From an uncultured bacterium (lineage in GTDB: Bacteria > Chloroflexota > UBA5177 > JANWHV01), in NCBI GenBank assembly GCA_963827235.1, contig CAWHAE010000014.1, positions 256,001-320,000 on the forward strand: a DNA stretch of 64,000 nt, read 5' to 3'. Both the position numbers and the translations under genes were made by a program. The notes below the pieces were generated by a model. It was not told the origin of the DNA. It made no database searches and worked only from the letters and a program-made list of their open reading frames with translations. Shown here piece by piece: positions 1-64,000 of the stretch (position 1 is the stretch's first letter; every line of letters starts with the position of its first letter).

Positions 1-451
1 TAGTGGCATCGATGCCCGGAATCGGCGGCACGGCAGGCCGCGAACCGGTCGCAATCAGGATGTTCTGCGTCTCCAACTGCCGGTCGCCAACCTGCACGCG
101 ATCGCGCGCCACCAAGCGTGCACTGCCTTCCACGACTTCGACGTTTGAGCGCTTCAGCAACCCTTCCACGCCCTTGACGAGCGTGCCTACGATGCGATTC
201 TTGCGCTCCACCACGGCAGGCATATTGAAGCTGAAGCCGTCAATGTGCACGCCGAACGCTTCCGCCTCCCCGCACTCGCGGTAGAGACGCGACGAGCGCA
301 GAAACGACTTCGCCGGAATGCAGCCGACGTTGAGGCAGGTGCCGCCGATCTTGGACTTTTCGAGGAGAGCGACCTTCTTGCCCATCTGGCCGGCGTGCGC
401 GGCGGCTTCGTACCCGCCCGGGCCGGCGCCGATTACAATCAAATCGTACAC
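1..451 (-). CDS. lpdA: Dihydrolipoyl dehydrogenase (E3), N-terminal part, runs off the window
   Basis: Manual translation from GTG 451: YDLIVIGAGPGGYEAA...GGTCLNVGCIPAK (FAD-binding GxGxxG and redox CxxxxC motif); overlaps the E2 stop. Confidence 0.92.
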   Translation of the reverse strand, partial: MYDLIVIGAGPGGYEAAAHAGQMGKKVALLEKSKIGGTCLNVGCIPAKSFLRSSRLYRECGEAEAFGVHIDGFSFNMPAVVERKNRIVGTLVKGVEGLLKRSNVEVVEGSARLVARDRVQVGDRQLETQNILIATGSRPAVPPIPGIDAT

Positions 452-1806
452 AGCGACTCCACGTTTTCAATCTTGTCCTTGATCACTTTCAAGAACCTGG
501 CACCCGGCGCGCCGTCGACAATCTGATGGTCGAGAGTCAGCGACAACCCGATGGAGTCGACGAATTCTATGTTGCCCGAGCGATTGCGTACCGCCTTGAG
601 CTGGATAGCATCGACGCCGAGAATCGCCACCTGAGGCGGATTCAATATCGGGGTAAAGGACTCGATACCGAGGCTGCCCAAGTTGCTGACCGTGAACGTA
701 CCGCCGTTCATGTCGTCCACGGCGATCGTCCCTTTCACAGCCTGAGCGGCAAGCTCCTTCATACGGCGGGAGAGACCGATCAACGACAGATCCTGGCAGT
801 TGTGCACTACCGGCACGATTAGGCCGCGATCAGTGTCGCAGGCGAAACCCACATGTACGTCGGCGTGCCTGTGAAGCCGGCCGTCGATGAACTCGACGTT
901 CAGGTCGGGCAGCTCGAGCAGCGCCTGCACCGTACAGAAGACCACCAGATCGTTGATCGTGATCTCGGACGTCGCCGCCGACTGCTTCAGACGCTTGCGC
1001 ACGGCCAGCAGGCCGCCGGCGTTCGCCGAGCCGTTCAACGTATACTGGGCCGTCGTGGTGAGGGACTCACGCAGGCGCTTGGCAATGCGCTCTCGGGTGC
1101 TCGAGATTCGGCCCGCGCCGGCTTCTCCCAGCGCGCGGGGCTGAGCCGCCGCTTGCGGCGCCGCGGCCGGTTGGGCGATCGCGGGCGCCAGATCGGCGGC
1201 TCGAATCATGCCGCCTATGCCCGAGCCCGGACCGCTCGGCACGACGTCCGGCCCCGCCTGCTGCCGTGCCGCGGCGGTCAAGCGCGGCGTGGAGTAGTAG
1301 ACATCGCGCAGATCAGCCTCCAGCACTCTGCCGCCCGGGCCCGAGCCGGCGATTGCCGGCGGCTGAAAGTCATGCTCGCGCGCGAATCGGCGCGCACGCG
1401 GACTAAGCGGTCGCGCATCCTGCGGCGTTGCCACGGGCGCGGCCTGGGCAGAAGTGCCTGCTTCGGGCTCCGCGCTCACGGCTGGCTCCGTGCCGGCGCC
1501 CTCCCGTGGCACGACGCCGTCTCCGCCGGCACCCGCGCTTGCCGGCCTGTACGGCTCGATAGTCTCACCGGGAGCCCCTATGACGCACAGGTTTGTGAAG
1601 ACCGGCACCAGGGCGCCTTCGTCGAAGAAGGTCTCCAGCACGACGCCACCCGACGGCGCCGTGATCTCGAAGTTCGTCTTGTCGGTCTCGATCTCGGCGA
1701 TGACGTCGCCCACGGAGACGGAGTCGCCCTTGTGCTTTCGCCACGCCGCGAGGAGACACTCCTCCACGGTGTTGCCAAGCTTGGGCATTTCCACCACAGT
1801 TGCCAT
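439..1806 (-). CDS. 2-oxoacid dehydrogenase E2 (dihydrolipoamide acyltransferase)
   Basis: Lipoyl motif EIETDK, E3-binding SPRARRFA...GSGPGGRV, catalytic DHQIVDG. Confidence 0.93.
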   Translation of the reverse strand: MATVVEMPKLGNTVEECLLAAWRKHKGDSVSVGDVIAEIETDKTNFEITAPSGGVVLETFFDEGALVPVFTNLCVIGAPGETIEPYRPASAGAGGDGVVPREGAGTEPAVSAEPEAGTSAQAAPVATPQDARPLSPRARRFAREHDFQPPAIAGSGPGGRVLEADLRDVYYSTPRLTAAARQQAGPDVVPSGPGSGIGGMIRAADLAPAIAQPAAAPQAAAQPRALGEAGAGRISSTRERIAKRLRESLTTTAQYTLNGSANAGGLLAVRKRLKQSAATSEITINDLVVFCTVQALLELPDLNVEFIDGRLHRHADVHVGFACDTDRGLIVPVVHNCQDLSLIGLSRRMKELAAQAVKGTIAVDDMNGGTFTVSNLGSLGIESFTPILNPPQVAILGVDAIQLKAVRNRSGNIEFVDSIGLSLTLDHQIVDGAPGARFLKVIKDKIENVESLCTI

Positions 1807-1969
1807 CTACTGGCACCTCTCTTGATCACTAGCTCGCGCACTACGCACCACGGCGGTCGCGAGGAGACAATGTTGCAGGTCTCGCGGCAGATTCACCCCA
1901 TTATCGCGTGGCGCACGTGTCGCGGCGCCCCGGGATACCTGGATAGCTGTTGCTGCCGGACGCACCTCC

Positions 1970-3686
1970 CTACGCGGGCTCGCGTTCGCCGAGCACCGCA
2001 CGCAGCAGCTCTTGCTCCGCTGCCCTGCACCACTGACCGTTATCGAGCTTTGCAGCAACCGTGGGGAAGCGATCGCCGAGCTGTGACAGCGCGATCAACT
2101 CCACGTCGTGCAGCATGGGATAGACGACGATCTTGCCCGCCATGGTGCGGTTCTCCACCGCCGCGATGCCGTCGGCCGCACCCGCCATGCCGGATATGGC
2201 GTCGACCGACCAGTTTGTGTCGAGCTGCCCGGACGTCACCCGTTCCAACATGATCTTCATGTCATGGATATTCGAGCCGCTGGTGCCGAACATGTAGCAG
2301 CGGCGTGCGATGTAGGTATCCAGGTCCAGGTCGTGCCGGGCAGGAGCAGGAATGCCGGCGAAAATATCGATCAAGCCGCCTTCGGCGCTCGATACTATCG
2401 CCGCCGCCACGAGCGCCGCCGGAAGGGACCAGCAGTCTGCTGATTGCTGAAGCGCGCCTTCAGCGGCTCTTTGGCGTGTTGACCAGTCTGAGCGGCACGC
2501 CGTTGCGCCTTGCGATCGGCTCGGCCTTGCGCCTGAGCGACTCCAGGCGCGCGTCGTCAACGTCGGTACCAACCACCGAGAGGCCCTCGATCGGCGCGAC
2601 AGGGCGCGGATGACGTGCATCTGACCCATGGGTCCGGCCGCGCCAACCACCAGGACGCTGTCCTTGCGGCCGCAGCTCACCCGATACCGGAATAACGCGA
2701 GTAGGAGTCGGCGCAGGAGATGCCCGTGCGTGCCTATCCAGCGGGTAAACCCGTAGTGAATGCGGCCTACGCCGACCGAGACCGGCGGCCCGATAGACTG
2801 CCCGCCGAGCACGATATTGATCATGCCAAATGCGGCAAGCTTGTCGTTGAGGAGCCTCGATCGTCTTCTTGGCCGCGCCGAAGTAGACGATATCGTCGAA
2901 GCCTCGTTTCCAGACTGTCCGTTCTGTCCAGAATAGGATCGGAAAGCCCAGCTCCTCGATGCGCGCGCGCTGGCCAGGTTCAGCGACGATCGCGGTCACG
3001 TAAGGCATGCCCGCGCTCGCCTTCGCCGCCTCCGCGCAGGCCGACCACCTGGTGACCCGAGTCGGCCACCACGAGCAGGCGTCCACCCCGCAGGATAGTC
3101 GGCGATCGACATGAGCATAAGCGTCCTCGACGCAGGCCCAGGGTTCCACAAGGGCGATGCCGACGCGCTGAGCGATTCGGGCACCGGAATGAGGAATGCG
3201 TTCTCCGGTCTGGCCGGCTCGATGTTGATACGCTCGTCGGTAAGCACATACTCCTGAAGGCCGCCTTCGAACGAGTAGCCGAAAGCCGCGTTGGATCCGC
3301 GCGTTGGGAGGAATGCGATAGTCGGTCTGCACCAGGCAGCGCTCGCCGACCTTGGTAGCGCGTTACGTCTGTTGCCTACAGCCACGATACGGCAGCAGAC
3401 CTCGTGTCCGGGCACGGTCGGCTTGTCCCCAGGCACGTAGCTCGGGCACTGGTCGAGCACCGCCCGGTCGATACCCGGACACGATTTCGGCCTTACGCGG
3501 GTGCGCGGAGAACTGCTTGAGCAGCTTCAGATCCGAGAAGCAGAGCCCGACTGCTTCGACCTTGATCAGGATCTGGCGCGGCCCAGGCTGAAAGATCTCC
3601 TTGTGCGAGTTCAGGCTGAGCTGTCCGGGCCCGACCAGCTGCAACGCGTATTGCGTCTTTCCGGCCGAATATTCACGCTCTGTCAT
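1970..3686 (-). pseudogene. Zinc-binding (MDR) dehydrogenase, SorE/sorbose-1-phosphate reductase-like, multiply frameshifted
   Basis: Pieces in different frames: VGLCFSDLK, VPGHEVCC, LVEPWACV, VVGAAGPMGQMH, GKIVVYP. Confidence 0.75.
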
Positions 3687-3792
3687 GTTCTCCACACCTC
3701 CGCCATTCAACCGCCACTCGGCTGACTTCCGCCCAGCTACCCGGTGGCAAGCCGCCGGTTAGCCGTCCTGGTCGTCAAACCGCCACACGCCT

Positions 3793-5847
3793 CTAGTGCA
3801 GCATCACCTGTCCGCCGGTCACCGGCAGTGCTTGCCCGGTCTCGTACTTCTGCTCGATCAGGTAGTAGATTGCCTTCATCACGTCGGCAGTCGTACAGCC
3901 TCGCGCCATTGGCACCTTGCTCTCGTAGAAACGCCTGACATCGTCCACAGTTGTGGCGCCCGGCACCTTACCCGTACGCAGATACTGCACGAACAGGCCG
4001 GTGTTCGGATCGGACCACAGCGGTCCGGTCAGGAAGTTGCCCGGGCAGATCGAATTCACCTTGATGCCGTCCGAGACCAGCTCCAGCGCAAACGACTGCG
4101 TGAGGCCGATGCCGCCGAACTTGCTGCCCGCGTAGGCAAAGTTCTTGTTCGAGCCCTCAAGGCCCGACTTCGAGTTGATCTGGATGATGTCGCTCCAGTA
4201 GTCGGGCCGTACCTGGTGCTGAATGGCCAGTATCGGTGCCGCCGCCTGCACGCAGACGAAGTAGCCTTTGTAGTTGACCGCGGTCGACAGGTCGAAGTCT
4301 CGCTCGGCTTGTGTCTTGACGCTGGCGGCGCGAAGCACGCCGGCATTCGAGACCAGCACGTCCAGGCCTCCGTACGTGCGGACTACCTGGTGGATCGCGG
4401 TCGGCAACCGACCGACGCTGGTCACGTCGACTGCAAGGCCGAGCGCCCGCCCCTCGCCGTGACTTTCGTTGATGGCATCCGCGGCCTGCCGTGCCCCGGC
4501 GGCGTTGACGTCTGCCAGCACGACGCAGGCGTTCTGCACCGCCAGGTCCTGGGCGATTTCCAGGCCGAATCCCTGCGCTGCCCCGGTTACCAGGGCCACC
4601 CTGCCGGCCGCACGACCGGAGCCCAGCGACGACGCGGCAATCTGCCGGCGATACGACTCGACCTCCCACTGTTCGATGAACGTGCGGAAGTCTTCGTCAA
4701 GATAGGCGATTCCACCCAACTTGCTGGCCCCGATCATGACCCTGATCGCATCGCGATAGACCAAGCGCACGAAGTTGGCATCAGGCCAGGCTCCGCCGCT
4801 CGCGAACAGCCCCAGACCCTGCACGAGGACCACGTTTGGCAGCAACTTATGCCGCTCCTCGTAGTCGCGCACCGCCGTGGAAAGCCTGCCTGCCAGCTCT
4901 GCCGGCGACTCGCCCGCCACCGTATCGATCCAGAGCGGGAACGAGCGGCAGTAGACGATTTGGTCGGGGGTGAGGGGACCGCCCATGGCGATCTCACATC
5001 CACCCGGCGTCGACACGATATCGTGTATCAGATCGTCGGTCGTCGAACGTCACGACATTCAAGGCCTCGCCCTTGCTGAGCAGGCCGCGCAAAGCCGGGC
5101 CAATCGTGTCACCAGCGACCGGGCTTCCACAGCGGAGACGCGCTGCTGCGCGGCGGGCCGCGTGCCTGGACCTGCGCTCTCGAGAGGTCGCTCAGCATGT
5201 CGAACAACCACTCGACGTCCTCCCGGATGTCATCCGCGGTGTCGCCGCAAAGCACCAGGCCATGGTTCTGCATGATCACCGCCCGAGGCCGCTCCTTGCC
5301 TGTCGCGCGCGGAACGCCTTCAGTTCGTCGCGCAGCAACCTGGCCAGGGCAAAGCCCGGATCGACGAGATCTATCCACAGTCACGTCGTCTGCGAGGCGA
5401 TGTTCGATCAAGTGCTTACCCGCTCTTGAGCACAACTGAATTGGTTGACCAGCGTGGCGTGCAGATGGACGACAAAGCGACCCGGCATGAGATGGTGCAG
5501 GACTGATTCCACGGATGGACGTTGCTGCTTCTCGGGCTGCAGCCGCGCCGCGAGCACGGCTGCCTTGAACTCGCTCTCGCGAGCCTGCCTGCGAGGTGCT
5601 CAGCTCACTGTCGAGCAGTCTCTGCAGGGCGGAGCGATCGAGATCCACGAATCCGTCCGGACCAATCGAGGCGAGCGCGGCACCGCTGCCTTTCACCTGC
5701 AGATGGTCGCCGAGCTTGACCGAGGTGTTACCGCCGCCGCCAAGGACGAGGTCCGGGATCCGATCCGAAGTAGCGTGACAGCTCGACAATGGTCTCCAGA
5801 GGGCCGAGTTCTTCGACCGAGGCCGGCCATGGAACGGTTGACGCCAT
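3793..5847 (-). pseudogene. Bifunctional class II aldolase / SDR (SrlD-like); N-terminal half frameshifted
   Basis: N-terminal LVLGGGGNTSVK, IMQNHGL; C-terminal TGAAQGFG, IQINSKSG, YAGSK. Confidence 0.8.
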
Positions 5848-5857
5848 GAATATCCTC

Positions 5858-7158
5858 TTACTCGCGATTTACAGCGGCACGGGCGCGCGCTGGCTGGGCA
5901 TACTGGTCGATGACTGCCGCTCCCAGGCGGGCATACGCCTCGAGGCGTGCCTCGCCGGCACCGTGGTCCCGGCCCGGCATTCCAGCCTCGTCCACGTAGC
6001 CGCTCTGCCCGTTGGCAATCAGGAACTGGTGCGCAGCCACCACGCATGCGCCTTCCCAGAAGATGTCTTTGACTGGCTCGGGTACGGGTAGCGTCGCCCG
6101 CGCACCTCGGCTCCAGCGGCAGCATCTCCGGCGAGTTGTGCTCCGTACCCGCGAGCACGGCAATGCCCGCCGCACGCAACCCGCGAACGTAGGCAGTCAG
6201 CACCTCGGGAAGGTTTCTGTTCGGAATCAGCTCGGCGCAATAGATGTGCCGGTCCGCGAGCGTGCTCACCAGGCGCTCGACCGGTTCCTCGAACGGGCAT
6301 ATGGGCGAAGCGCCGTCTGCCAGTACCGGATAGCACGGAATCCCTCCCAGGGCCAGCACCAGTGCGTACGCGTGATCGAAGCCGACGAACGTCTCTTCTA
6401 CATAGCCGGGTTTTCCCGCCTTCATGAGCTGGCTGCGAATCGTATTCTGCACCGGGAGCGCGTCAGTTAGCCCTCCCACCCAGGTCCACTCCCAGCACGA
6501 CGCCCAGAACACCGGCTCGACGTTCCGGCGCAATACGCTCGAAAACCGCCTCCTGGAACGCCTGCGCCACGTGCCGTTCCTGCAGAAAGACTGAGGAGTA
6601 CGGCACACCGTAGCGTTGCACTACTGCCGCCTTGATGGACTCCTCGCTGACGCCGGTCTCCATGCCGTGTGCGGCAAAGAGTCCGGCCAGCTTGTCGATC
6701 ACGGCAGCGAGCCTTGTCGAGTCGCTTCGCCGGATAGTCTCCAGCAAGCCGACCGCGGTGCCGGACATGGGGGAGAAGCGGGAGATGCCTTTGCCGCAGA
6801 GGTACATCTTGCCGGGGTTGCCGGGATCGTTGATTTTGACTCCGGCGAGGGCAAGGTCGTCGATCAGGCAAATCACCTCAAGCCCGAACAGAGGAAAGAC
6901 GTTCGCCGATCTGGCCAGATCGGCGAACGCCTCGTACACGCCGAAGTCGTAGTAGTTGTTTACGCCGACCACGCCGATGCCTTCGGCGGTCGCCCGCCGC
7001 AACACCTCGTCGACCGACTGGAATGCGGAGAAGTTGGGCGGAATGTGAATGTGCGCGTTGACCTTGATCCGGCCCGGCGACCTCACCTTCCGCTGCCAAA
7101 GCTCCTCAGGATCGCCCAGCGTCTTCAAGGCAGCAACGGGATCGTGGGCAACGGCCAT
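5858..7158 (-). pseudogene. PHP-fold metallo-phosphoesterase-like protein, frameshifted
   Basis: VNAHIH, GLEVI, LQERHVA, ELIPNRN, AGTEHN motifs spread over three ORF fragments. Confidence 0.7.
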
Positions 7159-7268
7159 CGGTTCTTCCTCCGGCGCCGCCTGCCGGCGCGAGCCTTCCAT
7201 ACAACCCTCAGGTGCGTGACGGCAGTCGGACTTGCGCAACGACTCGCGGCCGGCCGCTCATCACAGAG

Positions 7269-7293
7269 TTACATACTTTGACAATATATTACA
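7269..7293. promoter_or_regulatory. 10-bp periodic TkACA tandem operator (candidate DeoR site)
   Basis: TTACA-N4-TTGACA-N5-TTACA; same architecture at 9027-9051 and 24127-24171. Confidence 0.6.
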
Positions 7294-7328
7294 TCGACCA
7301 CCGGCTCCGTGCCAAGACTGGCCTGCCG

Positions 7329-7652
7329 TCAGTCGACGTGAAACACTTCAGGCAGACGCACCCACCACTCGCCTGGGCCATGCTCCGGCACTTGCTCCTG
7401 CATGGGGTCGGTATGGGACCACCACTCCATGGTCACCGGATCGGCGGCCATCTTCTCCATGTCGGCCCGGTAGTCGCTGCCGGCGTACTCGAAGTAGGCG
7501 ATCAGCAGCGTTCCATAGCGATAGATCGAGTAGTTGCGGATGTTGCATGCCGAGATGGTGGCCAGCACGCCCGGCCACACCTGACTGTGAATGCGCTCGT
7601 ATTCAACGACTCGCTCGGGCTTGACGCGGACGACTTGCAGATAGCGCTCCAT
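7329..7652 (-). CDS. rhaM: L-rhamnose mutarotase
   Basis: EYERIHSQVWP, NIRNYSIY, EVFHVD; rha context. Confidence 0.88.
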   Translation of the reverse strand: MERYLQVVRVKPERVVEYERIHSQVWPGVLATISACNIRNYSIYRYGTLLIAYFEYAGSDYRADMEKMAADPVTMEWWSHTDPMQEQVPEHGPGEWWVRLPEVFHVD

Positions 7653-7667
7653 TTCGACGGCGCTCCT

Positions 7668-8903
7668 CTACCAGCTCATCGCCGTGCCGCCCACGCGGGC
7701 GGCATTGATGCGCTCCTGGTAGCCACTGGCCTGAAACGCCGCCAGAGGGTCGGCAGGACAACCAAGGTCGGTTCTCACCTGGGCAAGCAGCGGCCGCACG
7801 TCAGTCTCGAAGGCGGCAGTGAGCACGGCAAGGGCGCCGACCACGTCTCCGGCCTGCTGCTTCCGCGCCAGCACCGGACGATCCACCAGCAGGGCCTTGG
7901 CGTAGGCGGACTGGCAGTTGACGATCGACTGGATCATGGCCGGGATCTTGGCCTCCACGTTATGCGACTGGTCGATCATGTACGCCACCTGCTTCGCGCA
8001 CGCTTGGACGGCCGCGTCATCTTCGGCCGCGGCAAGCTCGTTGTAGATCAGGAAGAGCTCGAAAGGATTGGTCGTGCCGACGATCAAATCGTCGTCCCCG
8101 TACTTCCTGCCGTTGAAGTGGAAACCGCCCAGGCGACCTTCATCGATCAGCGTGGCGACGATCTGCTCGATGTTCGTGCCCGGCGCGTGGTGCCCCAGGT
8201 CCACCAGCACCTGAGCCTGCGGCCCGAGCTTCTGGCAGAGGAGCAACGACGTGCCCCAGTCCGGGACGTCGGTTGCGTAAAACGCCGGCTCGAAGAACTT
8301 GTATTCGACCAGCAGCCTCATGCCGGCCGGAAGCGCCGCATAGATCTGCCGTAGCGAGCAGGTCAGGCGCTGCCGCCTGCCGCGAAGATCGTCCTGTCCT
8401 GGGTAGTTGGTGCCGTCGGCCAGCCATAGACTGATCAGCGACGACCCAACGGTGCGCGCGATGTCGATGCATTCGTGGACGTGCGCCACGGCCTTGGCAC
8501 GCACTGACTCGCTGGGATGAGCCAGCGAGCCCAGCTTGTATTCCTCGTCCTGGAAGAGGTTCGGGTTGATCGCGCCGAGCATCAGCTTGCGACCGGCCGC
8601 GTGCTCCTGCGCGGCCTTCCAGTCGTCCACACGGTCCCAAGGGATGTGCAGTGCGACGCTGGGCGCCACGCCGACCAGCGACTGCACCTCTGCCGCGTCG
8701 TCCAGCTTCTCGAACAGCGTGCGCGGCACGCCGGCTTGTGGAAACACCTTGAATCGCGTCCCCGAGTTGCCGAATGCCCAGCTCGGCATCTCAATCCGCT
8801 GCGCGCGCAAGCGCGCAGCCACGTCCTCGAGCTTCCTGCCTTGCCCCGCAAGGATCTCGGCTACCACAGAGAGACCGGCCGACTGCATGCGTTCTGCGAC
8901 CAT
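7668..8903 (-). CDS. rhaI: L-rhamnose isomerase (RhaI type)
   Basis: PSWAFGNSGTRFKVF, ALHIPWD, ADGTNYPGQ, EYKFFEP, DQSHN. Confidence 0.93.
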   Translation of the reverse strand: MVAERMQSAGLSVVAEILAGQGRKLEDVAARLRAQRIEMPSWAFGNSGTRFKVFPQAGVPRTLFEKLDDAAEVQSLVGVAPSVALHIPWDRVDDWKAAQEHAAGRKLMLGAINPNLFQDEEYKLGSLAHPSESVRAKAVAHVHECIDIARTVGSSLISLWLADGTNYPGQDDLRGRRQRLTCSLRQIYAALPAGMRLLVEYKFFEPAFYATDVPDWGTSLLLCQKLGPQAQVLVDLGHHAPGTNIEQIVATLIDEGRLGGFHFNGRKYGDDDLIVGTTNPFELFLIYNELAAAEDDAAVQACAKQVAYMIDQSHNVEAKIPAMIQSIVNCQSAYAKALLVDRPVLARKQQAGDVVGALAVLTAAFETDVRPLLAQVRTDLGCPADPLAAFQASGYQERINAARVGGTAMSW

Positions 8904-9012
8904 TATCGAGCTCCCACTGTCACTGCGTGAGGCTGAGGCCTCCTTGCCCGGCGCTCTCCCGGCCGGCGCGCCCTCGCCTGACCCCGCCCACCGGAGCGGA
9001 CGTGGCCATCCC

Positions 9013-9051
9013 AGGATAGATCGAGCTGTAAAGTCATGTCAACATGTGTAA
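9013..9051 (-). promoter_or_regulatory. Sigma70 promoter of rhaI-rhaM overlapped by TkACA repeats
   Basis: TTGACA(9042-9037)-N18-TATCCT(9018-9013). Confidence 0.65.
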
Positions 9052-9070
9052 GAGTTTTAGCCTCTGACCG

Positions 9071-9128
9071 CGAGAGCGTTTCCAGATTCTCTCGTAAACG
9101 TTCTCGGATTCTCGAGAAAACGTTGCCA
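9071..9128. promoter_or_regulatory. Three LacI-type operator boxes at 22-bp spacing
   Basis: CGAGAGCGTTTCCA, CGTAAACGTTCTCG, AGAAAACGTTGCCA with central CG at 9077, 9099, 9121. Confidence 0.6.
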
Positions 9129-9133
9129 CGCCG

Positions 9134-9194
9134 TTGACATGAGATGCCCACCGCCCCAGACTCATAAGCGCACATTGATTAAATGTGTCTTTAT
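9134..9194 (+). promoter_or_regulatory. ino1 promoter with double ArsR-type operator
   Basis: TTGACA-N17-CAGACT then ATAAG-N6-TTGAT/TTAAA-N6-TTTAT; near-identical copy at 45805-45865. Confidence 0.8.
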
Positions 9195-9310
9195 GCATTC
9201 GGACTGCCGGGCCTGCCGGTGGGCCGGTCCAATGAGCTGAGGGCCACCGACGCCCCGCCTATCAGGCCATCTCGCTCGACCGGCTTGGCGCACGGCACGG
9301 CAGCCCGCAT

Positions 9311-10432
9311 ATGATCGGAAAGGGATTCGTCGTGGGCAAGGTCAGGGTAGCCATCGTCGGGGTTGGGAACTGCTCCTCCGCGCTTATCCAGGGAGTGTAC
9401 TACTACCGAGACGCGAAGGAAGGCGACTTCGTGCCCGGACTGATGCACGTGAATCTTGGCGGCTACCATGTTCGTGACATCGAGTTCGTGGCCGCGTTCG
9501 ACGTCGACTCGCGCAAAGTGGGCAAGGACCTGTCGCAAGCCATGTTCGCCGAGCCCAACAACACAATCAAGTTCTCGGACGTGCCGCACCTCGGCGTGCC
9601 GGTTCAGCGGGGCATGACACACGATGGTCTGGGGAAGTACCTCTCGGAGATCATCACCGAGTCTGCCGAACCGGTTGCCGACGTGAAGTCGATCCTCCGT
9701 CAGGCAAAGTGCGACGTCGTGATCAACTACCTGCCGGTGGGCAGCGAAGTAGCCACAAGGTGGTACGTCGGCCAGGTGCTCGAAGCCGGCTGCGCCCTGG
9801 TCAACTGCATTCCCGTGTTCATCGCCAGCGAGGACAGATGGCAGCGTCGCTTCGTGGAGAAGGGCCTGCCGATCGTGGGAGACGACATCAAGTCGCAGGT
9901 CGGGGCCACCATCACGCATCGGATGCTCGTCCATCTCTTCCGCGAGCGGGGTGTGCGGCTCGAGCGTACCAGCCAGCTCAACGTGGGCGGGAACACCGAC
10001 TTCCTCAACATGCTGGAGAGAGAGCGCCTCGAGTCGAAGAAGATCTCCAAGACCAACGCGGTGACGAGCCAGCTCGATTATGAAATCGACAAGTCGAACG
10101 TGCATATCGGTCCCAGCGACTACGTGCCGTGGCTGACCGACCGCAAATGGGCCTACGTGCGCTGCGAAGGCCGCACGTTCGGCGACGTACCGCTCAACGT
10201 GGAGATGAAGCTCGAGGTATGGGACTCGCCCAACTCGGCCGGGGTCGTGATCGATGCAGTGCGCTGCGCCAAGCTCGCTCTGGACCGCGGCACAGCCGGC
10301 ACCCTCGGCGGACCGTCCGCGTTCTTCATGAAGTCGCCGCCCGTGCAGTATGCCGACGACGTGGCATACGGCATGGTGGAGGACTTCGTTGGCGGCAGAG
10401 TAGGCCGCGAGGCCGCCGGAGCGGTGGCGTAG
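9311..10432 (+). CDS. ino1: myo-inositol-1(3)-phosphate synthase (start may be GTG 9332)
   Basis: [46 protein letters not shown]. Confidence 0.96.
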
Positions 10433-10593
10433 CGAGTACCCGGGCCATGGCGAGGAGATGGAGAACAGGGACTCCGACCGAGATCTAGCGACAGCTGCGG
10501 GGACAACAGCCTCAGCCGCGCCTCACGGCAGGAGCGCGGTACGAAGGCATCTGGCTATGGCCGGAGGCCCTCGTACCCCGGTCGCGCTGCTCC

Positions 10594-12108
10594 TCAGCTC
10601 CCGGCCACGCCCGCGATCTGCGCCCTGGCGCGCATCGCGACGAGCCGGCTGTGCAGCTCGTCCCAACTTCCGCCGGTACGCGGCTCGTACCGTTGCACCT
10701 GGGCGGACGCCCGGGCGACTTCACGCGCCTGGGCCATGCCGCGGATCTCGCCGGCGCCCATGGCCTGCACGAGCAGGTTTCCCAACGCGGTCGCCTCGGT
10801 CGGGCCGGCCACCACTCGCCGGCCGGTGGCGTCGGCTGCCAGCTGGCAGAGCAGGCTGTTGCGCGATCCGCCGCCGACGATGTATACGGCCTCCACCGGC
10901 GTATTAGCTAGACGCTCGAGCTGTTGGACGGTAAGTCTGTAGGTGATGGCCAGACTCTCGAGAATAGCCCGCGCAAGCACCTCAGGCGTGTCCACCCGCT
11001 CGCGCTCGGCCGCGTTGAGCTGCACCTTGATCGCCGCTGGCATGTCGTCCGGATGCAGGAACGCCGGGTCGTCGACGTTGATCACCACACGCGGGGAGTC
11101 GACTGCTGCCGCCCGCTCCATCAGCTCCTGGTAGCTCCAGTCGGCCTGAGTCCGGCTGCGCGCCCATGCCCGTCGGGACTCCTGCAGAAGCCACAGTCCC
11201 ATGATGTTCGTGTGGAAACGATACGTGCCGCCGGCGCCTCGCTCGTTGGTGAAGCCCGCCAGCCGGGCCGCTTCGCTGGTGTTCGGGCGCAGCAGCTCCA
11301 TGCCCATCAACGACCAGGTGCCGCTGCTCAGGTAAGCATGTCCATGACCCGAGCTATCCGGATCCGCCGGCACGGCGGCCACGGCGCAGGCCGTGTCGTG
11401 CGTGGGCGGTACGATGACCGGTACCGGACCCAAGCCGCTCTCCTGCCGCGTACCCGGTCGAAGCGTGCCCAGCACCATTCCTGCCGATACCGGTCCGGTC
11501 AGCATGTGAGACGGCACGCCCAGCCGCCCGATCATCTCGCGATCCCACTCGCCGTCAATGCCGAGGGCGCCAGAGGTGCTGCCGTCTGTTTGCTCGCATG
11601 CCTGTTCGCCGCACAGCCAGTAGTGCATCAAGTCCGGCATCATCAACATATTCCGCGCCAGCTCGAGCGTACGGTCACCCGATCGCACGGCAGCCATGAG
11701 CTGGTAGAGCGTGTTGAACTGAAGCTGGGCAATGCCTGTGCGCGCGAACTGCTCGGCAGCGGGCACGATCTTTGCCGCCTCGGCCGGCATGCCGTCCGTC
11801 CGGGCATCGCGGTAGTGGTAGGGATTGCCGAGCAGACGTCCTTCGAAGTCCAGCAGCCCGTAGTCCACGCCCCAGGAATCCACACCGATGCCTGCGACGT
11901 CGCCGGGATGCAGGTCGGCTGCTCGCTTCAGGCCAGCCAGGATCTCACGATAAATGCCCAACGTGTCCCAGTGCAGGCCGTCCGGCGTGCGAACGGGGAC
12001 ATTGGGAAATCGATGGATCTCCTCGAGCTCGAAGAGCTCCCCGTTGAACGCGCCCGCGATGACGCGACCGCTCTCGGCGCCCAAATCGACGGCAAGATAG
12101 CGAGACAC
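10594..12108 (-). CDS. rhaB: Rhamnulokinase
   Basis: LAVDLGAESGR, DSWGVDYG, HDTACAV, SSGTWSL, FTNERG, EATALGN. Confidence 0.93.
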   Translation of the reverse strand: MSRYLAVDLGAESGRVIAGAFNGELFELEEIHRFPNVPVRTPDGLHWDTLGIYREILAGLKRAADLHPGDVAGIGVDSWGVDYGLLDFEGRLLGNPYHYRDARTDGMPAEAAKIVPAAEQFARTGIAQLQFNTLYQLMAAVRSGDRTLELARNMLMMPDLMHYWLCGEQACEQTDGSTSGALGIDGEWDREMIGRLGVPSHMLTGPVSAGMVLGTLRPGTRQESGLGPVPVIVPPTHDTACAVAAVPADPDSSGHGHAYLSSGTWSLMGMELLRPNTSEAARLAGFTNERGAGGTYRFHTNIMGLWLLQESRRAWARSRTQADWSYQELMERAAAVDSPRVVINVDDPAFLHPDDMPAAIKVQLNAAERERVDTPEVLARAILESLAITYRLTVQQLERLANTPVEAVYIVGGGSRNSLLCQLAADATGRRVVAGPTEATALGNLLVQAMGAGEIRGMAQAREVARASAQVQRYEPRTGGSWDELHSRLVAMRARAQIAGVAGS

Positions 12109-12127
12109 GCTACTTTCCTCCCGATCC

Positions 12128-13183
12128 TCAGCCAAAATCTTGTACTGCAGTATAGAGAGCTACAACGTTCTCCGTAGGCGTGTTTGCCTGAATGTGATGG
12201 CACGGGGCAACGATATATCCCTTGCCGCCGCGAAATGCCCGGATGTTCTCAGCCACCTGCTCCCGCACGTCGGACTCACTGCCAAAGGGTAGTGTATGCT
12301 GGTTGTCCATGCCACCGTGAAAGATGAGCTTGTCGCCAAAGTCTCGTGCCAGCCCCTCGCGGTCCATGCCGGCGCATCGCCACTGAATGGGGTTCAGAAT
12401 GTCGACGCCCGCCTCGATAAGGTCGGGGATCATGGGGCGCATAGCACCGTCGTCGTGGTGCATAACGCGCACGCCGTAGGAATGTGCGAGCGCGATCAGC
12501 TTCGCCATGCGCGGTTTGAGAAAGCGCCGGAACAGGCGCGGACTCATGAGCAACGACTGTTGAGTGCCCAGGTCCTCGGCCACGTACATCAAGTCGATGT
12601 GGTCGCCCACCTCGCGCAGAATCCGGCTGAACACCGCGTGGTCGACGGCAAAGATGTGCTCGAGAATGCATTCCGCGATCTCGGGCGACTCGATCAGGTC
12701 CGCCAGTGACCGCTCCATGCCCCGCAGTCGGCAGTAGAGATAGAACGGCTCGCTCGAGCCGCACAGAATCGGATTCTCGGGCCACTCCGCGCACTGATCC
12801 CGCAGTGTGCTGTAATCCCACGTGTCGACCTGGGGCCAGTCGAACGCGTCCACGTCGGCCACCGATTCCGCTCCGGCAAGCGGGTAGTTCACCGCCTCTT
12901 CGTAGACGCCGAGTCCCTCCCCGTAGGAGATCATCTCCGTGCCGATGTGCCAGATCTTGAAGTGGGACTGCATGTGCCAGCCATCCGAGGCTACAGTCGC
13001 ATGTCGCGGCACCAGATGGATGCACTTGTCCACACCGAGCCGCTCATAGAGCTCGCGCTCGCCCGAGCAGCCCAGATCCTTGAGCAGGCGGGCGGTCACT
13101 TCAGCAGTTCCCCAGTAATCGCAAGGCACGCGATCGGGGCGCTCTCCGTCGAAGAGGGCTCGCCAGCGTTGGCGAGGTGTCAT
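12128..13183 (-). CDS. Uroporphyrinogen decarboxylase-like (URO-D/MtaA/CmuA superfamily) protein
   Basis: MTPRQR..PDRVP, LRGME, EDLGTQ, HHDDG, GGMDNQ, APCHHIQ. Confidence 0.85.
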   Translation of the reverse strand: MTPRQRWRALFDGERPDRVPCDYWGTAEVTARLLKDLGCSGERELYERLGVDKCIHLVPRHATVASDGWHMQSHFKIWHIGTEMISYGEGLGVYEEAVNYPLAGAESVADVDAFDWPQVDTWDYSTLRDQCAEWPENPILCGSSEPFYLYCRLRGMERSLADLIESPEIAECILEHIFAVDHAVFSRILREVGDHIDLMYVAEDLGTQQSLLMSPRLFRRFLKPRMAKLIALAHSYGVRVMHHDDGAMRPMIPDLIEAGVDILNPIQWRCAGMDREGLARDFGDKLIFHGGMDNQHTLPFGSESDVREQVAENIRAFRGGKGYIVAPCHHIQANTPTENVVALYTAVQDFG

Positions 13184-13243
13184 CCTCCTACCTCCCTGGA
13201 GTGGACAGGGTGGACGGCCCCGCCGGAGACCGCGGGCACCCGA

Positions 13244-13282
13244 TGCGCGGGCCGGGACAGTCCCGCTGTCCCGGCCCGCGCA
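13244..13282. terminator. Perfect 17-bp inverted repeat after the substrate-binding protein gene (stabiliser or terminator hairpin)
   Basis: TGCGCGGGCCGGGACAG-N5-CTGTCCCGGCCCGCGCA. Confidence 0.65.
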
Positions 13283-13333
13283 GTGCCGAGCGCCACCGGT
13301 CAGGTGCCGAATCGCCCTGCCGGAACACGTGTC

Positions 13334-14347
13334 CTAGAAGTGGAACTTGTCGATGTTGGTCTTGTCAAATACGGTCGGAGGCCCGAGCACGACCACGTTG
13401 TTGGCGCCGATCGTGTACGCACCGAGTCCGGGCACCGTGAACTTCTCGCCCACTTTGCCGGTGATCGTGCCGGCCACGAGGTCATGCGCGACGTATTCAG
13501 CCAGGTAGCCCAGGTTGCCCGGATCCCACAGCGCGAAGGCAGGAACCTGTCCGCCCTTCACATAGCCGCGCATGTCGTTAGGCGTTCCCAGACCGGTGAC
13601 CAGTACTTTACCCGTCTTGCCGGCCACTTTAACCGCTTGAGCTGCCGCGAGGATACCTATCGTGGTCGGCGAGATGATGCCTTTGAGGTTGGGATAGCTG
13701 GTGAGCAGGCCGTTGGCTTCGGTCGTGCTCTTGTTCGGATCATCGTTGCCGTAGGCGATCTTGACCAGCGTCATGTTCTTGTACTTGGGCAGAGCCAGCT
13801 CCTGCTTCATGAAGCCGATCCAGGCGTTCTGATTGGTCGCCGTGGTGGTCGCGCTCAGAATGGCAACCTGACCCGTGTAGTTCAGCAGCTTGCCGATGAT
13901 CTGAACCTCGATGCGGCCAATCTGCTCGGTGTCCGCCTGATTGACGAACACGTTGCGCGCACCGACCGGATCGGAGTCATAGCCGACGACCTTGATCCCC
14001 TTGGCCATTGCCTTTTGCAGAGAGGCCTTGATCGCGCCGGGATCGTTGGCCGAGACGACGATCGCGTCGGCGTGCTCAGTGATGAGCTGGTCTACGTACT
14101 GCGTCTGCGTGGTGGTGCTGCTGGAGGTCGGCCCGACCATCTTCAGAGTGTCGCCGAGCGCCTTGTTGGCGCGAAGGCTGCCGTTATAGGCGGTGGTGAA
14201 GTACGGATTATCGGTCGTCTTCGGCAGCACGAATACCTTGTAGGGTTTCGCCGCGTGAGCGATGTGCATTGCCGCCTGGGGCACGGCCGTTGCGGCCACG
14301 CTGCCAACGAGAACCGCGGCACAGAGAACGCGAGTGTACCGGCGCAT
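13334..14347 (-). CDS. Rhamnose ABC transporter substrate-binding protein (RhaS type)
   Basis: Signal peptide; LPKTTDNPYF, TATNQNAW, GIISPTTIG, ALWDP. Confidence 0.9.
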   Translation of the reverse strand: MRRYTRVLCAAVLVGSVAATAVPQAAMHIAHAAKPYKVFVLPKTTDNPYFTTAYNGSLRANKALGDTLKMVGPTSSSTTTQTQYVDQLITEHADAIVVSANDPGAIKASLQKAMAKGIKVVGYDSDPVGARNVFVNQADTEQIGRIEVQIIGKLLNYTGQVAILSATTTATNQNAWIGFMKQELALPKYKNMTLVKIAYGNDDPNKSTTEANGLLTSYPNLKGIISPTTIGILAAAQAVKVAGKTGKVLVTGLGTPNDMRGYVKGGQVPAFALWDPGNLGYLAEYVAHDLVAGTITGKVGEKFTVPGLGAYTIGANNVVVLGPPTVFDKTNIDKFHF

Positions 14348-14435
14348 ACTACGAATACTCCTTTATTGATGGACGGCGCAAGCACGCATGTGGTGCTTTG
14401 CAATTACATGCACCTTCCCGATTGTAACCTTCCTG

Positions 14436-15524
14436 TCAGTCGCCTCCTTTCATTGCCACCCGGCGCAATCCCAGGCGCTGCGCCACTCTAGGGCCAAGTA
14501 TGGAGAGGATGAGCAGAGCGCCGATGACGATGGTCTGGTCCTGGTCGCCGATATTGGCAAGACCCATACCATTGCGCAGAATGCCGATCAGGAAGAGGGC
14601 GAGGACCGTGCCTCCCATGCTGCCCGAGCCGCCGTTGATGTCGGTGCCGCCCAGCACCACCGCAGTGATCACGTCGAGCTCAAACCCGGTACCCATGTCC
14701 CATCGAGCGCTACCCTGCCGCGACGCGTAGATCAGTCCGGCCATGGCGGCGAACAGGCCGGACACGGTGTAGATCGCTATCTTGATCCTGTCTACCGCGA
14801 TACCGGAATATCGGCACGCGTCCTCATTGTTGCCTATGGCGTATACGAGTCGTCCGAAACTCGTGCGGTGGAGAAGCAGAGCGAACACGATCGCAAGGAC
14901 GATGAAGATCAACAGCGGCCAGGGTACCATGTCGCCGAACGGCAGCAGCGGCTTCACTCCGATGTAGCCCTGGCCCAGATTGTTGAAGCTGTCCGGGAAG
15001 GAGCTGACCGCGCGGTCGCCCAGGATGACCTGGGCCAGGCCGCGATAGAGCGCCATGGTGCCCAGTGTCACCACAAGCGGATGCAGCTTGATGCGCGTCG
15101 TGATTGCGCCGTTGGCGAAGCCCGCCACCAGGCCGATCGCCAGCGCCAGCAAAATGCTCACGCCCAGGTCTCCCGAGGTCGAGTAATGCAGACCGAACGA
15201 GACCCCCGCCAGCGCCATGACCGACGAGATAGAAAGGTCGATGCCTCCCGTGATGATGATCAGGGTCATGGGTAGGGCCATGATGGCTTTCTCCATGAAC
15301 TGGGACGTCATGTCGAAGAGGTTAGACCAATCCAGGAAGTAGGGAGACAGGTAGGTCGACCAAGCCCCGGCGACCACGATCAGCACCACTAACAATACTT
15401 CCCAGCGCATGAGGGTGTGGAGGGCAACTCGACCCAGTGCCGGCCCGTCGCCGGCCGGTGCCTTGTCGTCGGCTGCTGCCGGGGAAGCAGCAACACCGGA
15501 GTCGTGCTGGTGCCGCGCGCTCAT
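14436..15524 (-). CDS. Sugar ABC transporter permease (RhaQ type)
   Basis: GGIDLS, VVTLGTMALYRG, ELDVITAVVLGG. Confidence 0.9.
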   Translation of the reverse strand: MSARHQHDSGVAASPAAADDKAPAGDGPALGRVALHTLMRWEVLLVVLIVVAGAWSTYLSPYFLDWSNLFDMTSQFMEKAIMALPMTLIIITGGIDLSISSVMALAGVSFGLHYSTSGDLGVSILLALAIGLVAGFANGAITTRIKLHPLVVTLGTMALYRGLAQVILGDRAVSSFPDSFNNLGQGYIGVKPLLPFGDMVPWPLLIFIVLAIVFALLLHRTSFGRLVYAIGNNEDACRYSGIAVDRIKIAIYTVSGLFAAMAGLIYASRQGSARWDMGTGFELDVITAVVLGGTDINGGSGSMGGTVLALFLIGILRNGMGLANIGDQDQTIVIGALLILSILGPRVAQRLGLRRVAMKGGD

Positions 15525-16579
15525 CGCCGTACTCCCTGCAGAAGACGTTGCAGCCGGTGGCTGATCAGCGCATCCGAGACCACCGCCGCCAGAATGATCA
15601 TGCCCGTGATTGCCTGAGACCAGAATTCGGAGAGATTGAGCAGGGCAAGTGCGTTCTGCACCACGCCCAGGAGAAGGCAGCCTAAAATCGTGCCCAATAT
15701 GCTGCCGCTACCGCCGGCTATCGTGGTACCCCCGATCACCACGGAGGCGATCACCGTGAGCTCAAACCCGTTGCCGGCACCGGCCGTTATCGTACCGTAG
15801 TCCGCCCCGTAGAGGAAACCTCCCAGACCGGACAGCGCACCTGACAGCACGAAGACGAGAAACACGATGCGATTCACCTTAACACCGGCCAGGCGAGCCG
15901 CCAGCGCGTTGCTGCCCACCGCGTAGATCTGCCGGCCCGTACGCGTGCTGTGCAAGAAATACGCGGCAATGATGGCAAGCACCGCCGGGAAGATGACCAG
16001 CCAGCGGATGCTGAACACAATTCCCCCCGGCAACGGCAGGGAGACGGCGTTGGTGCCTGCGAGGTTGAGATAGCTTCCCGGCAGGTCGCCGCTGACCACC
16101 TCGCCTCCGCCACTGGCGATGGACTGGATGCCGTGGTAGATGTTCAGCGTGCCCAACGTGGCAATGATCGCCGGCACGCCGCCCACCGCCACGAGCAGAC
16201 CGTTCGCGGCGCCCAGCGCACTGCCTATCGCCACGCAGATCACCACTGCCAGGGCCAGGGACATTCCGGGATGCGCCTTCAGTAGCTGGGCCACGATCAT
16301 CACCGTTACGCCCATATTGGCCGCCACCGACAGGTCGATTTGCTTGGCCAGGATCACCATCGTCTCGCCGAGCGCAAGCGTGGCTAGGATGGCGATGGCG
16401 AGCAGAATATTGCGGAAGTTCTCGGTAGTGAGGAAGGTCGAGTTGCCCACGCTCACCACTGCCATGAGCAGCAGCAACGCTACGATGATCCCTGCCTCAC
16501 GCAGGCGCGCGACCCAGATGATGACGGAGCTGCCGCGATCCAGGGCGACGTCGCCGCCGGCAGCGCTTCCGGCGATCAT
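15521..16579 (-). CDS. Sugar ABC transporter permease (RhaP type)
   Basis: QIDLSV, IIATLGT, ELTVIASVVIGG; ATG overlaps the ATPase stop. Confidence 0.9.
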   Translation of the reverse strand: MIAGSAAGGDVALDRGSSVIIWVARLREAGIIVALLLLMAVVSVGNSTFLTTENFRNILLAIAILATLALGETMVILAKQIDLSVAANMGVTVMIVAQLLKAHPGMSLALAVVICVAIGSALGAANGLLVAVGGVPAIIATLGTLNIYHGIQSIASGGGEVVSGDLPGSYLNLAGTNAVSLPLPGGIVFSIRWLVIFPAVLAIIAAYFLHSTRTGRQIYAVGSNALAARLAGVKVNRIVFLVFVLSGALSGLGGFLYGADYGTITAGAGNGFELTVIASVVIGGTTIAGGSGSILGTILGCLLLGVVQNALALLNLSEFWSQAITGMIILAAVVSDALISHRLQRLLQGVRR

Positions 16580-18093
16580 GAAGCGACTCCTTCTGTCGTG
16601 GTCTGACCGGCGGCGGCGGACATGATCGATTCCTGAGTGGCCTCCTCGCGGCTGAAGCGCCCGGCAATGCGACCGCCTCGCATAACCAGGATTCGATCGC
16701 TCATCGCCAGTACCTCGGGAAGTTCCGACGAGATCATCAGAATGGCCAGTCCCTGTCCGGCCAGCTCGCCCATGAGTCGGTGCACCTCCGCCTTTGCTCC
16801 CACGTCGATGCCGCGCGTCGGCTCGTCCAGGATCAGCACCTTCGGCCGCGTGGCCAGCCACTTCGCAAGCACTACCTTCTGCTGGTTGCCGCCCGACAGC
16901 TCTCGTACCCGCTGGCGCACGCCTGACATGCGAATACGCAGTCGCGACTCGTATTCTTCGGTCACCAGCCGCTCCCGATTGTCACGTGTCCATCCCGCGG
17001 CGCTCACTTCGCGCAAGATGGTCAGAGTGACGTTGTGCTGGATCGTCATCGGCGTGACGAGCCCGAACGTGCCGCGATCCTCGGGCACGTAGGCCAGGCC
17101 TAAACGCACGGCCTGCCGAGCGCTGCGGATAGTTAGAGCCTTGCCCTCGAGCGATACATGGCCGCTATCCGGCTTATCGATGCCGAAGATCGCCCGCGCC
17201 ACTTCCGTGCGCCCCGCTCCCACGAGGCCCGCCAGACCCACGATCTCGCCGTGGCGCACGTCCAGGTCGATGTTCTGGAACACGCGACCCCGGCTCAGTC
17301 CGCGCACTTCCAGGCATGGTGCGCCGACCAGGCGCTCGCCCCGCTCGAACAGCACGCTGAGCGGTCTACCGACCATGAGCTGTACCAACCTCTCCGGCGA
17401 AGCTTCGGCGCGGGGCATGCTGGCCACCTGCTGTCCGTCGCGCAGCACTGTGATCCGGCTGGCGATCTCCAACACTTCGTCGAGCCGATGGCTGATAAAG
17501 ACGACCGCTGCGCCGCTGGCCCGCAGGCGCTCCACGATGGCAAACAGGTCGCGTACCTCGCGTGGCGTCAGGGCGGCGGTCGGCTCGTCCATGATCAGCA
17601 CTCGCGCGTTCATGGACAGCGCCTTCGCCACCTCGACCATCTGTTGATCGGCAATGCTCAGGCCCCGTACTTTGTCGCGGGCACCGATGGAGACGCCGAG
17701 ATTGTCCAGAATAGCCTGTACCGAGGTGTTCATCGGCTGCCAGCGAATCCTGTGCATGCGGTCTACCGGCTGCCGGCGCATTAGCACGTTTTCGGCTACG
17801 CTCAGGTCCGGGAACAGCGTGGGCTCCTGGTAGATCACCGCCACGCCATACGCCTGGGCGGCCGATGGCGAGCCGATATCGGCCGCCTTACCGTCCACGT
17901 AGACGTGGCCGGTGTCCGGGTGATGCACACCCGCCAGAACCTTGATCAATGTCGACTTGCCGGCACCGTTCTCGCCGACCAGGGCATGCACCTCGCCGCC
18001 ATAGACCTCGAAGCCCACGTCGCGCAGTGCGTGCACGCCGGCAAACGACTTGCTGATGTTCTCCAGCCGCAGTATAGGCACCGCGCCTTGCAT
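16576..18093 (-). CDS. Sugar ABC transporter ATP-binding protein, two nucleotide-binding domains (RhaT type)
   Basis: [31 protein letters not shown]. Confidence 0.94.
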
Positions 18094-18216
18094 CTACTCC
18101 TCCAAGAAACGCCGCGGCATCACCCAGCGACCGCTGCCAACACTGCCCATGGGTTCGGTATCGCCGCACGCGTCCCAACGGTCCGCGCCGGCCACGCCCC
18201 AGGACGGAAACCACAG

Positions 18217-18261
18217 GTGAAACGCTGCGAAAACAATAACACTGTTGAGCACTGTCGTCAA
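18217..18261 (-). promoter_or_regulatory. Promoter of the rhamnose ABC operon with a LacI-like box at about +1
   Basis: TTGACG(18261-18256)-N17-TATTGT(18238-18233); GTGAAACGCTGCGA at 18217-18230. Confidence 0.6.
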
Positions 18262-18403
18262 ATTGTCGTCGTATCATGAGCGCTGGTGTGAGTTTTGTTT
18301 CGACACTACTGGTCGAGCCGGGCACGCGGGCAAGCCCGCGCCGGCCTCATTCCCATCCCAACAAGTCGAGCGGCGGCTTCCAGGTCACCGGCAACCTGCT
18401 GAC

Positions 18404-19210
18404 TCAGGCACTCTGAGCGGCATCCGTGGACCTAGCTGCCACACAGGCTAGCCGCACCTCGATGCCTGCTTCCCGCAACTGCTCCACGATCTGGGGATTG
18501 GCCCCGTCGTCGGTTACCAGTACCGAGATTGCCTCCACGGGAGCGAAGACGCTCAACGCCGTGCGCTCGAGCTTGGTGCTGTCGGCAAGCGTCACGACTC
18601 TGGCGGCGTTTCGAACCATGATCTCCTTCAGAGAAGCCTCCGAGACGTTGGCCTCGGTCAGACCGTGATGCAGCGACAACGCTCGCACGGAGATGAACGC
18701 AGTGTCCACGTAGAGACGCCTGAGCGCATTTTCGGCGATCGGCCCGCTGAAAGAGAGAGACGTGTGCCTGAGCGTACCGCCGAGCATGGTAAGTGAGACC
18801 TGCGATCGACGACTGAGCTCGGTGCCTATGGGCAGTGCGTTGACCACCGCGGTGAGCTGGATGCTCGGCGACAGCACACGAGCCAACTCGAGGATCGTGG
18901 TCGACGCATCCATAATCACGGTTGTGCCCGGCTGCACCAGGTCCAGCGCCGCCTCGGCCAGCGCGCGCTTCTGGATCATATGCTCCGACTCACGCGTCAG
19001 AAAGGCACGCTCGCGACCGGACTGGTCGTCCTCTCGCGCCACGGCGCCGCCGTACCGCCGCGTGATCAGACCCTTCTGCTCCAGGTATTGCAGGTCTCGG
19101 CGTACCGTCTGCGGCGACACGGCAAATCGATGTGCCAGCACGTCGACCGTAAGTACCGGGGTCTGCTCCAGCAGCTCCGCGAGAGCCATTCGCCTCTCAA
19201 ACGCCAGCAC
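18404..19210 (-). CDS. DeoR/GlpR transcriptional regulator (RhaR candidate)
   Basis: FAVSPQTVRRDL, RRYGGA, MDASTT, LADSTK. Confidence 0.9.
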   Translation of the reverse strand: MLAFERRMALAELLEQTPVLTVDVLAHRFAVSPQTVRRDLQYLEQKGLITRRYGGAVAREDDQSGRERAFLTRESEHMIQKRALAEAALDLVQPGTTVIMDASTTILELARVLSPSIQLTAVVNALPIGTELSRRSQVSLTMLGGTLRHTSLSFSGPIAENALRRLYVDTAFISVRALSLHHGLTEANVSEASLKEIMVRNAARVVTLADSTKLERTALSVFAPVEAISVLVTDDGANPQIVEQLREAGIEVRLACVAARSTDAAQSA

Positions 19211-19667
19211 CTGGGACCTCCTCTACTCGCGGAGGCTCGTCCAGCGACGAGTATGGTGGCCGGGCGCACCACATGCTTCGCCCACGCCCACGCTCGCAGC
19301 GGTCACGCTCAGCTCTGCTCATCAGCGACCATAATAGCACGAAATGTTATCAGAAGTCATCGCTCGTCGGCGGGCCGGCTTGGGCTCCTCGGCTTCTCGG
19401 AGCCCGGCCACGCCTGTACGTGCGTCATCGGTGAAGCGCGGCAAAGAAGCTCGCGTTGTCTCGCCATACACGATCGTGTGGGCGAAATCCAAGATGCGCC
19501 CGAGTGCGCGACCCATCGCAGCTTGCCTGCGCTCCAGTATCAAGCAGCCGGAGCGAGCGAACCGCTCGCGCTCTCGGGCCGAGTTGGCTTCCAGGAGACT
19601 TCGCCGGCGGCATCGTTCATCGGGGGGAAGCTCCGGCTTTGCTTGCCGGTGTCGCCGGGCGCCGAGC

Positions 19668-20666
19668 TCACTCCGCTACGGCGCGCTTGGCTTCGGGCAG
19701 AGCAGAGTATTCGGCGCGGTCCGCGCACGGCCTGGACCGCAGGAACGCCGCAACGCCGCCGCTCTGCGACGCCGGCACGGCTATCTCCAGCCTGTGACGC
19801 GACTCCGCCGGACCCAGCTCGCACACGAGCGTTGCCTGCTTCCCGCGGTTGCGCAGCTCGGCAGAGACCAGCTTGTCCGGCCGAAGCAGCCAGGCGTCGC
19901 AGCCGTCTTCGGCTGGTTGCAGTATCCGGCGAGGTGCGTCTCGCACCAACAGGATCTGCTGCTCCGCCTGAGCGATCATCAGCGGCGGCGCTTCCGGCAC
20001 CAGGAACGAGAGAGCGCCGTACCGGCCTACTACCGGCACGGCCGGCGGTGCCAGCAATCGCTTCAGTCCACCCTCGCCCGCCAGAAACTTCCGCAGGAAG
20101 TAGCGGTGGCGATGGTCGAGATCGGGGATCGCCCGCCCGGCTTCGTAGCGGTCCTCCTCATTGCCTGTCGTTCCGGCCGTCGCTCCCTGTCCCACCAGCC
20201 GTGCCCATGACGCGCGGATAGCGACCAGTGCTTCGAGCACTGTGGGCTCGTGTACCCCGTTGTACCGCACGGTGATGCGCCGGGGCTCGGCGATCGTGGC
20301 GACCGCGAGACTGAGCGCGCAGTCGAGAAGGTGGGATCGAAGCTCGATCGAGACGATATCCGCTATCGCACACGACGCGGCGGCGCATTGCCCCGGTGTG
20401 CCGGTCGATGCGCGATCTTCGGGGTCGTCGAGCACCAGCACCCTCGTGCCAGTGACGATCAGTGCGCGGCCTGGTGCCACAGCGCGGCGGCCGGGCGCCG
20501 CGCGATGCCAGCGGACATTGCCGGGATCGCGAACCTCGAGTAGATAGACCGTCGCCAGCACCGGCTCAGAGGGAGAAAGATGCCACTCGGCCAGGTCTTT
20601 GAGCGAAGCCGGCAGCCGATCGAGCGATCCGCGGCCGGCTGTCGACCGGCATGTGCTATCAGCCAT
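19668..20666 (-). CDS. Hypothetical protein, possibly two PH-like domains
   Basis: 332-aa ORF overlapping the USP stop; two similar beta-rich halves. Confidence 0.55.
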   Translation of the reverse strand: MADSTCRSTAGRGSLDRLPASLKDLAEWHLSPSEPVLATVYLLEVRDPGNVRWHRAAPGRRAVAPGRALIVTGTRVLVLDDPEDRASTGTPGQCAAASCAIADIVSIELRSHLLDCALSLAVATIAEPRRITVRYNGVHEPTVLEALVAIRASWARLVGQGATAGTTGNEEDRYEAGRAIPDLDHRHRYFLRKFLAGEGGLKRLLAPPAVPVVGRYGALSFLVPEAPPLMIAQAEQQILLVRDAPRRILQPAEDGCDAWLLRPDKLVSAELRNRGKQATLVCELGPAESRHRLEIAVPASQSGGVAAFLRSRPCADRAEYSALPEAKRAVAE

Positions 20667-21552
20667 CTGCTGGAAAGGCGTCGTGCTCGTTCCGGTGCGC
20701 CGAGGCCGCCGCCAACCCGGTTCGCACCAGCAGCACGGCCCGCGCCTTCTCGTGCAACAAGCGCTCTGCCACCGTGCTCGCGAACCAGTGCGTCAGCGGT
20801 GCGTGGGCGTGCGTGGCCATGATCAGCAGGTGCCCGGACCGGGCCAGGGAGCCGAGCGCCGGCACCGCCGAGCCCACCAGCACGTGGCGCCCCGCGATAT
20901 GAAGGCCCTTTGCCGCAAGCCTGGCTTCAACGTCTACCAGGTAGCGCTCAGCGGCCAACTCTTGCTCTGGGTCCCGCACCACCCGAACGAGGCTCACCTG
21001 ACGCACCAGGGCGGGCATGAGCGCCGGAAGCACGTCGAGCACGGTCTCATGCTCCGCCGACCCGTCCAGCGGCACCAGGGCATGCATGAGATCCGCCGGA
21101 TCGGCGCAGCCGCCTGCCAGGAGAATGGGTGCCGTGCCGTGACGCAGCAGCTGCGTGGTCACGGAGCCCAGGGCCAGCCGCGCCGGTCCGCCATGTCCAT
21201 GTACCCCCAGCACGACCAGATCAATCCCGCACTCCTGCTCGTAGAGCAAGAGCTGGGGAGCGGCCAGGCCGGCCAGGGCATTTGTCTGAACGGTCACGCC
21301 GCCGGCCGCCAGGCGCGAGCGCACGTGGTCCAGATAGTTGACGGCCGCGCGTTCGTCCGCCGCTTGGGCGGAATCGTAGGTCGACTGCGGCAGGTATGCT
21401 CCGGTAATGGCCCAGGGTAGCTGCGGTAGAGGGACTACGCGCACGAGATGGACGAGACCGCAGCTGGATTGCGCCAGCTTGCGGGCGATCGGCAATGCGT
21501 GCTCGGCCTCTGACGAGCCATCGAGCGGCACCAAGAGCTGTCGGAACACCAT
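20659..21552 (-). CDS. Universal stress protein (tandem USP)
   Basis: Two LVPLDGS motifs; DLVVLGVHG..GSVT and LLIMATH..STVAERLL. Confidence 0.88.
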   Translation of the reverse strand: MVFRQLLVPLDGSSEAEHALPIARKLAQSSCGLVHLVRVVPLPQLPWAITGAYLPQSTYDSAQAADERAAVNYLDHVRSRLAAGGVTVQTNALAGLAAPQLLLYEQECGIDLVVLGVHGHGGPARLALGSVTTQLLRHGTAPILLAGGCADPADLMHALVPLDGSAEHETVLDVLPALMPALVRQVSLVRVVRDPEQELAAERYLVDVEARLAAKGLHIAGRHVLVGSAVPALGSLARSGHLLIMATHAHAPLTHWFASTVAERLLHEKARAVLLVRTGLAAASAHRNEHDAFPADG

Positions 21553-21610
21553 CAACGCTACTCCAGACGGCCTGCCTGCGCGCCAGGCGACAAAGCACAC
21601 GCGCCAACAG

Positions 21611-21657
21611 TTGGTGCTTGTATAATACAACTAAATGCGTGTACCCTGCAAGCAATA
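21611..21657. promoter_or_regulatory. Candidate MarR operator palindromes between divergent USP and MarR genes
   Basis: TTGTATAATACAA and TGCGTGTACCCTGCAAGCA in an AT-rich spacer. Confidence 0.5.
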
Positions 21658-21731
21658 CTTTCGGCGATCCGACTGGTAGTGAACGGCGTTACGAAGTTGT
21701 CACGGCAGCGCGAGCGTGAGGATTCAGGGAT

Positions 21732-22277
21732 GTGAGGGACGTGCAACACCTTGCCGATCCCGTCGAGGTGGTGGCCCACGAGCTCGCGGTGGTCGTACGG
21801 CGCGCCGAGTCGGCGCGACTGCGGGCCCAGCCGCTCGATCGGTCCGCCTATCTGCTTCTGGACGCCGTGGTGGAGAGCGAAGCCCCGGCGCTCGGCTCCC
21901 TGGCGGATCTCTTCCAGCTCGATCTCTCCACGGTCAGCCGGCAGGTTGCGACGCTGGAAGCCAAAGGCCTGGTGGAGCGGGGCGCCGACCCCGGTGATGG
22001 TCGTGTGACCCAGCTGAGCATCACTCGGGAAGGCTCGAGCCAGCTGCAGATTACTCGCGCCGCCCGGCACGACTTCTTTACCAAGCTCCTTGCCGACTGG
22101 AGTGACGAGGACATCCGCTCGCTTGGCGAGGCCCTCCATCACCTGAACCTGTGCATGGCTCGCCTTGGCAAGCTGCCGGTCTCGCTCTCGGCACCCTCTC
22201 GGCGCCGGCGAAAGATTCCGCGTTCCCGAACAACCGCCTCCGGCTCGCCGCCGCCCCGCTCACAGGCGGCTCGGTGA
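21732..22277 (+). CDS. MarR family regulator
   Basis: LDLSTVSRQVATLEAKGLVER..DPGDGR. Confidence 0.88.
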   Translation: MRDVQHLADPVEVVAHELAVVVRRAESARLRAQPLDRSAYLLLDAVVESEAPALGSLADLFQLDLSTVSRQVATLEAKGLVERGADPGDGRVTQLSITREGSSQLQITRAARHDFFTKLLADWSDEDIRSLGEALHHLNLCMARLGKLPVSLSAPSRRRRKIPRSRTTASGSPPPRSQAAR

Positions 22278-22392
22278 CCCGGGTACTCCGGTGCTCCATA
22301 CGGCGGGTATTATAAAACGTGGGTGGACGGCCGGCATCGCGGAGCCGGTCGGAACGTGACGCGCGCGCCAGACCAGTGGAAGGATTGACCAC

Positions 22393-23217
22393 ATGGCTCT
22401 GCAGGAACCATTCCCGAGCCTGGACGAGATACTCACCAGCATCGGACAGGCCGGATTGCGTGCGAGCGACATCGAGGCAAGCGAGGGCGCCGCGGGCAAT
22501 ATCTCGATCTGCGCCGGCTGGCCTCTCGAGGTGCGCCGCCATTTCCCGCTCGTGGAGCAGATCGAGCTGCCCGAAGCGGCACCGGCCCTGGCCGGGCACG
22601 TGCTTATCGTCACCGGGTCGGGGCGGCGTCTCCGCGATCTGCATACGGATCCGGTAGCGAACTTGGGCGCCGTGGTCGTCGACGCGCAAGGTCGCGGCGC
22701 GAAGCTCTATACCTCCACTCGACGCTTGTTCGAGACCTTGACCAGCGAGTTCAACTCTCACCTGGCGGTTCATGATGCACTGGTCGCCCAGACCGGCACC
22801 AACTTCCACGCCTTGGTCCACGCGCAGCCGCCGCATCTCGTCTATCTGAGCCATGTCGCAGCCTATCGCGACCAGGCCGTGCTCAACCAGAGGCTGCTGC
22901 GCTGGGAGCCGGAGACCATCGTCAACCTTCCCGAAGGGATCGGAGTGCTGCCGTTCATGCTGCCGGGATCCGCGGACCTCATGAAGGCCAATGTGGCCAA
23001 GCTGCTTGAGCATCGAATCGTCCTCTGGAGCAAACACGGCGTCATGGCCAGATCCGACCTCTCAGTGACGCGCGCTGCGGACCGCATCGACTATGCCGAG
23101 TCGGCCGCACGCTTCGAGTACATGGACCTCGCCTCGGGAGGCAGGGCGGATGGCCTGACAGGCGAAGAGCTGCAGGCAGTCGTGAAGGCGTTCAAAGTCA
23201 ACACGACGCTCGTCTGA
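22393..23217 (+). CDS. rhaD: Class II aldolase, rhamnulose-1-phosphate aldolase-like
   Basis: EGAAGNIS, VTGSG, TSEFNSHL, VHAQP, WSKHG. Confidence 0.8.
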   Translation: MALQEPFPSLDEILTSIGQAGLRASDIEASEGAAGNISICAGWPLEVRRHFPLVEQIELPEAAPALAGHVLIVTGSGRRLRDLHTDPVANLGAVVVDAQGRGAKLYTSTRRLFETLTSEFNSHLAVHDALVAQTGTNFHALVHAQPPHLVYLSHVAAYRDQAVLNQRLLRWEPETIVNLPEGIGVLPFMLPGSADLMKANVAKLLEHRIVLWSKHGVMARSDLSVTRAADRIDYAESAARFEYMDLASGGRADGLTGEELQAVVKAFKVNTTLV

Positions 23218-23249
23218 GATCGCTTCCGGTACCGGGCACCTGTTTCACA

Positions 23250-24083
23250 CTAACGGCCGCAGGAGCCGCTCGTCTCAGCGACGTACACCGCGCAGGGCAC
23301 GCGGCGCAGCTCGTCCAACTCCTCTTGGGGCGCTGCGCAGTCTGTAATCAGGGCGTCTATGCTCTCGATTCCCGTCACGCGGTGCACGGCCACGCGGCCG
23401 AGCTTGCTGCTGTCCGCCAGTACGAGCACGCGATCGGCGCGGCTCAGGATGCTGCGCTTGAGCGCCGCTTCGCCGGCGTGCGCCTCCATCAGCCCGAGCC
23501 GGTGATGGATGGCCCGCGCCGACATCAGCACCGTGTTGACCGCCATATGCCCCAGCATCTCCTCGGCCAGTGGACCTCCAAAGGACCGTGAGGAATGCCG
23601 GAACTCGCCCCCGACGACCATCAGCCGCGCGCCCGGCAGTCGAGATACCTCGACCGCGGCGGGCAATGAGGTCACCACGACGTCGCCCGTCCAGTCGGTC
23701 GGCAGCAGCCCGACCAGCGCCAGTACCGTGGTCGATGCATCGAGGTACAGACTCTCGCCCTGTCGGAGCAGTCCGAGAGCCAGATGCGCGATCGCCGTCT
23801 TCGCGGTTGAGTGCTGGCTCTGCCGCGACAGAAATGCGGGCTCGCTCAGATTCAAGGCGTCGCGCGTCACGGCGCCGCCGTGCGTGCGCCGAACCAATCC
23901 CTTGCGCTCCAAGCGTGCCAGGTCGCGGCGGATCGTTTGCTCGGACACCCCGAACCGCCTCGCCAGATCGTCCAGCGCTACCGCGTCCGTGGCAGCAAGC
24001 AGTGCCGCGACCTGAAGCTGCCGTTGTTCAGGCAGGAGACGCGATTCATCGGCCACCCGCGGCCCTCCGCTCCCGAGGATCAT
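23250..24083 (-). CDS. DeoR/GlpR transcriptional regulator
   Basis: FGVSEQTIRRDL, RTHGGA, LDASTT, LADSSK. Confidence 0.9.
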   Translation of the reverse strand: MILGSGGPRVADESRLLPEQRQLQVAALLAATDAVALDDLARRFGVSEQTIRRDLARLERKGLVRRTHGGAVTRDALNLSEPAFLSRQSQHSTAKTAIAHLALGLLRQGESLYLDASTTVLALVGLLPTDWTGDVVVTSLPAAVEVSRLPGARLMVVGGEFRHSSRSFGGPLAEEMLGHMAVNTVLMSARAIHHRLGLMEAHAGEAALKRSILSRADRVLVLADSSKLGRVAVHRVTGIESIDALITDCAAPQEELDELRRVPCAVYVAETSGSCGR

Positions 24084-24126
24084 GTCATGCTACCGCGCCT
24101 TAGTCAGTCGGCATTATACCAACTTG

Positions 24127-24171
24127 CGACAGGAGTTGACATCAAGTTACGAATTGTTACAGATCTTGACG
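24127..24171. promoter_or_regulatory. Five-unit 10-bp periodic TkACR array upstream of the DeoR gene
   Basis: CGACA/TTGACA/TTACG/TTACA/TTGACG ending at 24131, 24141, 24151, 24161, 24171. Confidence 0.6.
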
Positions 24172-24341
24172 CCCGAAACTCGGCCGCGGCAACCTCCCGG
24201 ACGACAAGGCCCTCCAACCATGCGGCAGATTCTGAAGATGGAGGAGGGACAATGGCTTGCGCACGGCGGGCACGATACTCCGTGCTCGGCGAATGGCACA
24301 GATTGGGATCCTGCGGGTATCCTCTTGACGGGAGGACTGCC

Positions 24342-25628
24342 ATGAACGATGACGCACACGTGGACTCGAACGTACCGGGCAATCCGGCGTATCACTTCGG
24401 GGTGGTGCCTCCCGGGACCGAGGTCTCCGCCGGCTGGAAAGAGCGGACCGCTCTCCTGCACGATGCCCAGGTCGCCACGCAGTGCGTGCACGTGGGCGCC
24501 TTTCCAGACCCCGCGTTCGGCTCAGTCGCCGCACCCATCTATCAGACGTCCACCTTCGCCTTCAACGACCTCTGTACCAACGCTGGATTCGACTACACGC
24601 GCAGCGGCAATCCCACGCGCGCCAGGCTGGAGGACGCCATCACCCGGCTCGAGGGCGGCTCCGGCGCCGCCTGCACCGCCAGCGGCATGGCCGCCGTGCT
24701 GTTGGCGCTCAATCTGCTGGAAGCCGGCAGCCATGTTCTGTGCACGGTGGACTGTTATGGCGGCACCTTCCGCACTCTCGAGCACGGCAGGCTCGCCAAC
24801 AGCCTGTCCGTCGACTACCTCGACCTGGCGGACCCGGCCGCCCTGGCCCGAGCCATGCGCCACGGAACGCGCATGGTGTGGATCGAGACTCCGTCCAACC
24901 CATTGCTCAGGCTGACGGATATCGCCGCGGTGGCACGCGTGGCCCGGCAGTCAGGCGCGCTGGTAGTGGTGGACAATACCTTCCTTGGACCCATCCTGCA
25001 GCGGCCGTTCGAGCTGGGCGCTGACTTGGTCGTGCACAGCACGACCAAGTACCTCAACGGCCACAGCGACGTCGTTGGAGGTGCAGTCGTGGCCGGTCCC
25101 GGGCGCGAGGCGCTGGCCCAGCGCATCGCCTCGCTGAACAATCTGATGGGGACCGGCCAGAGTCCACACGACTGCTTCCTCGTCCTGCGAGGAATCAAGA
25201 CGCTCGCCCTGCGCATGGCCGCTCACGAGGCAAACGCCCAGGCGGTGGCATCGTTCTTGAAGGACCACGCCGCCGTGGCGAAGGTCAACTATCCCGGCCT
25301 GCCGGACCATCCGCAGCATGCGTTGGCAAGTTGCCAGCAAAAGGGATTCGGCGCCATGGTCAGCTTCGAGCTGCTCGACAGCGCACGCGATTCGGTAGAC
25401 AATGTGCTGCGATCGTTGCGTTGGTTCACGCTGGCCGAGAGCCTGGGCGGCGTGGAAAGCCTGGTGTCGCACCCGGCCAGTATGACGCACGCCTCCATGA
25501 CGCCCGCCGCGCGAGCCCGAGCCGGGATCTCGGACGGGCTCATCCGGCTCAGCGTGGGCATCGAAGACCGGCGCGATCTGATCGAGGACCTGAGGCAGGC
25601 CCTGCCAAATCCTTCGGCTTCGCGCTAG
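24342..25628 (+). CDS. metB: Cys/Met metabolism PLP enzyme (cystathionine gamma-synthase/lyase)
   Basis: YTRSGNPT, SGMAA, ETPSNP, VDNTF, STTKYLNGHSD, AESLGGVESL; GGAGG RBS. Confidence 0.85.
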   Translation: MNDDAHVDSNVPGNPAYHFGVVPPGTEVSAGWKERTALLHDAQVATQCVHVGAFPDPAFGSVAAPIYQTSTFAFNDLCTNAGFDYTRSGNPTRARLEDAITRLEGGSGAACTASGMAAVLLALNLLEAGSHVLCTVDCYGGTFRTLEHGRLANSLSVDYLDLADPAALARAMRHGTRMVWIETPSNPLLRLTDIAAVARVARQSGALVVVDNTFLGPILQRPFELGADLVVHSTTKYLNGHSDVVGGAVVAGPGREALAQRIASLNNLMGTGQSPHDCFLVLRGIKTLALRMAAHEANAQAVASFLKDHAAVAKVNYPGLPDHPQHALASCQQKGFGAMVSFELLDSARDSVDNVLRSLRWFTLAESLGGVESLVSHPASMTHASMTPAARARAGISDGLIRLSVGIEDRRDLIEDLRQALPNPSASR

Positions 25629-25675
25629 CGAGCCGTTCGGCACGCTCATCGCCGCGGATCCCGTCACAGAAGCCA

Positions 25676-26062
25676 TCATTCCTCAGGCGGCTCGTCCTCC
25701 AATGCCTCCAGCTCGCTGTCCGACATGCCGAACTGGTGTGCGACCTCGTGCAGCACGGTCTCGCGGATCTCGGCGCGAAGCTCCGGCAACGAGCGGCAGT
25801 GCCGTTCGTGAGGGCCCTGGAAGATGGTGATGCACGGCGGCAGAGCGGGATCGAAACCATCCGTACCCGCGGTCAGCGGCACGCCCTCGTAGAGCCCGAG
25901 AATGGGACCGTCGCGGGCCAGTGTCGCGGCGTCCGGCTCGTCCTCCACCACGACCACCACGTCTGCCAGCATCGACGCAAAAGGATCGGGAATGGAGTCC
26001 AGCGCGCGCCCCACCTCGCGCTCGAACGCCTCTCGACTGAGCCTAGTCCCCCGGCGACGCAC
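25676..26062 (-). CDS. Minimal zincin metallopeptidase family protein
   Basis: LGLYEG, ITIF, TVLHEVAHQFG. Confidence 0.85.
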   Translation of the reverse strand: MRRRGTRLSREAFEREVGRALDSIPDPFASMLADVVVVVEDEPDAATLARDGPILGLYEGVPLTAGTDGFDPALPPCITIFQGPHERHCRSLPELRAEIRETVLHEVAHQFGMSDSELEALEDEPPEE

Positions 26063-26093
26063 CGCCTATACCCCCAGAATGCGCATCACACCC

Positions 26094-26987
26094 TCAGCTG
26101 GCGGCAACGCCGTATGCCTGCAGAGTCCTCAGTGCGTCGAGCGTCACGATGCCGCGCCACTCGATCTCGCAGGCCGAGCTCACAGGCTCCCAGATGATCG
26201 GCCAGCCGCCGTCGTCCCGTTGCCTGGCCGCCAGGGCGCGCAGGTGCTCGGCGATCACCGCGTCGTCGAAAAGCGAACGGCACAGGCACTCCGGTGCAGG
26301 CGCGAAGTCCAGTGGCCGCTTGACGTAGCCTTCCCCCGGCAGGTCCGCCGCCACTAGATGATGCTCGGCAATGGCTCGAGCGAGGCGCGCAAAGGCTGTC
26401 TCGGCACGCTGCCGATCGGGCACACGGTCCAGGAAGGCAAGCGCCGCCAGCACGTCGTGCACGTCGGTCAGATCCGTCGTCTCGAGAATCCGCCAGCAAT
26501 ACGCCGTCGCTCGATCCAGCCACGGATGGGAGACGCCCACCTGACAGAGCAGGCCCGCTACGCTGGCCGTCGGATTGATCGACGCTGGTGGATTGTCTGC
26601 CGTGTTCCACCACGGCGCGTGCGGATAGGCGCGCACGCTTGGCAAGACGAACGGTATGCCGCCTTCGCTCGTGGTGATCGTGCTCAAGTACTCGCAGAGC
26701 CGTCGCGTGACCTGCCCGTCGTCACCGACCTCGGCAAGCACACGCAGGGCCATCTCCGCGTCAACCGGTTGGCTATCGGGACAGCGCTTGTCGGGCTCCA
26801 GGGCATTGCCGAAGCCGCCGTCGGCGTTCCGGTAGGCCACGAGTGCCGCGATTACCTTCTCCCGTGAGCCGTGTGCGTAGCGGAAGGAAAACAGAGCGCG
26901 CTCCAGCAAGCGGGCATTACGCCAGATGAAGTCTGCGGCGCGCGCCATGATACGTGCGCCCTCCATGTCGACGAGCGGCGTATTCAT
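26094..26987 (-). CDS. Hypothetical protein, prenyltransferase/squalene oxidase repeat-like
   Basis: YRNADGGFGNALEPD, QRDDGGWP. Confidence 0.75.
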   Translation of the reverse strand: MNTPLVDMEGARIMARAADFIWRNARLLERALFSFRYAHGSREKVIAALVAYRNADGGFGNALEPDKRCPDSQPVDAEMALRVLAEVGDDGQVTRRLCEYLSTITTSEGGIPFVLPSVRAYPHAPWWNTADNPPASINPTASVAGLLCQVGVSHPWLDRATAYCWRILETTDLTDVHDVLAALAFLDRVPDRQRAETAFARLARAIAEHHLVAADLPGEGYVKRPLDFAPAPECLCRSLFDDAVIAEHLRALAARQRDDGGWPIIWEPVSSACEIEWRGIVTLDALRTLQAYGVAAS

Positions 26988-27114
26988 CGAATCCTCCTGC
27001 GGACGGTGCCAGTCTCACGCTTGCTGCCTGCTTGCCGTCCAGAATCGATCATACGAGTCCCGGGCGCCGGATCAAGTGCGGCATCCGCATATCGCCAAAC
27101 GTGAAGCGGCACCG

Positions 27115-27312
27115 CTAGGAGCAGTAGACACGAAGCATCCGCCCAGGCTGCCGACGCGCGACCGTGAGCAGGTGGGTGCTGGCGTCGAGCATGTTAGGCT
27201 CGCTATCCACGCGCGCCACGGCGTCCAGGATCTGCCCGTGCCGCCGCTCGTCTTGCCGGCGCAGATCGAAAGCGGGCAGGGGCCGGCCGGGACCTTCCAC
27301 GGCAAGCCGCAA
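27115..27312 (-). pseudogene. C-terminal remnant of a class I SAM-dependent methyltransferase
   Basis: VEGP...LDAVARVDSEPNMLDASTHLLTVAR resembles a methyltransferase C-terminus; no N-terminal part. Confidence 0.5.
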
Positions 27313-27333
27313 TGCCGGGCCGCCGCAACGGCG

Positions 27334-28983
27334 TCACTCGTCCGCCATACCCGGACCCACCACTGCTTCCACGAGCCGCGGGCCCGGTGCGGCGATCGCA
27401 CTCCGGAGAGCCTCGCGAAGCGCATCCGGATCGGTGGCCACGACCGCGGGCACACCGTATGCCCTGGCAATCGCCGCCGTGTCGAGCCCCGGCAGATCGA
27501 GCCCCGGGGCGCCGGTGCAATCGCCGAGATCGCCGAACCACTTGAGAATGGCATACTCACTGTTCCGCAGCACGAGAATGGTGAGCGGATCGCCGAGATG
27601 CGCCGCAGTCCACAACGCCTGAATGGCATACTGCGCGGAACCATCGCCCAGGACGCAGACCACCGGCCGCTCAGGCCGTGCAAGCTTCACGCCGATCGCT
27701 GCCGGCAGACCGAAGCCCAGTCCGTTCCCGGCGTTGAAGAAGTAGCTCCCCGGTCCCGAAAGCCTGATACGTCGCCGCAGGGTGGTCGTCACGGAAGGCG
27801 CCTCGGACACCAGAATGCCGTCCTCGGGAAACAGCTCAGCCAGTACGGCTACTACCGAGGTACCGCTCATCGGCTCCAAGTGCGGCGGCTCGGGTGCCGG
27901 TGTCCTCGATTCCGGCGCGGGTCGACCAAGCGCCTCCCCGAGGTCGTCCAGTAACATTTCCAGTGCTAGGCCGACATCGGCCACGATGGCGTCGCCCATT
28001 GGCGCCCGTGCCGCCGCGTCCGCGTCGTCGGTGATTGCCACCAGCGCGGCACCATCAGGCAGAAGTGGCCCGGGGACGTAGGGGTAGTAGGAAAATACGG
28101 GGGCGCCGACCACCACGACGAGGTCGTGTCCCTCGAGAGCCTGGCTCAGAGTGCCTATGCCCGGCGGCAGGATGCCCCGGAAGTGCGGATGGTGCTCGGG
28201 GAAACCCAGGCGCCGACCGCCTATGGCCGGGCTTGCCCACACCGGCAGCCGCTGGCGCTCGGCCAATTCCACCGCCAGGTTCCACGCCCCGGCCGCGTCG
28301 ATGTCAGGCCCGGCGACCAACACCGGCCGCGCTGCGGATTGCAACCGTTCCCTCAAGGCGCGGATTGCTGCCGGATCCGGGCCTGCACGCCCGCTGATCG
28401 ACCGGGACAGTAGATGCTCGGCAGCCCGTCGATCGACCGGCGCCATCCAGTCATCCATGGGTATGGAAAGGAATACAGGCCCCTGCGGCGGCAGCATCGC
28501 CACCTGCACTGCGCGAACCAGTGCGTGCGGCACGTCTTCGGCTCGCGGCGGCTCGTAACTCCACTTGACGCGCGCCGCCGGCACAACGGCGGCGTCACGG
28601 TTCGTGAGGTTGGCTTGCAGGGTGATCATGGCGCGCACCTGCTGGCCGGCGGTAACCACCAGGGGCGTGTGATTGGCCTGCGCGCCGTAGATCGCGCCCA
28701 TGGCGTTGCCCACCCCCGGTGCGGTGTGCAGGTTGACCAGGGCCGGCCGGCCGCTGGCCTGCGCATAGCCGTCGGCCATTCCCACCACTGTGGCCTCTTG
28801 CAGGCCCAGCACATAGCGGAAATCTGCCGGCAGCCCGGCCAAAAACGGAAGCTCGGTCGATCCGGGATTGCCGAACACCGTGGTCATGCCTTGCCGGCGC
28901 AAGAACTCATAGCACACGTCGCGCACGCTAACCGCCGGTCCTGCAGCACCGATCTCCATGCGCGCCGCTTCTCGCCTCTCCAT
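27334..28983 (-). CDS. mdlC: Benzoylformate decarboxylase (TPP-dependent)
   Basis: VFGNPGSTELPFL, GLQEA..GMADGYAQ, GDGSAQY, NSEYAIL. Confidence 0.88.
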   Translation of the reverse strand: MERREAARMEIGAAGPAVSVRDVCYEFLRRQGMTTVFGNPGSTELPFLAGLPADFRYVLGLQEATVVGMADGYAQASGRPALVNLHTAPGVGNAMGAIYGAQANHTPLVVTAGQQVRAMITLQANLTNRDAAVVPAARVKWSYEPPRAEDVPHALVRAVQVAMLPPQGPVFLSIPMDDWMAPVDRRAAEHLLSRSISGRAGPDPAAIRALRERLQSAARPVLVAGPDIDAAGAWNLAVELAERQRLPVWASPAIGGRRLGFPEHHPHFRGILPPGIGTLSQALEGHDLVVVVGAPVFSYYPYVPGPLLPDGAALVAITDDADAAARAPMGDAIVADVGLALEMLLDDLGEALGRPAPESRTPAPEPPHLEPMSGTSVVAVLAELFPEDGILVSEAPSVTTTLRRRIRLSGPGSYFFNAGNGLGFGLPAAIGVKLARPERPVVCVLGDGSAQYAIQALWTAAHLGDPLTILVLRNSEYAILKWFGDLGDCTGAPGLDLPGLDTAAIARAYGVPAVVATDPDALREALRSAIAAPGPRLVEAVVGPGMADE

Positions 28984-29440
28984 GCCTGGTCACTCCGTTT
29001 CTCAACCGCCCAATCGGGAACGGCACTCTGTCCCGACTTGACCCGCTGCCGCCCGCGGGGGCGCGGCGACGTAGCATGCTCCCGGCGGAGCGACCGCGTG
29101 CCGCGCGGACCTGCCAGGCGTCCCGACTGTCGTCCCCAAGGGTACCGCGCGAGCGCCCAACACAGGCCGCGATGCCAGTGACAAGACTTGACGCCAGGGT
29201 ATGGTCCCTGTGGTCGCTGCCGACCGCGGCTGCGGCGGCCGGCTGACCGCGAAGCTTGCTACTGAACTCGGCGGGCGACCCTGGCGCCGACCGAGGGCAG
29301 CCCCGTAACCGCGGTCGCTGCTGCCGCGCGCCGCCGGACGGCCACGCGCTGTCGAGCCCGGTCGAACATTGGGGTGTAGCCAGCTGTTATAGTCGGGACT
29401 GTCCGGCTCGTGGCACAATGCTTCGGGGGTGCTGCAAGCC

Positions 29441-30781
29441 ATGGCAACTGAAAAGCTGGCTCGCGACGAGATGTCCGGCGGCCCGGGCGGCGAAGGAGTT
29501 CCTCCGCCGCTGAGCCCCGGTACCCGGCTCTGGCGCAACCGGAACTTCAATGTCTTCTGGCTCGGCCAGACCCTCTCGGGACTGGGCGACGCGTTCGCCA
29601 TGATCGCCATGCCGCTTCTGGTGCTGCAGGCAACCGGCTCGGTAGCTCAGATGGGCCTGGTGACCGGCACTTACGGCGTGGTACAGCTACTGGCGGGCAT
29701 TTATGCCGGGCTGCTGGTAGACAGGCTGGACCGCCGGCGCCTGATGATCGCCTGCGACTTGGGCCGTTTGCTCGTGTACTCGCTGATCCCCGCCGGCTGG
29801 CTTCTGGCCGGGCCCCAGGTATGGCTGATTTATGTCACGACTGCCCTGGGATCTCTGCTCGGCAACGTCTTCGGCATTGGCTACATCACGGCACTCGCGA
29901 ACCTCGTGGATAGAGACCAGATCATGGACGCCAACTCGCGCATGCAGATCTCGGGCGGGCTGTCGTTCATGGCAGGCCCTATGGTGGCAGGCGTGGCGAT
30001 CGCCATATTCAATCCGTCGTTTGCCATCGGCGTGGACGCCGTTACCTTCCTGATCTCCGCGCTCTCCCTGATGATGGTTCGCCTGCGCCAGGTAGCCGTG
30101 GTCGAAGGGACCGAGACTCGCCGAGCCTACGGCCGCGACGAATTGCTGGCCGGTATTCGGTACCTGGTGCAGCATCCCCTGTTGCGAACGGTGACTATCG
30201 TGCTGGGCGTTACCAATATGGTGTTGATGGGCGGCATGGATCTTTTCGTTTACCGGCTCAAGCACGATCTGCACCAGAGTGCCGGCATGGTTGGCGTCGT
30301 CTTCGGCCTCGCCGGTTTGGGCGCCATCGTGGCCGGAATGCTGACACCGGCCATCCGGCGGCACTTCGGCTTCGGCTCCGCCTGGATCGGCGGACTGCTC
30401 GGCCAGGGAGTGGCCCTGATCGCCTTCGCCATGACGCGCAACATAGCAGCGCTCGTGCTGCTGGCCAATTTCTTCTCCTTCTCCAGCTTGGTCACGAACG
30501 TGGCAAACATGTCGGTGCGCCAGGAGATCACGCCGGACTACCTGTTGGGACGCGTGACCGCGGCCTTCTGGACTATCGCCGGCATCGCCGCCCCCGTCGG
30601 TGCCGCCGTGTCCACGGCCCTGGCCGCGCAGTTCGGTGCGCCGGTCGTTCTGGCCGGCATGGGCATCACCACGGCAGTGATGGCATTGATTTCCATCGGC
30701 ACGCCGGTGAATAGCCGCCGGCCCGAGCTGATCTACGCGCCGCAAGGCGGGGAGATTCTCCAGCGCGACGTCCAGCCGTGA
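29441..30781 (+). CDS. MFS transporter
   Basis: GLLVDRLDRRRLM motif A, multiple transmembrane helices, LLGRV. Confidence 0.9.
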   Translation: MATEKLARDEMSGGPGGEGVPPPLSPGTRLWRNRNFNVFWLGQTLSGLGDAFAMIAMPLLVLQATGSVAQMGLVTGTYGVVQLLAGIYAGLLVDRLDRRRLMIACDLGRLLVYSLIPAGWLLAGPQVWLIYVTTALGSLLGNVFGIGYITALANLVDRDQIMDANSRMQISGGLSFMAGPMVAGVAIAIFNPSFAIGVDAVTFLISALSLMMVRLRQVAVVEGTETRRAYGRDELLAGIRYLVQHPLLRTVTIVLGVTNMVLMGGMDLFVYRLKHDLHQSAGMVGVVFGLAGLGAIVAGMLTPAIRRHFGFGSAWIGGLLGQGVALIAFAMTRNIAALVLLANFFSFSSLVTNVANMSVRQEITPDYLLGRVTAAFWTIAGIAAPVGAAVSTALAAQFGAPVVLAGMGITTAVMALISIGTPVNSRRPELIYAPQGGEILQRDVQP

Positions 30782-31297
30782 GCTCGGGCGCTAAAGATGC
30801 CACCGGGCCGGTAGTCGAGCCCAGGTGGGCACGGGCGGACATGCAGTCACGGCAGCCACCGTCGCTTGGGCGGCCCTTTCCGGCTTGCCACCGACCAGGT
30901 GCACCCCGCACATCGGATGATCAGCGAGGGAAGGATTGCGCGGCGCGCGCCCCGGGGCTCATGTATCGAAGCTCATCGACATCTGGTATGACTTCCGCAG
31001 CCTGGCGATCGCCTCGGTCAACTGCCGCCGAGGTTGCAACAGGCTACCCAGGATGTCCGCCGCCTCCAGGGCCTTTCGCCCTTCCGCAGCACCGCCGCCC
31101 AGCAGGCTGATGCAGGTCAGGAGAGCTGACGCGCTCGCCCGCGAGGCGGTCGCCGAGTCTTGCAACAGCCGAGGCAGGAGAGCCACCCGCCGCAGTGAGT
31201 CGCTCTTCCATCCTGCTTCGACTTGGGGCCGTCTACCCGGTATCTCCGTCCTGTTCCAGTGCTCGTGTCTAGCCGCGGCGTCATGCCAGAGCACGTC

Positions 31298-31888
31298 CTA
31301 TGGCACGATCGAGGGCCCCCTGTTCGCCGCGCGCTTGCTGGCGAGAGGCCTGATCGCCTGTAGGAAATCGTCGGCCGAGTAGAGCCGCTCCGCTTGAAGC
31401 CCGTCGGTTACCGGCGCAAGCGGGTAGAGGAGATCCGAGCCCCCGGCATCCGCCTTGAGCCATATCGCCAGCAGTGGGATAGCTGCGATGCGCAGAAGCC
31501 GGGCTTCGAACGAGCCGGCACGCGCCTCGTTGCCCGACTCCAGCTGGGCAAATGCCTTCGCCGTGGCCTCTACGAATGGGCCGTAATTGATGTTCGCCAC
31601 CAATGAGGCTGCGCCGGAGGCATCGGTTTGCACCTCGGCGGCAGCTACCGGCGTGGCGCCAGCGTTGACAAGATAGCGGTAGCTTGTCAGATGGGCGGAC
31701 TCGAGTCCGCTGCCGCCGGCGATAAGGTCGGCAGGCAGGTCGTATACGGCGTGCGGCCACGCCGTTTGCAGTGCTGCGAAATCTATCCCGCGGCCTGTGA
31801 GCGGGCTGCGTCGGGCTGACACGCGGTGGAGGCCGGCGAGGACCATCGCAGACCCGTTGTGAGGCTCTGTCCCATATCGAAGAGGCAT
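31298..31888 (-). CDS. Hypothetical protein directly downstream of the protease gene
   Basis: 196-aa ORF, strong RBS, 18 bp after the protease stop. Confidence 0.7.
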   Translation of the reverse strand: MPLRYGTEPHNGSAMVLAGLHRVSARRSPLTGRGIDFAALQTAWPHAVYDLPADLIAGGSGLESAHLTSYRYLVNAGATPVAAAEVQTDASGAASLVANINYGPFVEATAKAFAQLESGNEARAGSFEARLLRIAAIPLLAIWLKADAGGSDLLYPLAPVTDGLQAERLYSADDFLQAIRPLASKRAANRGPSIVP

Positions 31889-31906
31889 GGCTTCCTCCCT
31901 TGCCGT

Positions 31907-33268
31907 CTACTCTGTGAAATACGTGGCGCCCCATGAGGCCCCGCCTTGGTACGTGGCAGGAAACGTGTTGTAATCCTGGGTCGAGGGACCGTACCAAGGA
32001 TCGTCCAGATCGATGATCGGCACGGCGGGAGTTGAGTTGTCGTACCCAACGATGATGGGATTGTGCCCTCCACCGCCCGTCCAGTAGATGGCTATCGAGA
32101 TCGGGTGGCCGCCATTGATTTCCTGCATCACCGTGGCAAACGATGCCGAGCTCCCTTGTGTCGTGCGCAGGTGCCCGGTAATCGTGAGCGCCCGGTCGGG
32201 GTACCAGGGCTGATTGCATTGCTGCGTCGAGCCGTTCTGGCAGCACGTAGTCTGACTAAAGGCGCGGTTGACGAGCAGGCACTGCGTCCACGTGGACGAA
32301 GGATTGTAGAACAGCGTAACGCTGACCGTCGTGGCCGACCAGCACCATTCCGTCTGCGCCTGATGCTGTTCCGTGAACACGAGCTGCTTCGAGATCTCGG
32401 GCCCATAGAGCCGATAGAGAGGAACGGTGCCCGCGCTGGCGCTCGCGTACACGTCCCCGCAGACACCTTCGTTGCTATATCCCAGATGCTGGACGGCGTT
32501 CTGGAACTCCGCGAGATTGGTGGTGTAGAAGTGGTCGTCGGAGGCACCTTGATAGCCGCGATACAATGGCACCGCGCCGGCCTGCACCTGGGGATAAACG
32601 TAGCAGGCGATACCCTCGCCGGTATAGCCGAGCTTATTCGTGGCGTTGTCTCGCTCCGCCATATTCATGGTGTAGAAGTGCGCTCCGGTTGAAGGATGAT
32701 AGGCTCGGTAGAGCGGCGCGGGCCCCGTGGCCGGCGCCCCGTAGACGTAGCAGGCGATCCCCTCGTCGGCAAAGCCGAGCGTGTGAATTGCGTTCTGCCG
32801 CTCATGCGCATCGGTCGTATAGAAGTGAGTGCTCTTGAAGAGCCTATACAGCGGTAAGGCGCCGCTGACGGTGGCGGCCAAGACGTATCCGCAGATCCCT
32901 TCATAACTGTACCCGAGGTGCTGAACCGCGTTGTTCATCTCCGCGAGATTGGTGGTGTAGAAGTGGTCGTCGCTTGCGCCCCGATATCCGCGGTAGAGCG
33001 GGATAGCGCCCGGATGTTGGGGACCAAAAATGTAGCACGCGATCCCCTCGCCGATATACCGGAGCCTGTTGGTCGCATTATCTCGCTCGGCCATGTTCAT
33101 CGTGTAGAAATGGGCTCCGGTCGCCGGGTGGTAGGCTCGATAGAGCGGCGCCGGTCCCGCGGCGGCCGCTGCGTAGACGTAGCAGGCGACGCCCTCGTCT
33201 TTGAACCCGAGCCGGCTGATCGCATTCAGCCGCTCGCTCGCATCGGTGGTATAGAAGTGTGCCGTCAT
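31907..33268 (-). CDS. Papain-like cysteine protease (C39/C70-like) with two N-terminal DUF5648-like repeat domains
   Basis: Six HFYT..E..G..EG..CYV..PLYR repeats; QAQTEWCWS, GGHNPIIVGYD, DDPWYG triad motifs; GGAGG RBS. Confidence 0.8.
   Translation of the reverse strand: MTAHFYTTDASERLNAISRLGFKDEGVACYVYAAAAAGPAPLYRAYHPATGAHFYTMNMAERDNATNRLRYIGEGIACYIFGPQHPGAIPLYRGYRGASDDHFYTTNLAEMNNAVQHLGYSYEGICGYVLAATVSGALPLYRLFKSTHFYTTDAHERQNAIHTLGFADEGIACYVYGAPATGPAPLYRAYHPSTGAHFYTMNMAERDNATNKLGYTGEGIACYVYPQVQAGAVPLYRGYQGASDDHFYTTNLAEFQNAVQHLGYSNEGVCGDVYASASAGTVPLYRLYGPEISKQLVFTEQHQAQTEWCWSATTVSVTLFYNPSSTWTQCLLVNRAFSQTTCCQNGSTQQCNQPWYPDRALTITGHLRTTQGSSASFATVMQEINGGHPISIAIYWTGGGGHNPIIVGYDNSTPAVPIIDLDDPWYGPSTQDYNTFPATYQGGASWGATYFTE
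32400..33260 (-). repeat. Intragenic tandem duplication, 432-bp period (2 x 3 HFYT repeats)
   Basis: Equivalent His codons at 33259 and 32827. Confidence 0.8.
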
Positions 33269-33682
33269 TGCCTCCTCCTTTGCGTGAACAGCACGTCGAG
33301 ACGCGCCTAGTTGGCACCGTGGTGGCAGAGCTGGGGCCACCGTGGTGCCGCGCGTGGGCCGATGACATGTTGGCGATTCGACCGCGGCTCCCGGGCCCTC
33401 GGCGTCCTGCAAAACGGCCCAGGGAATTGCGACAGTGATTTCAGGTCCGATGAACTGGCTTCCGGCGTCACCGGAAGCTCAAACGCGCCATAATCTGCAG
33501 GGGAGTTGAGATGGCCATCAGATCCAAGCTTCGCGCCGAATGAAGCAAATGCTCTTTGCACGCGACGGATAGGACTCCACACATTGGTCCCATCCGGTGA
33601 CAAACAGCGCAATCGTTGGCGATCGGAACAATCTCTACGTACTCAGCATATACCGGCTGTCAAGCCCGGCAAGCTCCTCTCC

Positions 33683-33896
33683 GAGGGCAATCGCATCTAA
33701 ATCAGCTGGCGAGGATCTGGAGCAAGTAGCGCTGATCCCATCCGGCCTTGAGGCGCTTGGCGTTGACCGCGCGCCCGGCCGTGGACTCGTGCTGCAGGAG
33801 CGTTAGCGCTATGCGCCGCAGCAGCGCAAGGTTGTGGGCCGCGTGTACCGTGCGCACCAGCAGCAACCCAACCTGTTGCGCGTGAGCGGCGCTCAT
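33683..33896 (-). mobile_element. ISAs1-family remnant: transposase C-terminus plus terminal inverted repeat
   Basis: AAHNLALLRRIALTLL...KRLKAGWDQRYL; GAGGGCAATCGCATCTAA terminus. Confidence 0.75.
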
Positions 33897-34060
33897 TCGC
33901 TTCGGGATGCGTCTCGCTCACGGCGTCCGCTCGACGCGCCTGTTGGGCAGTGCCGACCTGCACGCAACCCGGGACGAGCTGGGCAGCCCGCTGATCCACT
34001 GGTTCAGGGGCAGTGTGTTGTTGGAGGAGGAGGCATGTACAGAAGGCTTTGGAGGCGCTC

Positions 34061-34318
34061 ATGCCACCGAAACCGACGCCACTGAGGAAGATGCCGAGGA
34101 CTGCGCGATCCGGTGAGAGTGCGGACGCCTCCCAGCTGGTCAACAGCTTGTTGGCCAGAGCCGAAGAGGCGGAATCCGAGGTGGATCGCATCCGCGGCGC
34201 GCTGTTGAACTCCATCCGCATGCGGAACGCAGCGATCCAGATCTTGCTGGAGTACGCACCCATGCTCGACACGCTGAAGCGCCTTCGCCCACGTTCGGCG
34301 AGACGCTGGAGGCGCTGA
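34061..34318 (+). CDS. Small helical hypothetical protein (island remnant)
   Basis: GGAGG RBS, coiled-coil-like sequence. Confidence 0.35.
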   Translation: MPPKPTPLRKMPRTARSGESADASQLVNSLLARAEEAESEVDRIRGALLNSIRMRNAAIQILLEYAPMLDTLKRLRPRSARRWRR

Positions 34319-34353
34319 CGGACGATCTCGACTCCGGAGAGATCATCACCGAG

Positions 34354-34640
34354 ATGCACGGATCGCGACCTCGTGTGCGCGACCCCTTCGGCCAGCCCTG
34401 GCGCTCATCCACCGTGACGCACCGCTTCCCGAAGATGTGCAAGGCGGCCGGCGTGCGGCCCTTCACGCAGCACGGGACCAGGAACACATTCGTGTCGCTG
34501 CCGGGGGCTATGGGCTACGCCATGCACCAAATCTCGCGGATGGCATGGCATGCGCCGGTCGCCACGACGCAGCGGATCTACGCCTATCCATACGACGCGC
34601 GGCTGCGCCAACTTGAGGGCAGCCTGAGCTCGCTATTGCG
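34354..34640 (+). pseudogene. Tyrosine recombinase/integrase C-terminal remnant
   Basis: Degenerate HxxR (HGTRNT), xH (AWHA) and TTQRIY motifs; abuts the tRNA 3' end. Confidence 0.75.
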
Positions 34641-34735
34641 GGTTCCGGCGCCAGATCCCACACGAAATCCCACAGGGAGACAAAGCGAACCCCCTCCGGA
34701 GCCCCCAGACGCGGGAACTCCAGAGGGGGATGGGG

Positions 34736-34808
34736 TACACCCGTGGGGACTCGGACCCCAAACCTTCAGATCCGCAATCTGATGCTCTATCCATTGAGCT
34801 ACGGGTGC
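34736..34808 (-). tRNA. tRNA-Arg(GCG)
   Basis: GCACCCG acceptor stem, GCTC D-stem, TCAGA-TTGCGGA-TCTGA anticodon arm, TGGGG-TCCGAGT-CCCCA T-arm. Confidence 0.9.
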
Positions 34809-34824
34809 ATTGGCTTGCCCTAGT

Positions 34825-34853
34825 AGTATAGCGAGCCGTTGAGTGCCATGCAA
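34825..34853 (-). promoter_or_regulatory. tRNA promoter
   Basis: TTGCAT-N17-TATACT. Confidence 0.6.
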
Positions 34854-34956
34854 TCTAGGCGAGGCGCTCGGCGCCCGGTATCTGTGCTCCAGCAGGAGGC
34901 GCGACATACTGGTATGTACCGGCCGGCAGCTTCTCTGTACTCGACGCGACCGGCGT

Positions 34957-36888
34957 CTAGCTCGCGGTGGCCGTGGACTGCCTGGTCGCTGGCGCGGCGG
35001 TCGCGGTAGCCGGTAGCACTTCGGGAGCGGCAGTCGCCGAAGCAGCACCGGTCGAAGCCGTGGAGGACGATACCACGGTCGAGGACTGCGACTGCGGCAG
35101 CGCAGGCGAGGCAGTGGCCGGGCGCGCGGTAACCGAGGGCGTGGCGGACGGCACAGGCGTCAAGAAGTCCGGCGCCACGATAGCCGGCGGCGGCGTGGGC
35201 GTATCGCGGTGACCGGACCTGCCGCCCGCCGGAGTGGGGCTCGTCCGCGACGGCGTGGCACTCGCGCGCGCTCGAGTCGGGCCTGCGGCAGACGGCGTAG
35301 AGCTCCCCTGCGGTCCGGCCGCCGGCTTGACAGGTTTGGCGGTGGCAATTGGTCGCGGCCCGATCGCGATCCGCGCTGTGGGCGATGGCAGAGCCATGGG
35401 TGTGTGCAGCGCCGGAGGCAGGTTGTCGCCGAGTATCAGTCCCTCCGTCACAAGGCTGCGGATACCGAGCGGCCCAGCGTAGACGTAGCCCTCAGGATCG
35501 TCGGGGCCGGCGCTCCACACGAGCTCCGCGTATTCAAAGTATTGCACCAGCTTCCCACCCTGTTCTCTCTTTTGCGTGATCGGATAGCCAAAGGTCGCCG
35601 GTCCACCTTCGGCAAGATAGTACTCGAGAAACCGATTCGTCACCGTATGGCCCGTCTGCGGGTAGTAGCGCGAAGAAGTGCTGTTCTTGACCTTCGCCAC
35701 GCGCACCAGCCAGCTCCGCTGCGGAATGGCCGCGAAGCCCAAAAGTACGGGCGCCACCGTGTGCGCGAAGGGCTCGTACACGAGCTGCTGGGCCGAGAAG
35801 AACTGAGTGAGCGTGCCGTCGTCGTCCACTGCCTCCGTGTAGGGAGCGCCTAGTGCCGCAAACCCGCCGTGCTTCCTGAAGTAGGAGAGAAATGCGCCGT
35901 TCACCGAGTGGCCGGAATATGGGAAGTACCACAGGGGGTTGCTTCTCGGGCCGCTGATCACGACCTGGTCGGGCGTGTCACCCGTGTGACCGGACGGCAC
36001 CCAGGTGAAATCGTGCAGTGCGTAGTTCATCAGGTCGCGCGCATCGGTAAAGAGGTTCGGCGTGTTCAGTATCGCCGCCATGATGTGGTGGCCGTCCCGC
36101 GTCACGTCTATCACCTGGCAGATCCCGGCTCCGCTCGTCCAGCCTGGCTTTATGCCGTCGGCACCCGGATACCACTGTATGAAGTAGTTGACGGTCTCTA
36201 GGTCGTGTTCGCGATTGTGCTTCGTCGCGGGCACGACGAAGCTCTGGGTACTCACGATTTTTCGAAACAGCGGGTAGCGCATCGCATAACGAGCCAGGGT
36301 GACAAGGTCTCCGGCCGACGTATAGTGCGCGGGGTCGTCGCCGTCCGGCGAGCTCGTGAATCCGTACGGGTTGACGTAGTGCGTGTGCGTGAGGTGAAGC
36401 TGGTGAGCGCGCGCGTTCATCATGGCAACGAACTTGGGCACCGATCCAGCTACGTGCTCCGCAATGGCGATGGCAGCATCGTTTCCCGACGGTATAAGAA
36501 GACCGTACAGGAGGTACGTCATCGAGATACGCTCGCCCTTCTCCAGCCCCATCGTGGTTTCACCGACCGTGGCGGCTGCCTTGCTCACGCGCACCAGGTC
36601 TTGAAGGTGCCCGTGCTCGATTGCAAGCACCGCGGTCATGATCTTGGTGGTACTGGCCATGGGCAGCGGTCTATCGGCGTGGTAGAGGCGCAACCACTTG
36701 CCGCTGTCGAGGTCCATCACCGCGACGGCAGAAGCGAGAACGGGCGGCTCCGGATAGGCAAGCGTCGTGGTCTGCGGTCCGATTCCCCCGGCCAGGGCCG
36801 CCGCCTCACGCTGAATGGACGCCGAGCCCGCGCACAGCAAGGAGGCCAGAAGGAGAAGGGCCAGAACCCGCCGCCGCAATGTTGCCAT
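34957..36888 (-). CDS. D-alanyl-D-alanine carboxypeptidase (S11) with Chloroflexi-type repeats and Pro/Thr/Ser tail
   Basis: Signal peptide, STTK, SGN, KPG motifs; YFPYSGH and YYPQTGH repeats. Confidence 0.88.
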   Translation of the reverse strand: MATLRRRVLALLLLASLLCAGSASIQREAAALAGGIGPQTTTLAYPEPPVLASAVAVMDLDSGKWLRLYHADRPLPMASTTKIMTAVLAIEHGHLQDLVRVSKAAATVGETTMGLEKGERISMTYLLYGLLIPSGNDAAIAIAEHVAGSVPKFVAMMNARAHQLHLTHTHYVNPYGFTSSPDGDDPAHYTSAGDLVTLARYAMRYPLFRKIVSTQSFVVPATKHNREHDLETVNYFIQWYPGADGIKPGWTSGAGICQVIDVTRDGHHIMAAILNTPNLFTDARDLMNYALHDFTWVPSGHTGDTPDQVVISGPRSNPLWYFPYSGHSVNGAFLSYFRKHGGFAALGAPYTEAVDDDGTLTQFFSAQQLVYEPFAHTVAPVLLGFAAIPQRSWLVRVAKVKNSTSSRYYPQTGHTVTNRFLEYYLAEGGPATFGYPITQKREQGGKLVQYFEYAELVWSAGPDDPEGYVYAGPLGIRSLVTEGLILGDNLPPALHTPMALPSPTARIAIGPRPIATAKPVKPAAGPQGSSTPSAAGPTRARASATPSRTSPTPAGGRSGHRDTPTPPPAIVAPDFLTPVPSATPSVTARPATASPALPQSQSSTVVSSSTASTGAASATAAPEVLPATATAAPATRQSTATAS

Positions 36889-36972
36889 GGTCCAATCCGG
36901 CTGCTACTCGCACGGGGCCCCTCTGGCCACGCAGCGCCACAGTACGATACGCCGCCTGACCTGTCAATGCCG

Positions 36973-38550
36973 TTATGGCGATACCTGGCCGCCGTATTCG
37001 CCCCAGACGTTGCGCAGAACGTTGCATATCTCGCCGATCGTCGCGTAGGCGGCAAGCGCCCGCTTGAGCGATGGCAGCATGTTGCCCGTACCTTGCGCCG
37101 TCGCGCGAACCTCCTCAAGCGCCTCGGCGACAGCAGAGACACTGCGGCCGGCCTTGACCTCCCCGAGCGACTGGATCTGGGCCACCTGTCCCTCGGGATC
37201 GACCTTGTGCAGCGGGAGCATCGTGTGTTCATCCGTGCGCTGGAAATTCACACCCACCACGATCTTCTGCCCGGCCTGCACGGCAAGCTGTTCGTCATAA
37301 GCGCTGGTCTCGATGCAGCCCTGCATGAAGCCGGACTCGATTGCCGCCACGGCGCCGCCCCGAGAGTCGATCTCGGCGATGAGCTCGCTTGCCCGCAGCT
37401 CAATCTCGTCCGTGAGGTGCTCCACGTAGTACGACCCGCCCAGTGGATCGGCTGTAGCCGCGATCCCGGTTTCCATGCCGATGATCTGCTGCGTGCGCAG
37501 TGCGAGGGTTGCCGAATCGGCCGTGGGCAACGCCAGGGCCTCGTCGTAGCTGTTGGCATGCAGGCTCTGGGTGCCTCCCAGCACCGCGGACAGGGCCTGG
37601 AGAGTCACGCGTACGACGTTGTTCAGTGGCTGCTGCGCAGTGAGCGCGCTGCCCGCTGTCTGGGTGTGGAAGCGCATAAGCTGCGATCCGGCGTGCTCGC
37701 ACTTGAAGCGTTGGCGTATGATTGTCGCCCAGAGCCTGCGGGCGGCACGGAACTTGGCGATCTCCTCGAAGAAGTCACTCTGAGCGTTGAAGAAGAAGGA
37801 GAGTCGCGGAGCAAACTGCTCTATCTTCAGCCCGGCTGCCAGGGCGCTCTCGATATAGGCGATCCCGTTCGCCAACGTGAAGGCGAGCTCCTGCACCGCG
37901 GTCGCGCCCGCTTCGCGGATGTGGTAGCCGCTGATGCTGATCGTGTTCCACTGCGGGATCTCCACGCTGCAGTAGGCGAAGCTGTCGGTGATTAGGCGCA
38001 TCGACGGGCGCGGAGGAAAGATATACGTGCCCCGAGCCACATATTCCTTCAGGATGTCGTTCTGCACCGTTCCGCGCAACGACGTGGCCGGCACCCCTTG
38101 CTTCTCCGCGGCAAGCACGTACAAAAGCAACAGCATCGCCGCCGTGGAGTTGATCGTCATGGACGTGCTCACCTTGTCAAGCGGTATGCCGTCGAAGAGA
38201 CGGTCCATGTCCGCACGTGTGTCGATTGCCACGCCGACTCTGCCGACTTCGCCGTCTGAAAGGGGATGGTCGGAGTCGAAGCCAATCTGTGTTGGCAGAT
38301 CGAAGGCGACGCTGAGGCCGGTGCCGCCGCTCTCGAGCAGCAGCTTGAAGCGCCGATTCGATTCCGCCGCCGACGCGTACCCGGCATACTGCCTTATGGT
38401 CCACAGCCGATTGCGATACATCTCGGGATAGACGCCGCGCGTGTACGGATACCGCCCGGGAACCGATCGATCGGCGTCGGCCGGCGCCTCTGCGTACAGC
38501 GGTTCGATGGGGATACCGGAACCGGTCACCGGACGAGCCTGCTCTGTCAT
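36973..38550 (-). CDS. Methylmalonyl-CoA mutase family, substrate-binding subunit
   Basis: [40 protein letters not shown]; no B12 domain. Confidence 0.92.
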
Positions 38551-38623
38551 CTCATTCTACTCGCATACCATACTGAGCCTGTGATCTCGAGGTCGACAAT
38601 GCCTTGGCGAGCCGCCGTACTCC

Positions 38624-39523
38624 TCACGTCGCATCGGTCGACTGGTCGAGCGCGCCGCGCACCAGGCGGGCAATGTCCGGTATGCTGTCGGCTACCGGGA
38701 ACCCGCGTGTACGAAACGCCGCCACCTTCGACTCAGGACCGCCCATACCACCGCTGATGATCGCACCCGCGTGTCCCATGCGCTTGCCTGGGGGCGCGCT
38801 GCGACCCGATATGAAGGTGACGACCGGTTTGCGCACCGCCGGATCGAGACCCTCCAGGTAGGCCGCCGCCTCTTCCTCATCGCTGCCGCCGATCTCGCCG
38901 ATCAATACGACGGCGTCGGTTGCCGGGTCTGCCTGGAACAGGCGCAGAATGTCCACGAAAGTGGATCCGATCACCGGGTCACCACCGATGCCCACGCAGG
39001 TACTCTGGCCCAGTCCCGCGGCGCTGAGCAGATCGCCCACCTCGTAGGTCAGCGTGCCGCTGCGCGAGATCATGCCCACGCGGCCCGGCGAGAACACGTC
39101 GCCCGGCATGATGCCGACCTTAGCGGCACCCGGCGTGATCACTCCCGGGCAGTTGGGGCCAATGAGCCTGGAAGCGGGGAAATCCTGCAGGTAGCGCGCA
39201 ACGCGCACCATGTCGTGTATGGGAATTCCCTCGCTCAGACACACTATCAGGCCGACGCCGGCACTTGCTGCCTCCATGATCGCGTCGCCTGCTCCTGGCG
39301 CGGGCACGAAGATGACAGACGTGTTCGCGCCGGTCGCATCTACCGCCTCCTGAACGGAATCATGCACCGCAACGGCGCCCTGGCGCAGCCCTCCCTTCCC
39401 AGGGGTGACACCTGCTACCACCTGAGTGCCGTAAGCCACCATCTGCGCGGTGTGAAAGGCGCCGTCGCGCCCCGTGATACCCTGCACCACCAACCGCGTG
39501 CCGGCGTCTACAAGAATCGACAT
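38624..39523 (-). CDS. sucD: Succinyl-CoA synthetase alpha subunit
   Basis: [26 protein letters not shown]. Confidence 0.94.
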
Positions 39524-39622
39524 CTGTTCCTCCCGCAATCACGAGCAACCGCGCTTAATAGGATCGGCGCGCGTGGGACAGCTCCTGCGCCGTCAGGGCG
39601 AGAGCTACGATGACACGGCGTC

Positions 39623-41692
<2,070 letters not shown>

Positions 41693-42259
41693 CTAGTTTT
41701 CAGTCACGGTTACCGAGTTGATCACCACTCGCTCGCGAGGCGAAGATCGTTCGGGTCCGCCGACCGGGGTGGCCGCAATCTTGTCGACAACCTCCATGCC
41801 TTGCGTCACCTCACCGAAAATCGTGTAGCTCGGCGGCAGTCGTGTGCCGCTCGGACCCTGCACGATGAAGAACTGGCTCCCGTTAGTGTTCGGTCCCGCG
41901 TTCGCCATCGCCAGCGTGCCGAGCTTGTACGGAGTCACCACCGGCTCATCGTCGAAGCGGTAGCCAGGACCACCCGTCCCGGTGCCCGTCGGGTCGCCAC
42001 CCTGAATCATGAAGCCCTTTATGACGCGATGGAAGATGGCGCCATCATAGAACCCCTGGGTGGCAAGGAATACAAAGTTGTTGACAGTCTTTGGCGCCAC
42101 GTCGCCGAACAGACTGATCGTGATCTCTCCAAAGTTGGTGTCAAGCTTGGCCGTGTAGGTCTTCGTGGCATCCAACGCCATCGCGGGTGCCTGGCCCCAC
42201 TTGTTTCTCCCCTGGGGCCGTTGACCGGCCGTCGAAAACCCCTCGAGCATGGCTCTCAC
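41693..42259 (-). CDS. Cyclophilin-type peptidyl-prolyl isomerase
   Basis: FHRVIKGFMIQGGDP, AMANAG, NGSQFF. Confidence 0.93.
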   Translation of the reverse strand: MRAMLEGFSTAGQRPQGRNKWGQAPAMALDATKTYTAKLDTNFGEITISLFGDVAPKTVNNFVFLATQGFYDGAIFHRVIKGFMIQGGDPTGTGTGGPGYRFDDEPVVTPYKLGTLAMANAGPNTNGSQFFIVQGPSGTRLPPSYTIFGEVTQGMEVVDKIAATPVGGPERSSPRERVVINSVTVTEN

Positions 42260-42397
42260 CCCATTTCACGCATGGACCTTTACCGCTTGCGCCACCTTGG
42301 CGCACAGCGCGAATGGCCGACCGGAGGTGCGGCAGGCCGCTGACCGACCACCTCCCCACCCGTTGTGGAGATTGGCCGCGCAGCAGCCTGCCCGCGC

Positions 42398-43219
42398 TCA
42401 CGACACCTGAATGGTAACCCTGGTAATCTTGACCGGCTTGACCGGCGAGCTGCTCTCGCCCTGCGAGTTCGCCTTGACCGCCGCCTGGGCAATTGTGTTG
42501 ACAACGGCCTGTCCCGCGGTCACATGTCCGAATAGCGAGTAGCTTCGCGGCAGCGCCACGCCCTGAGGCCCCTGGATGATGAAGAACTGGCTGCCGGCAG
42601 TATTGGCTTGACCGGTGTTCGCCATCGCCAGGTCGCCGATCTGATATGCCCTGGGTACTGAATCGTCCTTGATCGTGTAGCCCGGTCCACCGGTGCCCGT
42701 CCCAGTGGGATCACCGCCCTGGATCATGAAACCGGAGATTACCCTGTGGAAGATGATCCCGTTGAAGAAGTCGTGACAGGCCAGGAAGACGAAATTGTTA
42801 GCGGCGACCGGTCCTAGTTTTGGCAGGATGCTTGCCTTGACCAGGCCGTACGTGGTGAAGATATTGGCCACATAGGTCTTGCTTGCATCGATCACCGTCG
42901 AGGGCGCGGCGCCCCACTTCCTGGATCCTTCGGGCTTGTTTCCGGCCTTGGCGAACGGAGCGCAAGCTGAGCTGTTGGCGGCTAGCTCGGCCTTGCTGGG
43001 CACGACGGGGGTACTGATGGCTACCGTGGGCATCGGCGTCGCCGTCTTGGTCGGCGACCGCGGAGGTTGCGTCGGCGCAGGAGTGAATGTGGGCGTGGCG
43101 CCGGGCGCGGCCGTGGTGGTCGGGTTGGTTTCTTGTGCCAGCAGGAAGACGGCGATCACTGTCGCCACCACTGCCACCGCGGCGATGAGTCCGAATATCA
43201 CTGGGAAGGGATCGCGCAC
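42398..43219 (-). CDS. Membrane-anchored cyclophilin-type PPIase (true start possibly 43371 via a 1-bp frameshift)
   Basis: N-terminal transmembrane helix, PT linker, FHRVISGFMIQGGDP. Confidence 0.88.
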   Translation of the reverse strand: MRDPFPVIFGLIAAVAVVATVIAVFLLAQETNPTTTAAPGATPTFTPAPTQPPRSPTKTATPMPTVAISTPVVPSKAELAANSSACAPFAKAGNKPEGSRKWGAAPSTVIDASKTYVANIFTTYGLVKASILPKLGPVAANNFVFLACHDFFNGIIFHRVISGFMIQGGDPTGTGTGGPGYTIKDDSVPRAYQIGDLAMANTGQANTAGSQFFIIQGPQGVALPRSYSLFGHVTAGQAVVNTIAQAAVKANSQGESSSPVKPVKITRVTIQVS

Positions 43220-43669
43220 CGCCGGCCTGCCGCCTGCCGGCCGAGACTTGGCGCGCGCGGTCGGCCCGGCACGCTACCAGCGGCGCGGGGGCCGTCCGGC
43301 GCATCGCCACCGGCGCGAGGGCTGTCCGGTTTTGCGGAGCTGTCAGTGGGGTCGTTCGGTCCGGTACTCATCCGTCAAATCGTCTCCTGCTCATCACACT
43401 CGCCGATCGCTGCCTGTAGGCGCAGGCGCGCAGCCGGTTACACCATACATGCGCGGATTTGAACATGTCAAAAGGTAAGGATACGCGGATTCTTTGACCT
43501 GCACCGAATCTATGTGCTAGCATGCTGCAGTAAACGTCGGACCACCGTGCGGCGGACGTATTTTTGCGCCTCGCGGCGGCGGTGGGCGGAGAGACATTGT
43601 GATGCCGGCCATGCCACGACCGCTGGCTCGTTGGCATCCGGTCATCAGGGGTGGTGGAAGGGTTGTTTG

Positions 43670-43876
43670 ATGCCTAAGCTGAAGACGCATAAGGGAAGTG
43701 CTAAGCGCTTTCAATACAGTGGAAGCGGCAAGGCTATGCTTCCCAAAGCGTGGAAGAACCACAAACGCAGTGCCCGCTCGCGCCGTTCGCGCGCCCTGAT
43801 GGGCCACATGCTGATCGCTCATAAGGGCGATGCCAAGCGGATCCAGAAGCTCATTCCGTATGGGGACCCGCGCTAG
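43670..43876 (+). CDS. rpmI: 50S ribosomal protein L35
   Basis: MPKLKTHKGSAKRF. Confidence 0.93.
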   Translation: MPKLKTHKGSAKRFQYSGSGKAMLPKAWKNHKRSARSRRSRALMGHMLIAHKGDAKRIQKLIPYGDPR

Positions 43877-43903
43877 CGGTACTGCAGCAGGAGAAGTGAG
43901 GAA

Positions 43904-44251
43904 ATGCCTCGAGTGAAGCGTGGCGTGCCGGCGCATAAGCGGCACAAGAAAGTGTTGGCCCTGACCAAGGGTCACTGGGGTGGACGGCACCGGCTCTATC
44001 GCACCGCTCACGAGTCAATGCTGCACGCCCTCGCCTATTCGTACCGCGATCGCCGCAATCGGAAGCGCGACTTCCGCCGCCTGTGGATCCAGCGTATCAA
44101 TGCTGCCGCTAGGCTGCATGGGCTCTCCTATAGTCGCTTCATTGCCGGCTTGATCAGGGCCCACGTGACCATCGACCGGAAGATCCTGGCCGAGCTGGCG
44201 GTCAGCGATCCCAACGCCTTTGCCGAACTCACGAAGATCGCCGGGGCCTGA
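43904..44251 (+). CDS. rplT: 50S ribosomal protein L20
   Basis: [22 protein letters not shown]. Confidence 0.96.
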
Positions 44252-45122
44252 ACGGCCCCACCCGGCGGGTGAGCGCGATACAGCGTCTCGCCCGCCGCAA
44301 CGCGGGAACTGGTCCCGCCCGGACACCGTTACCGACGCGGCAATCCGCACCGCGCGCAGCCTCCGCACGCCACAGGGCCGTCGTCGCCTCGGGCAGTTCT
44401 TGCTCGAAGGGGTGCGTTTGGTTGAGGACGCGTTGTCCAGGGGAGTGAGACCCGAGGCAGTTTTTGTCACGCCCCACCTCCTCGAATCGACCGATCGCGG
44501 ACGCGATCTGGCGCGTGTTGTACGACGGATGGACGTTCCCCTCTTTGAGCTGGCCGAACGTCACCTCGCACTGGTGGCCGACACCGAGGCTCCTGCAGGG
44601 ATCGTAGTAGTCGCCGCCACGCCTCCGGCGCCCGCCGAGCTGCCTGAGGCAAGGGGTCCGGGCCTGGCTGCCGTGGTTCTCGATCAGATTCGCGACCCTG
44701 GCAACATTGGGGGCATCCTGCGAACGACGGCGGCGGCAGGCATCCGGCACATCGTATCCAGCGAGGGCAGCGCGGACCTGTGGGCGCCGAAGGTCGTACG
44801 CGCCGGCGCCGGCGCGCACTTCCGCCTCACGCTCTACCCCGGGCGGCCGGTAGGTGAGATCATCGAGTGGATCGGTACCTGGCGGCAATGCGTGCTTGCC
44901 GACGGTCGCAGCAGGACGACGATCTATCACGTCGACTGGACGCCGCCTACCGTGCTTGTCCTCTCCAACGAGGCGCACGGCGCATCCCGGTGGCTTGACG
45001 ACGTCTCGTTGCTGAGGGCATCCATACCTATGGCCGCGGAGACCGAATCGATCAACGTCGCCGCCGCTTCCGCGGTGTTCGTCTATGAGGCGCGCAGGCA
45101 GCTGCTTGGAAGCAGACACTAA
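44220..45122 (+). CDS. TrmH/SpoU family RNA methyltransferase (start uncertain)
   Basis: [25 protein letters not shown]. Confidence 0.88.
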
Positions 45123-45804
45123 GCGACTAGGCGCTGAACGTTCGTAACTCTTGCAGCGCGATACCTACGAACTTTGACCAGCTACCCGCTTTGCTAGTCA
45201 TGGTTGGTCGGCCCACGCCGCCGACGCACGTGGCTGTATTGGTCCTCGCAGTCGTCTGGTCGAGCCGGTTGTCGTCGATTGCATGCCCCACTTGCGCCGG
45301 GAGGCCTCGCGCACTCGCCAGCTCTCGGCTTCCAGCCGGTGCGTCTCTAGGTCCTGGTTCGAAGCCGCGTTCGTCCCATGCCGGGCGCAATTCCGCTCCG
45401 CCCACATCGTGAATTCTGCGTACCCTACCGCAGAAAAGTACCTCGCATTGCGGCCATGTACTGCCTCAGCAGATTCGAGACCCGGACATTCCGAGCGATC
45501 GGATAGCTGAGGGCAGCGAGCCCGTTCTCGTGGATTCTGCTCTTCACTGCCGCAGGCACGCTTGGCAACGCGTCCATCCGCCGGCGCGCACCCCTGCCAG
45601 ATGACCCGCCAACGCCTACCCTCCTGGCCCTCTCGATGGCGCAGGGCGAATCGCACATGGAGATCGTGGGCGATCCGGCAGCCGGACGAGGCTTGGCTCG
45701 CCGGTGCCAAGCTCTCCGCGATAGCCGCGCTCGTGGCTCTGCTGGTTCAGCAGGATTGTCCGCAGCGTGCGACCACGATCGGAGGTGCGAGAGTGACCAG
45801 GGAC

Positions 45805-45865
45805 TTGACATGGAGCCGGCAAAGTCTCAAACTCATAAGCGAAGATTGATTAAACCGATCTTTAT
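45805..45865 (+). promoter_or_regulatory. Promoter with double ArsR-type operator for the ArsR/PIM-like operon
   Basis: TTGACA-N17-CAAACT then ATAAG-N6-TTGAT/TTAAA-N6-TTTAT; 31/38 bp identical to the ino1 site. Confidence 0.8.
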
Positions 45866-45889
45866 CGGTCGAGCTGCGCGGAGGGCAAG

Positions 45890-46243
45890 ATGCGCGATTG
45901 GCGTGAGCTGCGCGGTTACTTTCGCGCCCTTGCCGACGTGCGCCGCCTGCGTATCGTCGCCGAGCTGGCTAATACTCCCGAGATCACCGTCAAGGAGCTC
46001 TGCGCGCGCCAGCGCGCCAGCCAACCCCTGGTGTCCTGGCATCTGAGGGTGCTCGTTCGCTGCGGCCTCGTTCGCACGCGCCGGCAGGGGCGTCAGGTCT
46101 TCTGCGCGCTGAATCGGCCGGCCTTTCGCGTCTATGAGGATCGCCTGACACGAATGCTTGACGAGCCGCTGGTCGATGAGGCCGCGACGTTGCGAGAGGA
46201 TCCCTCCCTGATGCAACCGCAGCATCCGCCTATCGGAGCGTGA
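45890..46243 (+). CDS. ArsR/SmtB family transcriptional regulator
   Basis: FRALADVRRLRI, SQPLVSWHLRVL..GLV..RRQGR. Confidence 0.9.
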   Translation: MRDWRELRGYFRALADVRRLRIVAELANTPEITVKELCARQRASQPLVSWHLRVLVRCGLVRTRRQGRQVFCALNRPAFRVYEDRLTRMLDEPLVDEAATLREDPSLMQPQHPPIGA

Positions 46244-46329
46244 CGTGAGGAGAAGGGTTCACGAACCCCATGAGTCATATTGAGCGGTCACTCGCAACGG
46301 CGATCTCGACCTACACGGCCGGCTGAGCC

Positions 46330-47379
46330 ATGTTCACGTACCGGCTGCTGCTCGTCTTGCGCGCCCTGGCTTGCCGCCTCCCCGCGCCGATGGTTGGACG
46401 GGCCGGCGCCCTGATCAGCTATCTCACATTCCTCGCCATGCCCGATAAGCGTGCCAACGTGGAGCGCAATCTACGCATTATGCTTGCCGGCTCCTCCAGG
46501 CGTCCTGGCTCCGATCTCCGGCGCCGGGCCAAGTACCTGGCTCGAAGGTCCATGGCGAGCTACGGCCAAGTGCTCGTGGACTTCCTGGCCTTCGAGGCGC
46601 TCTTGCCAAACGCGGCGCGAGATACCGAGCTCACGCCCGGCTTCGACCAGGTTGAGCGGCTGATTGCCAGCGGACGCGGCGCGGTCTTCGCCTGCCCACA
46701 TTTTGGTCACTGGGACATGGCCGGCGCGGTTCTCGCACAGCGCTTCCCGGGAAAGATCGCGGCTGTCGCCGAGCGCTTCTCGAACCCGCATATCGAGAAG
46801 ATGGTGGTCGGGCAGCGAGAGCAGTGCGGTCTCGAGATCGTGCCGATGGAGAACGTGAGGCAAATGACCCGCGTCCTTCGCGACGGGCGGGTGCTGGGAA
46901 TTCTGGCCGACCGGCCGGTTGCCGGCGATGAGGGTGTGCAGGTCCGGTTCTTCGGCAAACAGGCCAGGCTGCCCGCCGGCGTGGCCACGCTGGCCATGCT
47001 CGCGCGCTGCCCAATCATGGTGGGGTCGCTTCACCGGCGCGACGACGGACGGTTCGAGGGTTTCGTCATGCCCACTATCGAGCCGGTACGAACAGGCAAT
47101 CGGGCCGCGGACGTGGCCGCCACCATGCAGATCGTCGCTGAGCATCTCGAAACGGTCATTCGGCGCTCGCCGCACCAGTGGTATATGTTCCGGAACATGT
47201 GGCCCGACGCGGCGGTGCGTGAACCTGCGCGGCTGCTGTCGCCTGCGTGGAGAATGGCCTTGCTGCCGACGATTCTCGGCTCGATGGCCCTCGCCAACCT
47301 CATTCGCCTTCACAGGACCGAACCGGTCGTCGGTGACCTTGGCGCGCAGGAGCCGGCAACACGGGAGGCGTTGGCGTGA
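46330..47379 (+). CDS. PatA/HtrB-like lipid acyltransferase 1
   Basis: CPHFGHWDMAG, ILADR, VRFFG..LPAG, PHQWY. Confidence 0.85.
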   Translation: MFTYRLLLVLRALACRLPAPMVGRAGALISYLTFLAMPDKRANVERNLRIMLAGSSRRPGSDLRRRAKYLARRSMASYGQVLVDFLAFEALLPNAARDTELTPGFDQVERLIASGRGAVFACPHFGHWDMAGAVLAQRFPGKIAAVAERFSNPHIEKMVVGQREQCGLEIVPMENVRQMTRVLRDGRVLGILADRPVAGDEGVQVRFFGKQARLPAGVATLAMLARCPIMVGSLHRRDDGRFEGFVMPTIEPVRTGNRAADVAATMQIVAEHLETVIRRSPHQWYMFRNMWPDAAVREPARLLSPAWRMALLPTILGSMALANLIRLHRTEPVVGDLGAQEPATREALA

Positions 47380-47416
47380 ATACCGCTCGCGCCGGCAGTG
47401 CAGGAGGAGACCGCCG

Positions 47417-48418
47417 ATGTCCTGGCGACTGAGCGCACACATCACCGCCACGAGGATAGTCTCCGCTTTGCCCCGCGGTCTCTCATACCGCACAGCCCGC
47501 TGCGTCGGTACCCTGATCTCGCTGCCGCCGTCGTCCAGGAAACGTGTCCTTACCGGTAACATCGCCGTCGCGCATGGACTTCCCGAGAACCATCCCCGAG
47601 TGCACCGCGACGTGCGCAGAGCATTTCAGCATGCCATGCTCAACTACGTCGACCTGTTTGGCCTGGAACGACACGACGCTCCGGAGTTGATCGACAGCAT
47701 ACGGGTTGACGACTGGAGTCCGTACGTGCGGGCAGAGGAGAAGGGCAAAGGGGTCATTCTGTTCAGCGCTCACCTCGGCAACTACGACACGGTCGTGCAG
47801 AAGCTGGCGATCCGCGGCAGGCGTGTGCTCATTCCCGTGGAGAACATCGAGCCGCGCGACCTGCTGAATGCGTTGCGCGCGCGGAGAGCGGCGTTGGGCA
47901 TGGACATTGCTCCGGTGGGGCCCGATACCTTCAAGCAGATGGCGGCGCACGTGCGCTCGGGCGGCACCGTCGTCATCGTCTGCGACCGCGATATTCAGGG
48001 CACCGGCGTCCCGGTGACGTTCTTCTGCCGGCAGGCCCGCCTTCCACAAGCGGCCGTCCTGCTCGCATTGCGCACCGGTGCGCCAATTCTGGGCGCGTTC
48101 GGCTATCGGTTCGACGACAACAGCATAAGCGGTCGGCTGACGGCCGAGATCGATGTCGGGCGCGGGCAGGCTGGAGATCGCACTACATCTCTGCGCCAGG
48201 CCGTTGAGCAGGGCATGAAAGCTCTCGTGTCCGTGCTCGAGCGCGAGATTCGCAGCGATCCCGGTCAGTGGGTCATGCAGCAGCCGGTATTCGCGGCGCA
48301 TGGCGCTGGGGCACTGGCGAAGCCGGTTCTCGAGGTGAAGCCTGCGCACCGCCGGATCGCTCTCCCGATTCACGTGGCAGCACGAGCTCTCGTGCCATCG
48401 GGGGGGAAACGCGGATGA
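47417..48418 (+). CDS. PatA/HtrB-like lipid acyltransferase 2
   Basis: AGGAGG RBS; SAHLGNYD, VCDRD, VTFF..LP, PGQWVMQQP. Confidence 0.85.
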   Translation: MSWRLSAHITATRIVSALPRGLSYRTARCVGTLISLPPSSRKRVLTGNIAVAHGLPENHPRVHRDVRRAFQHAMLNYVDLFGLERHDAPELIDSIRVDDWSPYVRAEEKGKGVILFSAHLGNYDTVVQKLAIRGRRVLIPVENIEPRDLLNALRARRAALGMDIAPVGPDTFKQMAAHVRSGGTVVIVCDRDIQGTGVPVTFFCRQARLPQAAVLLALRTGAPILGAFGYRFDDNSISGRLTAEIDVGRGQAGDRTTSLRQAVEQGMKALVSVLEREIRSDPGQWVMQQPVFAAHGAGALAKPVLEVKPAHRRIALPIHVAARALVPSGGKRG

Positions 48419-49662
48419 AGATCGGCCTCGTTTCTCCCTACGACTATCGTGTGCCGGGCGGAGTCGGCAAGCATATCGATGCCCTGCGCGCCCAGCTCGT
48501 GCGCAAGGGTCACGAGGTCCGCGTTATGGCGCCCGGCGCCGACGATCGTGTGGAGGAAGACCGCCACGGGATCTACCGGATCGGCCGCGTGACGCCGATC
48601 CCGGCAAACGGCTCAGTTGCGCGCATCTCTATCGGCGTGCCATTGTACACCGGTCTGGCACGCAAAGTGCGCTGGGTGTTGGATGCGGAGCGGTTTGACG
48701 TGCTGCACGTACACGAACCGCTCATGCCCACGCTGCCGCTCGCCGTCCTGATGGCGCGCGTGCCTGATGCGATCAAGGTGGGCACATTCCACGCGTTCCG
48801 CGAGAAATACTACGGCTACTACTACGGCCGGCCGCTATTGCGCAGCGTCGCCAACAGGCTGGACGGCCGCATCGCGGTTTCGCGAGCCGCGTACGAGTTC
48901 GTCAGCAGGTACTTTCCCGGCACTTATTCGCTTATTCCCAACGGCGTCGACATCGACCGCTTCAGCGATCAGGCAGAGCCCATCGAGCGCTATCGCGACG
49001 GCAGACCAACCGTGCTGTTCGTGGGCCGGTTCGAAAAGCGCAAGGGCCTTGCCTATTTGATCCGGGCCTACGACGACTTGCACGCGGCGTTTCCCGACGT
49101 TCGCATTCTCGTAGTTGGGCGCCAGGGCCGCGCCGGCCGGGGCTACGTCGAATACGCCCGGGAGCACGACCTTCGCGGTATCGAGTTTGTCGGCGAGGTG
49201 AGTCAGGACGATTTGCCGCGCTACTACCGGAGCTGCGACGTGTTTTGTGCTCCTGCCCTAAGCGGAGAGAGCTTTGGCATGGTGCTTCTCGAAGCCATGG
49301 CCTCGGGGAAGCCGGTCGTTGCGTCGGCAATAGACGGCTACAAACAGGTCGTCCAAGACGGCGTGCAAGGACGCCTGGTGCCACCGCGCGACAGCTCGGG
49401 CCTTGCGCAGGCCCTGATCGAAGTGTTGAGCTCGGATGAGGCCCGCCGAAACTACGGCGAGCACGGCCGCCTCACTGCTAAGGCATTCAGCTGGGAACGC
49501 GTGTCCACTCGGCTCATTCACTTCTACGAAGACGTACAGCGCCGCTCGGCAACTGGAGCCCAGGACTGGATGTCCGCCATAGAGATCCAGGGCCCGTGGT
49601 TTGCCGATCCGGTTCCAGATGCAAAGGATTCCGCGGGTCTATCTGAGGGAGCGGCAACGTGA
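48415..49662 (+). CDS. pimA: GT4 glycosyltransferase, PimA-like (phosphatidylinositol alpha-mannosyltransferase)
   Basis: MKIGLVSPY..VPGGV, IPANGSVAR, LHVHEP, GESFGMVLLEAMA. Confidence 0.82.
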   Translation: MKIGLVSPYDYRVPGGVGKHIDALRAQLVRKGHEVRVMAPGADDRVEEDRHGIYRIGRVTPIPANGSVARISIGVPLYTGLARKVRWVLDAERFDVLHVHEPLMPTLPLAVLMARVPDAIKVGTFHAFREKYYGYYYGRPLLRSVANRLDGRIAVSRAAYEFVSRYFPGTYSLIPNGVDIDRFSDQAEPIERYRDGRPTVLFVGRFEKRKGLAYLIRAYDDLHAAFPDVRILVVGRQGRAGRGYVEYAREHDLRGIEFVGEVSQDDLPRYYRSCDVFCAPALSGESFGMVLLEAMASGKPVVASAIDGYKQVVQDGVQGRLVPPRDSSGLAQALIEVLSSDEARRNYGEHGRLTAKAFSWERVSTRLIHFYEDVQRRSATGAQDWMSAIEIQGPWFADPVPDAKDSAGLSEGAAT

Positions 49663-49686
49663 CTGGTTGGAAGGTGAGGGCGAGCA

Positions 49687-50340
49687 ATGTTCAATAAAGC
49701 AGTACAGGACTGGGTGAGAGCGCTTGCAATCAAGGTGATGAAGCGCTTCGACCATGTGCCGATCACCCCAAACCAGGTCACGGTCGCCGGTCTGTTGTTC
49801 ACTCTGGTGGTTGCCTGGCTCGTGGGAGCGGGCTTTGTCTTCGCTGGGGGCGTTGTGCTCGCCGCCAGCAGCGTCACCGACATCGCCGACGGCGCACTGG
49901 CGCGCGCCCGCAATGCGTGTACGGATTACGGCGCCTTCTTCGACTCCCTGCTCGACCGCATCGGCGAGGCCGTGATCGGTATCGGCATAATTGTGTATTA
50001 TGTCAATCACGGTCATGCCATGGAAGGCGCGCTGCTCACCTACCTCAGCGTATGCGGCGCGCTCATGGTAAGCTACGCTCGGGCGCGAGCAGAGGGCCTG
50101 GACATCGAGTGCAACGTCGGCTTCATGGCCCGTCCGGAGCGCATTGTGGTCACCTGCGCGGGCATGATCCTGTTCCCGCTGTGCGGGCTATGGATACTCA
50201 GCGCTTCGCTCTGGGTGCTGATCGTGACTACCTTCTTCACCACCGCACAGCGACTATACCATGTGTACACTGTGACCCACCCTCGCATGATGGTTGATGA
50301 CCGGCCGCGCCTGCTCAAGCGTCGCCGGGTAGCCAGCTAG
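49687..50340 (+). CDS. pgsA: CDP-alcohol phosphatidyltransferase, phosphatidylinositol-phosphate synthase-like
   Basis: [37 protein letters not shown]. Confidence 0.82.
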
Positions 50341-50491
50341 AGGCCGGATCATCTGCCCCGGCGATGGGCGCCGGCTTGCCGGGCATGGTAGCATTGACCC
50401 TGCACGCGGGCTGTTCCTGTGCAGGAATGGATACGGAAGAAGCCGGCAGTGCGTCCCCGCCATGGCTTCACGTGACCACCCGGAGGAGGGA

Positions 50492-51769
50492 ATGTCAACA
50501 ACCGTGCCCGTTACAGACGTGCTCCGCGCGCTCAGGGAAGTAGATCCGGAGATACTCTCCGCGATCGAGGGTGAGCAGCGCAGACAGACCGACAAGATCG
50601 AGCTGATCGCCTCGGAAAACTACACAAGTGCGGCCGTGCTCGCGGCACAGGGTTCCGTGCTTACGAACAAGTACGCCGAAGGCTACCCCGGTCGCCGTTA
50701 CTACGGCGGATGCGAATGGGTGGACGTGGTCGAGCGGCTGGCTCGCTCCCGGGCAATGGAGCTCTTCCAGGCCGAGCATGCCAACGTTCAGCCTCACAGC
50801 GGCTCCACAGCGAACATGGTGGCTTATGCCTCGGTGTTGCAGCCTGGCGACACGCTGCTCGGCCTGCGCCTCGACCAGGGTGGCCACCTGACGCACGGCA
50901 GTCCCGTCAACTTCTCGGGGCTCTCCTATCACGTGGTGTCATATGGCGTGGACCGCGAGAGCGAGCAAATCGACTATGAAGAGGTCGCTCGCACGGCGCA
51001 CGCCTGCCGTCCCAAGGTGATCGTAGCCGGGGGAAGCGCCTATCCGCGCCTTCTCGACTTCGCTCGCTTCCGCGAGATCGCCGATGAGGTCGGGGCGGTC
51101 CTGATCGTCGATATGGCTCACATTGCAGGACTGGTAGCCGCCGGCGTGCATCCCAGCCCGGTGCCGCACGCCCAGATCGTGACCAGCACCACGCACAAGA
51201 CCTTGCGCGGCCCGCGCTCCGGCATGATCCTGTGCGACGAGGAGCACAAGAAACCGATCGACAAGTGCGTCTTCCCCGGCATGCAAGGCGGGCCCCTCAT
51301 GCACGTCATAGCGGCCAAGGCAGTGGCATTCCAGGAAGCGCTGCAGCCGCAGTTCAAGACGTACGCGGCGGCCGTCGTGACGAACGCCAAGGTTCTGGCG
51401 CAGACGCTCCAGGACGCCGGGTTGCGCATCGTCAGCGGCGGTACCGACACGCATCTCCTGCTCGTGGACCTTCGCTCCGTGGGCCTGGATGGCAAGACCG
51501 CCGAGCGTGCGCTCGATGCCATCGGGATCACGGCCAATCGAAACGCCATTCCGTTCGACCCGCAGCCGCCCACCAATCCCAGTGGTCTTCGTCTCGGAAG
51601 CGCAGCTGTCACGACCCGCGGATTCACGGAGACAGAGATGCGCCGCCTGGCAGGGATAATCGTCGAGGTGTTGAGGGCTCCGGAGAACGAATCGGTCCGC
51701 CTTCGTGCGGCTCGCGACGTCGTCGACCTTACCTCGCGCTTCCCGGTTCCGGGCATCACGGACCGATAA
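50492..51769 (+). CDS. glyA: Serine hydroxymethyltransferase
   Basis: [32 protein letters not shown]. Confidence 0.96.
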
Positions 51770-51774
51770 CGGTA

Positions 51775-52022
51775 TTCCGGACCGGGAGCCACGCGGCAAA
51801 GGCGCACTCGGTGCTCTCCAGGAGTTCCCGTGGAGAGCACTATGGTCCGCGAAACGCGGTGTTCGCTCCGCCTCCGTGTGGTTCCACGTTGGCCCGGGTG
51901 CAGAAAGGCGCGAGAGAGAACCCGCTTCCGGCGGCCGGCACCCATGCCCGGCGTCAAGTCACATTGAAGCCCGTCTGAGCCAAAAAGACCCTATGCAACC
52001 GCCACGTCCCGTTCCGGACCGG
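51775..52022. other. Structured intergenic element flanked by 11-bp direct repeats (ncRNA or MITE candidate)
   Basis: TTCCGGACCGG at both ends; several long stems. Confidence 0.4.
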
Positions 52023-52071
52023 TGCCAGCCCGCGTCGGGCCGGCTTGGGTACAAGGGCTCCCCTGGGGTAC

Positions 52072-52551
52072 CTAGAGACCGGGAACCACCGCCTGTAGCA
52101 GACGATGCAGGAGCGAGTCCTGCTGCGGCTTGTGCTTCGTCGTGGGAGGCTGGCTGATCGCCACTGCGTCACTCGACGGGGTAGTCGACGTACTGATCTC
52201 CAGCTGGATGTCCCCCGGTTGCACGTACCCGTATCTACGGGCTTCCTGCATGTAGAACGAGCGCGAGTGCGCGTATGTCAGGTCCAGCTGCAAGGACTGG
52301 ATCTGCGAGCTGAGCGCGGCGATCTCTTGAACGCGCTGCTGCTTCTCCTGACCCATCTGATAGCTGACCCACGCCTTGTCGGCGAAGTTGGCCGCGAAGA
52401 AGACCGCCGAAACGATCAGCAGCGAGATGCCGAGGCGGCCGGAAGCCTTGTCCCAGCCCACTGAGCGAAACGCCGCGCGCATCCCCCAGCCCAGCCGCCT
52501 CAGATCGCCTTTCACGTACTCGTCCTCCAGCCCGCTCGGTGGCGGACGCAC
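52072..52551 (-). CDS. Septum formation initiator (FtsB/DivIC)-like protein
   Basis: One transmembrane helix, coiled coil, EARRYGYVQPGD. Confidence 0.65.
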   Translation of the reverse strand: MRPPPSGLEDEYVKGDLRRLGWGMRAAFRSVGWDKASGRLGISLLIVSAVFFAANFADKAWVSYQMGQEKQQRVQEIAALSSQIQSLQLDLTYAHSRSFYMQEARRYGYVQPGDIQLEISTSTTPSSDAVAISQPPTTKHKPQQDSLLHRLLQAVVPGL

Positions 52552-52664
52552 CTGGATTGCCGGTCCCGCCGGCCTACGGTGCGACTTCCCCCATCAATGC
52601 CAAGCGTGCAGCTCCTGCTGCCGGTAAGCAGTAGCCACACGGCGGAATCGGAGCAGTGCTGCTG

Positions 52665-52937
52665 CTAACCGGCAGCCTGATTCAGCTTCTTCATCAGCCG
52701 CGACTTGCGGCGTGCAGCGTTGTTCTTGTGCAGAATACCCTTGGAGGCAGCGGAGTCGAGCTCCTTCAATGCCTTCGCCACGGCCTCGACGGTCAGCGCC
52801 TCGCTCACCGTTGCCGACTTGATCGACTTCTCAGCCGACTTCACGAACGTGCGTACGCTAGACTTCGCCGATCGATTGCGGAGATGCCGGCGCTCTGACA
52901 CTTTTGTACGCTTGATTGCTGACTTGATATTGGGCAC
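52665..52937 (-). CDS. rpsT: 30S ribosomal protein S20
   Basis: PNIKSAIKR, KGILHKNNAARRKSRL. Confidence 0.96.
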   Translation of the reverse strand: MPNIKSAIKRTKVSERRHLRNRSAKSSVRTFVKSAEKSIKSATVSEALTVEAVAKALKELDSAASKGILHKNNAARRKSRLMKKLNQAAG

Positions 52938-53246
52938 GAACTGCTCCCCATCGGCGAGACCCGGTCATCACCCGATCGCCGCCACCTGCACGAAGGCGCC
53001 AACGCACCTTGGCTTCTCAAAATCCATCGCTAACTATAGCAGAGACGGGCGCCTGACGCAATCGAAGAGACCACCTTCGCAGAGCCCGGGATCCTGGATC
53101 CGGCGTCTCGGTCCGCCGATCCTTGGGCCGCGACCGTCCGGCCCGCCTCCGCGCGCACGTGGCGCGGCCTCCATTGGTACGAGTCAACAACCCGCTGCGT
53201 CACTCGGTCCAGGTAGGCCCGAACACCTACTCCCTATGCGGCGAGG

Positions 53247-54104
53247 CTATGGCTTAGCGGTCAGATAGGCGGTAGCGTTGGTGATGCTGGTCGAGGATAC
53301 GGCGACTGCCACCATGTGGCCGCCCACCGTAGCCGTCGTCACGCTTACCTGGAACCCAGCGTGGATATTGTCGGCTGAGACCTGGCTGAACATATATATC
53401 TCGCTCTTGGACGACAGTGTGTAGGTTGCCGTCTTGCCTTGTGCCGTCTTGATGGTCAGCTTGGTACCCTGCACACTGGTCACAGTGCCCGCGGTAGGTA
53501 CCATGAATCGCCCAGGGTTGCCGTTGCCGCGGCCCGGAGTGCCTACCGGCGTGCCTTTGCCGGCCGGGGGCGTCCCCACCGGCATGGGATTGCCGGCGCC
53601 GGGCGTTCCTGCCGGCATGCCGGGACCTGATGTTCCGCTTGGCTGCGTTCCACTATTGCTGAGCACCTGGACAAAGCCGTAGAGACCGCCCGATGGTGCT
53701 ATTGTCACCATGGTGGGCTGCGTGGCATCGCCTAAGAACCGGACCGTCACCCTCTCTCCGGCCTTGAGGTCCGCGGCCGACGCCGCGCTCGCCACGAAGA
53801 AGCGCGTGCTCGAATACCTGGCTATGGATTGCACGCCGCTGAACGACTGCAGTTGCACGGCTTGAGCCGTGATACCCGCGAGTCTGCCGGCTACGACGTC
53901 CGAGAGTCCGGAACGCCCGCCGGGGAGTTGACCGCCGGCTCCTGGAGCACCACCCGGCCCTGGAGTGCCCGCCGACGTGGGTTGGGCCGCCGGCGAAGCA
54001 TGCGAAGCCTGCGCCGGAGCCGCGGCGTGTGAAGCCAGCGGGACGGCCATAAGCGTGCAGGCTAGGCCGATCGCGCTCAGGGTCTTCAGAGTGGACGAAT
54101 TCAT
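53247..54104 (-). CDS. Secreted hypothetical protein with OB-fold-like segments and GTP-rich linkers
   Basis: Signal peptide; DLKAGERVTV, GTVTSVQGTKLTI. Confidence 0.6.
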   Translation of the reverse strand: MNSSTLKTLSAIGLACTLMAVPLASHAAAPAQASHASPAAQPTSAGTPGPGGAPGAGGQLPGGRSGLSDVVAGRLAGITAQAVQLQSFSGVQSIARYSSTRFFVASAASAADLKAGERVTVRFLGDATQPTMVTIAPSGGLYGFVQVLSNSGTQPSGTSGPGMPAGTPGAGNPMPVGTPPAGKGTPVGTPGRGNGNPGRFMVPTAGTVTSVQGTKLTIKTAQGKTATYTLSSKSEIYMFSQVSADNIHAGFQVSVTTATVGGHMVAVAVSSTSITNATAYLTAKP

Positions 54105-54390
54105 CTCTATCGATTCTCCAATCGAGATTCACGGCGCGATTCCCGCGCCGAACGTGCCAAAACGCAGGCTCCGTGCCGACCCGCGCGGAATCAGCGTAGC
54201 TCGCCGGCGTGACCTGGGCATGACCGAGCCATGACAGTTCTATGACGCGAGCCCAAGCATTCTCTAAGAGAGCCTCGCCCGCGCGCAGTTCCACCCTGGA
54301 CCGATTGTAGTCACCACTGCGCCGGCGGCAGGGGCTCTGAAAGTGCCGACGGCCTCAAGTCGTACTGCCCAGGCCTGTCGCCGGTTCGCG

Positions 54391-56337
54391 TCAGGACGCC
54401 ATGCCAGCTGCAACCGGTGTTGATGGCTCCTCTTCCAGGTCGGCACCACGGAACTGACTGTTGTAGAGGTCGGCATAGAAGCCGCCCTTCTGCAGCAGCT
54501 CAAGGTGTGTGCCCTGCTCGACGATCGAGCCATGGTTCATGACCAGTATGAGATCGGCGTCACGAATCGTCGACAGCCGGTGAGCGATCACGAAGCTGGT
54601 ACGACCATGCATGAGCGCCGTCATCGCCTTCTGGATTAACACTTCGGTGCGAGAGTCCACGCTGCTTGTCGCTTCATCGAGAATGAGCACCGCGGGGTCG
54701 GCCAGGATGGCACGGGCAATGGTGAGGAGCTGCTTCTGTCCCTGCGAGATATTCGACGCCTCTTCATTGATCACCGTGTTGTAGCCCTCCGGCAGCGTAC
54801 GGATAAAGTGGTCCGCATGCGCCGCCTTAGCAGCGCGCACGATGTCCTGTTCCGTGGCCCCTGCCCGGCCGTAGGCGATGTTCTCGCGTATCGTGCCGTT
54901 GAACAACCAGGTATCCTGCAGCACCATGCCGAAGAGGCCGCGCAGAGCGCCGCGGCGGATGTGGCGAATATCGAGGCCGTCGATCAGGATGTGGCCCTTG
55001 TTCACCTCGTAGAAGCGCATGAGCAGATTCACCAGCGTCGTCTTGCCCGCCCCGGTCGGCCCGACCACGGCGATCGACTGGCCGCGCTTCACGTCGATGT
55101 TCATGTCTACGATTAGGGGAGCACCCTCGACGTAGCTGAAGTCCACGTGGTCAAACACTACCTCGCCGCGCGGCGCCTCGAGCACGACCGCATCCGCAGC
55201 GTCGGCGATCTCCTCCGCCTCGTCCAGCAACTCGAACACGCGCTCCGCCGACGCCACGGTCGACTGGATAATATTGGCAATGTTGGCAGTCTGGATGATC
55301 GGCTGCGTGAACTGCTGCGAGTACTGGATGAACGCCTGCACGTCGCCGATCGAGATGCGCTTCTGGGTCACAAACACGCCGCCTACCACGCAGATGATCA
55401 CGTAGCCGAGATTGCTGACGAAGTTCATCAACGGCATCAGGATGCCGGAAACAAACTGTGCCCGCCATGCCGCGCCGAACAAGCGATCGTTGATCTCCTC
55501 GAACTCGCGAATCGAGTCCTCCTCGCGACCGAACGCTTTCACGATTGTGTGGCCGGTGTACATCTCCTCCACGTGGCCGTTCAGCTCGCCAAGACTCTTC
55601 TGCTGGGCGGCAAAGTAGCGCTGTGAGCGGCGCGCGGTCAACGCCGTCACGCCCACGTAAATCGGCATGGTGACCAGCACGATGAGGGTCAGCAGCGGGC
55701 TGATCGAGAGCATCATGATCACGATGCCGATGATCGTCACGATGGACGTGATGAGCTGCGTCAGGCTCTGCTGTAGCGTGCCGGCCACGTTGTCGATGTC
55801 GTTCGTGACGCGGCTGAGAACCTCGCCGTGCGTGCGCGAGTCAAAGAACTTGAGCGGCAGCCGGGCCAGCTTCTCGCTCACGTCCCGCCGCATGTCGTTG
55901 ACGATGTGCTGCGCCACCCCGGCCATGACGTACTGCTGGATGTAGTTGAACAGCGCGCTGACCGCGTAGAGCGCGATCAGGATGAAGACGATGCGCTCCA
56001 GGTAGCCGAAGTCCAGGCTGGGGATCGGCCGGCCTGCCTTGAACGCGGCCAGCTTGGCCAGCAGGCCCTCGACGATTTTCGTCGTCGCCTGCCCCATGAT
56101 CTTCGGGCCGGCGATATTGAACAGGGTGCTGACGATTGCGCAGCAAAACACTGCCACGAACTTCGCGCTGTACGGGCGCACGTACCGCAACAGCCGGCGC
56201 AGGGAACCGCGAAAGTCGCGGGCCTTCTCGACTGGTCTGCCGAGGGCGCCCATTGGTCCGCCCCCGTGCACGTTTCCACCTGGTCGTCCCGGTCCTCCGG
56301 GACCTCCACCGGGCCGGCCGCCGCCCCGATTCATCAT
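54391..56337 (-). CDS. ABC exporter, fused permease/ATPase (heterodimer subunit)
   Basis: GPTGAGKT, ISQGQKQ, LDEATS, AHRLST. Confidence 0.94.
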   Translation of the reverse strand: MMNRGGGRPGGGPGGPGRPGGNVHGGGPMGALGRPVEKARDFRGSLRRLLRYVRPYSAKFVAVFCCAIVSTLFNIAGPKIMGQATTKIVEGLLAKLAAFKAGRPIPSLDFGYLERIVFILIALYAVSALFNYIQQYVMAGVAQHIVNDMRRDVSEKLARLPLKFFDSRTHGEVLSRVTNDIDNVAGTLQQSLTQLITSIVTIIGIVIMMLSISPLLTLIVLVTMPIYVGVTALTARRSQRYFAAQQKSLGELNGHVEEMYTGHTIVKAFGREEDSIREFEEINDRLFGAAWRAQFVSGILMPLMNFVSNLGYVIICVVGGVFVTQKRISIGDVQAFIQYSQQFTQPIIQTANIANIIQSTVASAERVFELLDEAEEIADAADAVVLEAPRGEVVFDHVDFSYVEGAPLIVDMNIDVKRGQSIAVVGPTGAGKTTLVNLLMRFYEVNKGHILIDGLDIRHIRRGALRGLFGMVLQDTWLFNGTIRENIAYGRAGATEQDIVRAAKAAHADHFIRTLPEGYNTVINEEASNISQGQKQLLTIARAILADPAVLILDEATSSVDSRTEVLIQKAMTALMHGRTSFVIAHRLSTIRDADLILVMNHGSIVEQGTHLELLQKGGFYADLYNSQFRGADLEEEPSTPVAAGMAS

Positions 56338-58061
56338 GCAACTTCCTCCTCGGACAGCTGCGACGACACGATCTCCCGGTACACCTCACAGCCTGTCAGC
56401 AGCTCGCGGTGCGTGCCGATCCCGGCCACGCCGCCGTCTTCCAGCACGATGATGCGGTCGGCGTCTATCACAGTGGCCACACGCTGCGCCACGATCAGCA
56501 CCGTCGAATTGCTTATCTCCTTCTTCAGTGCCGCGCGCAGCCGCGCATCGGTCTTGAAGTCCAGCGCCGAGAAGCTATCGTCGAATACATATATCTCCGG
56601 CAAGCGGGCGAGCGCACGGGCAATCGAGATGCGCTGCTTCTGGCCGCCCGACACGTTCGTGCCGCCCTGCGCGATGGTCGCTTCCAAGCCGCCCTCCATT
56701 GAGAGCACGAAATCGCGTGCCTGCGCCACCTGCACGGCGCGCATCACGTCGCTTTCGCTCGCCGCGGGACTGCCGTAGCGTACATTACCCTCGATGGTGC
56801 CGGAGAAGAGTACGGCCTTCTGAGGCACGAACCCGATTTTGTGCCGCAAGTAGCTCTGGCTCATCTGGCGCACGTCCACGCCGTCGACCAGCACCCGGCC
56901 GGAGTCGACGTCGTAGAAACGTGGGATGAGATTGACCAGCGTGGACTTGCCTGAGCCCGTGCTGCCTACGATAGCCGTGATCTCTCCGGGTTCCGCCGAA
57001 AACGAGATGTGGCTCAGGGCAGGCTGTTCGGCACCCGGGTAGCTGAAGGTCACGTCATCGAACTCCACGAATCCGTGCTCCTTCTCCGCCTTCACCGGCT
57101 CAGTGGGATCGTTGATCTCTGGCACCGTGTCGAGAACCTCGTTAATGCGTGCAGCTGACGCGGCGCCGCGGGGCACCATGACAAACATGAAGGAGAACAT
57201 CAGGAACGCGAACATAATCTGCATCGCGTACTGGATGAACGCCATCAGCGATCCAACTTCCATGTCCCCATCGTTGATGCGCACGGCGCCGAACCAGATT
57301 ACGGCCAGAGCCGTGAAGTTCATGATCAGCATCAGGGCAGGCATCATGTACGCCATGATGCGGTTGACGCGAATGGCGTTGTCCATCAAGTCGTCATTCG
57401 CCCCGGCAAAGCGCTTCTGCTCCTGCTCAACCCTGTTGAATGCCCGAATCACCCGGATACCAATGAGCTGCTCGCGCAGCACCAGGCTGAGCTTGTCGAT
57501 CTTGATCTGCATGAGCTTGAAGAGCGGCATGCTCTTGCGCGCTATCAGCGTGATGAACACGATGAGCACAGGCACCGACACCGCGAGCACGAGAGTGAGC
57601 GGGCGATCCAGTGAAACGGCCATGATAATGCCGCCGATACACATCATCGGCGCGCCCAACATCAGGCGCATCATAATCAAGGTCACCATCTGCACCTGGG
57701 TGACGTCGTTGGTCGACCGCGTGATCAGCGTCGCCGTGCCAAACTTGTCGATCTCGTGCAGTGAGAAGCTCTCCACGCGCCGGAATATCTTCGAGCGCAG
57801 GATCTGCCCGAAAGCCATCGACGTGCGGGCGGACAGGAAGCTTGCGGCCACCGAGCACACCGTGCCTCCGGCCGCCACTCCCAGCATGGCAGCGCCGATC
57901 CTCATGATGTAGTGCACGTCGTCATGCAGTATTCCGGTGTCGACAATATCCGACATCAAGGTCGGTAGATAGAGGTTGGACAACGACTGCAAGAAGACGA
58001 GCACCAGGATAGCGAATAGTGACAGTCTGAAGGGAGACAGAAACCGATAGAGCTTGATCAT
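56334..58061 (-). CDS. ABC exporter, fused permease/ATPase (degenerate-site subunit)
   Basis: GSTGSGKS, VSGGQKQR, FDDSFS, AQRV. Confidence 0.94.
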   Translation of the reverse strand: MIKLYRFLSPFRLSLFAILVLVFLQSLSNLYLPTLMSDIVDTGILHDDVHYIMRIGAAMLGVAAGGTVCSVAASFLSARTSMAFGQILRSKIFRRVESFSLHEIDKFGTATLITRSTNDVTQVQMVTLIMMRLMLGAPMMCIGGIIMAVSLDRPLTLVLAVSVPVLIVFITLIARKSMPLFKLMQIKIDKLSLVLREQLIGIRVIRAFNRVEQEQKRFAGANDDLMDNAIRVNRIMAYMMPALMLIMNFTALAVIWFGAVRINDGDMEVGSLMAFIQYAMQIMFAFLMFSFMFVMVPRGAASAARINEVLDTVPEINDPTEPVKAEKEHGFVEFDDVTFSYPGAEQPALSHISFSAEPGEITAIVGSTGSGKSTLVNLIPRFYDVDSGRVLVDGVDVRQMSQSYLRHKIGFVPQKAVLFSGTIEGNVRYGSPAASESDVMRAVQVAQARDFVLSMEGGLEATIAQGGTNVSGGQKQRISIARALARLPEIYVFDDSFSALDFKTDARLRAALKKEISNSTVLIVAQRVATVIDADRIIVLEDGGVAGIGTHRELLTGCEVYREIVSSQLSEEEVA

Positions 58062-58294
58062 GAACGGCCGGCTCCATCTCTAGGTCCGCTCCGCAAGAGC
58101 GACCGGCAGGTTCTCATTCGGGAGGCTGTTGCTTTCAAAAGTGTAGCTACTGCTCATGCTCAGCGCCAACCGCCGAAACTATCAAATTGGGAACAGATCG
58201 GGATGCGTGTCGCGACCCTATCATACATACGACGCGAGAACAGGGTGGTGCCGCAGCTGCGCGGCATCACGTGACAGTCAAGGGGAGAGCGCAC

Positions 58295-60118
58295 ATGGCG
58301 GCTCCGCGACTCCAGAGCGCAGACGGTGTGGCATTCAGGGACTGCAACAAGAACGGCAAGCTTGATCCCTTTGAGGATCCGCGACTTTCCTGGCAGGAGA
58401 GGATCGACGACCTTCTCCCCCGCATGACGCTCGAAGAGAAGGCGGGCCTGATGTTCCAGCCTGGTGCCTTACTGAGCCGGGATGGCGCGCTCACGGAAAC
58501 CTCGTCGCGCGGCAGACCCTCCACGGCAGAGCTGATCGTGACCGGCCACCTCAGCCACTTCAACATATGGGAAGCGCCGAGCCCGCGCCGACTGGCGGAA
58601 TGGCACAACCGCGTGCAGGCTGTGGCCGAGCGCACTCGCCTGGGCATCCCGGTCACGATATCCTCGGATCCCCGGCACGGCTTCATCAGCAACATGGCAA
58701 CGTCGGCCGCGGCGTCCGACTTCTCCCAATGGCCGGAGCCCATCGGACTGGCGGCAATCGGCGACCCTGCGTTGGTCGAGCAGTTCGCGGACATTGCCCG
58801 CCGCGAGTACCTGGCGGTAGGCATCCGCACGGCGCTTCACCCAATGGCCGATCTGGCGACGGAGCCTCGCTGGGCAAGGATTAGCGGCACGTTCGGCGAG
58901 GACGCGGAGCTCGCCTCGCGTTTGGTGGGAGCGTACATTCGCGGATTCCAGGGGGCGTCGCTTGGGCCGGACAGCGTCGCCTGCATGACCAAGCATTTTC
59001 CGGGCGGCGGTCCGCAGAAGGACGGTGAGGATCCCCACTTCGCGTATGGCCGCGAGCAGGTCTATCCCGGCAGCAACTTTGACTACCATCTCAAGCCATT
59101 TGAGGCGGCCTTTGCCTCCGGCACGGCGATGATCATGCCGTACTACGGAATGCCCGTGGGCTTGCCGTTCGAGGAAGTCGGCTTCGGCTTCAACAAAAGC
59201 GTGATCACCGGTCTGCTGCGCGACAAATACGGCTTCGACGGCGTGGTGTGCACCGACTGGGGACTGTTGACCGACCAGCAGTTCGGCGACCAAACCATGT
59301 TGGCTCGGGCCTGGGGCGTGGAACACCTCGGCCTCGAGGACCGCGTGAAGAAGGTAATAGACTCCGGAGTCGACCAGTTTGGCGGTGAGGCCTGCCCCGA
59401 GGTCGTCGTGTCCCTGGTCCGGGCAGGACAGATAGCAGAAGATCGCATCGACAGGTCCGTGCGTCGCCTGCTTCGAGATAAGTTCCGCCTCGGGTTGTTC
59501 GACCAACCCTACGTAGACCCGGAGGCGGCGGAGCGGATCGTCGGGCAAGCCGAATTTAGGGAGGCGGGCGCTCTGGCCCAGAGGCGGGCGATCGTGCTGC
59601 TCAAGAACCTCGAGCGTCGGGAAGGCGGCCGGATCCTGCCGCTGCGGGACAGGCCAAAGCTGTTCCTGGACAACGTCGATCCTGCCGTCGCGGCGCGATA
59701 CGGTGAGGTGGTGAGTCGAGCGGCCGATGCGGACGTGGCCATCGTGCGTGCCTCGTCGCCCTTCGAGCCTCGCAGCGGCCCGCTGGAGAGCATCTTCCAC
59801 GCCGGCGACCTGAGCTTCACGCCGGAACAGAAAGCACGCCTGCTGATGGTCATGGCCATTGTGCCGACGATCTTCTGCATCACGCTGGATCGCCCGGCGG
59901 TCATTCCCGAGATGGCGGAGGGCTGCGCCGGCTTGATCGCCGACTTCGGTGCGGCCGACGAGGCCGTTCTCGACGTCGTGTTTGGTCGATTCGCTCCCAC
60001 GGGCCATCTGCCCTTCGAGCTGCCATCCAGCATGCAGGCCGTGCGGGACCAGATGCCGGACGTTCCTCACGACTCGGCTCGACCGCTGTTCCCGTTTGGC
60101 TTCGGGCTCTCCTATTGA
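58295..60118 (+). CDS. Glycoside hydrolase family 3 (beta-glucosidase)
   Basis: SSDPRH, MTKHFPG, MPYY, VCTDW. Confidence 0.9.
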   Translation: MAAPRLQSADGVAFRDCNKNGKLDPFEDPRLSWQERIDDLLPRMTLEEKAGLMFQPGALLSRDGALTETSSRGRPSTAELIVTGHLSHFNIWEAPSPRRLAEWHNRVQAVAERTRLGIPVTISSDPRHGFISNMATSAAASDFSQWPEPIGLAAIGDPALVEQFADIARREYLAVGIRTALHPMADLATEPRWARISGTFGEDAELASRLVGAYIRGFQGASLGPDSVACMTKHFPGGGPQKDGEDPHFAYGREQVYPGSNFDYHLKPFEAAFASGTAMIMPYYGMPVGLPFEEVGFGFNKSVITGLLRDKYGFDGVVCTDWGLLTDQQFGDQTMLARAWGVEHLGLEDRVKKVIDSGVDQFGGEACPEVVVSLVRAGQIAEDRIDRSVRRLLRDKFRLGLFDQPYVDPEAAERIVGQAEFREAGALAQRRAIVLLKNLERREGGRILPLRDRPKLFLDNVDPAVAARYGEVVSRAADADVAIVRASSPFEPRSGPLESIFHAGDLSFTPEQKARLLMVMAIVPTIFCITLDRPAVIPEMAEGCAGLIADFGAADEAVLDVVFGRFAPTGHLPFELPSSMQAVRDQMPDVPHDSARPLFPFGFGLSY

Positions 60119-60202
60119 GCCGAGAGGCCACGCGTTACCGGGTCGCCGGGCGGAAACAGGCCTGTGCGTCGGTTCCTCGTGGCGGCGTTCCGGTGCGGAA
60201 AG

Positions 60203-60745
60203 CTAGGCGCGTGGCTTACCGCTGCCGCGTCGCAGGTAACCGCGCGTAAGGGCCTCGTCGATTCGAGGCTTATCGTAGAGTGCCTCGAGGCGCTGGACGT
60301 CGCCGCCGATGCTAAGAGAGGCATAGGACACGAGTATGCCTTTGCTGAGCTCGATCAAGCGGACGCCGGTGACGCGTACCTCGTCGAGCTCGAAGCCTAG
60401 CGACCGAAAGAAATCCTCATAGCCCGTGGGACAGAGAGGAGGGGTTCTGACGGGAAGCACCGCAGAGCCACGCAGCCGCTCGTGTGTCACTATCAGCGAG
60501 ACAATGTCGCCGAAAGGCAGGTCGATGCCTTCTGCCCTGAGATTGCCCTCCTCGCCAAAGACACGGAGAATGAATCCTTCCTCGGTCTCGACCAGCGTGA
60601 TGTGTCGAAAGACGTGGTGATCCAGGTAGCGGCCAATGGCTCGCAGAGACCCCTGATAGGTTGGGCGTTCCAGTTGTCGCATCACGGCACCAGCTTTCGC
60701 GAGCCCACCGTGTCGAGAGTACTTTGATTCTACTCTCTGGACCAC
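60203..60745 (-). CDS. Hypothetical protein with an internal domain duplication (start may be 60682)
   Basis: YQGSLRAIGRYLD..ITLVETEEG / YEDFFRSLGFELD..VRLIELSKG. Confidence 0.65.
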   Translation of the reverse strand: MVQRVESKYSRHGGLAKAGAVMRQLERPTYQGSLRAIGRYLDHHVFRHITLVETEEGFILRVFGEEGNLRAEGIDLPFGDIVSLIVTHERLRGSAVLPVRTPPLCPTGYEDFFRSLGFELDEVRVTGVRLIELSKGILVSYASLSIGGDVQRLEALYDKPRIDEALTRGYLRRGSGKPRA

Positions 60746-61013
60746 TCGCCATGGATGGACGCTCTAGTGTTGCAAATCGCGTGCGGCAACGTGTATGGTC
60801 GAGTCGGTGGTATTGCCGCCGGACTCGTACGGCCCTGCGCCTAGCTAGGTTGCGTGCGCGGGGCCCTTCAGACCTGGTAACCCCGGGTCCGTACCGGCGC
60901 GTGTACGAGAGGGCGCACACTCGGCCGGGCAGCAGCTCCCAAGTCAGTGCAGCTGGTGCCGGGCGGTGGCGAGTTCGATGTAGAAACAAGCAGAGTGAAG
61001 GAAGAGTGCGGTC

Positions 61014-61544
61014 GTGGATGAGTTCGTGCAGAAAGTATACGCCGTGTTGTCGACCACTCCGCTCCGCTGGATGTCGCTGACAGCCACGCTACCAGTGGAC
61101 GTTCTGACCCGCGCACCGGCACCTGGTGAATGGTCGGCCGTGGAATGCCTGCAGCATCTCCTGGACACCGAGCGAATGGTCTTCCCCGTGCGCGTACGCG
61201 CCTTTCTTTCCGGCCAGGACCTGGTGGACTTTGACGCCGACGCGCAGCATCACGACACGACCGCGGTCTCCCCAGCGCTCCTGGCGGCGCAGCTCGCCGC
61301 CACGCGGCAGGAGAGTCTCGCTCTGCTGGCAACGGTTCGCACCACCGACCTGATGAGAACCACCACACACAGCGAGCTCGGACCGGTCACCCTGCAGCAG
61401 ATGCTCAACGAATGGGCGGCGCACGACCTCATGCACACTGTGCAGGCCGAGCGCAGCATCATGCAGCCGTTCATTGCCCAGTGCGGGCCCTGGCGCGAGT
61501 TCTTCCACGACCACGACGCGGCCGTCGACTCACCAGAAAGGTGA
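61014..61544 (+). CDS. DinB family protein
   Basis: WSAVECLQHL, AAHDLMH. Confidence 0.85.
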   Translation: MDEFVQKVYAVLSTTPLRWMSLTATLPVDVLTRAPAPGEWSAVECLQHLLDTERMVFPVRVRAFLSGQDLVDFDADAQHHDTTAVSPALLAAQLAATRQESLALLATVRTTDLMRTTTHSELGPVTLQQMLNEWAAHDLMHTVQAERSIMQPFIAQCGPWREFFHDHDAAVDSPER

Positions 61545-62236
61545 TAGCAGTGCTGCGAGTGACCTCGTCTCTCGAGCCGGGTGATACCCGGCGCCGTGCC
61601 GCGGTACGGGCCGGCGTGATCATCGAGGTCGTCACCGTCAGTTGGATGACCGTCGAAGCCGCGGTGGCGATAGCTGCAGGCCTGCTTGCGCGGAGCGTGC
61701 TTCTCACCACCTTCGGACTGGACAGCGTGATCGAGCTGGTCACCGGCGGCGTGCTCCTCTGGCGCCTGGTCGTCGAGACGCGAGGAAGCGCGCTTACCGG
61801 CGTGGAGCGTGCGGAGAAGCGATCTGCATGGCTCACCGGAATCGCTCTCGCCCTGCTCTGTCTCTACGTCGCGATCAGTGCCGCGGCCGCCCTGGTCTCA
61901 CACGCGGAACCGAGCCATTCAATCGCGGGAATAGCGCTCGCTTGCCTTGCCGTGGTGGCCATGCCGCTTCTGGCAAGGCGCAAGCGCGCGATCGCCGGCC
62001 AGATCGGCAGCGCCGCGCTGCGAGGCGACGCTGCTTGCTCCATCACCTGCGCATACCTGGCAGCTACCCTTCTCGTCGGCCTTGGGCTCAATGCCGCTTT
62101 CGGTTGGGGCTGGGCCGACCCCGTGGCGGCGCTTGCCCTCCTCTACTGGCTGCAGCGCGAGGCACGCGGGGCCATCGAAGGCGCTCGATCAAACAGCGGC
62201 GGCTGTGGATGCGGGGACGCATCCCGCCGAGGCTGA
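61541..62236 (+). CDS. Cation-efflux (CDF-like) membrane protein
   Basis: FGLDSVIE, ALRGDA, GWADP. Confidence 0.8.
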   Translation: MIAVLRVTSSLEPGDTRRRAAVRAGVIIEVVTVSWMTVEAAVAIAAGLLARSVLLTTFGLDSVIELVTGGVLLWRLVVETRGSALTGVERAEKRSAWLTGIALALLCLYVAISAAAALVSHAEPSHSIAGIALACLAVVAMPLLARRKRAIAGQIGSAALRGDAACSITCAYLAATLLVGLGLNAAFGWGWADPVAALALLYWLQREARGAIEGARSNSGGCGCGDASRRG

Positions 62237-62301
62237 TCTGCCGGCACACCAGGGAGCCTCGGAAACCCAGGGACTGAACCTGCGAAGGTGCTGATCGCTC
62301 G

Positions 62302-64000
62302 TCACAAATCCAAGACTTCGGTGATCGAGACGACGCCCGCGGCAGATCCTTCGAGGCTGATGTTGGGCACCAATCGATCCAGCCATCGTGGGAACCACCA
62401 GCTCTTCTCGCCAAGGAGCTGGAGCAGGGACGGCACCACGAAAAGGCGAATGACCAGCGCATCGACCAGAATGGCAGCGCCCAGACCAAGGCCGACCTCC
62501 TTTATCGTGCGAAGATCTCCGAAGGAGAAGCTGATGAACACCGAGCCCATGATCAATGCCGCCGCCACGATCAATCGCGTTGTCAGTGCCAGCCCATTCT
62601 CTACAGCCTTGGCGTTGTGACGGCCGTTCAGATGTTCCTCGTGCATGCGGCTCACCAGGAACACCTGGTAATCCATCGACAGGCCAAATAGGATCGAGAA
62701 CAGCGCCACTGGCAGGAACGACTCGATCGGCCCAGTGCGGCTGACGCCGATCAGGCCGTCGAACCAGCCCCACTGGAAGACGGCAACGAGCACGCCCAAG
62801 GCCACACCAATCGAGAGGATGTTCATCAGCGCCGCGATCAGCGGTATGAGCAGCGAGCGAAAGACTGCCATCAGAATCAGGAAGCCCAGGGCGATCACCA
62901 CCGTGAAGAAGAGGAGCATGTCGGAGGAGATCTTGCTACCCACGTCGATGAACGTCGCCGTCGCCCCGCCCACGTGAACCGTGGCATCGGCGCCACCCAA
63001 GGCCGCCGGAAGGCGATCCTTGAGCTGATGGATCAACGTCTTGGTGGCGTCCGACTGGGGCGACGTCGTGGGAATAACTACGATGGTGGCCGCCGTCTTG
63101 GACGGGTTGAAAACCGTGGGCATGATGGCGGCCACACCGGGGATCGTCCTCAGCCGCTGTGGCAACTGTTCGACCGCGCCCAGCGCGCTGGGCGCATTGA
63201 TCGCGGTAGCCAGCAAGATCGGACCGTTTGTCCCCGGGCCGAAGCCCTGGGCGATGAGGTCATAGGCGCGGCGGGTCGTTAAGTACGTCGGATTCGATCC
63301 GGCATCACTTGAGCCGAGATCGATGCTGAAAAAGGGCACGCCGAACGCCGCCACCGCCGCGATAGCGACGATAGCCACCGGGATGGGCCACCGGCGGGAG
63401 AGACCGGCCAGCCGGCGCGCACCACCGCCGTCCCGCTCGATGATGTCGATTCCGGGCAGGTGGAGCGCATCGACGCGGGCGCCGACCAGCGCCAGCAGGG
63501 CAGGAAGCACGGTGTTCGCCACCGCCACGGCAAAGGCCACGGTCAGGGCGGCGGCGATGCCCAAATAGGCGAGAAACGGTATGCCGAACATGGCCAGACC
63601 GAGGATGGCTACGGCAACTGCGGCCCCCGAGAAGACCACAGTGCGGCCTGCCGTGGCCATGGCGATCGCCACCGCGTCGGGAACGGCTCGGCCATGGTGC
63701 AGCTCTGTGCGAAAGCGGGTGACGATCAGCAGGGCGTAGTCGATGCCGACGCCTAGGCCGATCATGACGGTGAAGTCCTGTGTGAAGCTGGACAGCGTGA
63801 GCACGTTGGCCAGCAGCATGATCGTGAAGGAGCCGGCGGCCAGGCCAAGACTCGCGCTTACCATCGGCAGGCCCATGGCGATCACGGAACCGAAGGCCAC
63901 CATCAGCACGACGATCGCGGCCAACCCGCCGTATACCTCGGCACTGCCGAGATTCGGCACATCGGCGGCGCTACCAACCTGGCCGCCGATCTCTACCTGG
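62302..64000 (-). CDS. MMPL/RND family transporter, 5' end outside the window
   Basis: GLGVGIDYAL, GFGPGTNGP, FGLSMDYQVF. Confidence 0.92.
   Translation of the reverse strand, partial: QVEIGGQVGSAADVPNLGSAEVYGGLAAIVVLMVAFGSVIAMGLPMVSASLGLAAGSFTIMLLANVLTLSSFTQDFTVMIGLGVGIDYALLIVTRFRTELHHGRAVPDAVAIAMATAGRTVVFSGAAVAVAILGLAMFGIPFLAYLGIAAALTVAFAVAVANTVLPALLALVGARVDALHLPGIDIIERDGGGARRLAGLSRRWPIPVAIVAIAAVAAFGVPFFSIDLGSSDAGSNPTYLTTRRAYDLIAQGFGPGTNGPILLATAINAPSALGAVEQLPQRLRTIPGVAAIMPTVFNPSKTAATIVVIPTTSPQSDATKTLIHQLKDRLPAALGGADATVHVGGATATFIDVGSKISSDMLLFFTVVIALGFLILMAVFRSLLIPLIAALMNILSIGVALGVLVAVFQWGWFDGLIGVSRTGPIESFLPVALFSILFGLSMDYQVFLVSRMHEEHLNGRHNAKAVENGLALTTRLIVAAALIMGSVFISFSFGDLRTIKEVGLGLGAAILVDALVIRLFVVPSLLQLLGEKSWWFPRWLDRLVPNISLEGSAAGVVSITEVLDL

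Follow-up and report, generated by a model that had tools for sequence, protein, structure and literature searches.

The same AT-rich site at the ino1 promoter and at an arsR-headed PI/PIM-like operon 36.7 kb away: a candidate shared operator

The product of Ino1 is the substrate of PIP synthase, and relatives of PimA and PatA act on the product of PIP synthase. In the 64-kb stretch of DNA that was analysed here (the window), ino1 is located far from a set of PI/PIM-like genes headed by an arsR gene, and the question is whether one regulator could control both. A first-pass annotation had proposed that the ArsR protein represses its own operon as well as ino1.

An element common to two putative promoters

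The promoters of ino1 and arsR carry the same AT-rich 31-bp site. The features are as follows:

9134-9139, + strand: putative -35 hexamer TTGACA of the ino1 promoter, a perfect consensus hexamer, extended as TTGACATG to 9141
9157-9162, + strand: putative weak -10 hexamer CAGACT at ino1, 17 nt after TTGACA
9164-9194, no strand assigned: 31-bp operator-like element at ino1, with box A at 9164-9179 (ATAAG-N6-TTGAT) and box B at 9179-9194 (TTAAA-N6-TTTAT)
45805-45810, + strand: putative -35 hexamer TTGACA of the arsR promoter, extended as TTGACATG to 45812
45828-45833, + strand: putative weak -10 hexamer CAAACT at arsR, 17 nt after TTGACA
45835-45865, no strand assigned: 31-bp operator-like element at arsR, with box A at 45835-45850 and box B at 45850-45865

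The layout is the same at both sites, i.e., TTGACATG (9134-9141 and 45805-45812, both on the + strand), 15 nt, and then a 38-nt block (9157-9194 and 45828-45865). Pairwise alignment revealed that the blocks are identical at 31 of 38 positions. The seven mismatches are found at 9159, 9171, 9173 and 9184-9187 (ino1-side numbering), and six of them lie in the N6 parts of the two boxes. The common -35, the 17-bp spacer, the similarity of the blocks and the clustering of the mismatches had all been noted at first pass, and each was found again. The 31-bp element itself is conserved at 27 positions, and it consists of 71% AT in a window with a GC content of 64.4%. The conservation is confined to blocks: the -35 part is fully kept (8/8), whereas the spacer (4/15) and the two flanks (10/30 and 11/30) show identities at random level. 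This pattern points to selection on the 38-nt block rather than to a recent duplication.

The similarity is not random. A pattern of 27 specified bases matched just the two sites in the window when up to three mismatches were allowed, and two matches were obtained with none of 100 dinucleotide shuffles. The best 38-mer pair between different intergenic regions (40 regions, 10,380 nt, both strands) was the ino1/arsR pair, and none of 40 within-region shuffles reached 31 identities (maximum 29); the shared motif of the first-pass annotation is thus real. For ATAAA-N6-TTTAT with up to two mismatches five matches were found versus 1.39 expected, namely the four boxes and one other site, and five matches were reached by 2 of 100 shuffles. 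In addition, an exact pattern of 20 specified bases was scanned against 185,579 species genomes. It yielded four loci, all in genomes of 34-44% GC, and neither the source genome of the window nor relatives of it were among the matches. No homologues of ArsR or Ino1 were found near the four loci, which are chance matches in unrelated AT-rich genomes.

These results also bear on the view that the two sites resemble each other by chance, or as remnants of a duplicated or mobile segment, and that the likeness has no present function. Such a view would agree with the presence of two copies only and no comparative support, but it fits neither the shuffles, the absence of further copies in the window and the unrelated loci of the collection, nor the retention of the element, the block and the -35 register between random flanks and spacers. 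It is the least probable explanation of the similarity.

The proposed promoters were confirmed in part. TTGACA-17-CAnACT is indeed present at both sites, and the -10 hexamers are in place, but they are weak: neither promoter was called by a sigma-70 promoter scan, because each -10 matches the consensus at just three of six positions. The -35 part had been over-read as a feature of the pair. TTGACATG occurs four times in the window, always in intergenic regions, and since the other two copies also lie at promoter-like sites, this part is not specific to ino1 and arsR. The two additional sites have ordinary -10 hexamers (TATCCT and TATGGT) and lack the block.

One could argue that the block belongs to the core promoter and the initial transcribed region, either as an atypical -10 with its discriminator or as an element for an alternative sigma factor. 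No dedicated repressor would then be needed for both genes to have the same promoter strength or sigma dependence. The block does start at the putative -10, both copies have the non-consensus CAnACT, and the positions kept between them are partly asymmetric. However, the conservation continues downstream, past the -10, for over 30 bp, with AT-rich blocks about 11 bp apart, which exceeds any core promoter element, and the ordinary -10 hexamers at the two block-less sites speak against this reading as well, so that it is regarded as quite improbable.

The boxes, which begin 2 nt after the putative -10, would span the predicted start site. If this start is correctly placed at both genes, their mRNAs would begin with about 25 nt of the block, which could then act in the transcript, namely as a common 5' leader to which a small RNA, a protein or a ligand binds. 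For the ino1 copy, folding gives a hairpin of -8.9 kcal/mol with a z of -2.68 (matched by 1 of 200 shuffles). The arsR copy, however, adopts another register, and its fold does not surpass that of shuffles (z -1.02; 29/200). The two copies thus do not differ in a way that would preserve one common structure by compensation. A conserved RNA structure common to both copies was not found. Rfam searches revealed one tRNA only in the window at gathering score, and nothing in either region at E values up to 1. A function as an RNA leader is therefore very improbable.

The genes behind the two putative promoters

The genes downstream of the two sites are the following:

9332-10432, + strand: ino1, inositol-3-phosphate synthase (GTG start at 9332; in-frame ATG at 9311)
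45890-46243, + strand: arsR, 117-aa ArsR/SmtB-family winged-helix regulator (P0001; ATG start, GGAGGG Shine-Dalgarno)
46330-47379, + strand: PatA-like acyltransferase 1 (PF03279, 138.8 bits; NF005919, 151.7 bits, under the cut-off of 209)
47417-48418, + strand: PatA-like acyltransferase 2 (PF03279; NF005919, 134.6 bits, under the cut-off; ATG at 47417 after GGAGGAG)
48415-49662, + strand: PimA-like GT4 mannosyltransferase (ATG overlaps the preceding stop codon, ATGA)
49687-50340, + strand: PIP-synthase-like CDP-alcohol phosphatidyltransferase (PF01066; NF045883, 131.2 bits, cut-off 170; NF040950, 137.6 bits, cut-off 180)

Profile and PDB matches agreed with the first-pass identities of all six genes. 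Ino1 matched PF01658 with 128.2 bits (cut-off 27) and TIGR03450 with 556.9 bits, which is under the equivalog cut-off of 638. Its gene is flanked by a divergent L-rhamnose isomerase gene and an FGGY kinase gene; a regulator gene of the Streptomyces InoR type adjoining ino1 was found neither among the neighbouring genes nor by profile searches. The best PDB match of the first acyltransferase was a phosphatidylinositol mannoside acyltransferase (E 2.6e-22), that of the mannosyltransferase was PimA (E 3.3e-69, 236.9 bits; next family 92.7 bits), and that of the last protein was the mycobacterial CDP-diacylglycerol--inositol 3-phosphatidyltransferase (E 3.4e-21). The arsR gene heads a tightly packed set on the same strand, and no terminator-like sites were detected in the inter-gene gaps.

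The arsR product is a bona fide member of the ArsR/SmtB family. It matched PF01022 with 38.1 bits (cut-off 22) and NF033788 with 76.2 bits (cut-off 55), its best PDB match was HlyU (E 7.2e-9), and the top fold matches were SmtB, HlyU, CzrA and SqrR. A homodimer model had an ipSAE of 0.74 versus 0.00 for the best control. Among proteins solved as pairs, 21 of 30 attained this mark, and among those solved as single chains 0 of 23. The contacts agreed in at least 92% of the smaller set, the partner pLDDT was at least 87, and the interface was formed by residues 4-28 and 74-94. The modelled homodimer is thus supported and shows likeness to similar complexes that have already been solved. By inspection, Cys residues are present only at positions 38, 58 and 72 and the last helix is devoid of His, so that no sensing site can be named.

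ArsR as candidate repressor of both promoters

Each element is composed of two adjacent 16-bp boxes, which share one base pair and have the half-sites ATAAG, ATCAA, TTAAA and ATAAA. The ino1 element is self-complementary at 22 of 31 positions and ends 137 nt before the GTG, while the arsR element is self-complementary at 16 of 31 and ends 24 nt before the ATG. A double ArsR-type operator had been proposed, and the 16-bp frame is indeed the length of structurally defined ArsR-family operators, in the cited part equal to the SqrR core ATTC-N8-GAAT (bioRxiv 10.64898/2026.05.15.721447). The boxes are, however, weakly palindromic (half-site matches of 3/5 and 4/5), and several asymmetric positions are kept between the copies, something that a simple site for a symmetric dimer would not require.

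The element might also be a real shared operator of a different regulator encoded outside the window, with arsR as merely one target that controls something else or nothing here. The motif evidence fits any DNA-binding protein, the weak symmetry and the asymmetric conserved positions are in line with this, the view is limited to 64 kb of the genome, and the location of arsR next to one site is no proof of binding by its product. On the other hand, autoregulation is usually recognized by a regulator gene that lies directly behind a promoter-overlapping site and heads the operon of the pathway. The geometry of the boxes fits operators of the ArsR family, and the other regulators of the window, two of the DeoR type and one of the MarR type, adjoin neither site. 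An outside regulator is thus unlikely, albeit the most probable of the alternatives.

Co-control of ino1 and the PI/PIM operon by an autoregulated ArsR repressor is given a somewhat better than even chance. The element would be the operator of two sigma-70-type promoters (TTGACA, 17 nt, CAnACT), beginning 2 nt after the putative -10 and extending about 30 bp downstream across the predicted start site. It would be bound by the ArsR/SmtB protein whose gene lies 24 nt behind one copy. Each box would probably be occupied by one homodimer, and the protein would repress its own operon as well as ino1, 36.7 kb away. The supply of inositol-3-phosphate would then be switched together with PI/PIM assembly, until some effector released the repressor. 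Most likely, judged from the sequence, the common site would put the supply of the precursor and the assembly of the lipids under a single repressor. The first-pass interpretation was supported with respect to the motif, the gene identities, the packing and the box frame, but not with respect to the specificity of the -35 and the symmetry of the boxes; the number of sites (two) and the uncalled promoters also weigh against it. A new pairing of regulator and pathway, resting on two sites, is plausible.

Comparison with known systems

The genes for PIP synthase, PatA and PimA are clustered in mycobacteria. Here, too, neighbouring genes on one strand encode the three families. An ArsR regulator gene comes first, followed by two acyltransferase paralogues, pimA and PIP synthase, and the proteins fall below the NCBIfam equivalog cut-offs, in contrast to the mycobacterial-type set.

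ArsR helix-turn-helix motifs engage successive major grooves, according to the cited parts of the operator studies. There, the SqrR operator has the core ATTC-N8-GAAT within a 22-bp site, and the CadC box ATTCAA-N8-TTGAAT requires its 8-bp spacing (bioRxiv 10.64898/2026.05.15.721447, 10.64898/2026.09.30.755606). The boxes described here resemble these operators (4-N8-4 and 6-N8-6) in their short half-sites, 16-20 bp frame, AT-richness and location at presumably regulated promoters. In contrast, the SqrR and CadC sites show clear two-fold symmetry and each accommodates a single dimer, whereas two overlapping, weakly symmetric boxes with other half-site sequences are present here.

A precedent for a non-metal ArsR-like autorepressor with remote targets is Rv2034, described in the cited part as a dimer that represses itself via a palindromic site, with the same motif at distant promoters; its DNA binding is not inhibited by metal ions, and a role in lipid metabolism is discussed (PMC3338718). 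Its targets phoP and dosR are regulated positively and differ from those proposed here, and the cited part states no link to inositol or PI/PIM genes (PMC3338718). The likeness considered here is that of family members.

Regulators of ino1 are known from actinobacteria. In Streptomyces and other actinomycetes the InoR gene adjoins inoA, and three phosphoinositide genes are clustered elsewhere, as far as described in the cited part (PMC4255298, citing Zhang et al. 2012). ArsR would likewise be a pathway-specific regulator of an inositol-phosphate synthase gene, but ino1 has no adjacent regulator here, and the candidate sits with the lipid genes 36.7 kb away.

The LacI-type regulator IpsA controls ino1 and the formation of inositol-derived lipids in Corynebacterium and Mycobacterium via palindromic sites in the ino1 promoter and at further targets. 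According to the cited part, it is needed for ino1 expression and inositol-lipid formation, and myo-inositol releases it from DNA (PMC3899939). No LacI-type regulator gene was seen in the 64-kb window by profile search. Like IpsA, the candidate would be a transcription factor that ties ino1 to inositol-derived cell-envelope lipids. Unlike IpsA, it belongs to the ArsR/SmtB family, its predicted site overlaps the putative start site, i.e., the position of a repressor, and its second target would be the PI/PIM assembly operon itself.

Two copies of an operator-like element

An operator-like element of 31 bp is present upstream of ino1, the inositol-3-phosphate synthase gene, and again 36.7 kb away upstream of arsR, the first gene of a putative PI/PIM operon. 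Each copy is the larger part of a 38-nt block that starts with a putative -10 hexamer:

9164-9194: element upstream of ino1 (block 9157-9194)
45835-45865: element upstream of arsR, putative operator 24 nt 5' of the arsR ATG (block 45828-45865)

The two blocks were identical at 31 of 38 positions, as the first-pass annotation had stated. Its further claim, that six of the seven differences lie inside the N6 spacers of two boxes, ATAAG-N6-TTGAT (box A) and TTAAA-N6-TTTAT (box B), was confirmed (mismatches at 9159, 9171, 9173 and 9184-9187, numbering of the ino1 copy). The boxes overlap by one T (9179 at ino1, 45850 at arsR). The element is 71% AT, and the window has 64.4% GC. The half-sites are ATAAG, ATCAA, TTAAA and ATAAA, and within the boxes their symmetry is 3/5 (box A) and 4/5 (box B), while the self-complementarity over the whole 31 bp is 22/31 for the ino1 copy and 16/31 for the arsR copy. 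Some of the positions common to both copies are asymmetric; these may be part of the promoter or may reflect asymmetric contacts.

When up to three mismatches were allowed, a search pattern built from the 27 element positions that both copies share matched only these two sites in the 64-kb window, and none of 100 dinucleotide shuffles gave two matches. For an intergenic comparison 40 regions (10,380 nt) were cut by our own gene list, and every 38-mer was compared on both strands. The top pair between different regions was the ino1/arsR block pair with 31/38, a value that was reached in none of 40 within-region shuffles (maximum 29). In the self-comparison of the window, the 61-nt pair that comprises these two sites (70.5% identity) was the best direct match outside coding paralogy and palindromes. 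By segment, the identity was 8/8 for the -35 box, 4/15 for the spacer, 31/38 for the block, 11/30 for the preceding 30 nt and 10/30 for the following 30 nt. Identity confined to blocks in this way favours selection acting on the 38-nt block and its register to the -35 box, and speaks against a recent duplication. With two copies in 64 kb and such dissimilar flanks, the element does not have the properties of a dispersed repeat or mobile element. The explanation that the block is a relic or a chance likeness, set beside these values, is regarded as remote.

The single-box pattern ATAAA-N6-TTTAT (up to two mismatches) had five matches in the window where 1.39 were expected, a count that was reached in 2 of 100 shuffles. 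The matches were the four element boxes and one further site at 14351, within a ribosome-binding region. With the same tolerance, ATTGATTAAA alone had three matches in the window versus 7.05 expected and revealed no additional sites.

A genome collection was scanned for the exact pattern ATAAG-N6-TTGATTAAA-N5-CTTTAT, which has 20 specified bases and misses any site with one changed base. Four loci were found (Colwellia, Patescibacteria, Bacillota and Acinetobacter; 34-44% GC), and the window's own genome was not among them. Searches of these loci by tblastn with ArsR, Ino1, the PIP synthase and PatA-like protein 1 yielded only E 0.68 and E 0.074, and because these scores are insignificant, the four loci are taken as chance matches. 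The scan, with its four unrelated loci, shows that the element is not a widespread repeat. In a plasmid collection tblastn with ArsR found 93 records, all below 60% identity and none with at least 80% query coverage, and thus no close relative that could serve as an orthologue. In the ESM Atlas ArsR matched generic ArsR clusters only, and the commonest phyla were Actinomycetota, Chloroflexota or Planctomycetota.

Promoter elements and RNA structure

A promoter shared by both loci had also been proposed in the first-pass annotation, and its components were found: TTGACATG is present on the plus strand at both sites, and 17 nt separate the hexamers in TTGACA-17-CAGACT (-10 at 9157-9162, ino1) as well as in TTGACA-17-CAAACT (-10 at 45828-45833, arsR). 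However, four copies of TTGACATG are present in the window (1.30 expected; 3 of 100 shuffles also give four), all of them intergenic and at promoter-like positions:

9035-9042, minus strand: TTGACATG
9134-9141, plus strand: TTGACATG, at ino1
43464-43471, minus strand: TTGACATG
45805-45812, plus strand: TTGACATG, at arsR

The two other copies head ordinary promoters that lack the block, TTGACA-18-TATCCT toward a rhamnose isomerase gene and TTGACA-18-TATGGT toward a cyclophilin-type isomerase gene. The shared -35 box is therefore generic, and TTGACATG was discarded as a mark of the regulon. The four intergenic copies suggest that this organism prefers an extended -35 box. TTGACA by itself was not enriched in the window (17 matches, 15.7 expected). 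The putative -10 hexamers are weak, with a consensus match at three of six positions each, and a sigma-70 promoter scan called neither the ino1 nor the arsR promoter. At both loci, use of the promoter and its start site are putative.

Two explanations would place the function of the block in the core promoter or in the transcript. That it is a core-promoter or alternative-sigma feature is improbable, because it reaches more than 30 bp beyond the -10 hexamer. For an RNA leader element speaks that the ino1 copy folds as a hairpin (z -2.68), but the arsR copy folds in another register (z -1.02), and no Rfam match at E ≤1 was present in the regions 9100-9400 and 45123-45950; the only Rfam match of the window at gathering score was one tRNA. 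As the fold registers differ and Rfam was empty for both regions, RNA structure was rejected as the main reading, and a leader element is considered very improbable.

The genes behind the element and the ArsR protein

The genes downstream of the two copies are:

9332-10432: ino1, inositol-3-phosphate synthase (Ino1), Inos-1-P_synth domain
45890-46243: arsR, 117 aa, ArsR/SmtB family
46330-47379: PatA-like acyltransferase 1, best solved relative PatA (E 2.6e-22), NF005919 151.7 bits
47417-48418: PatA-like acyltransferase 2, NF005919 134.6 bits (PIM-acyltransferase model)
48415-49662: PimA-like GT4, best solved relative PimA (E 3.3e-69)
49687-50340: PIP-synthase-like protein, best PDB match mycobacterial CDP-DAG--inositol 3-phosphatidyltransferase (E 3.4e-21)

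The earlier gene calls (ino1, ArsR, two patA, pimA and pgsA) hold at the family level. Ino1 scored 128.2 bits with PF01658 (cut-off 27). Its match to TIGR03450 is full-length (profile positions 1-355), with a score of 556.9 bits that stays under the equivalog cut-off of 638. For both PatA-like paralogues NF005919 was the best model, yet they stayed below its cut-off of 209. The PIP-synthase-like protein passed PF01066 and scored 131.2 bits versus 170 with NF045883 and 137.6 bits versus 180 with NF040950. As the equivalog cut-offs for PatA and PIP synthase were not reached, these names are family-level names. The PimA-like protein matched the PimA chains 4n9w and 2gej with 236.9 bits over residues 1-375 (next family 92.7 bits) and was assigned as a PimA-type GDP-mannose-dependent PI mannosyltransferase.

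From arsR to the PIP-synthase-like gene the five genes are separated by 86 nt, 37 nt, an ATGA overlap and 24 nt, and no terminator-like sites were found in these gaps. The gap between arsR and the first patA-like gene is occupied by an 18-codon ORF (46270-46326) after GAGGAGAAGGG, which ends 3 nt 5' of the patA1 ATG; it may encode a coupling peptide or a leader peptide, or may be fortuitous. On the other side, about 680 bp between a SpoU-type methylase gene and the arsR promoter (45123-45804) contain no convincing gene, and GC3 is patchy there (e.g., one frame has 0.82-0.85 near 45260-45320). The idea of a hidden gene in 45123-45805 was rejected, since the two long minus-strand ORFs had no Pfam or NCBIfam match, and the region was taken as non-coding. 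It may represent a gene in decay or an extended regulatory region.

The gene ino1 lies within a rhamnose-utilisation cluster (isomerase, mutarotase, FGGY kinase, sugar ABC transporter and DeoR regulator genes), with the L-rhamnose isomerase gene (TIGR02635, 581 bits) as divergent and the FGGY kinase gene as convergent neighbour. It is oriented opposite to the cluster and seems to have been inserted as a transcription unit of its own. The divergent region between rhaI and ino1 has a symmetric layout, in which the two facing -35 boxes are part of a perfect 10-nt inverted repeat (GTTGACATGA at 9034-9043, its complement at 9133-9142). The stretch between these boxes contains a tandem direct repeat of 22 bp (9077-9098 and 9099-9120, 73% identical), whose pattern is found nowhere else in the window and in none of 100 shuffles gives two matches. 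As it is confined to that spot, it was rejected as a shared regulon mark; it may be the binding site of a rhamnose-cluster regulator, possibly acting on ino1 too.

Further features of the window were seen elsewhere. A second DeoR-type regulator gene (23250-24083, minus strand; DeoRC 135.6 bits, HTH_DeoR 59.4 bits) is paralogous in DNA to the one at 18404-19210 (57% over 592 nt). Its presence indicates that the start of a 605-aa Cys/Met PLP enzyme ORF (23811-25628) was called too early; the Pfam match of this ORF starts at residue 222. The protein encoded at 31907-33412 (minus strand) has three DUF5648 repeats, detectable also in DNA (74% over 421 nt), and a papain-like Peptidase_C70 (AvrRpt2-type) domain.

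ArsR passed the family cut-offs of PF01022 (38.1 bits versus 22) and NF033788 (76.2 bits versus 55). In the PDB 21 sequences matched at E ≤0.001, all of them ArsR-family by name, and the best solved relatives were HlyU (7.2e-9), a Rhodococcus ArsR protein and SmtB. A single-sequence AF2 model had the winged-helix topology H-E-H-H-E-E-H and a mean pLDDT of 64.2 (core blocks 75-85), and Foldseek matched it best to SmtB, HlyU, CzrA and SqrR with a TM of about 0.5; because the model is of low confidence, this support for the fold is only moderate. The homodimer model reached an ipSAE of 0.74 versus 0.00 for the best control, a pass that may reflect likeness only, since similar complexes have already been solved. 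Of proteins solved as pairs, 21 of 30 attained this ipSAE mark; of those solved as single chains, 0 of 23 did. Contact agreement was at least 92% and partner pLDDT at least 87, with the interface at residues 4-28 and 74-94. The modelling thus supports a predicted homodimer formed through the N- and C-terminal helices.

By inspection, cysteines are present only at positions 38, 58 and 72, the C-terminal part is free of Cys and the last helix free of His. Cys38 was aligned with the Cys of V. vulnificus HlyU; persulfide sensing of the HlyU type is reported to require a second, C-terminal Cys. Neither a metal site nor a Cys-pair sensing site of a recognised type could be assigned to ArsR by this inspection.

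Proposed co-control and known regulators

On balance we lean towards ArsR being an autoregulated repressor that controls ino1 and the PI/PIM operon together via the element. ArsR homodimers would bind boxes A and B, from just past the -10 hexamer across the putative start site, and would repress their own operon as well as the distant ino1. Inositol-3-phosphate supply and PI/PIM assembly would then rise and fall together, and some effector would release ArsR from the operator. The two-site motif and the gene identities and context partly support this co-control, which the first-pass annotation had put forward; the generic -35 box no longer counts as a shared mark. That a different regulator binds the element instead of ArsR is considered unlikely. 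Going beyond co-control by ArsR, it is rather doubtful that ArsR is a dedicated inositol-lipid regulator, which would sense a pathway or membrane-lipid signal, not metal or persulfide, and couple ino1 to the operon through the double operator.

Even for well-studied Actinobacteria, little is understood, to our knowledge, of how PI/PIM synthesis is controlled. The full-text literature search found no paper linking ArsR with ino1 and phosphatidylinositol, and none of the titles listed for ArsR with pimA and pgsA, or in a further search, was relevant. In the literature searched, published regulation was found for ino1 (IpsA, InoR) and none for the assembly genes. Judged from two sites and their gene context, it is credible that a known regulator family is paired here with the inositol-lipid pathway, which would be new. 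Coupling of precursor supply to lipid assembly by a repressor with one operator would be a simple regulatory module and would give the ArsR/SmtB family a further non-metal role. Were ArsR a dedicated inositol-lipid regulator, no earlier one would have been described that directly controls transcription of pimA, patA and PIP-synthase genes.

Next to the LacI-type IpsA and InoR, such a dedicated ArsR would also add a third type of ino1 regulator, one that evolved independently. IpsA is reported to be required for ino1 expression and to bind palindromic sites, from which myo-inositol releases it (PMC3899939), and Streptomyces inoA generally adjoins its regulator gene inoR (PMC4255298). In contrast to the latter arrangement, no regulator gene adjoins ino1 here, and no LacI-type regulator was present among the 60 ORFs scanned in the window. 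Rv2034, a dimeric ArsR-like protein, is described as repressing its own gene through a palindromic site and as having remote targets; metals do not inhibit its binding (PMC3338718). In published work on related operators, the recognition helices of ArsR proteins occupy successive major grooves, the CadC box depends on an 8-bp spacing, and the SqrR operator has a 4-N8-4 core with one dimer per 22 bp. ArsR-type operators have two-fold symmetric half-sites within 16-22 bp; with half-site symmetry of only 3/5 and 4/5, each box of the operator predicted here (5-N6-5, 16 bp) has the frame length of this SqrR core, and the geometry would fit two ArsR dimers side by side.
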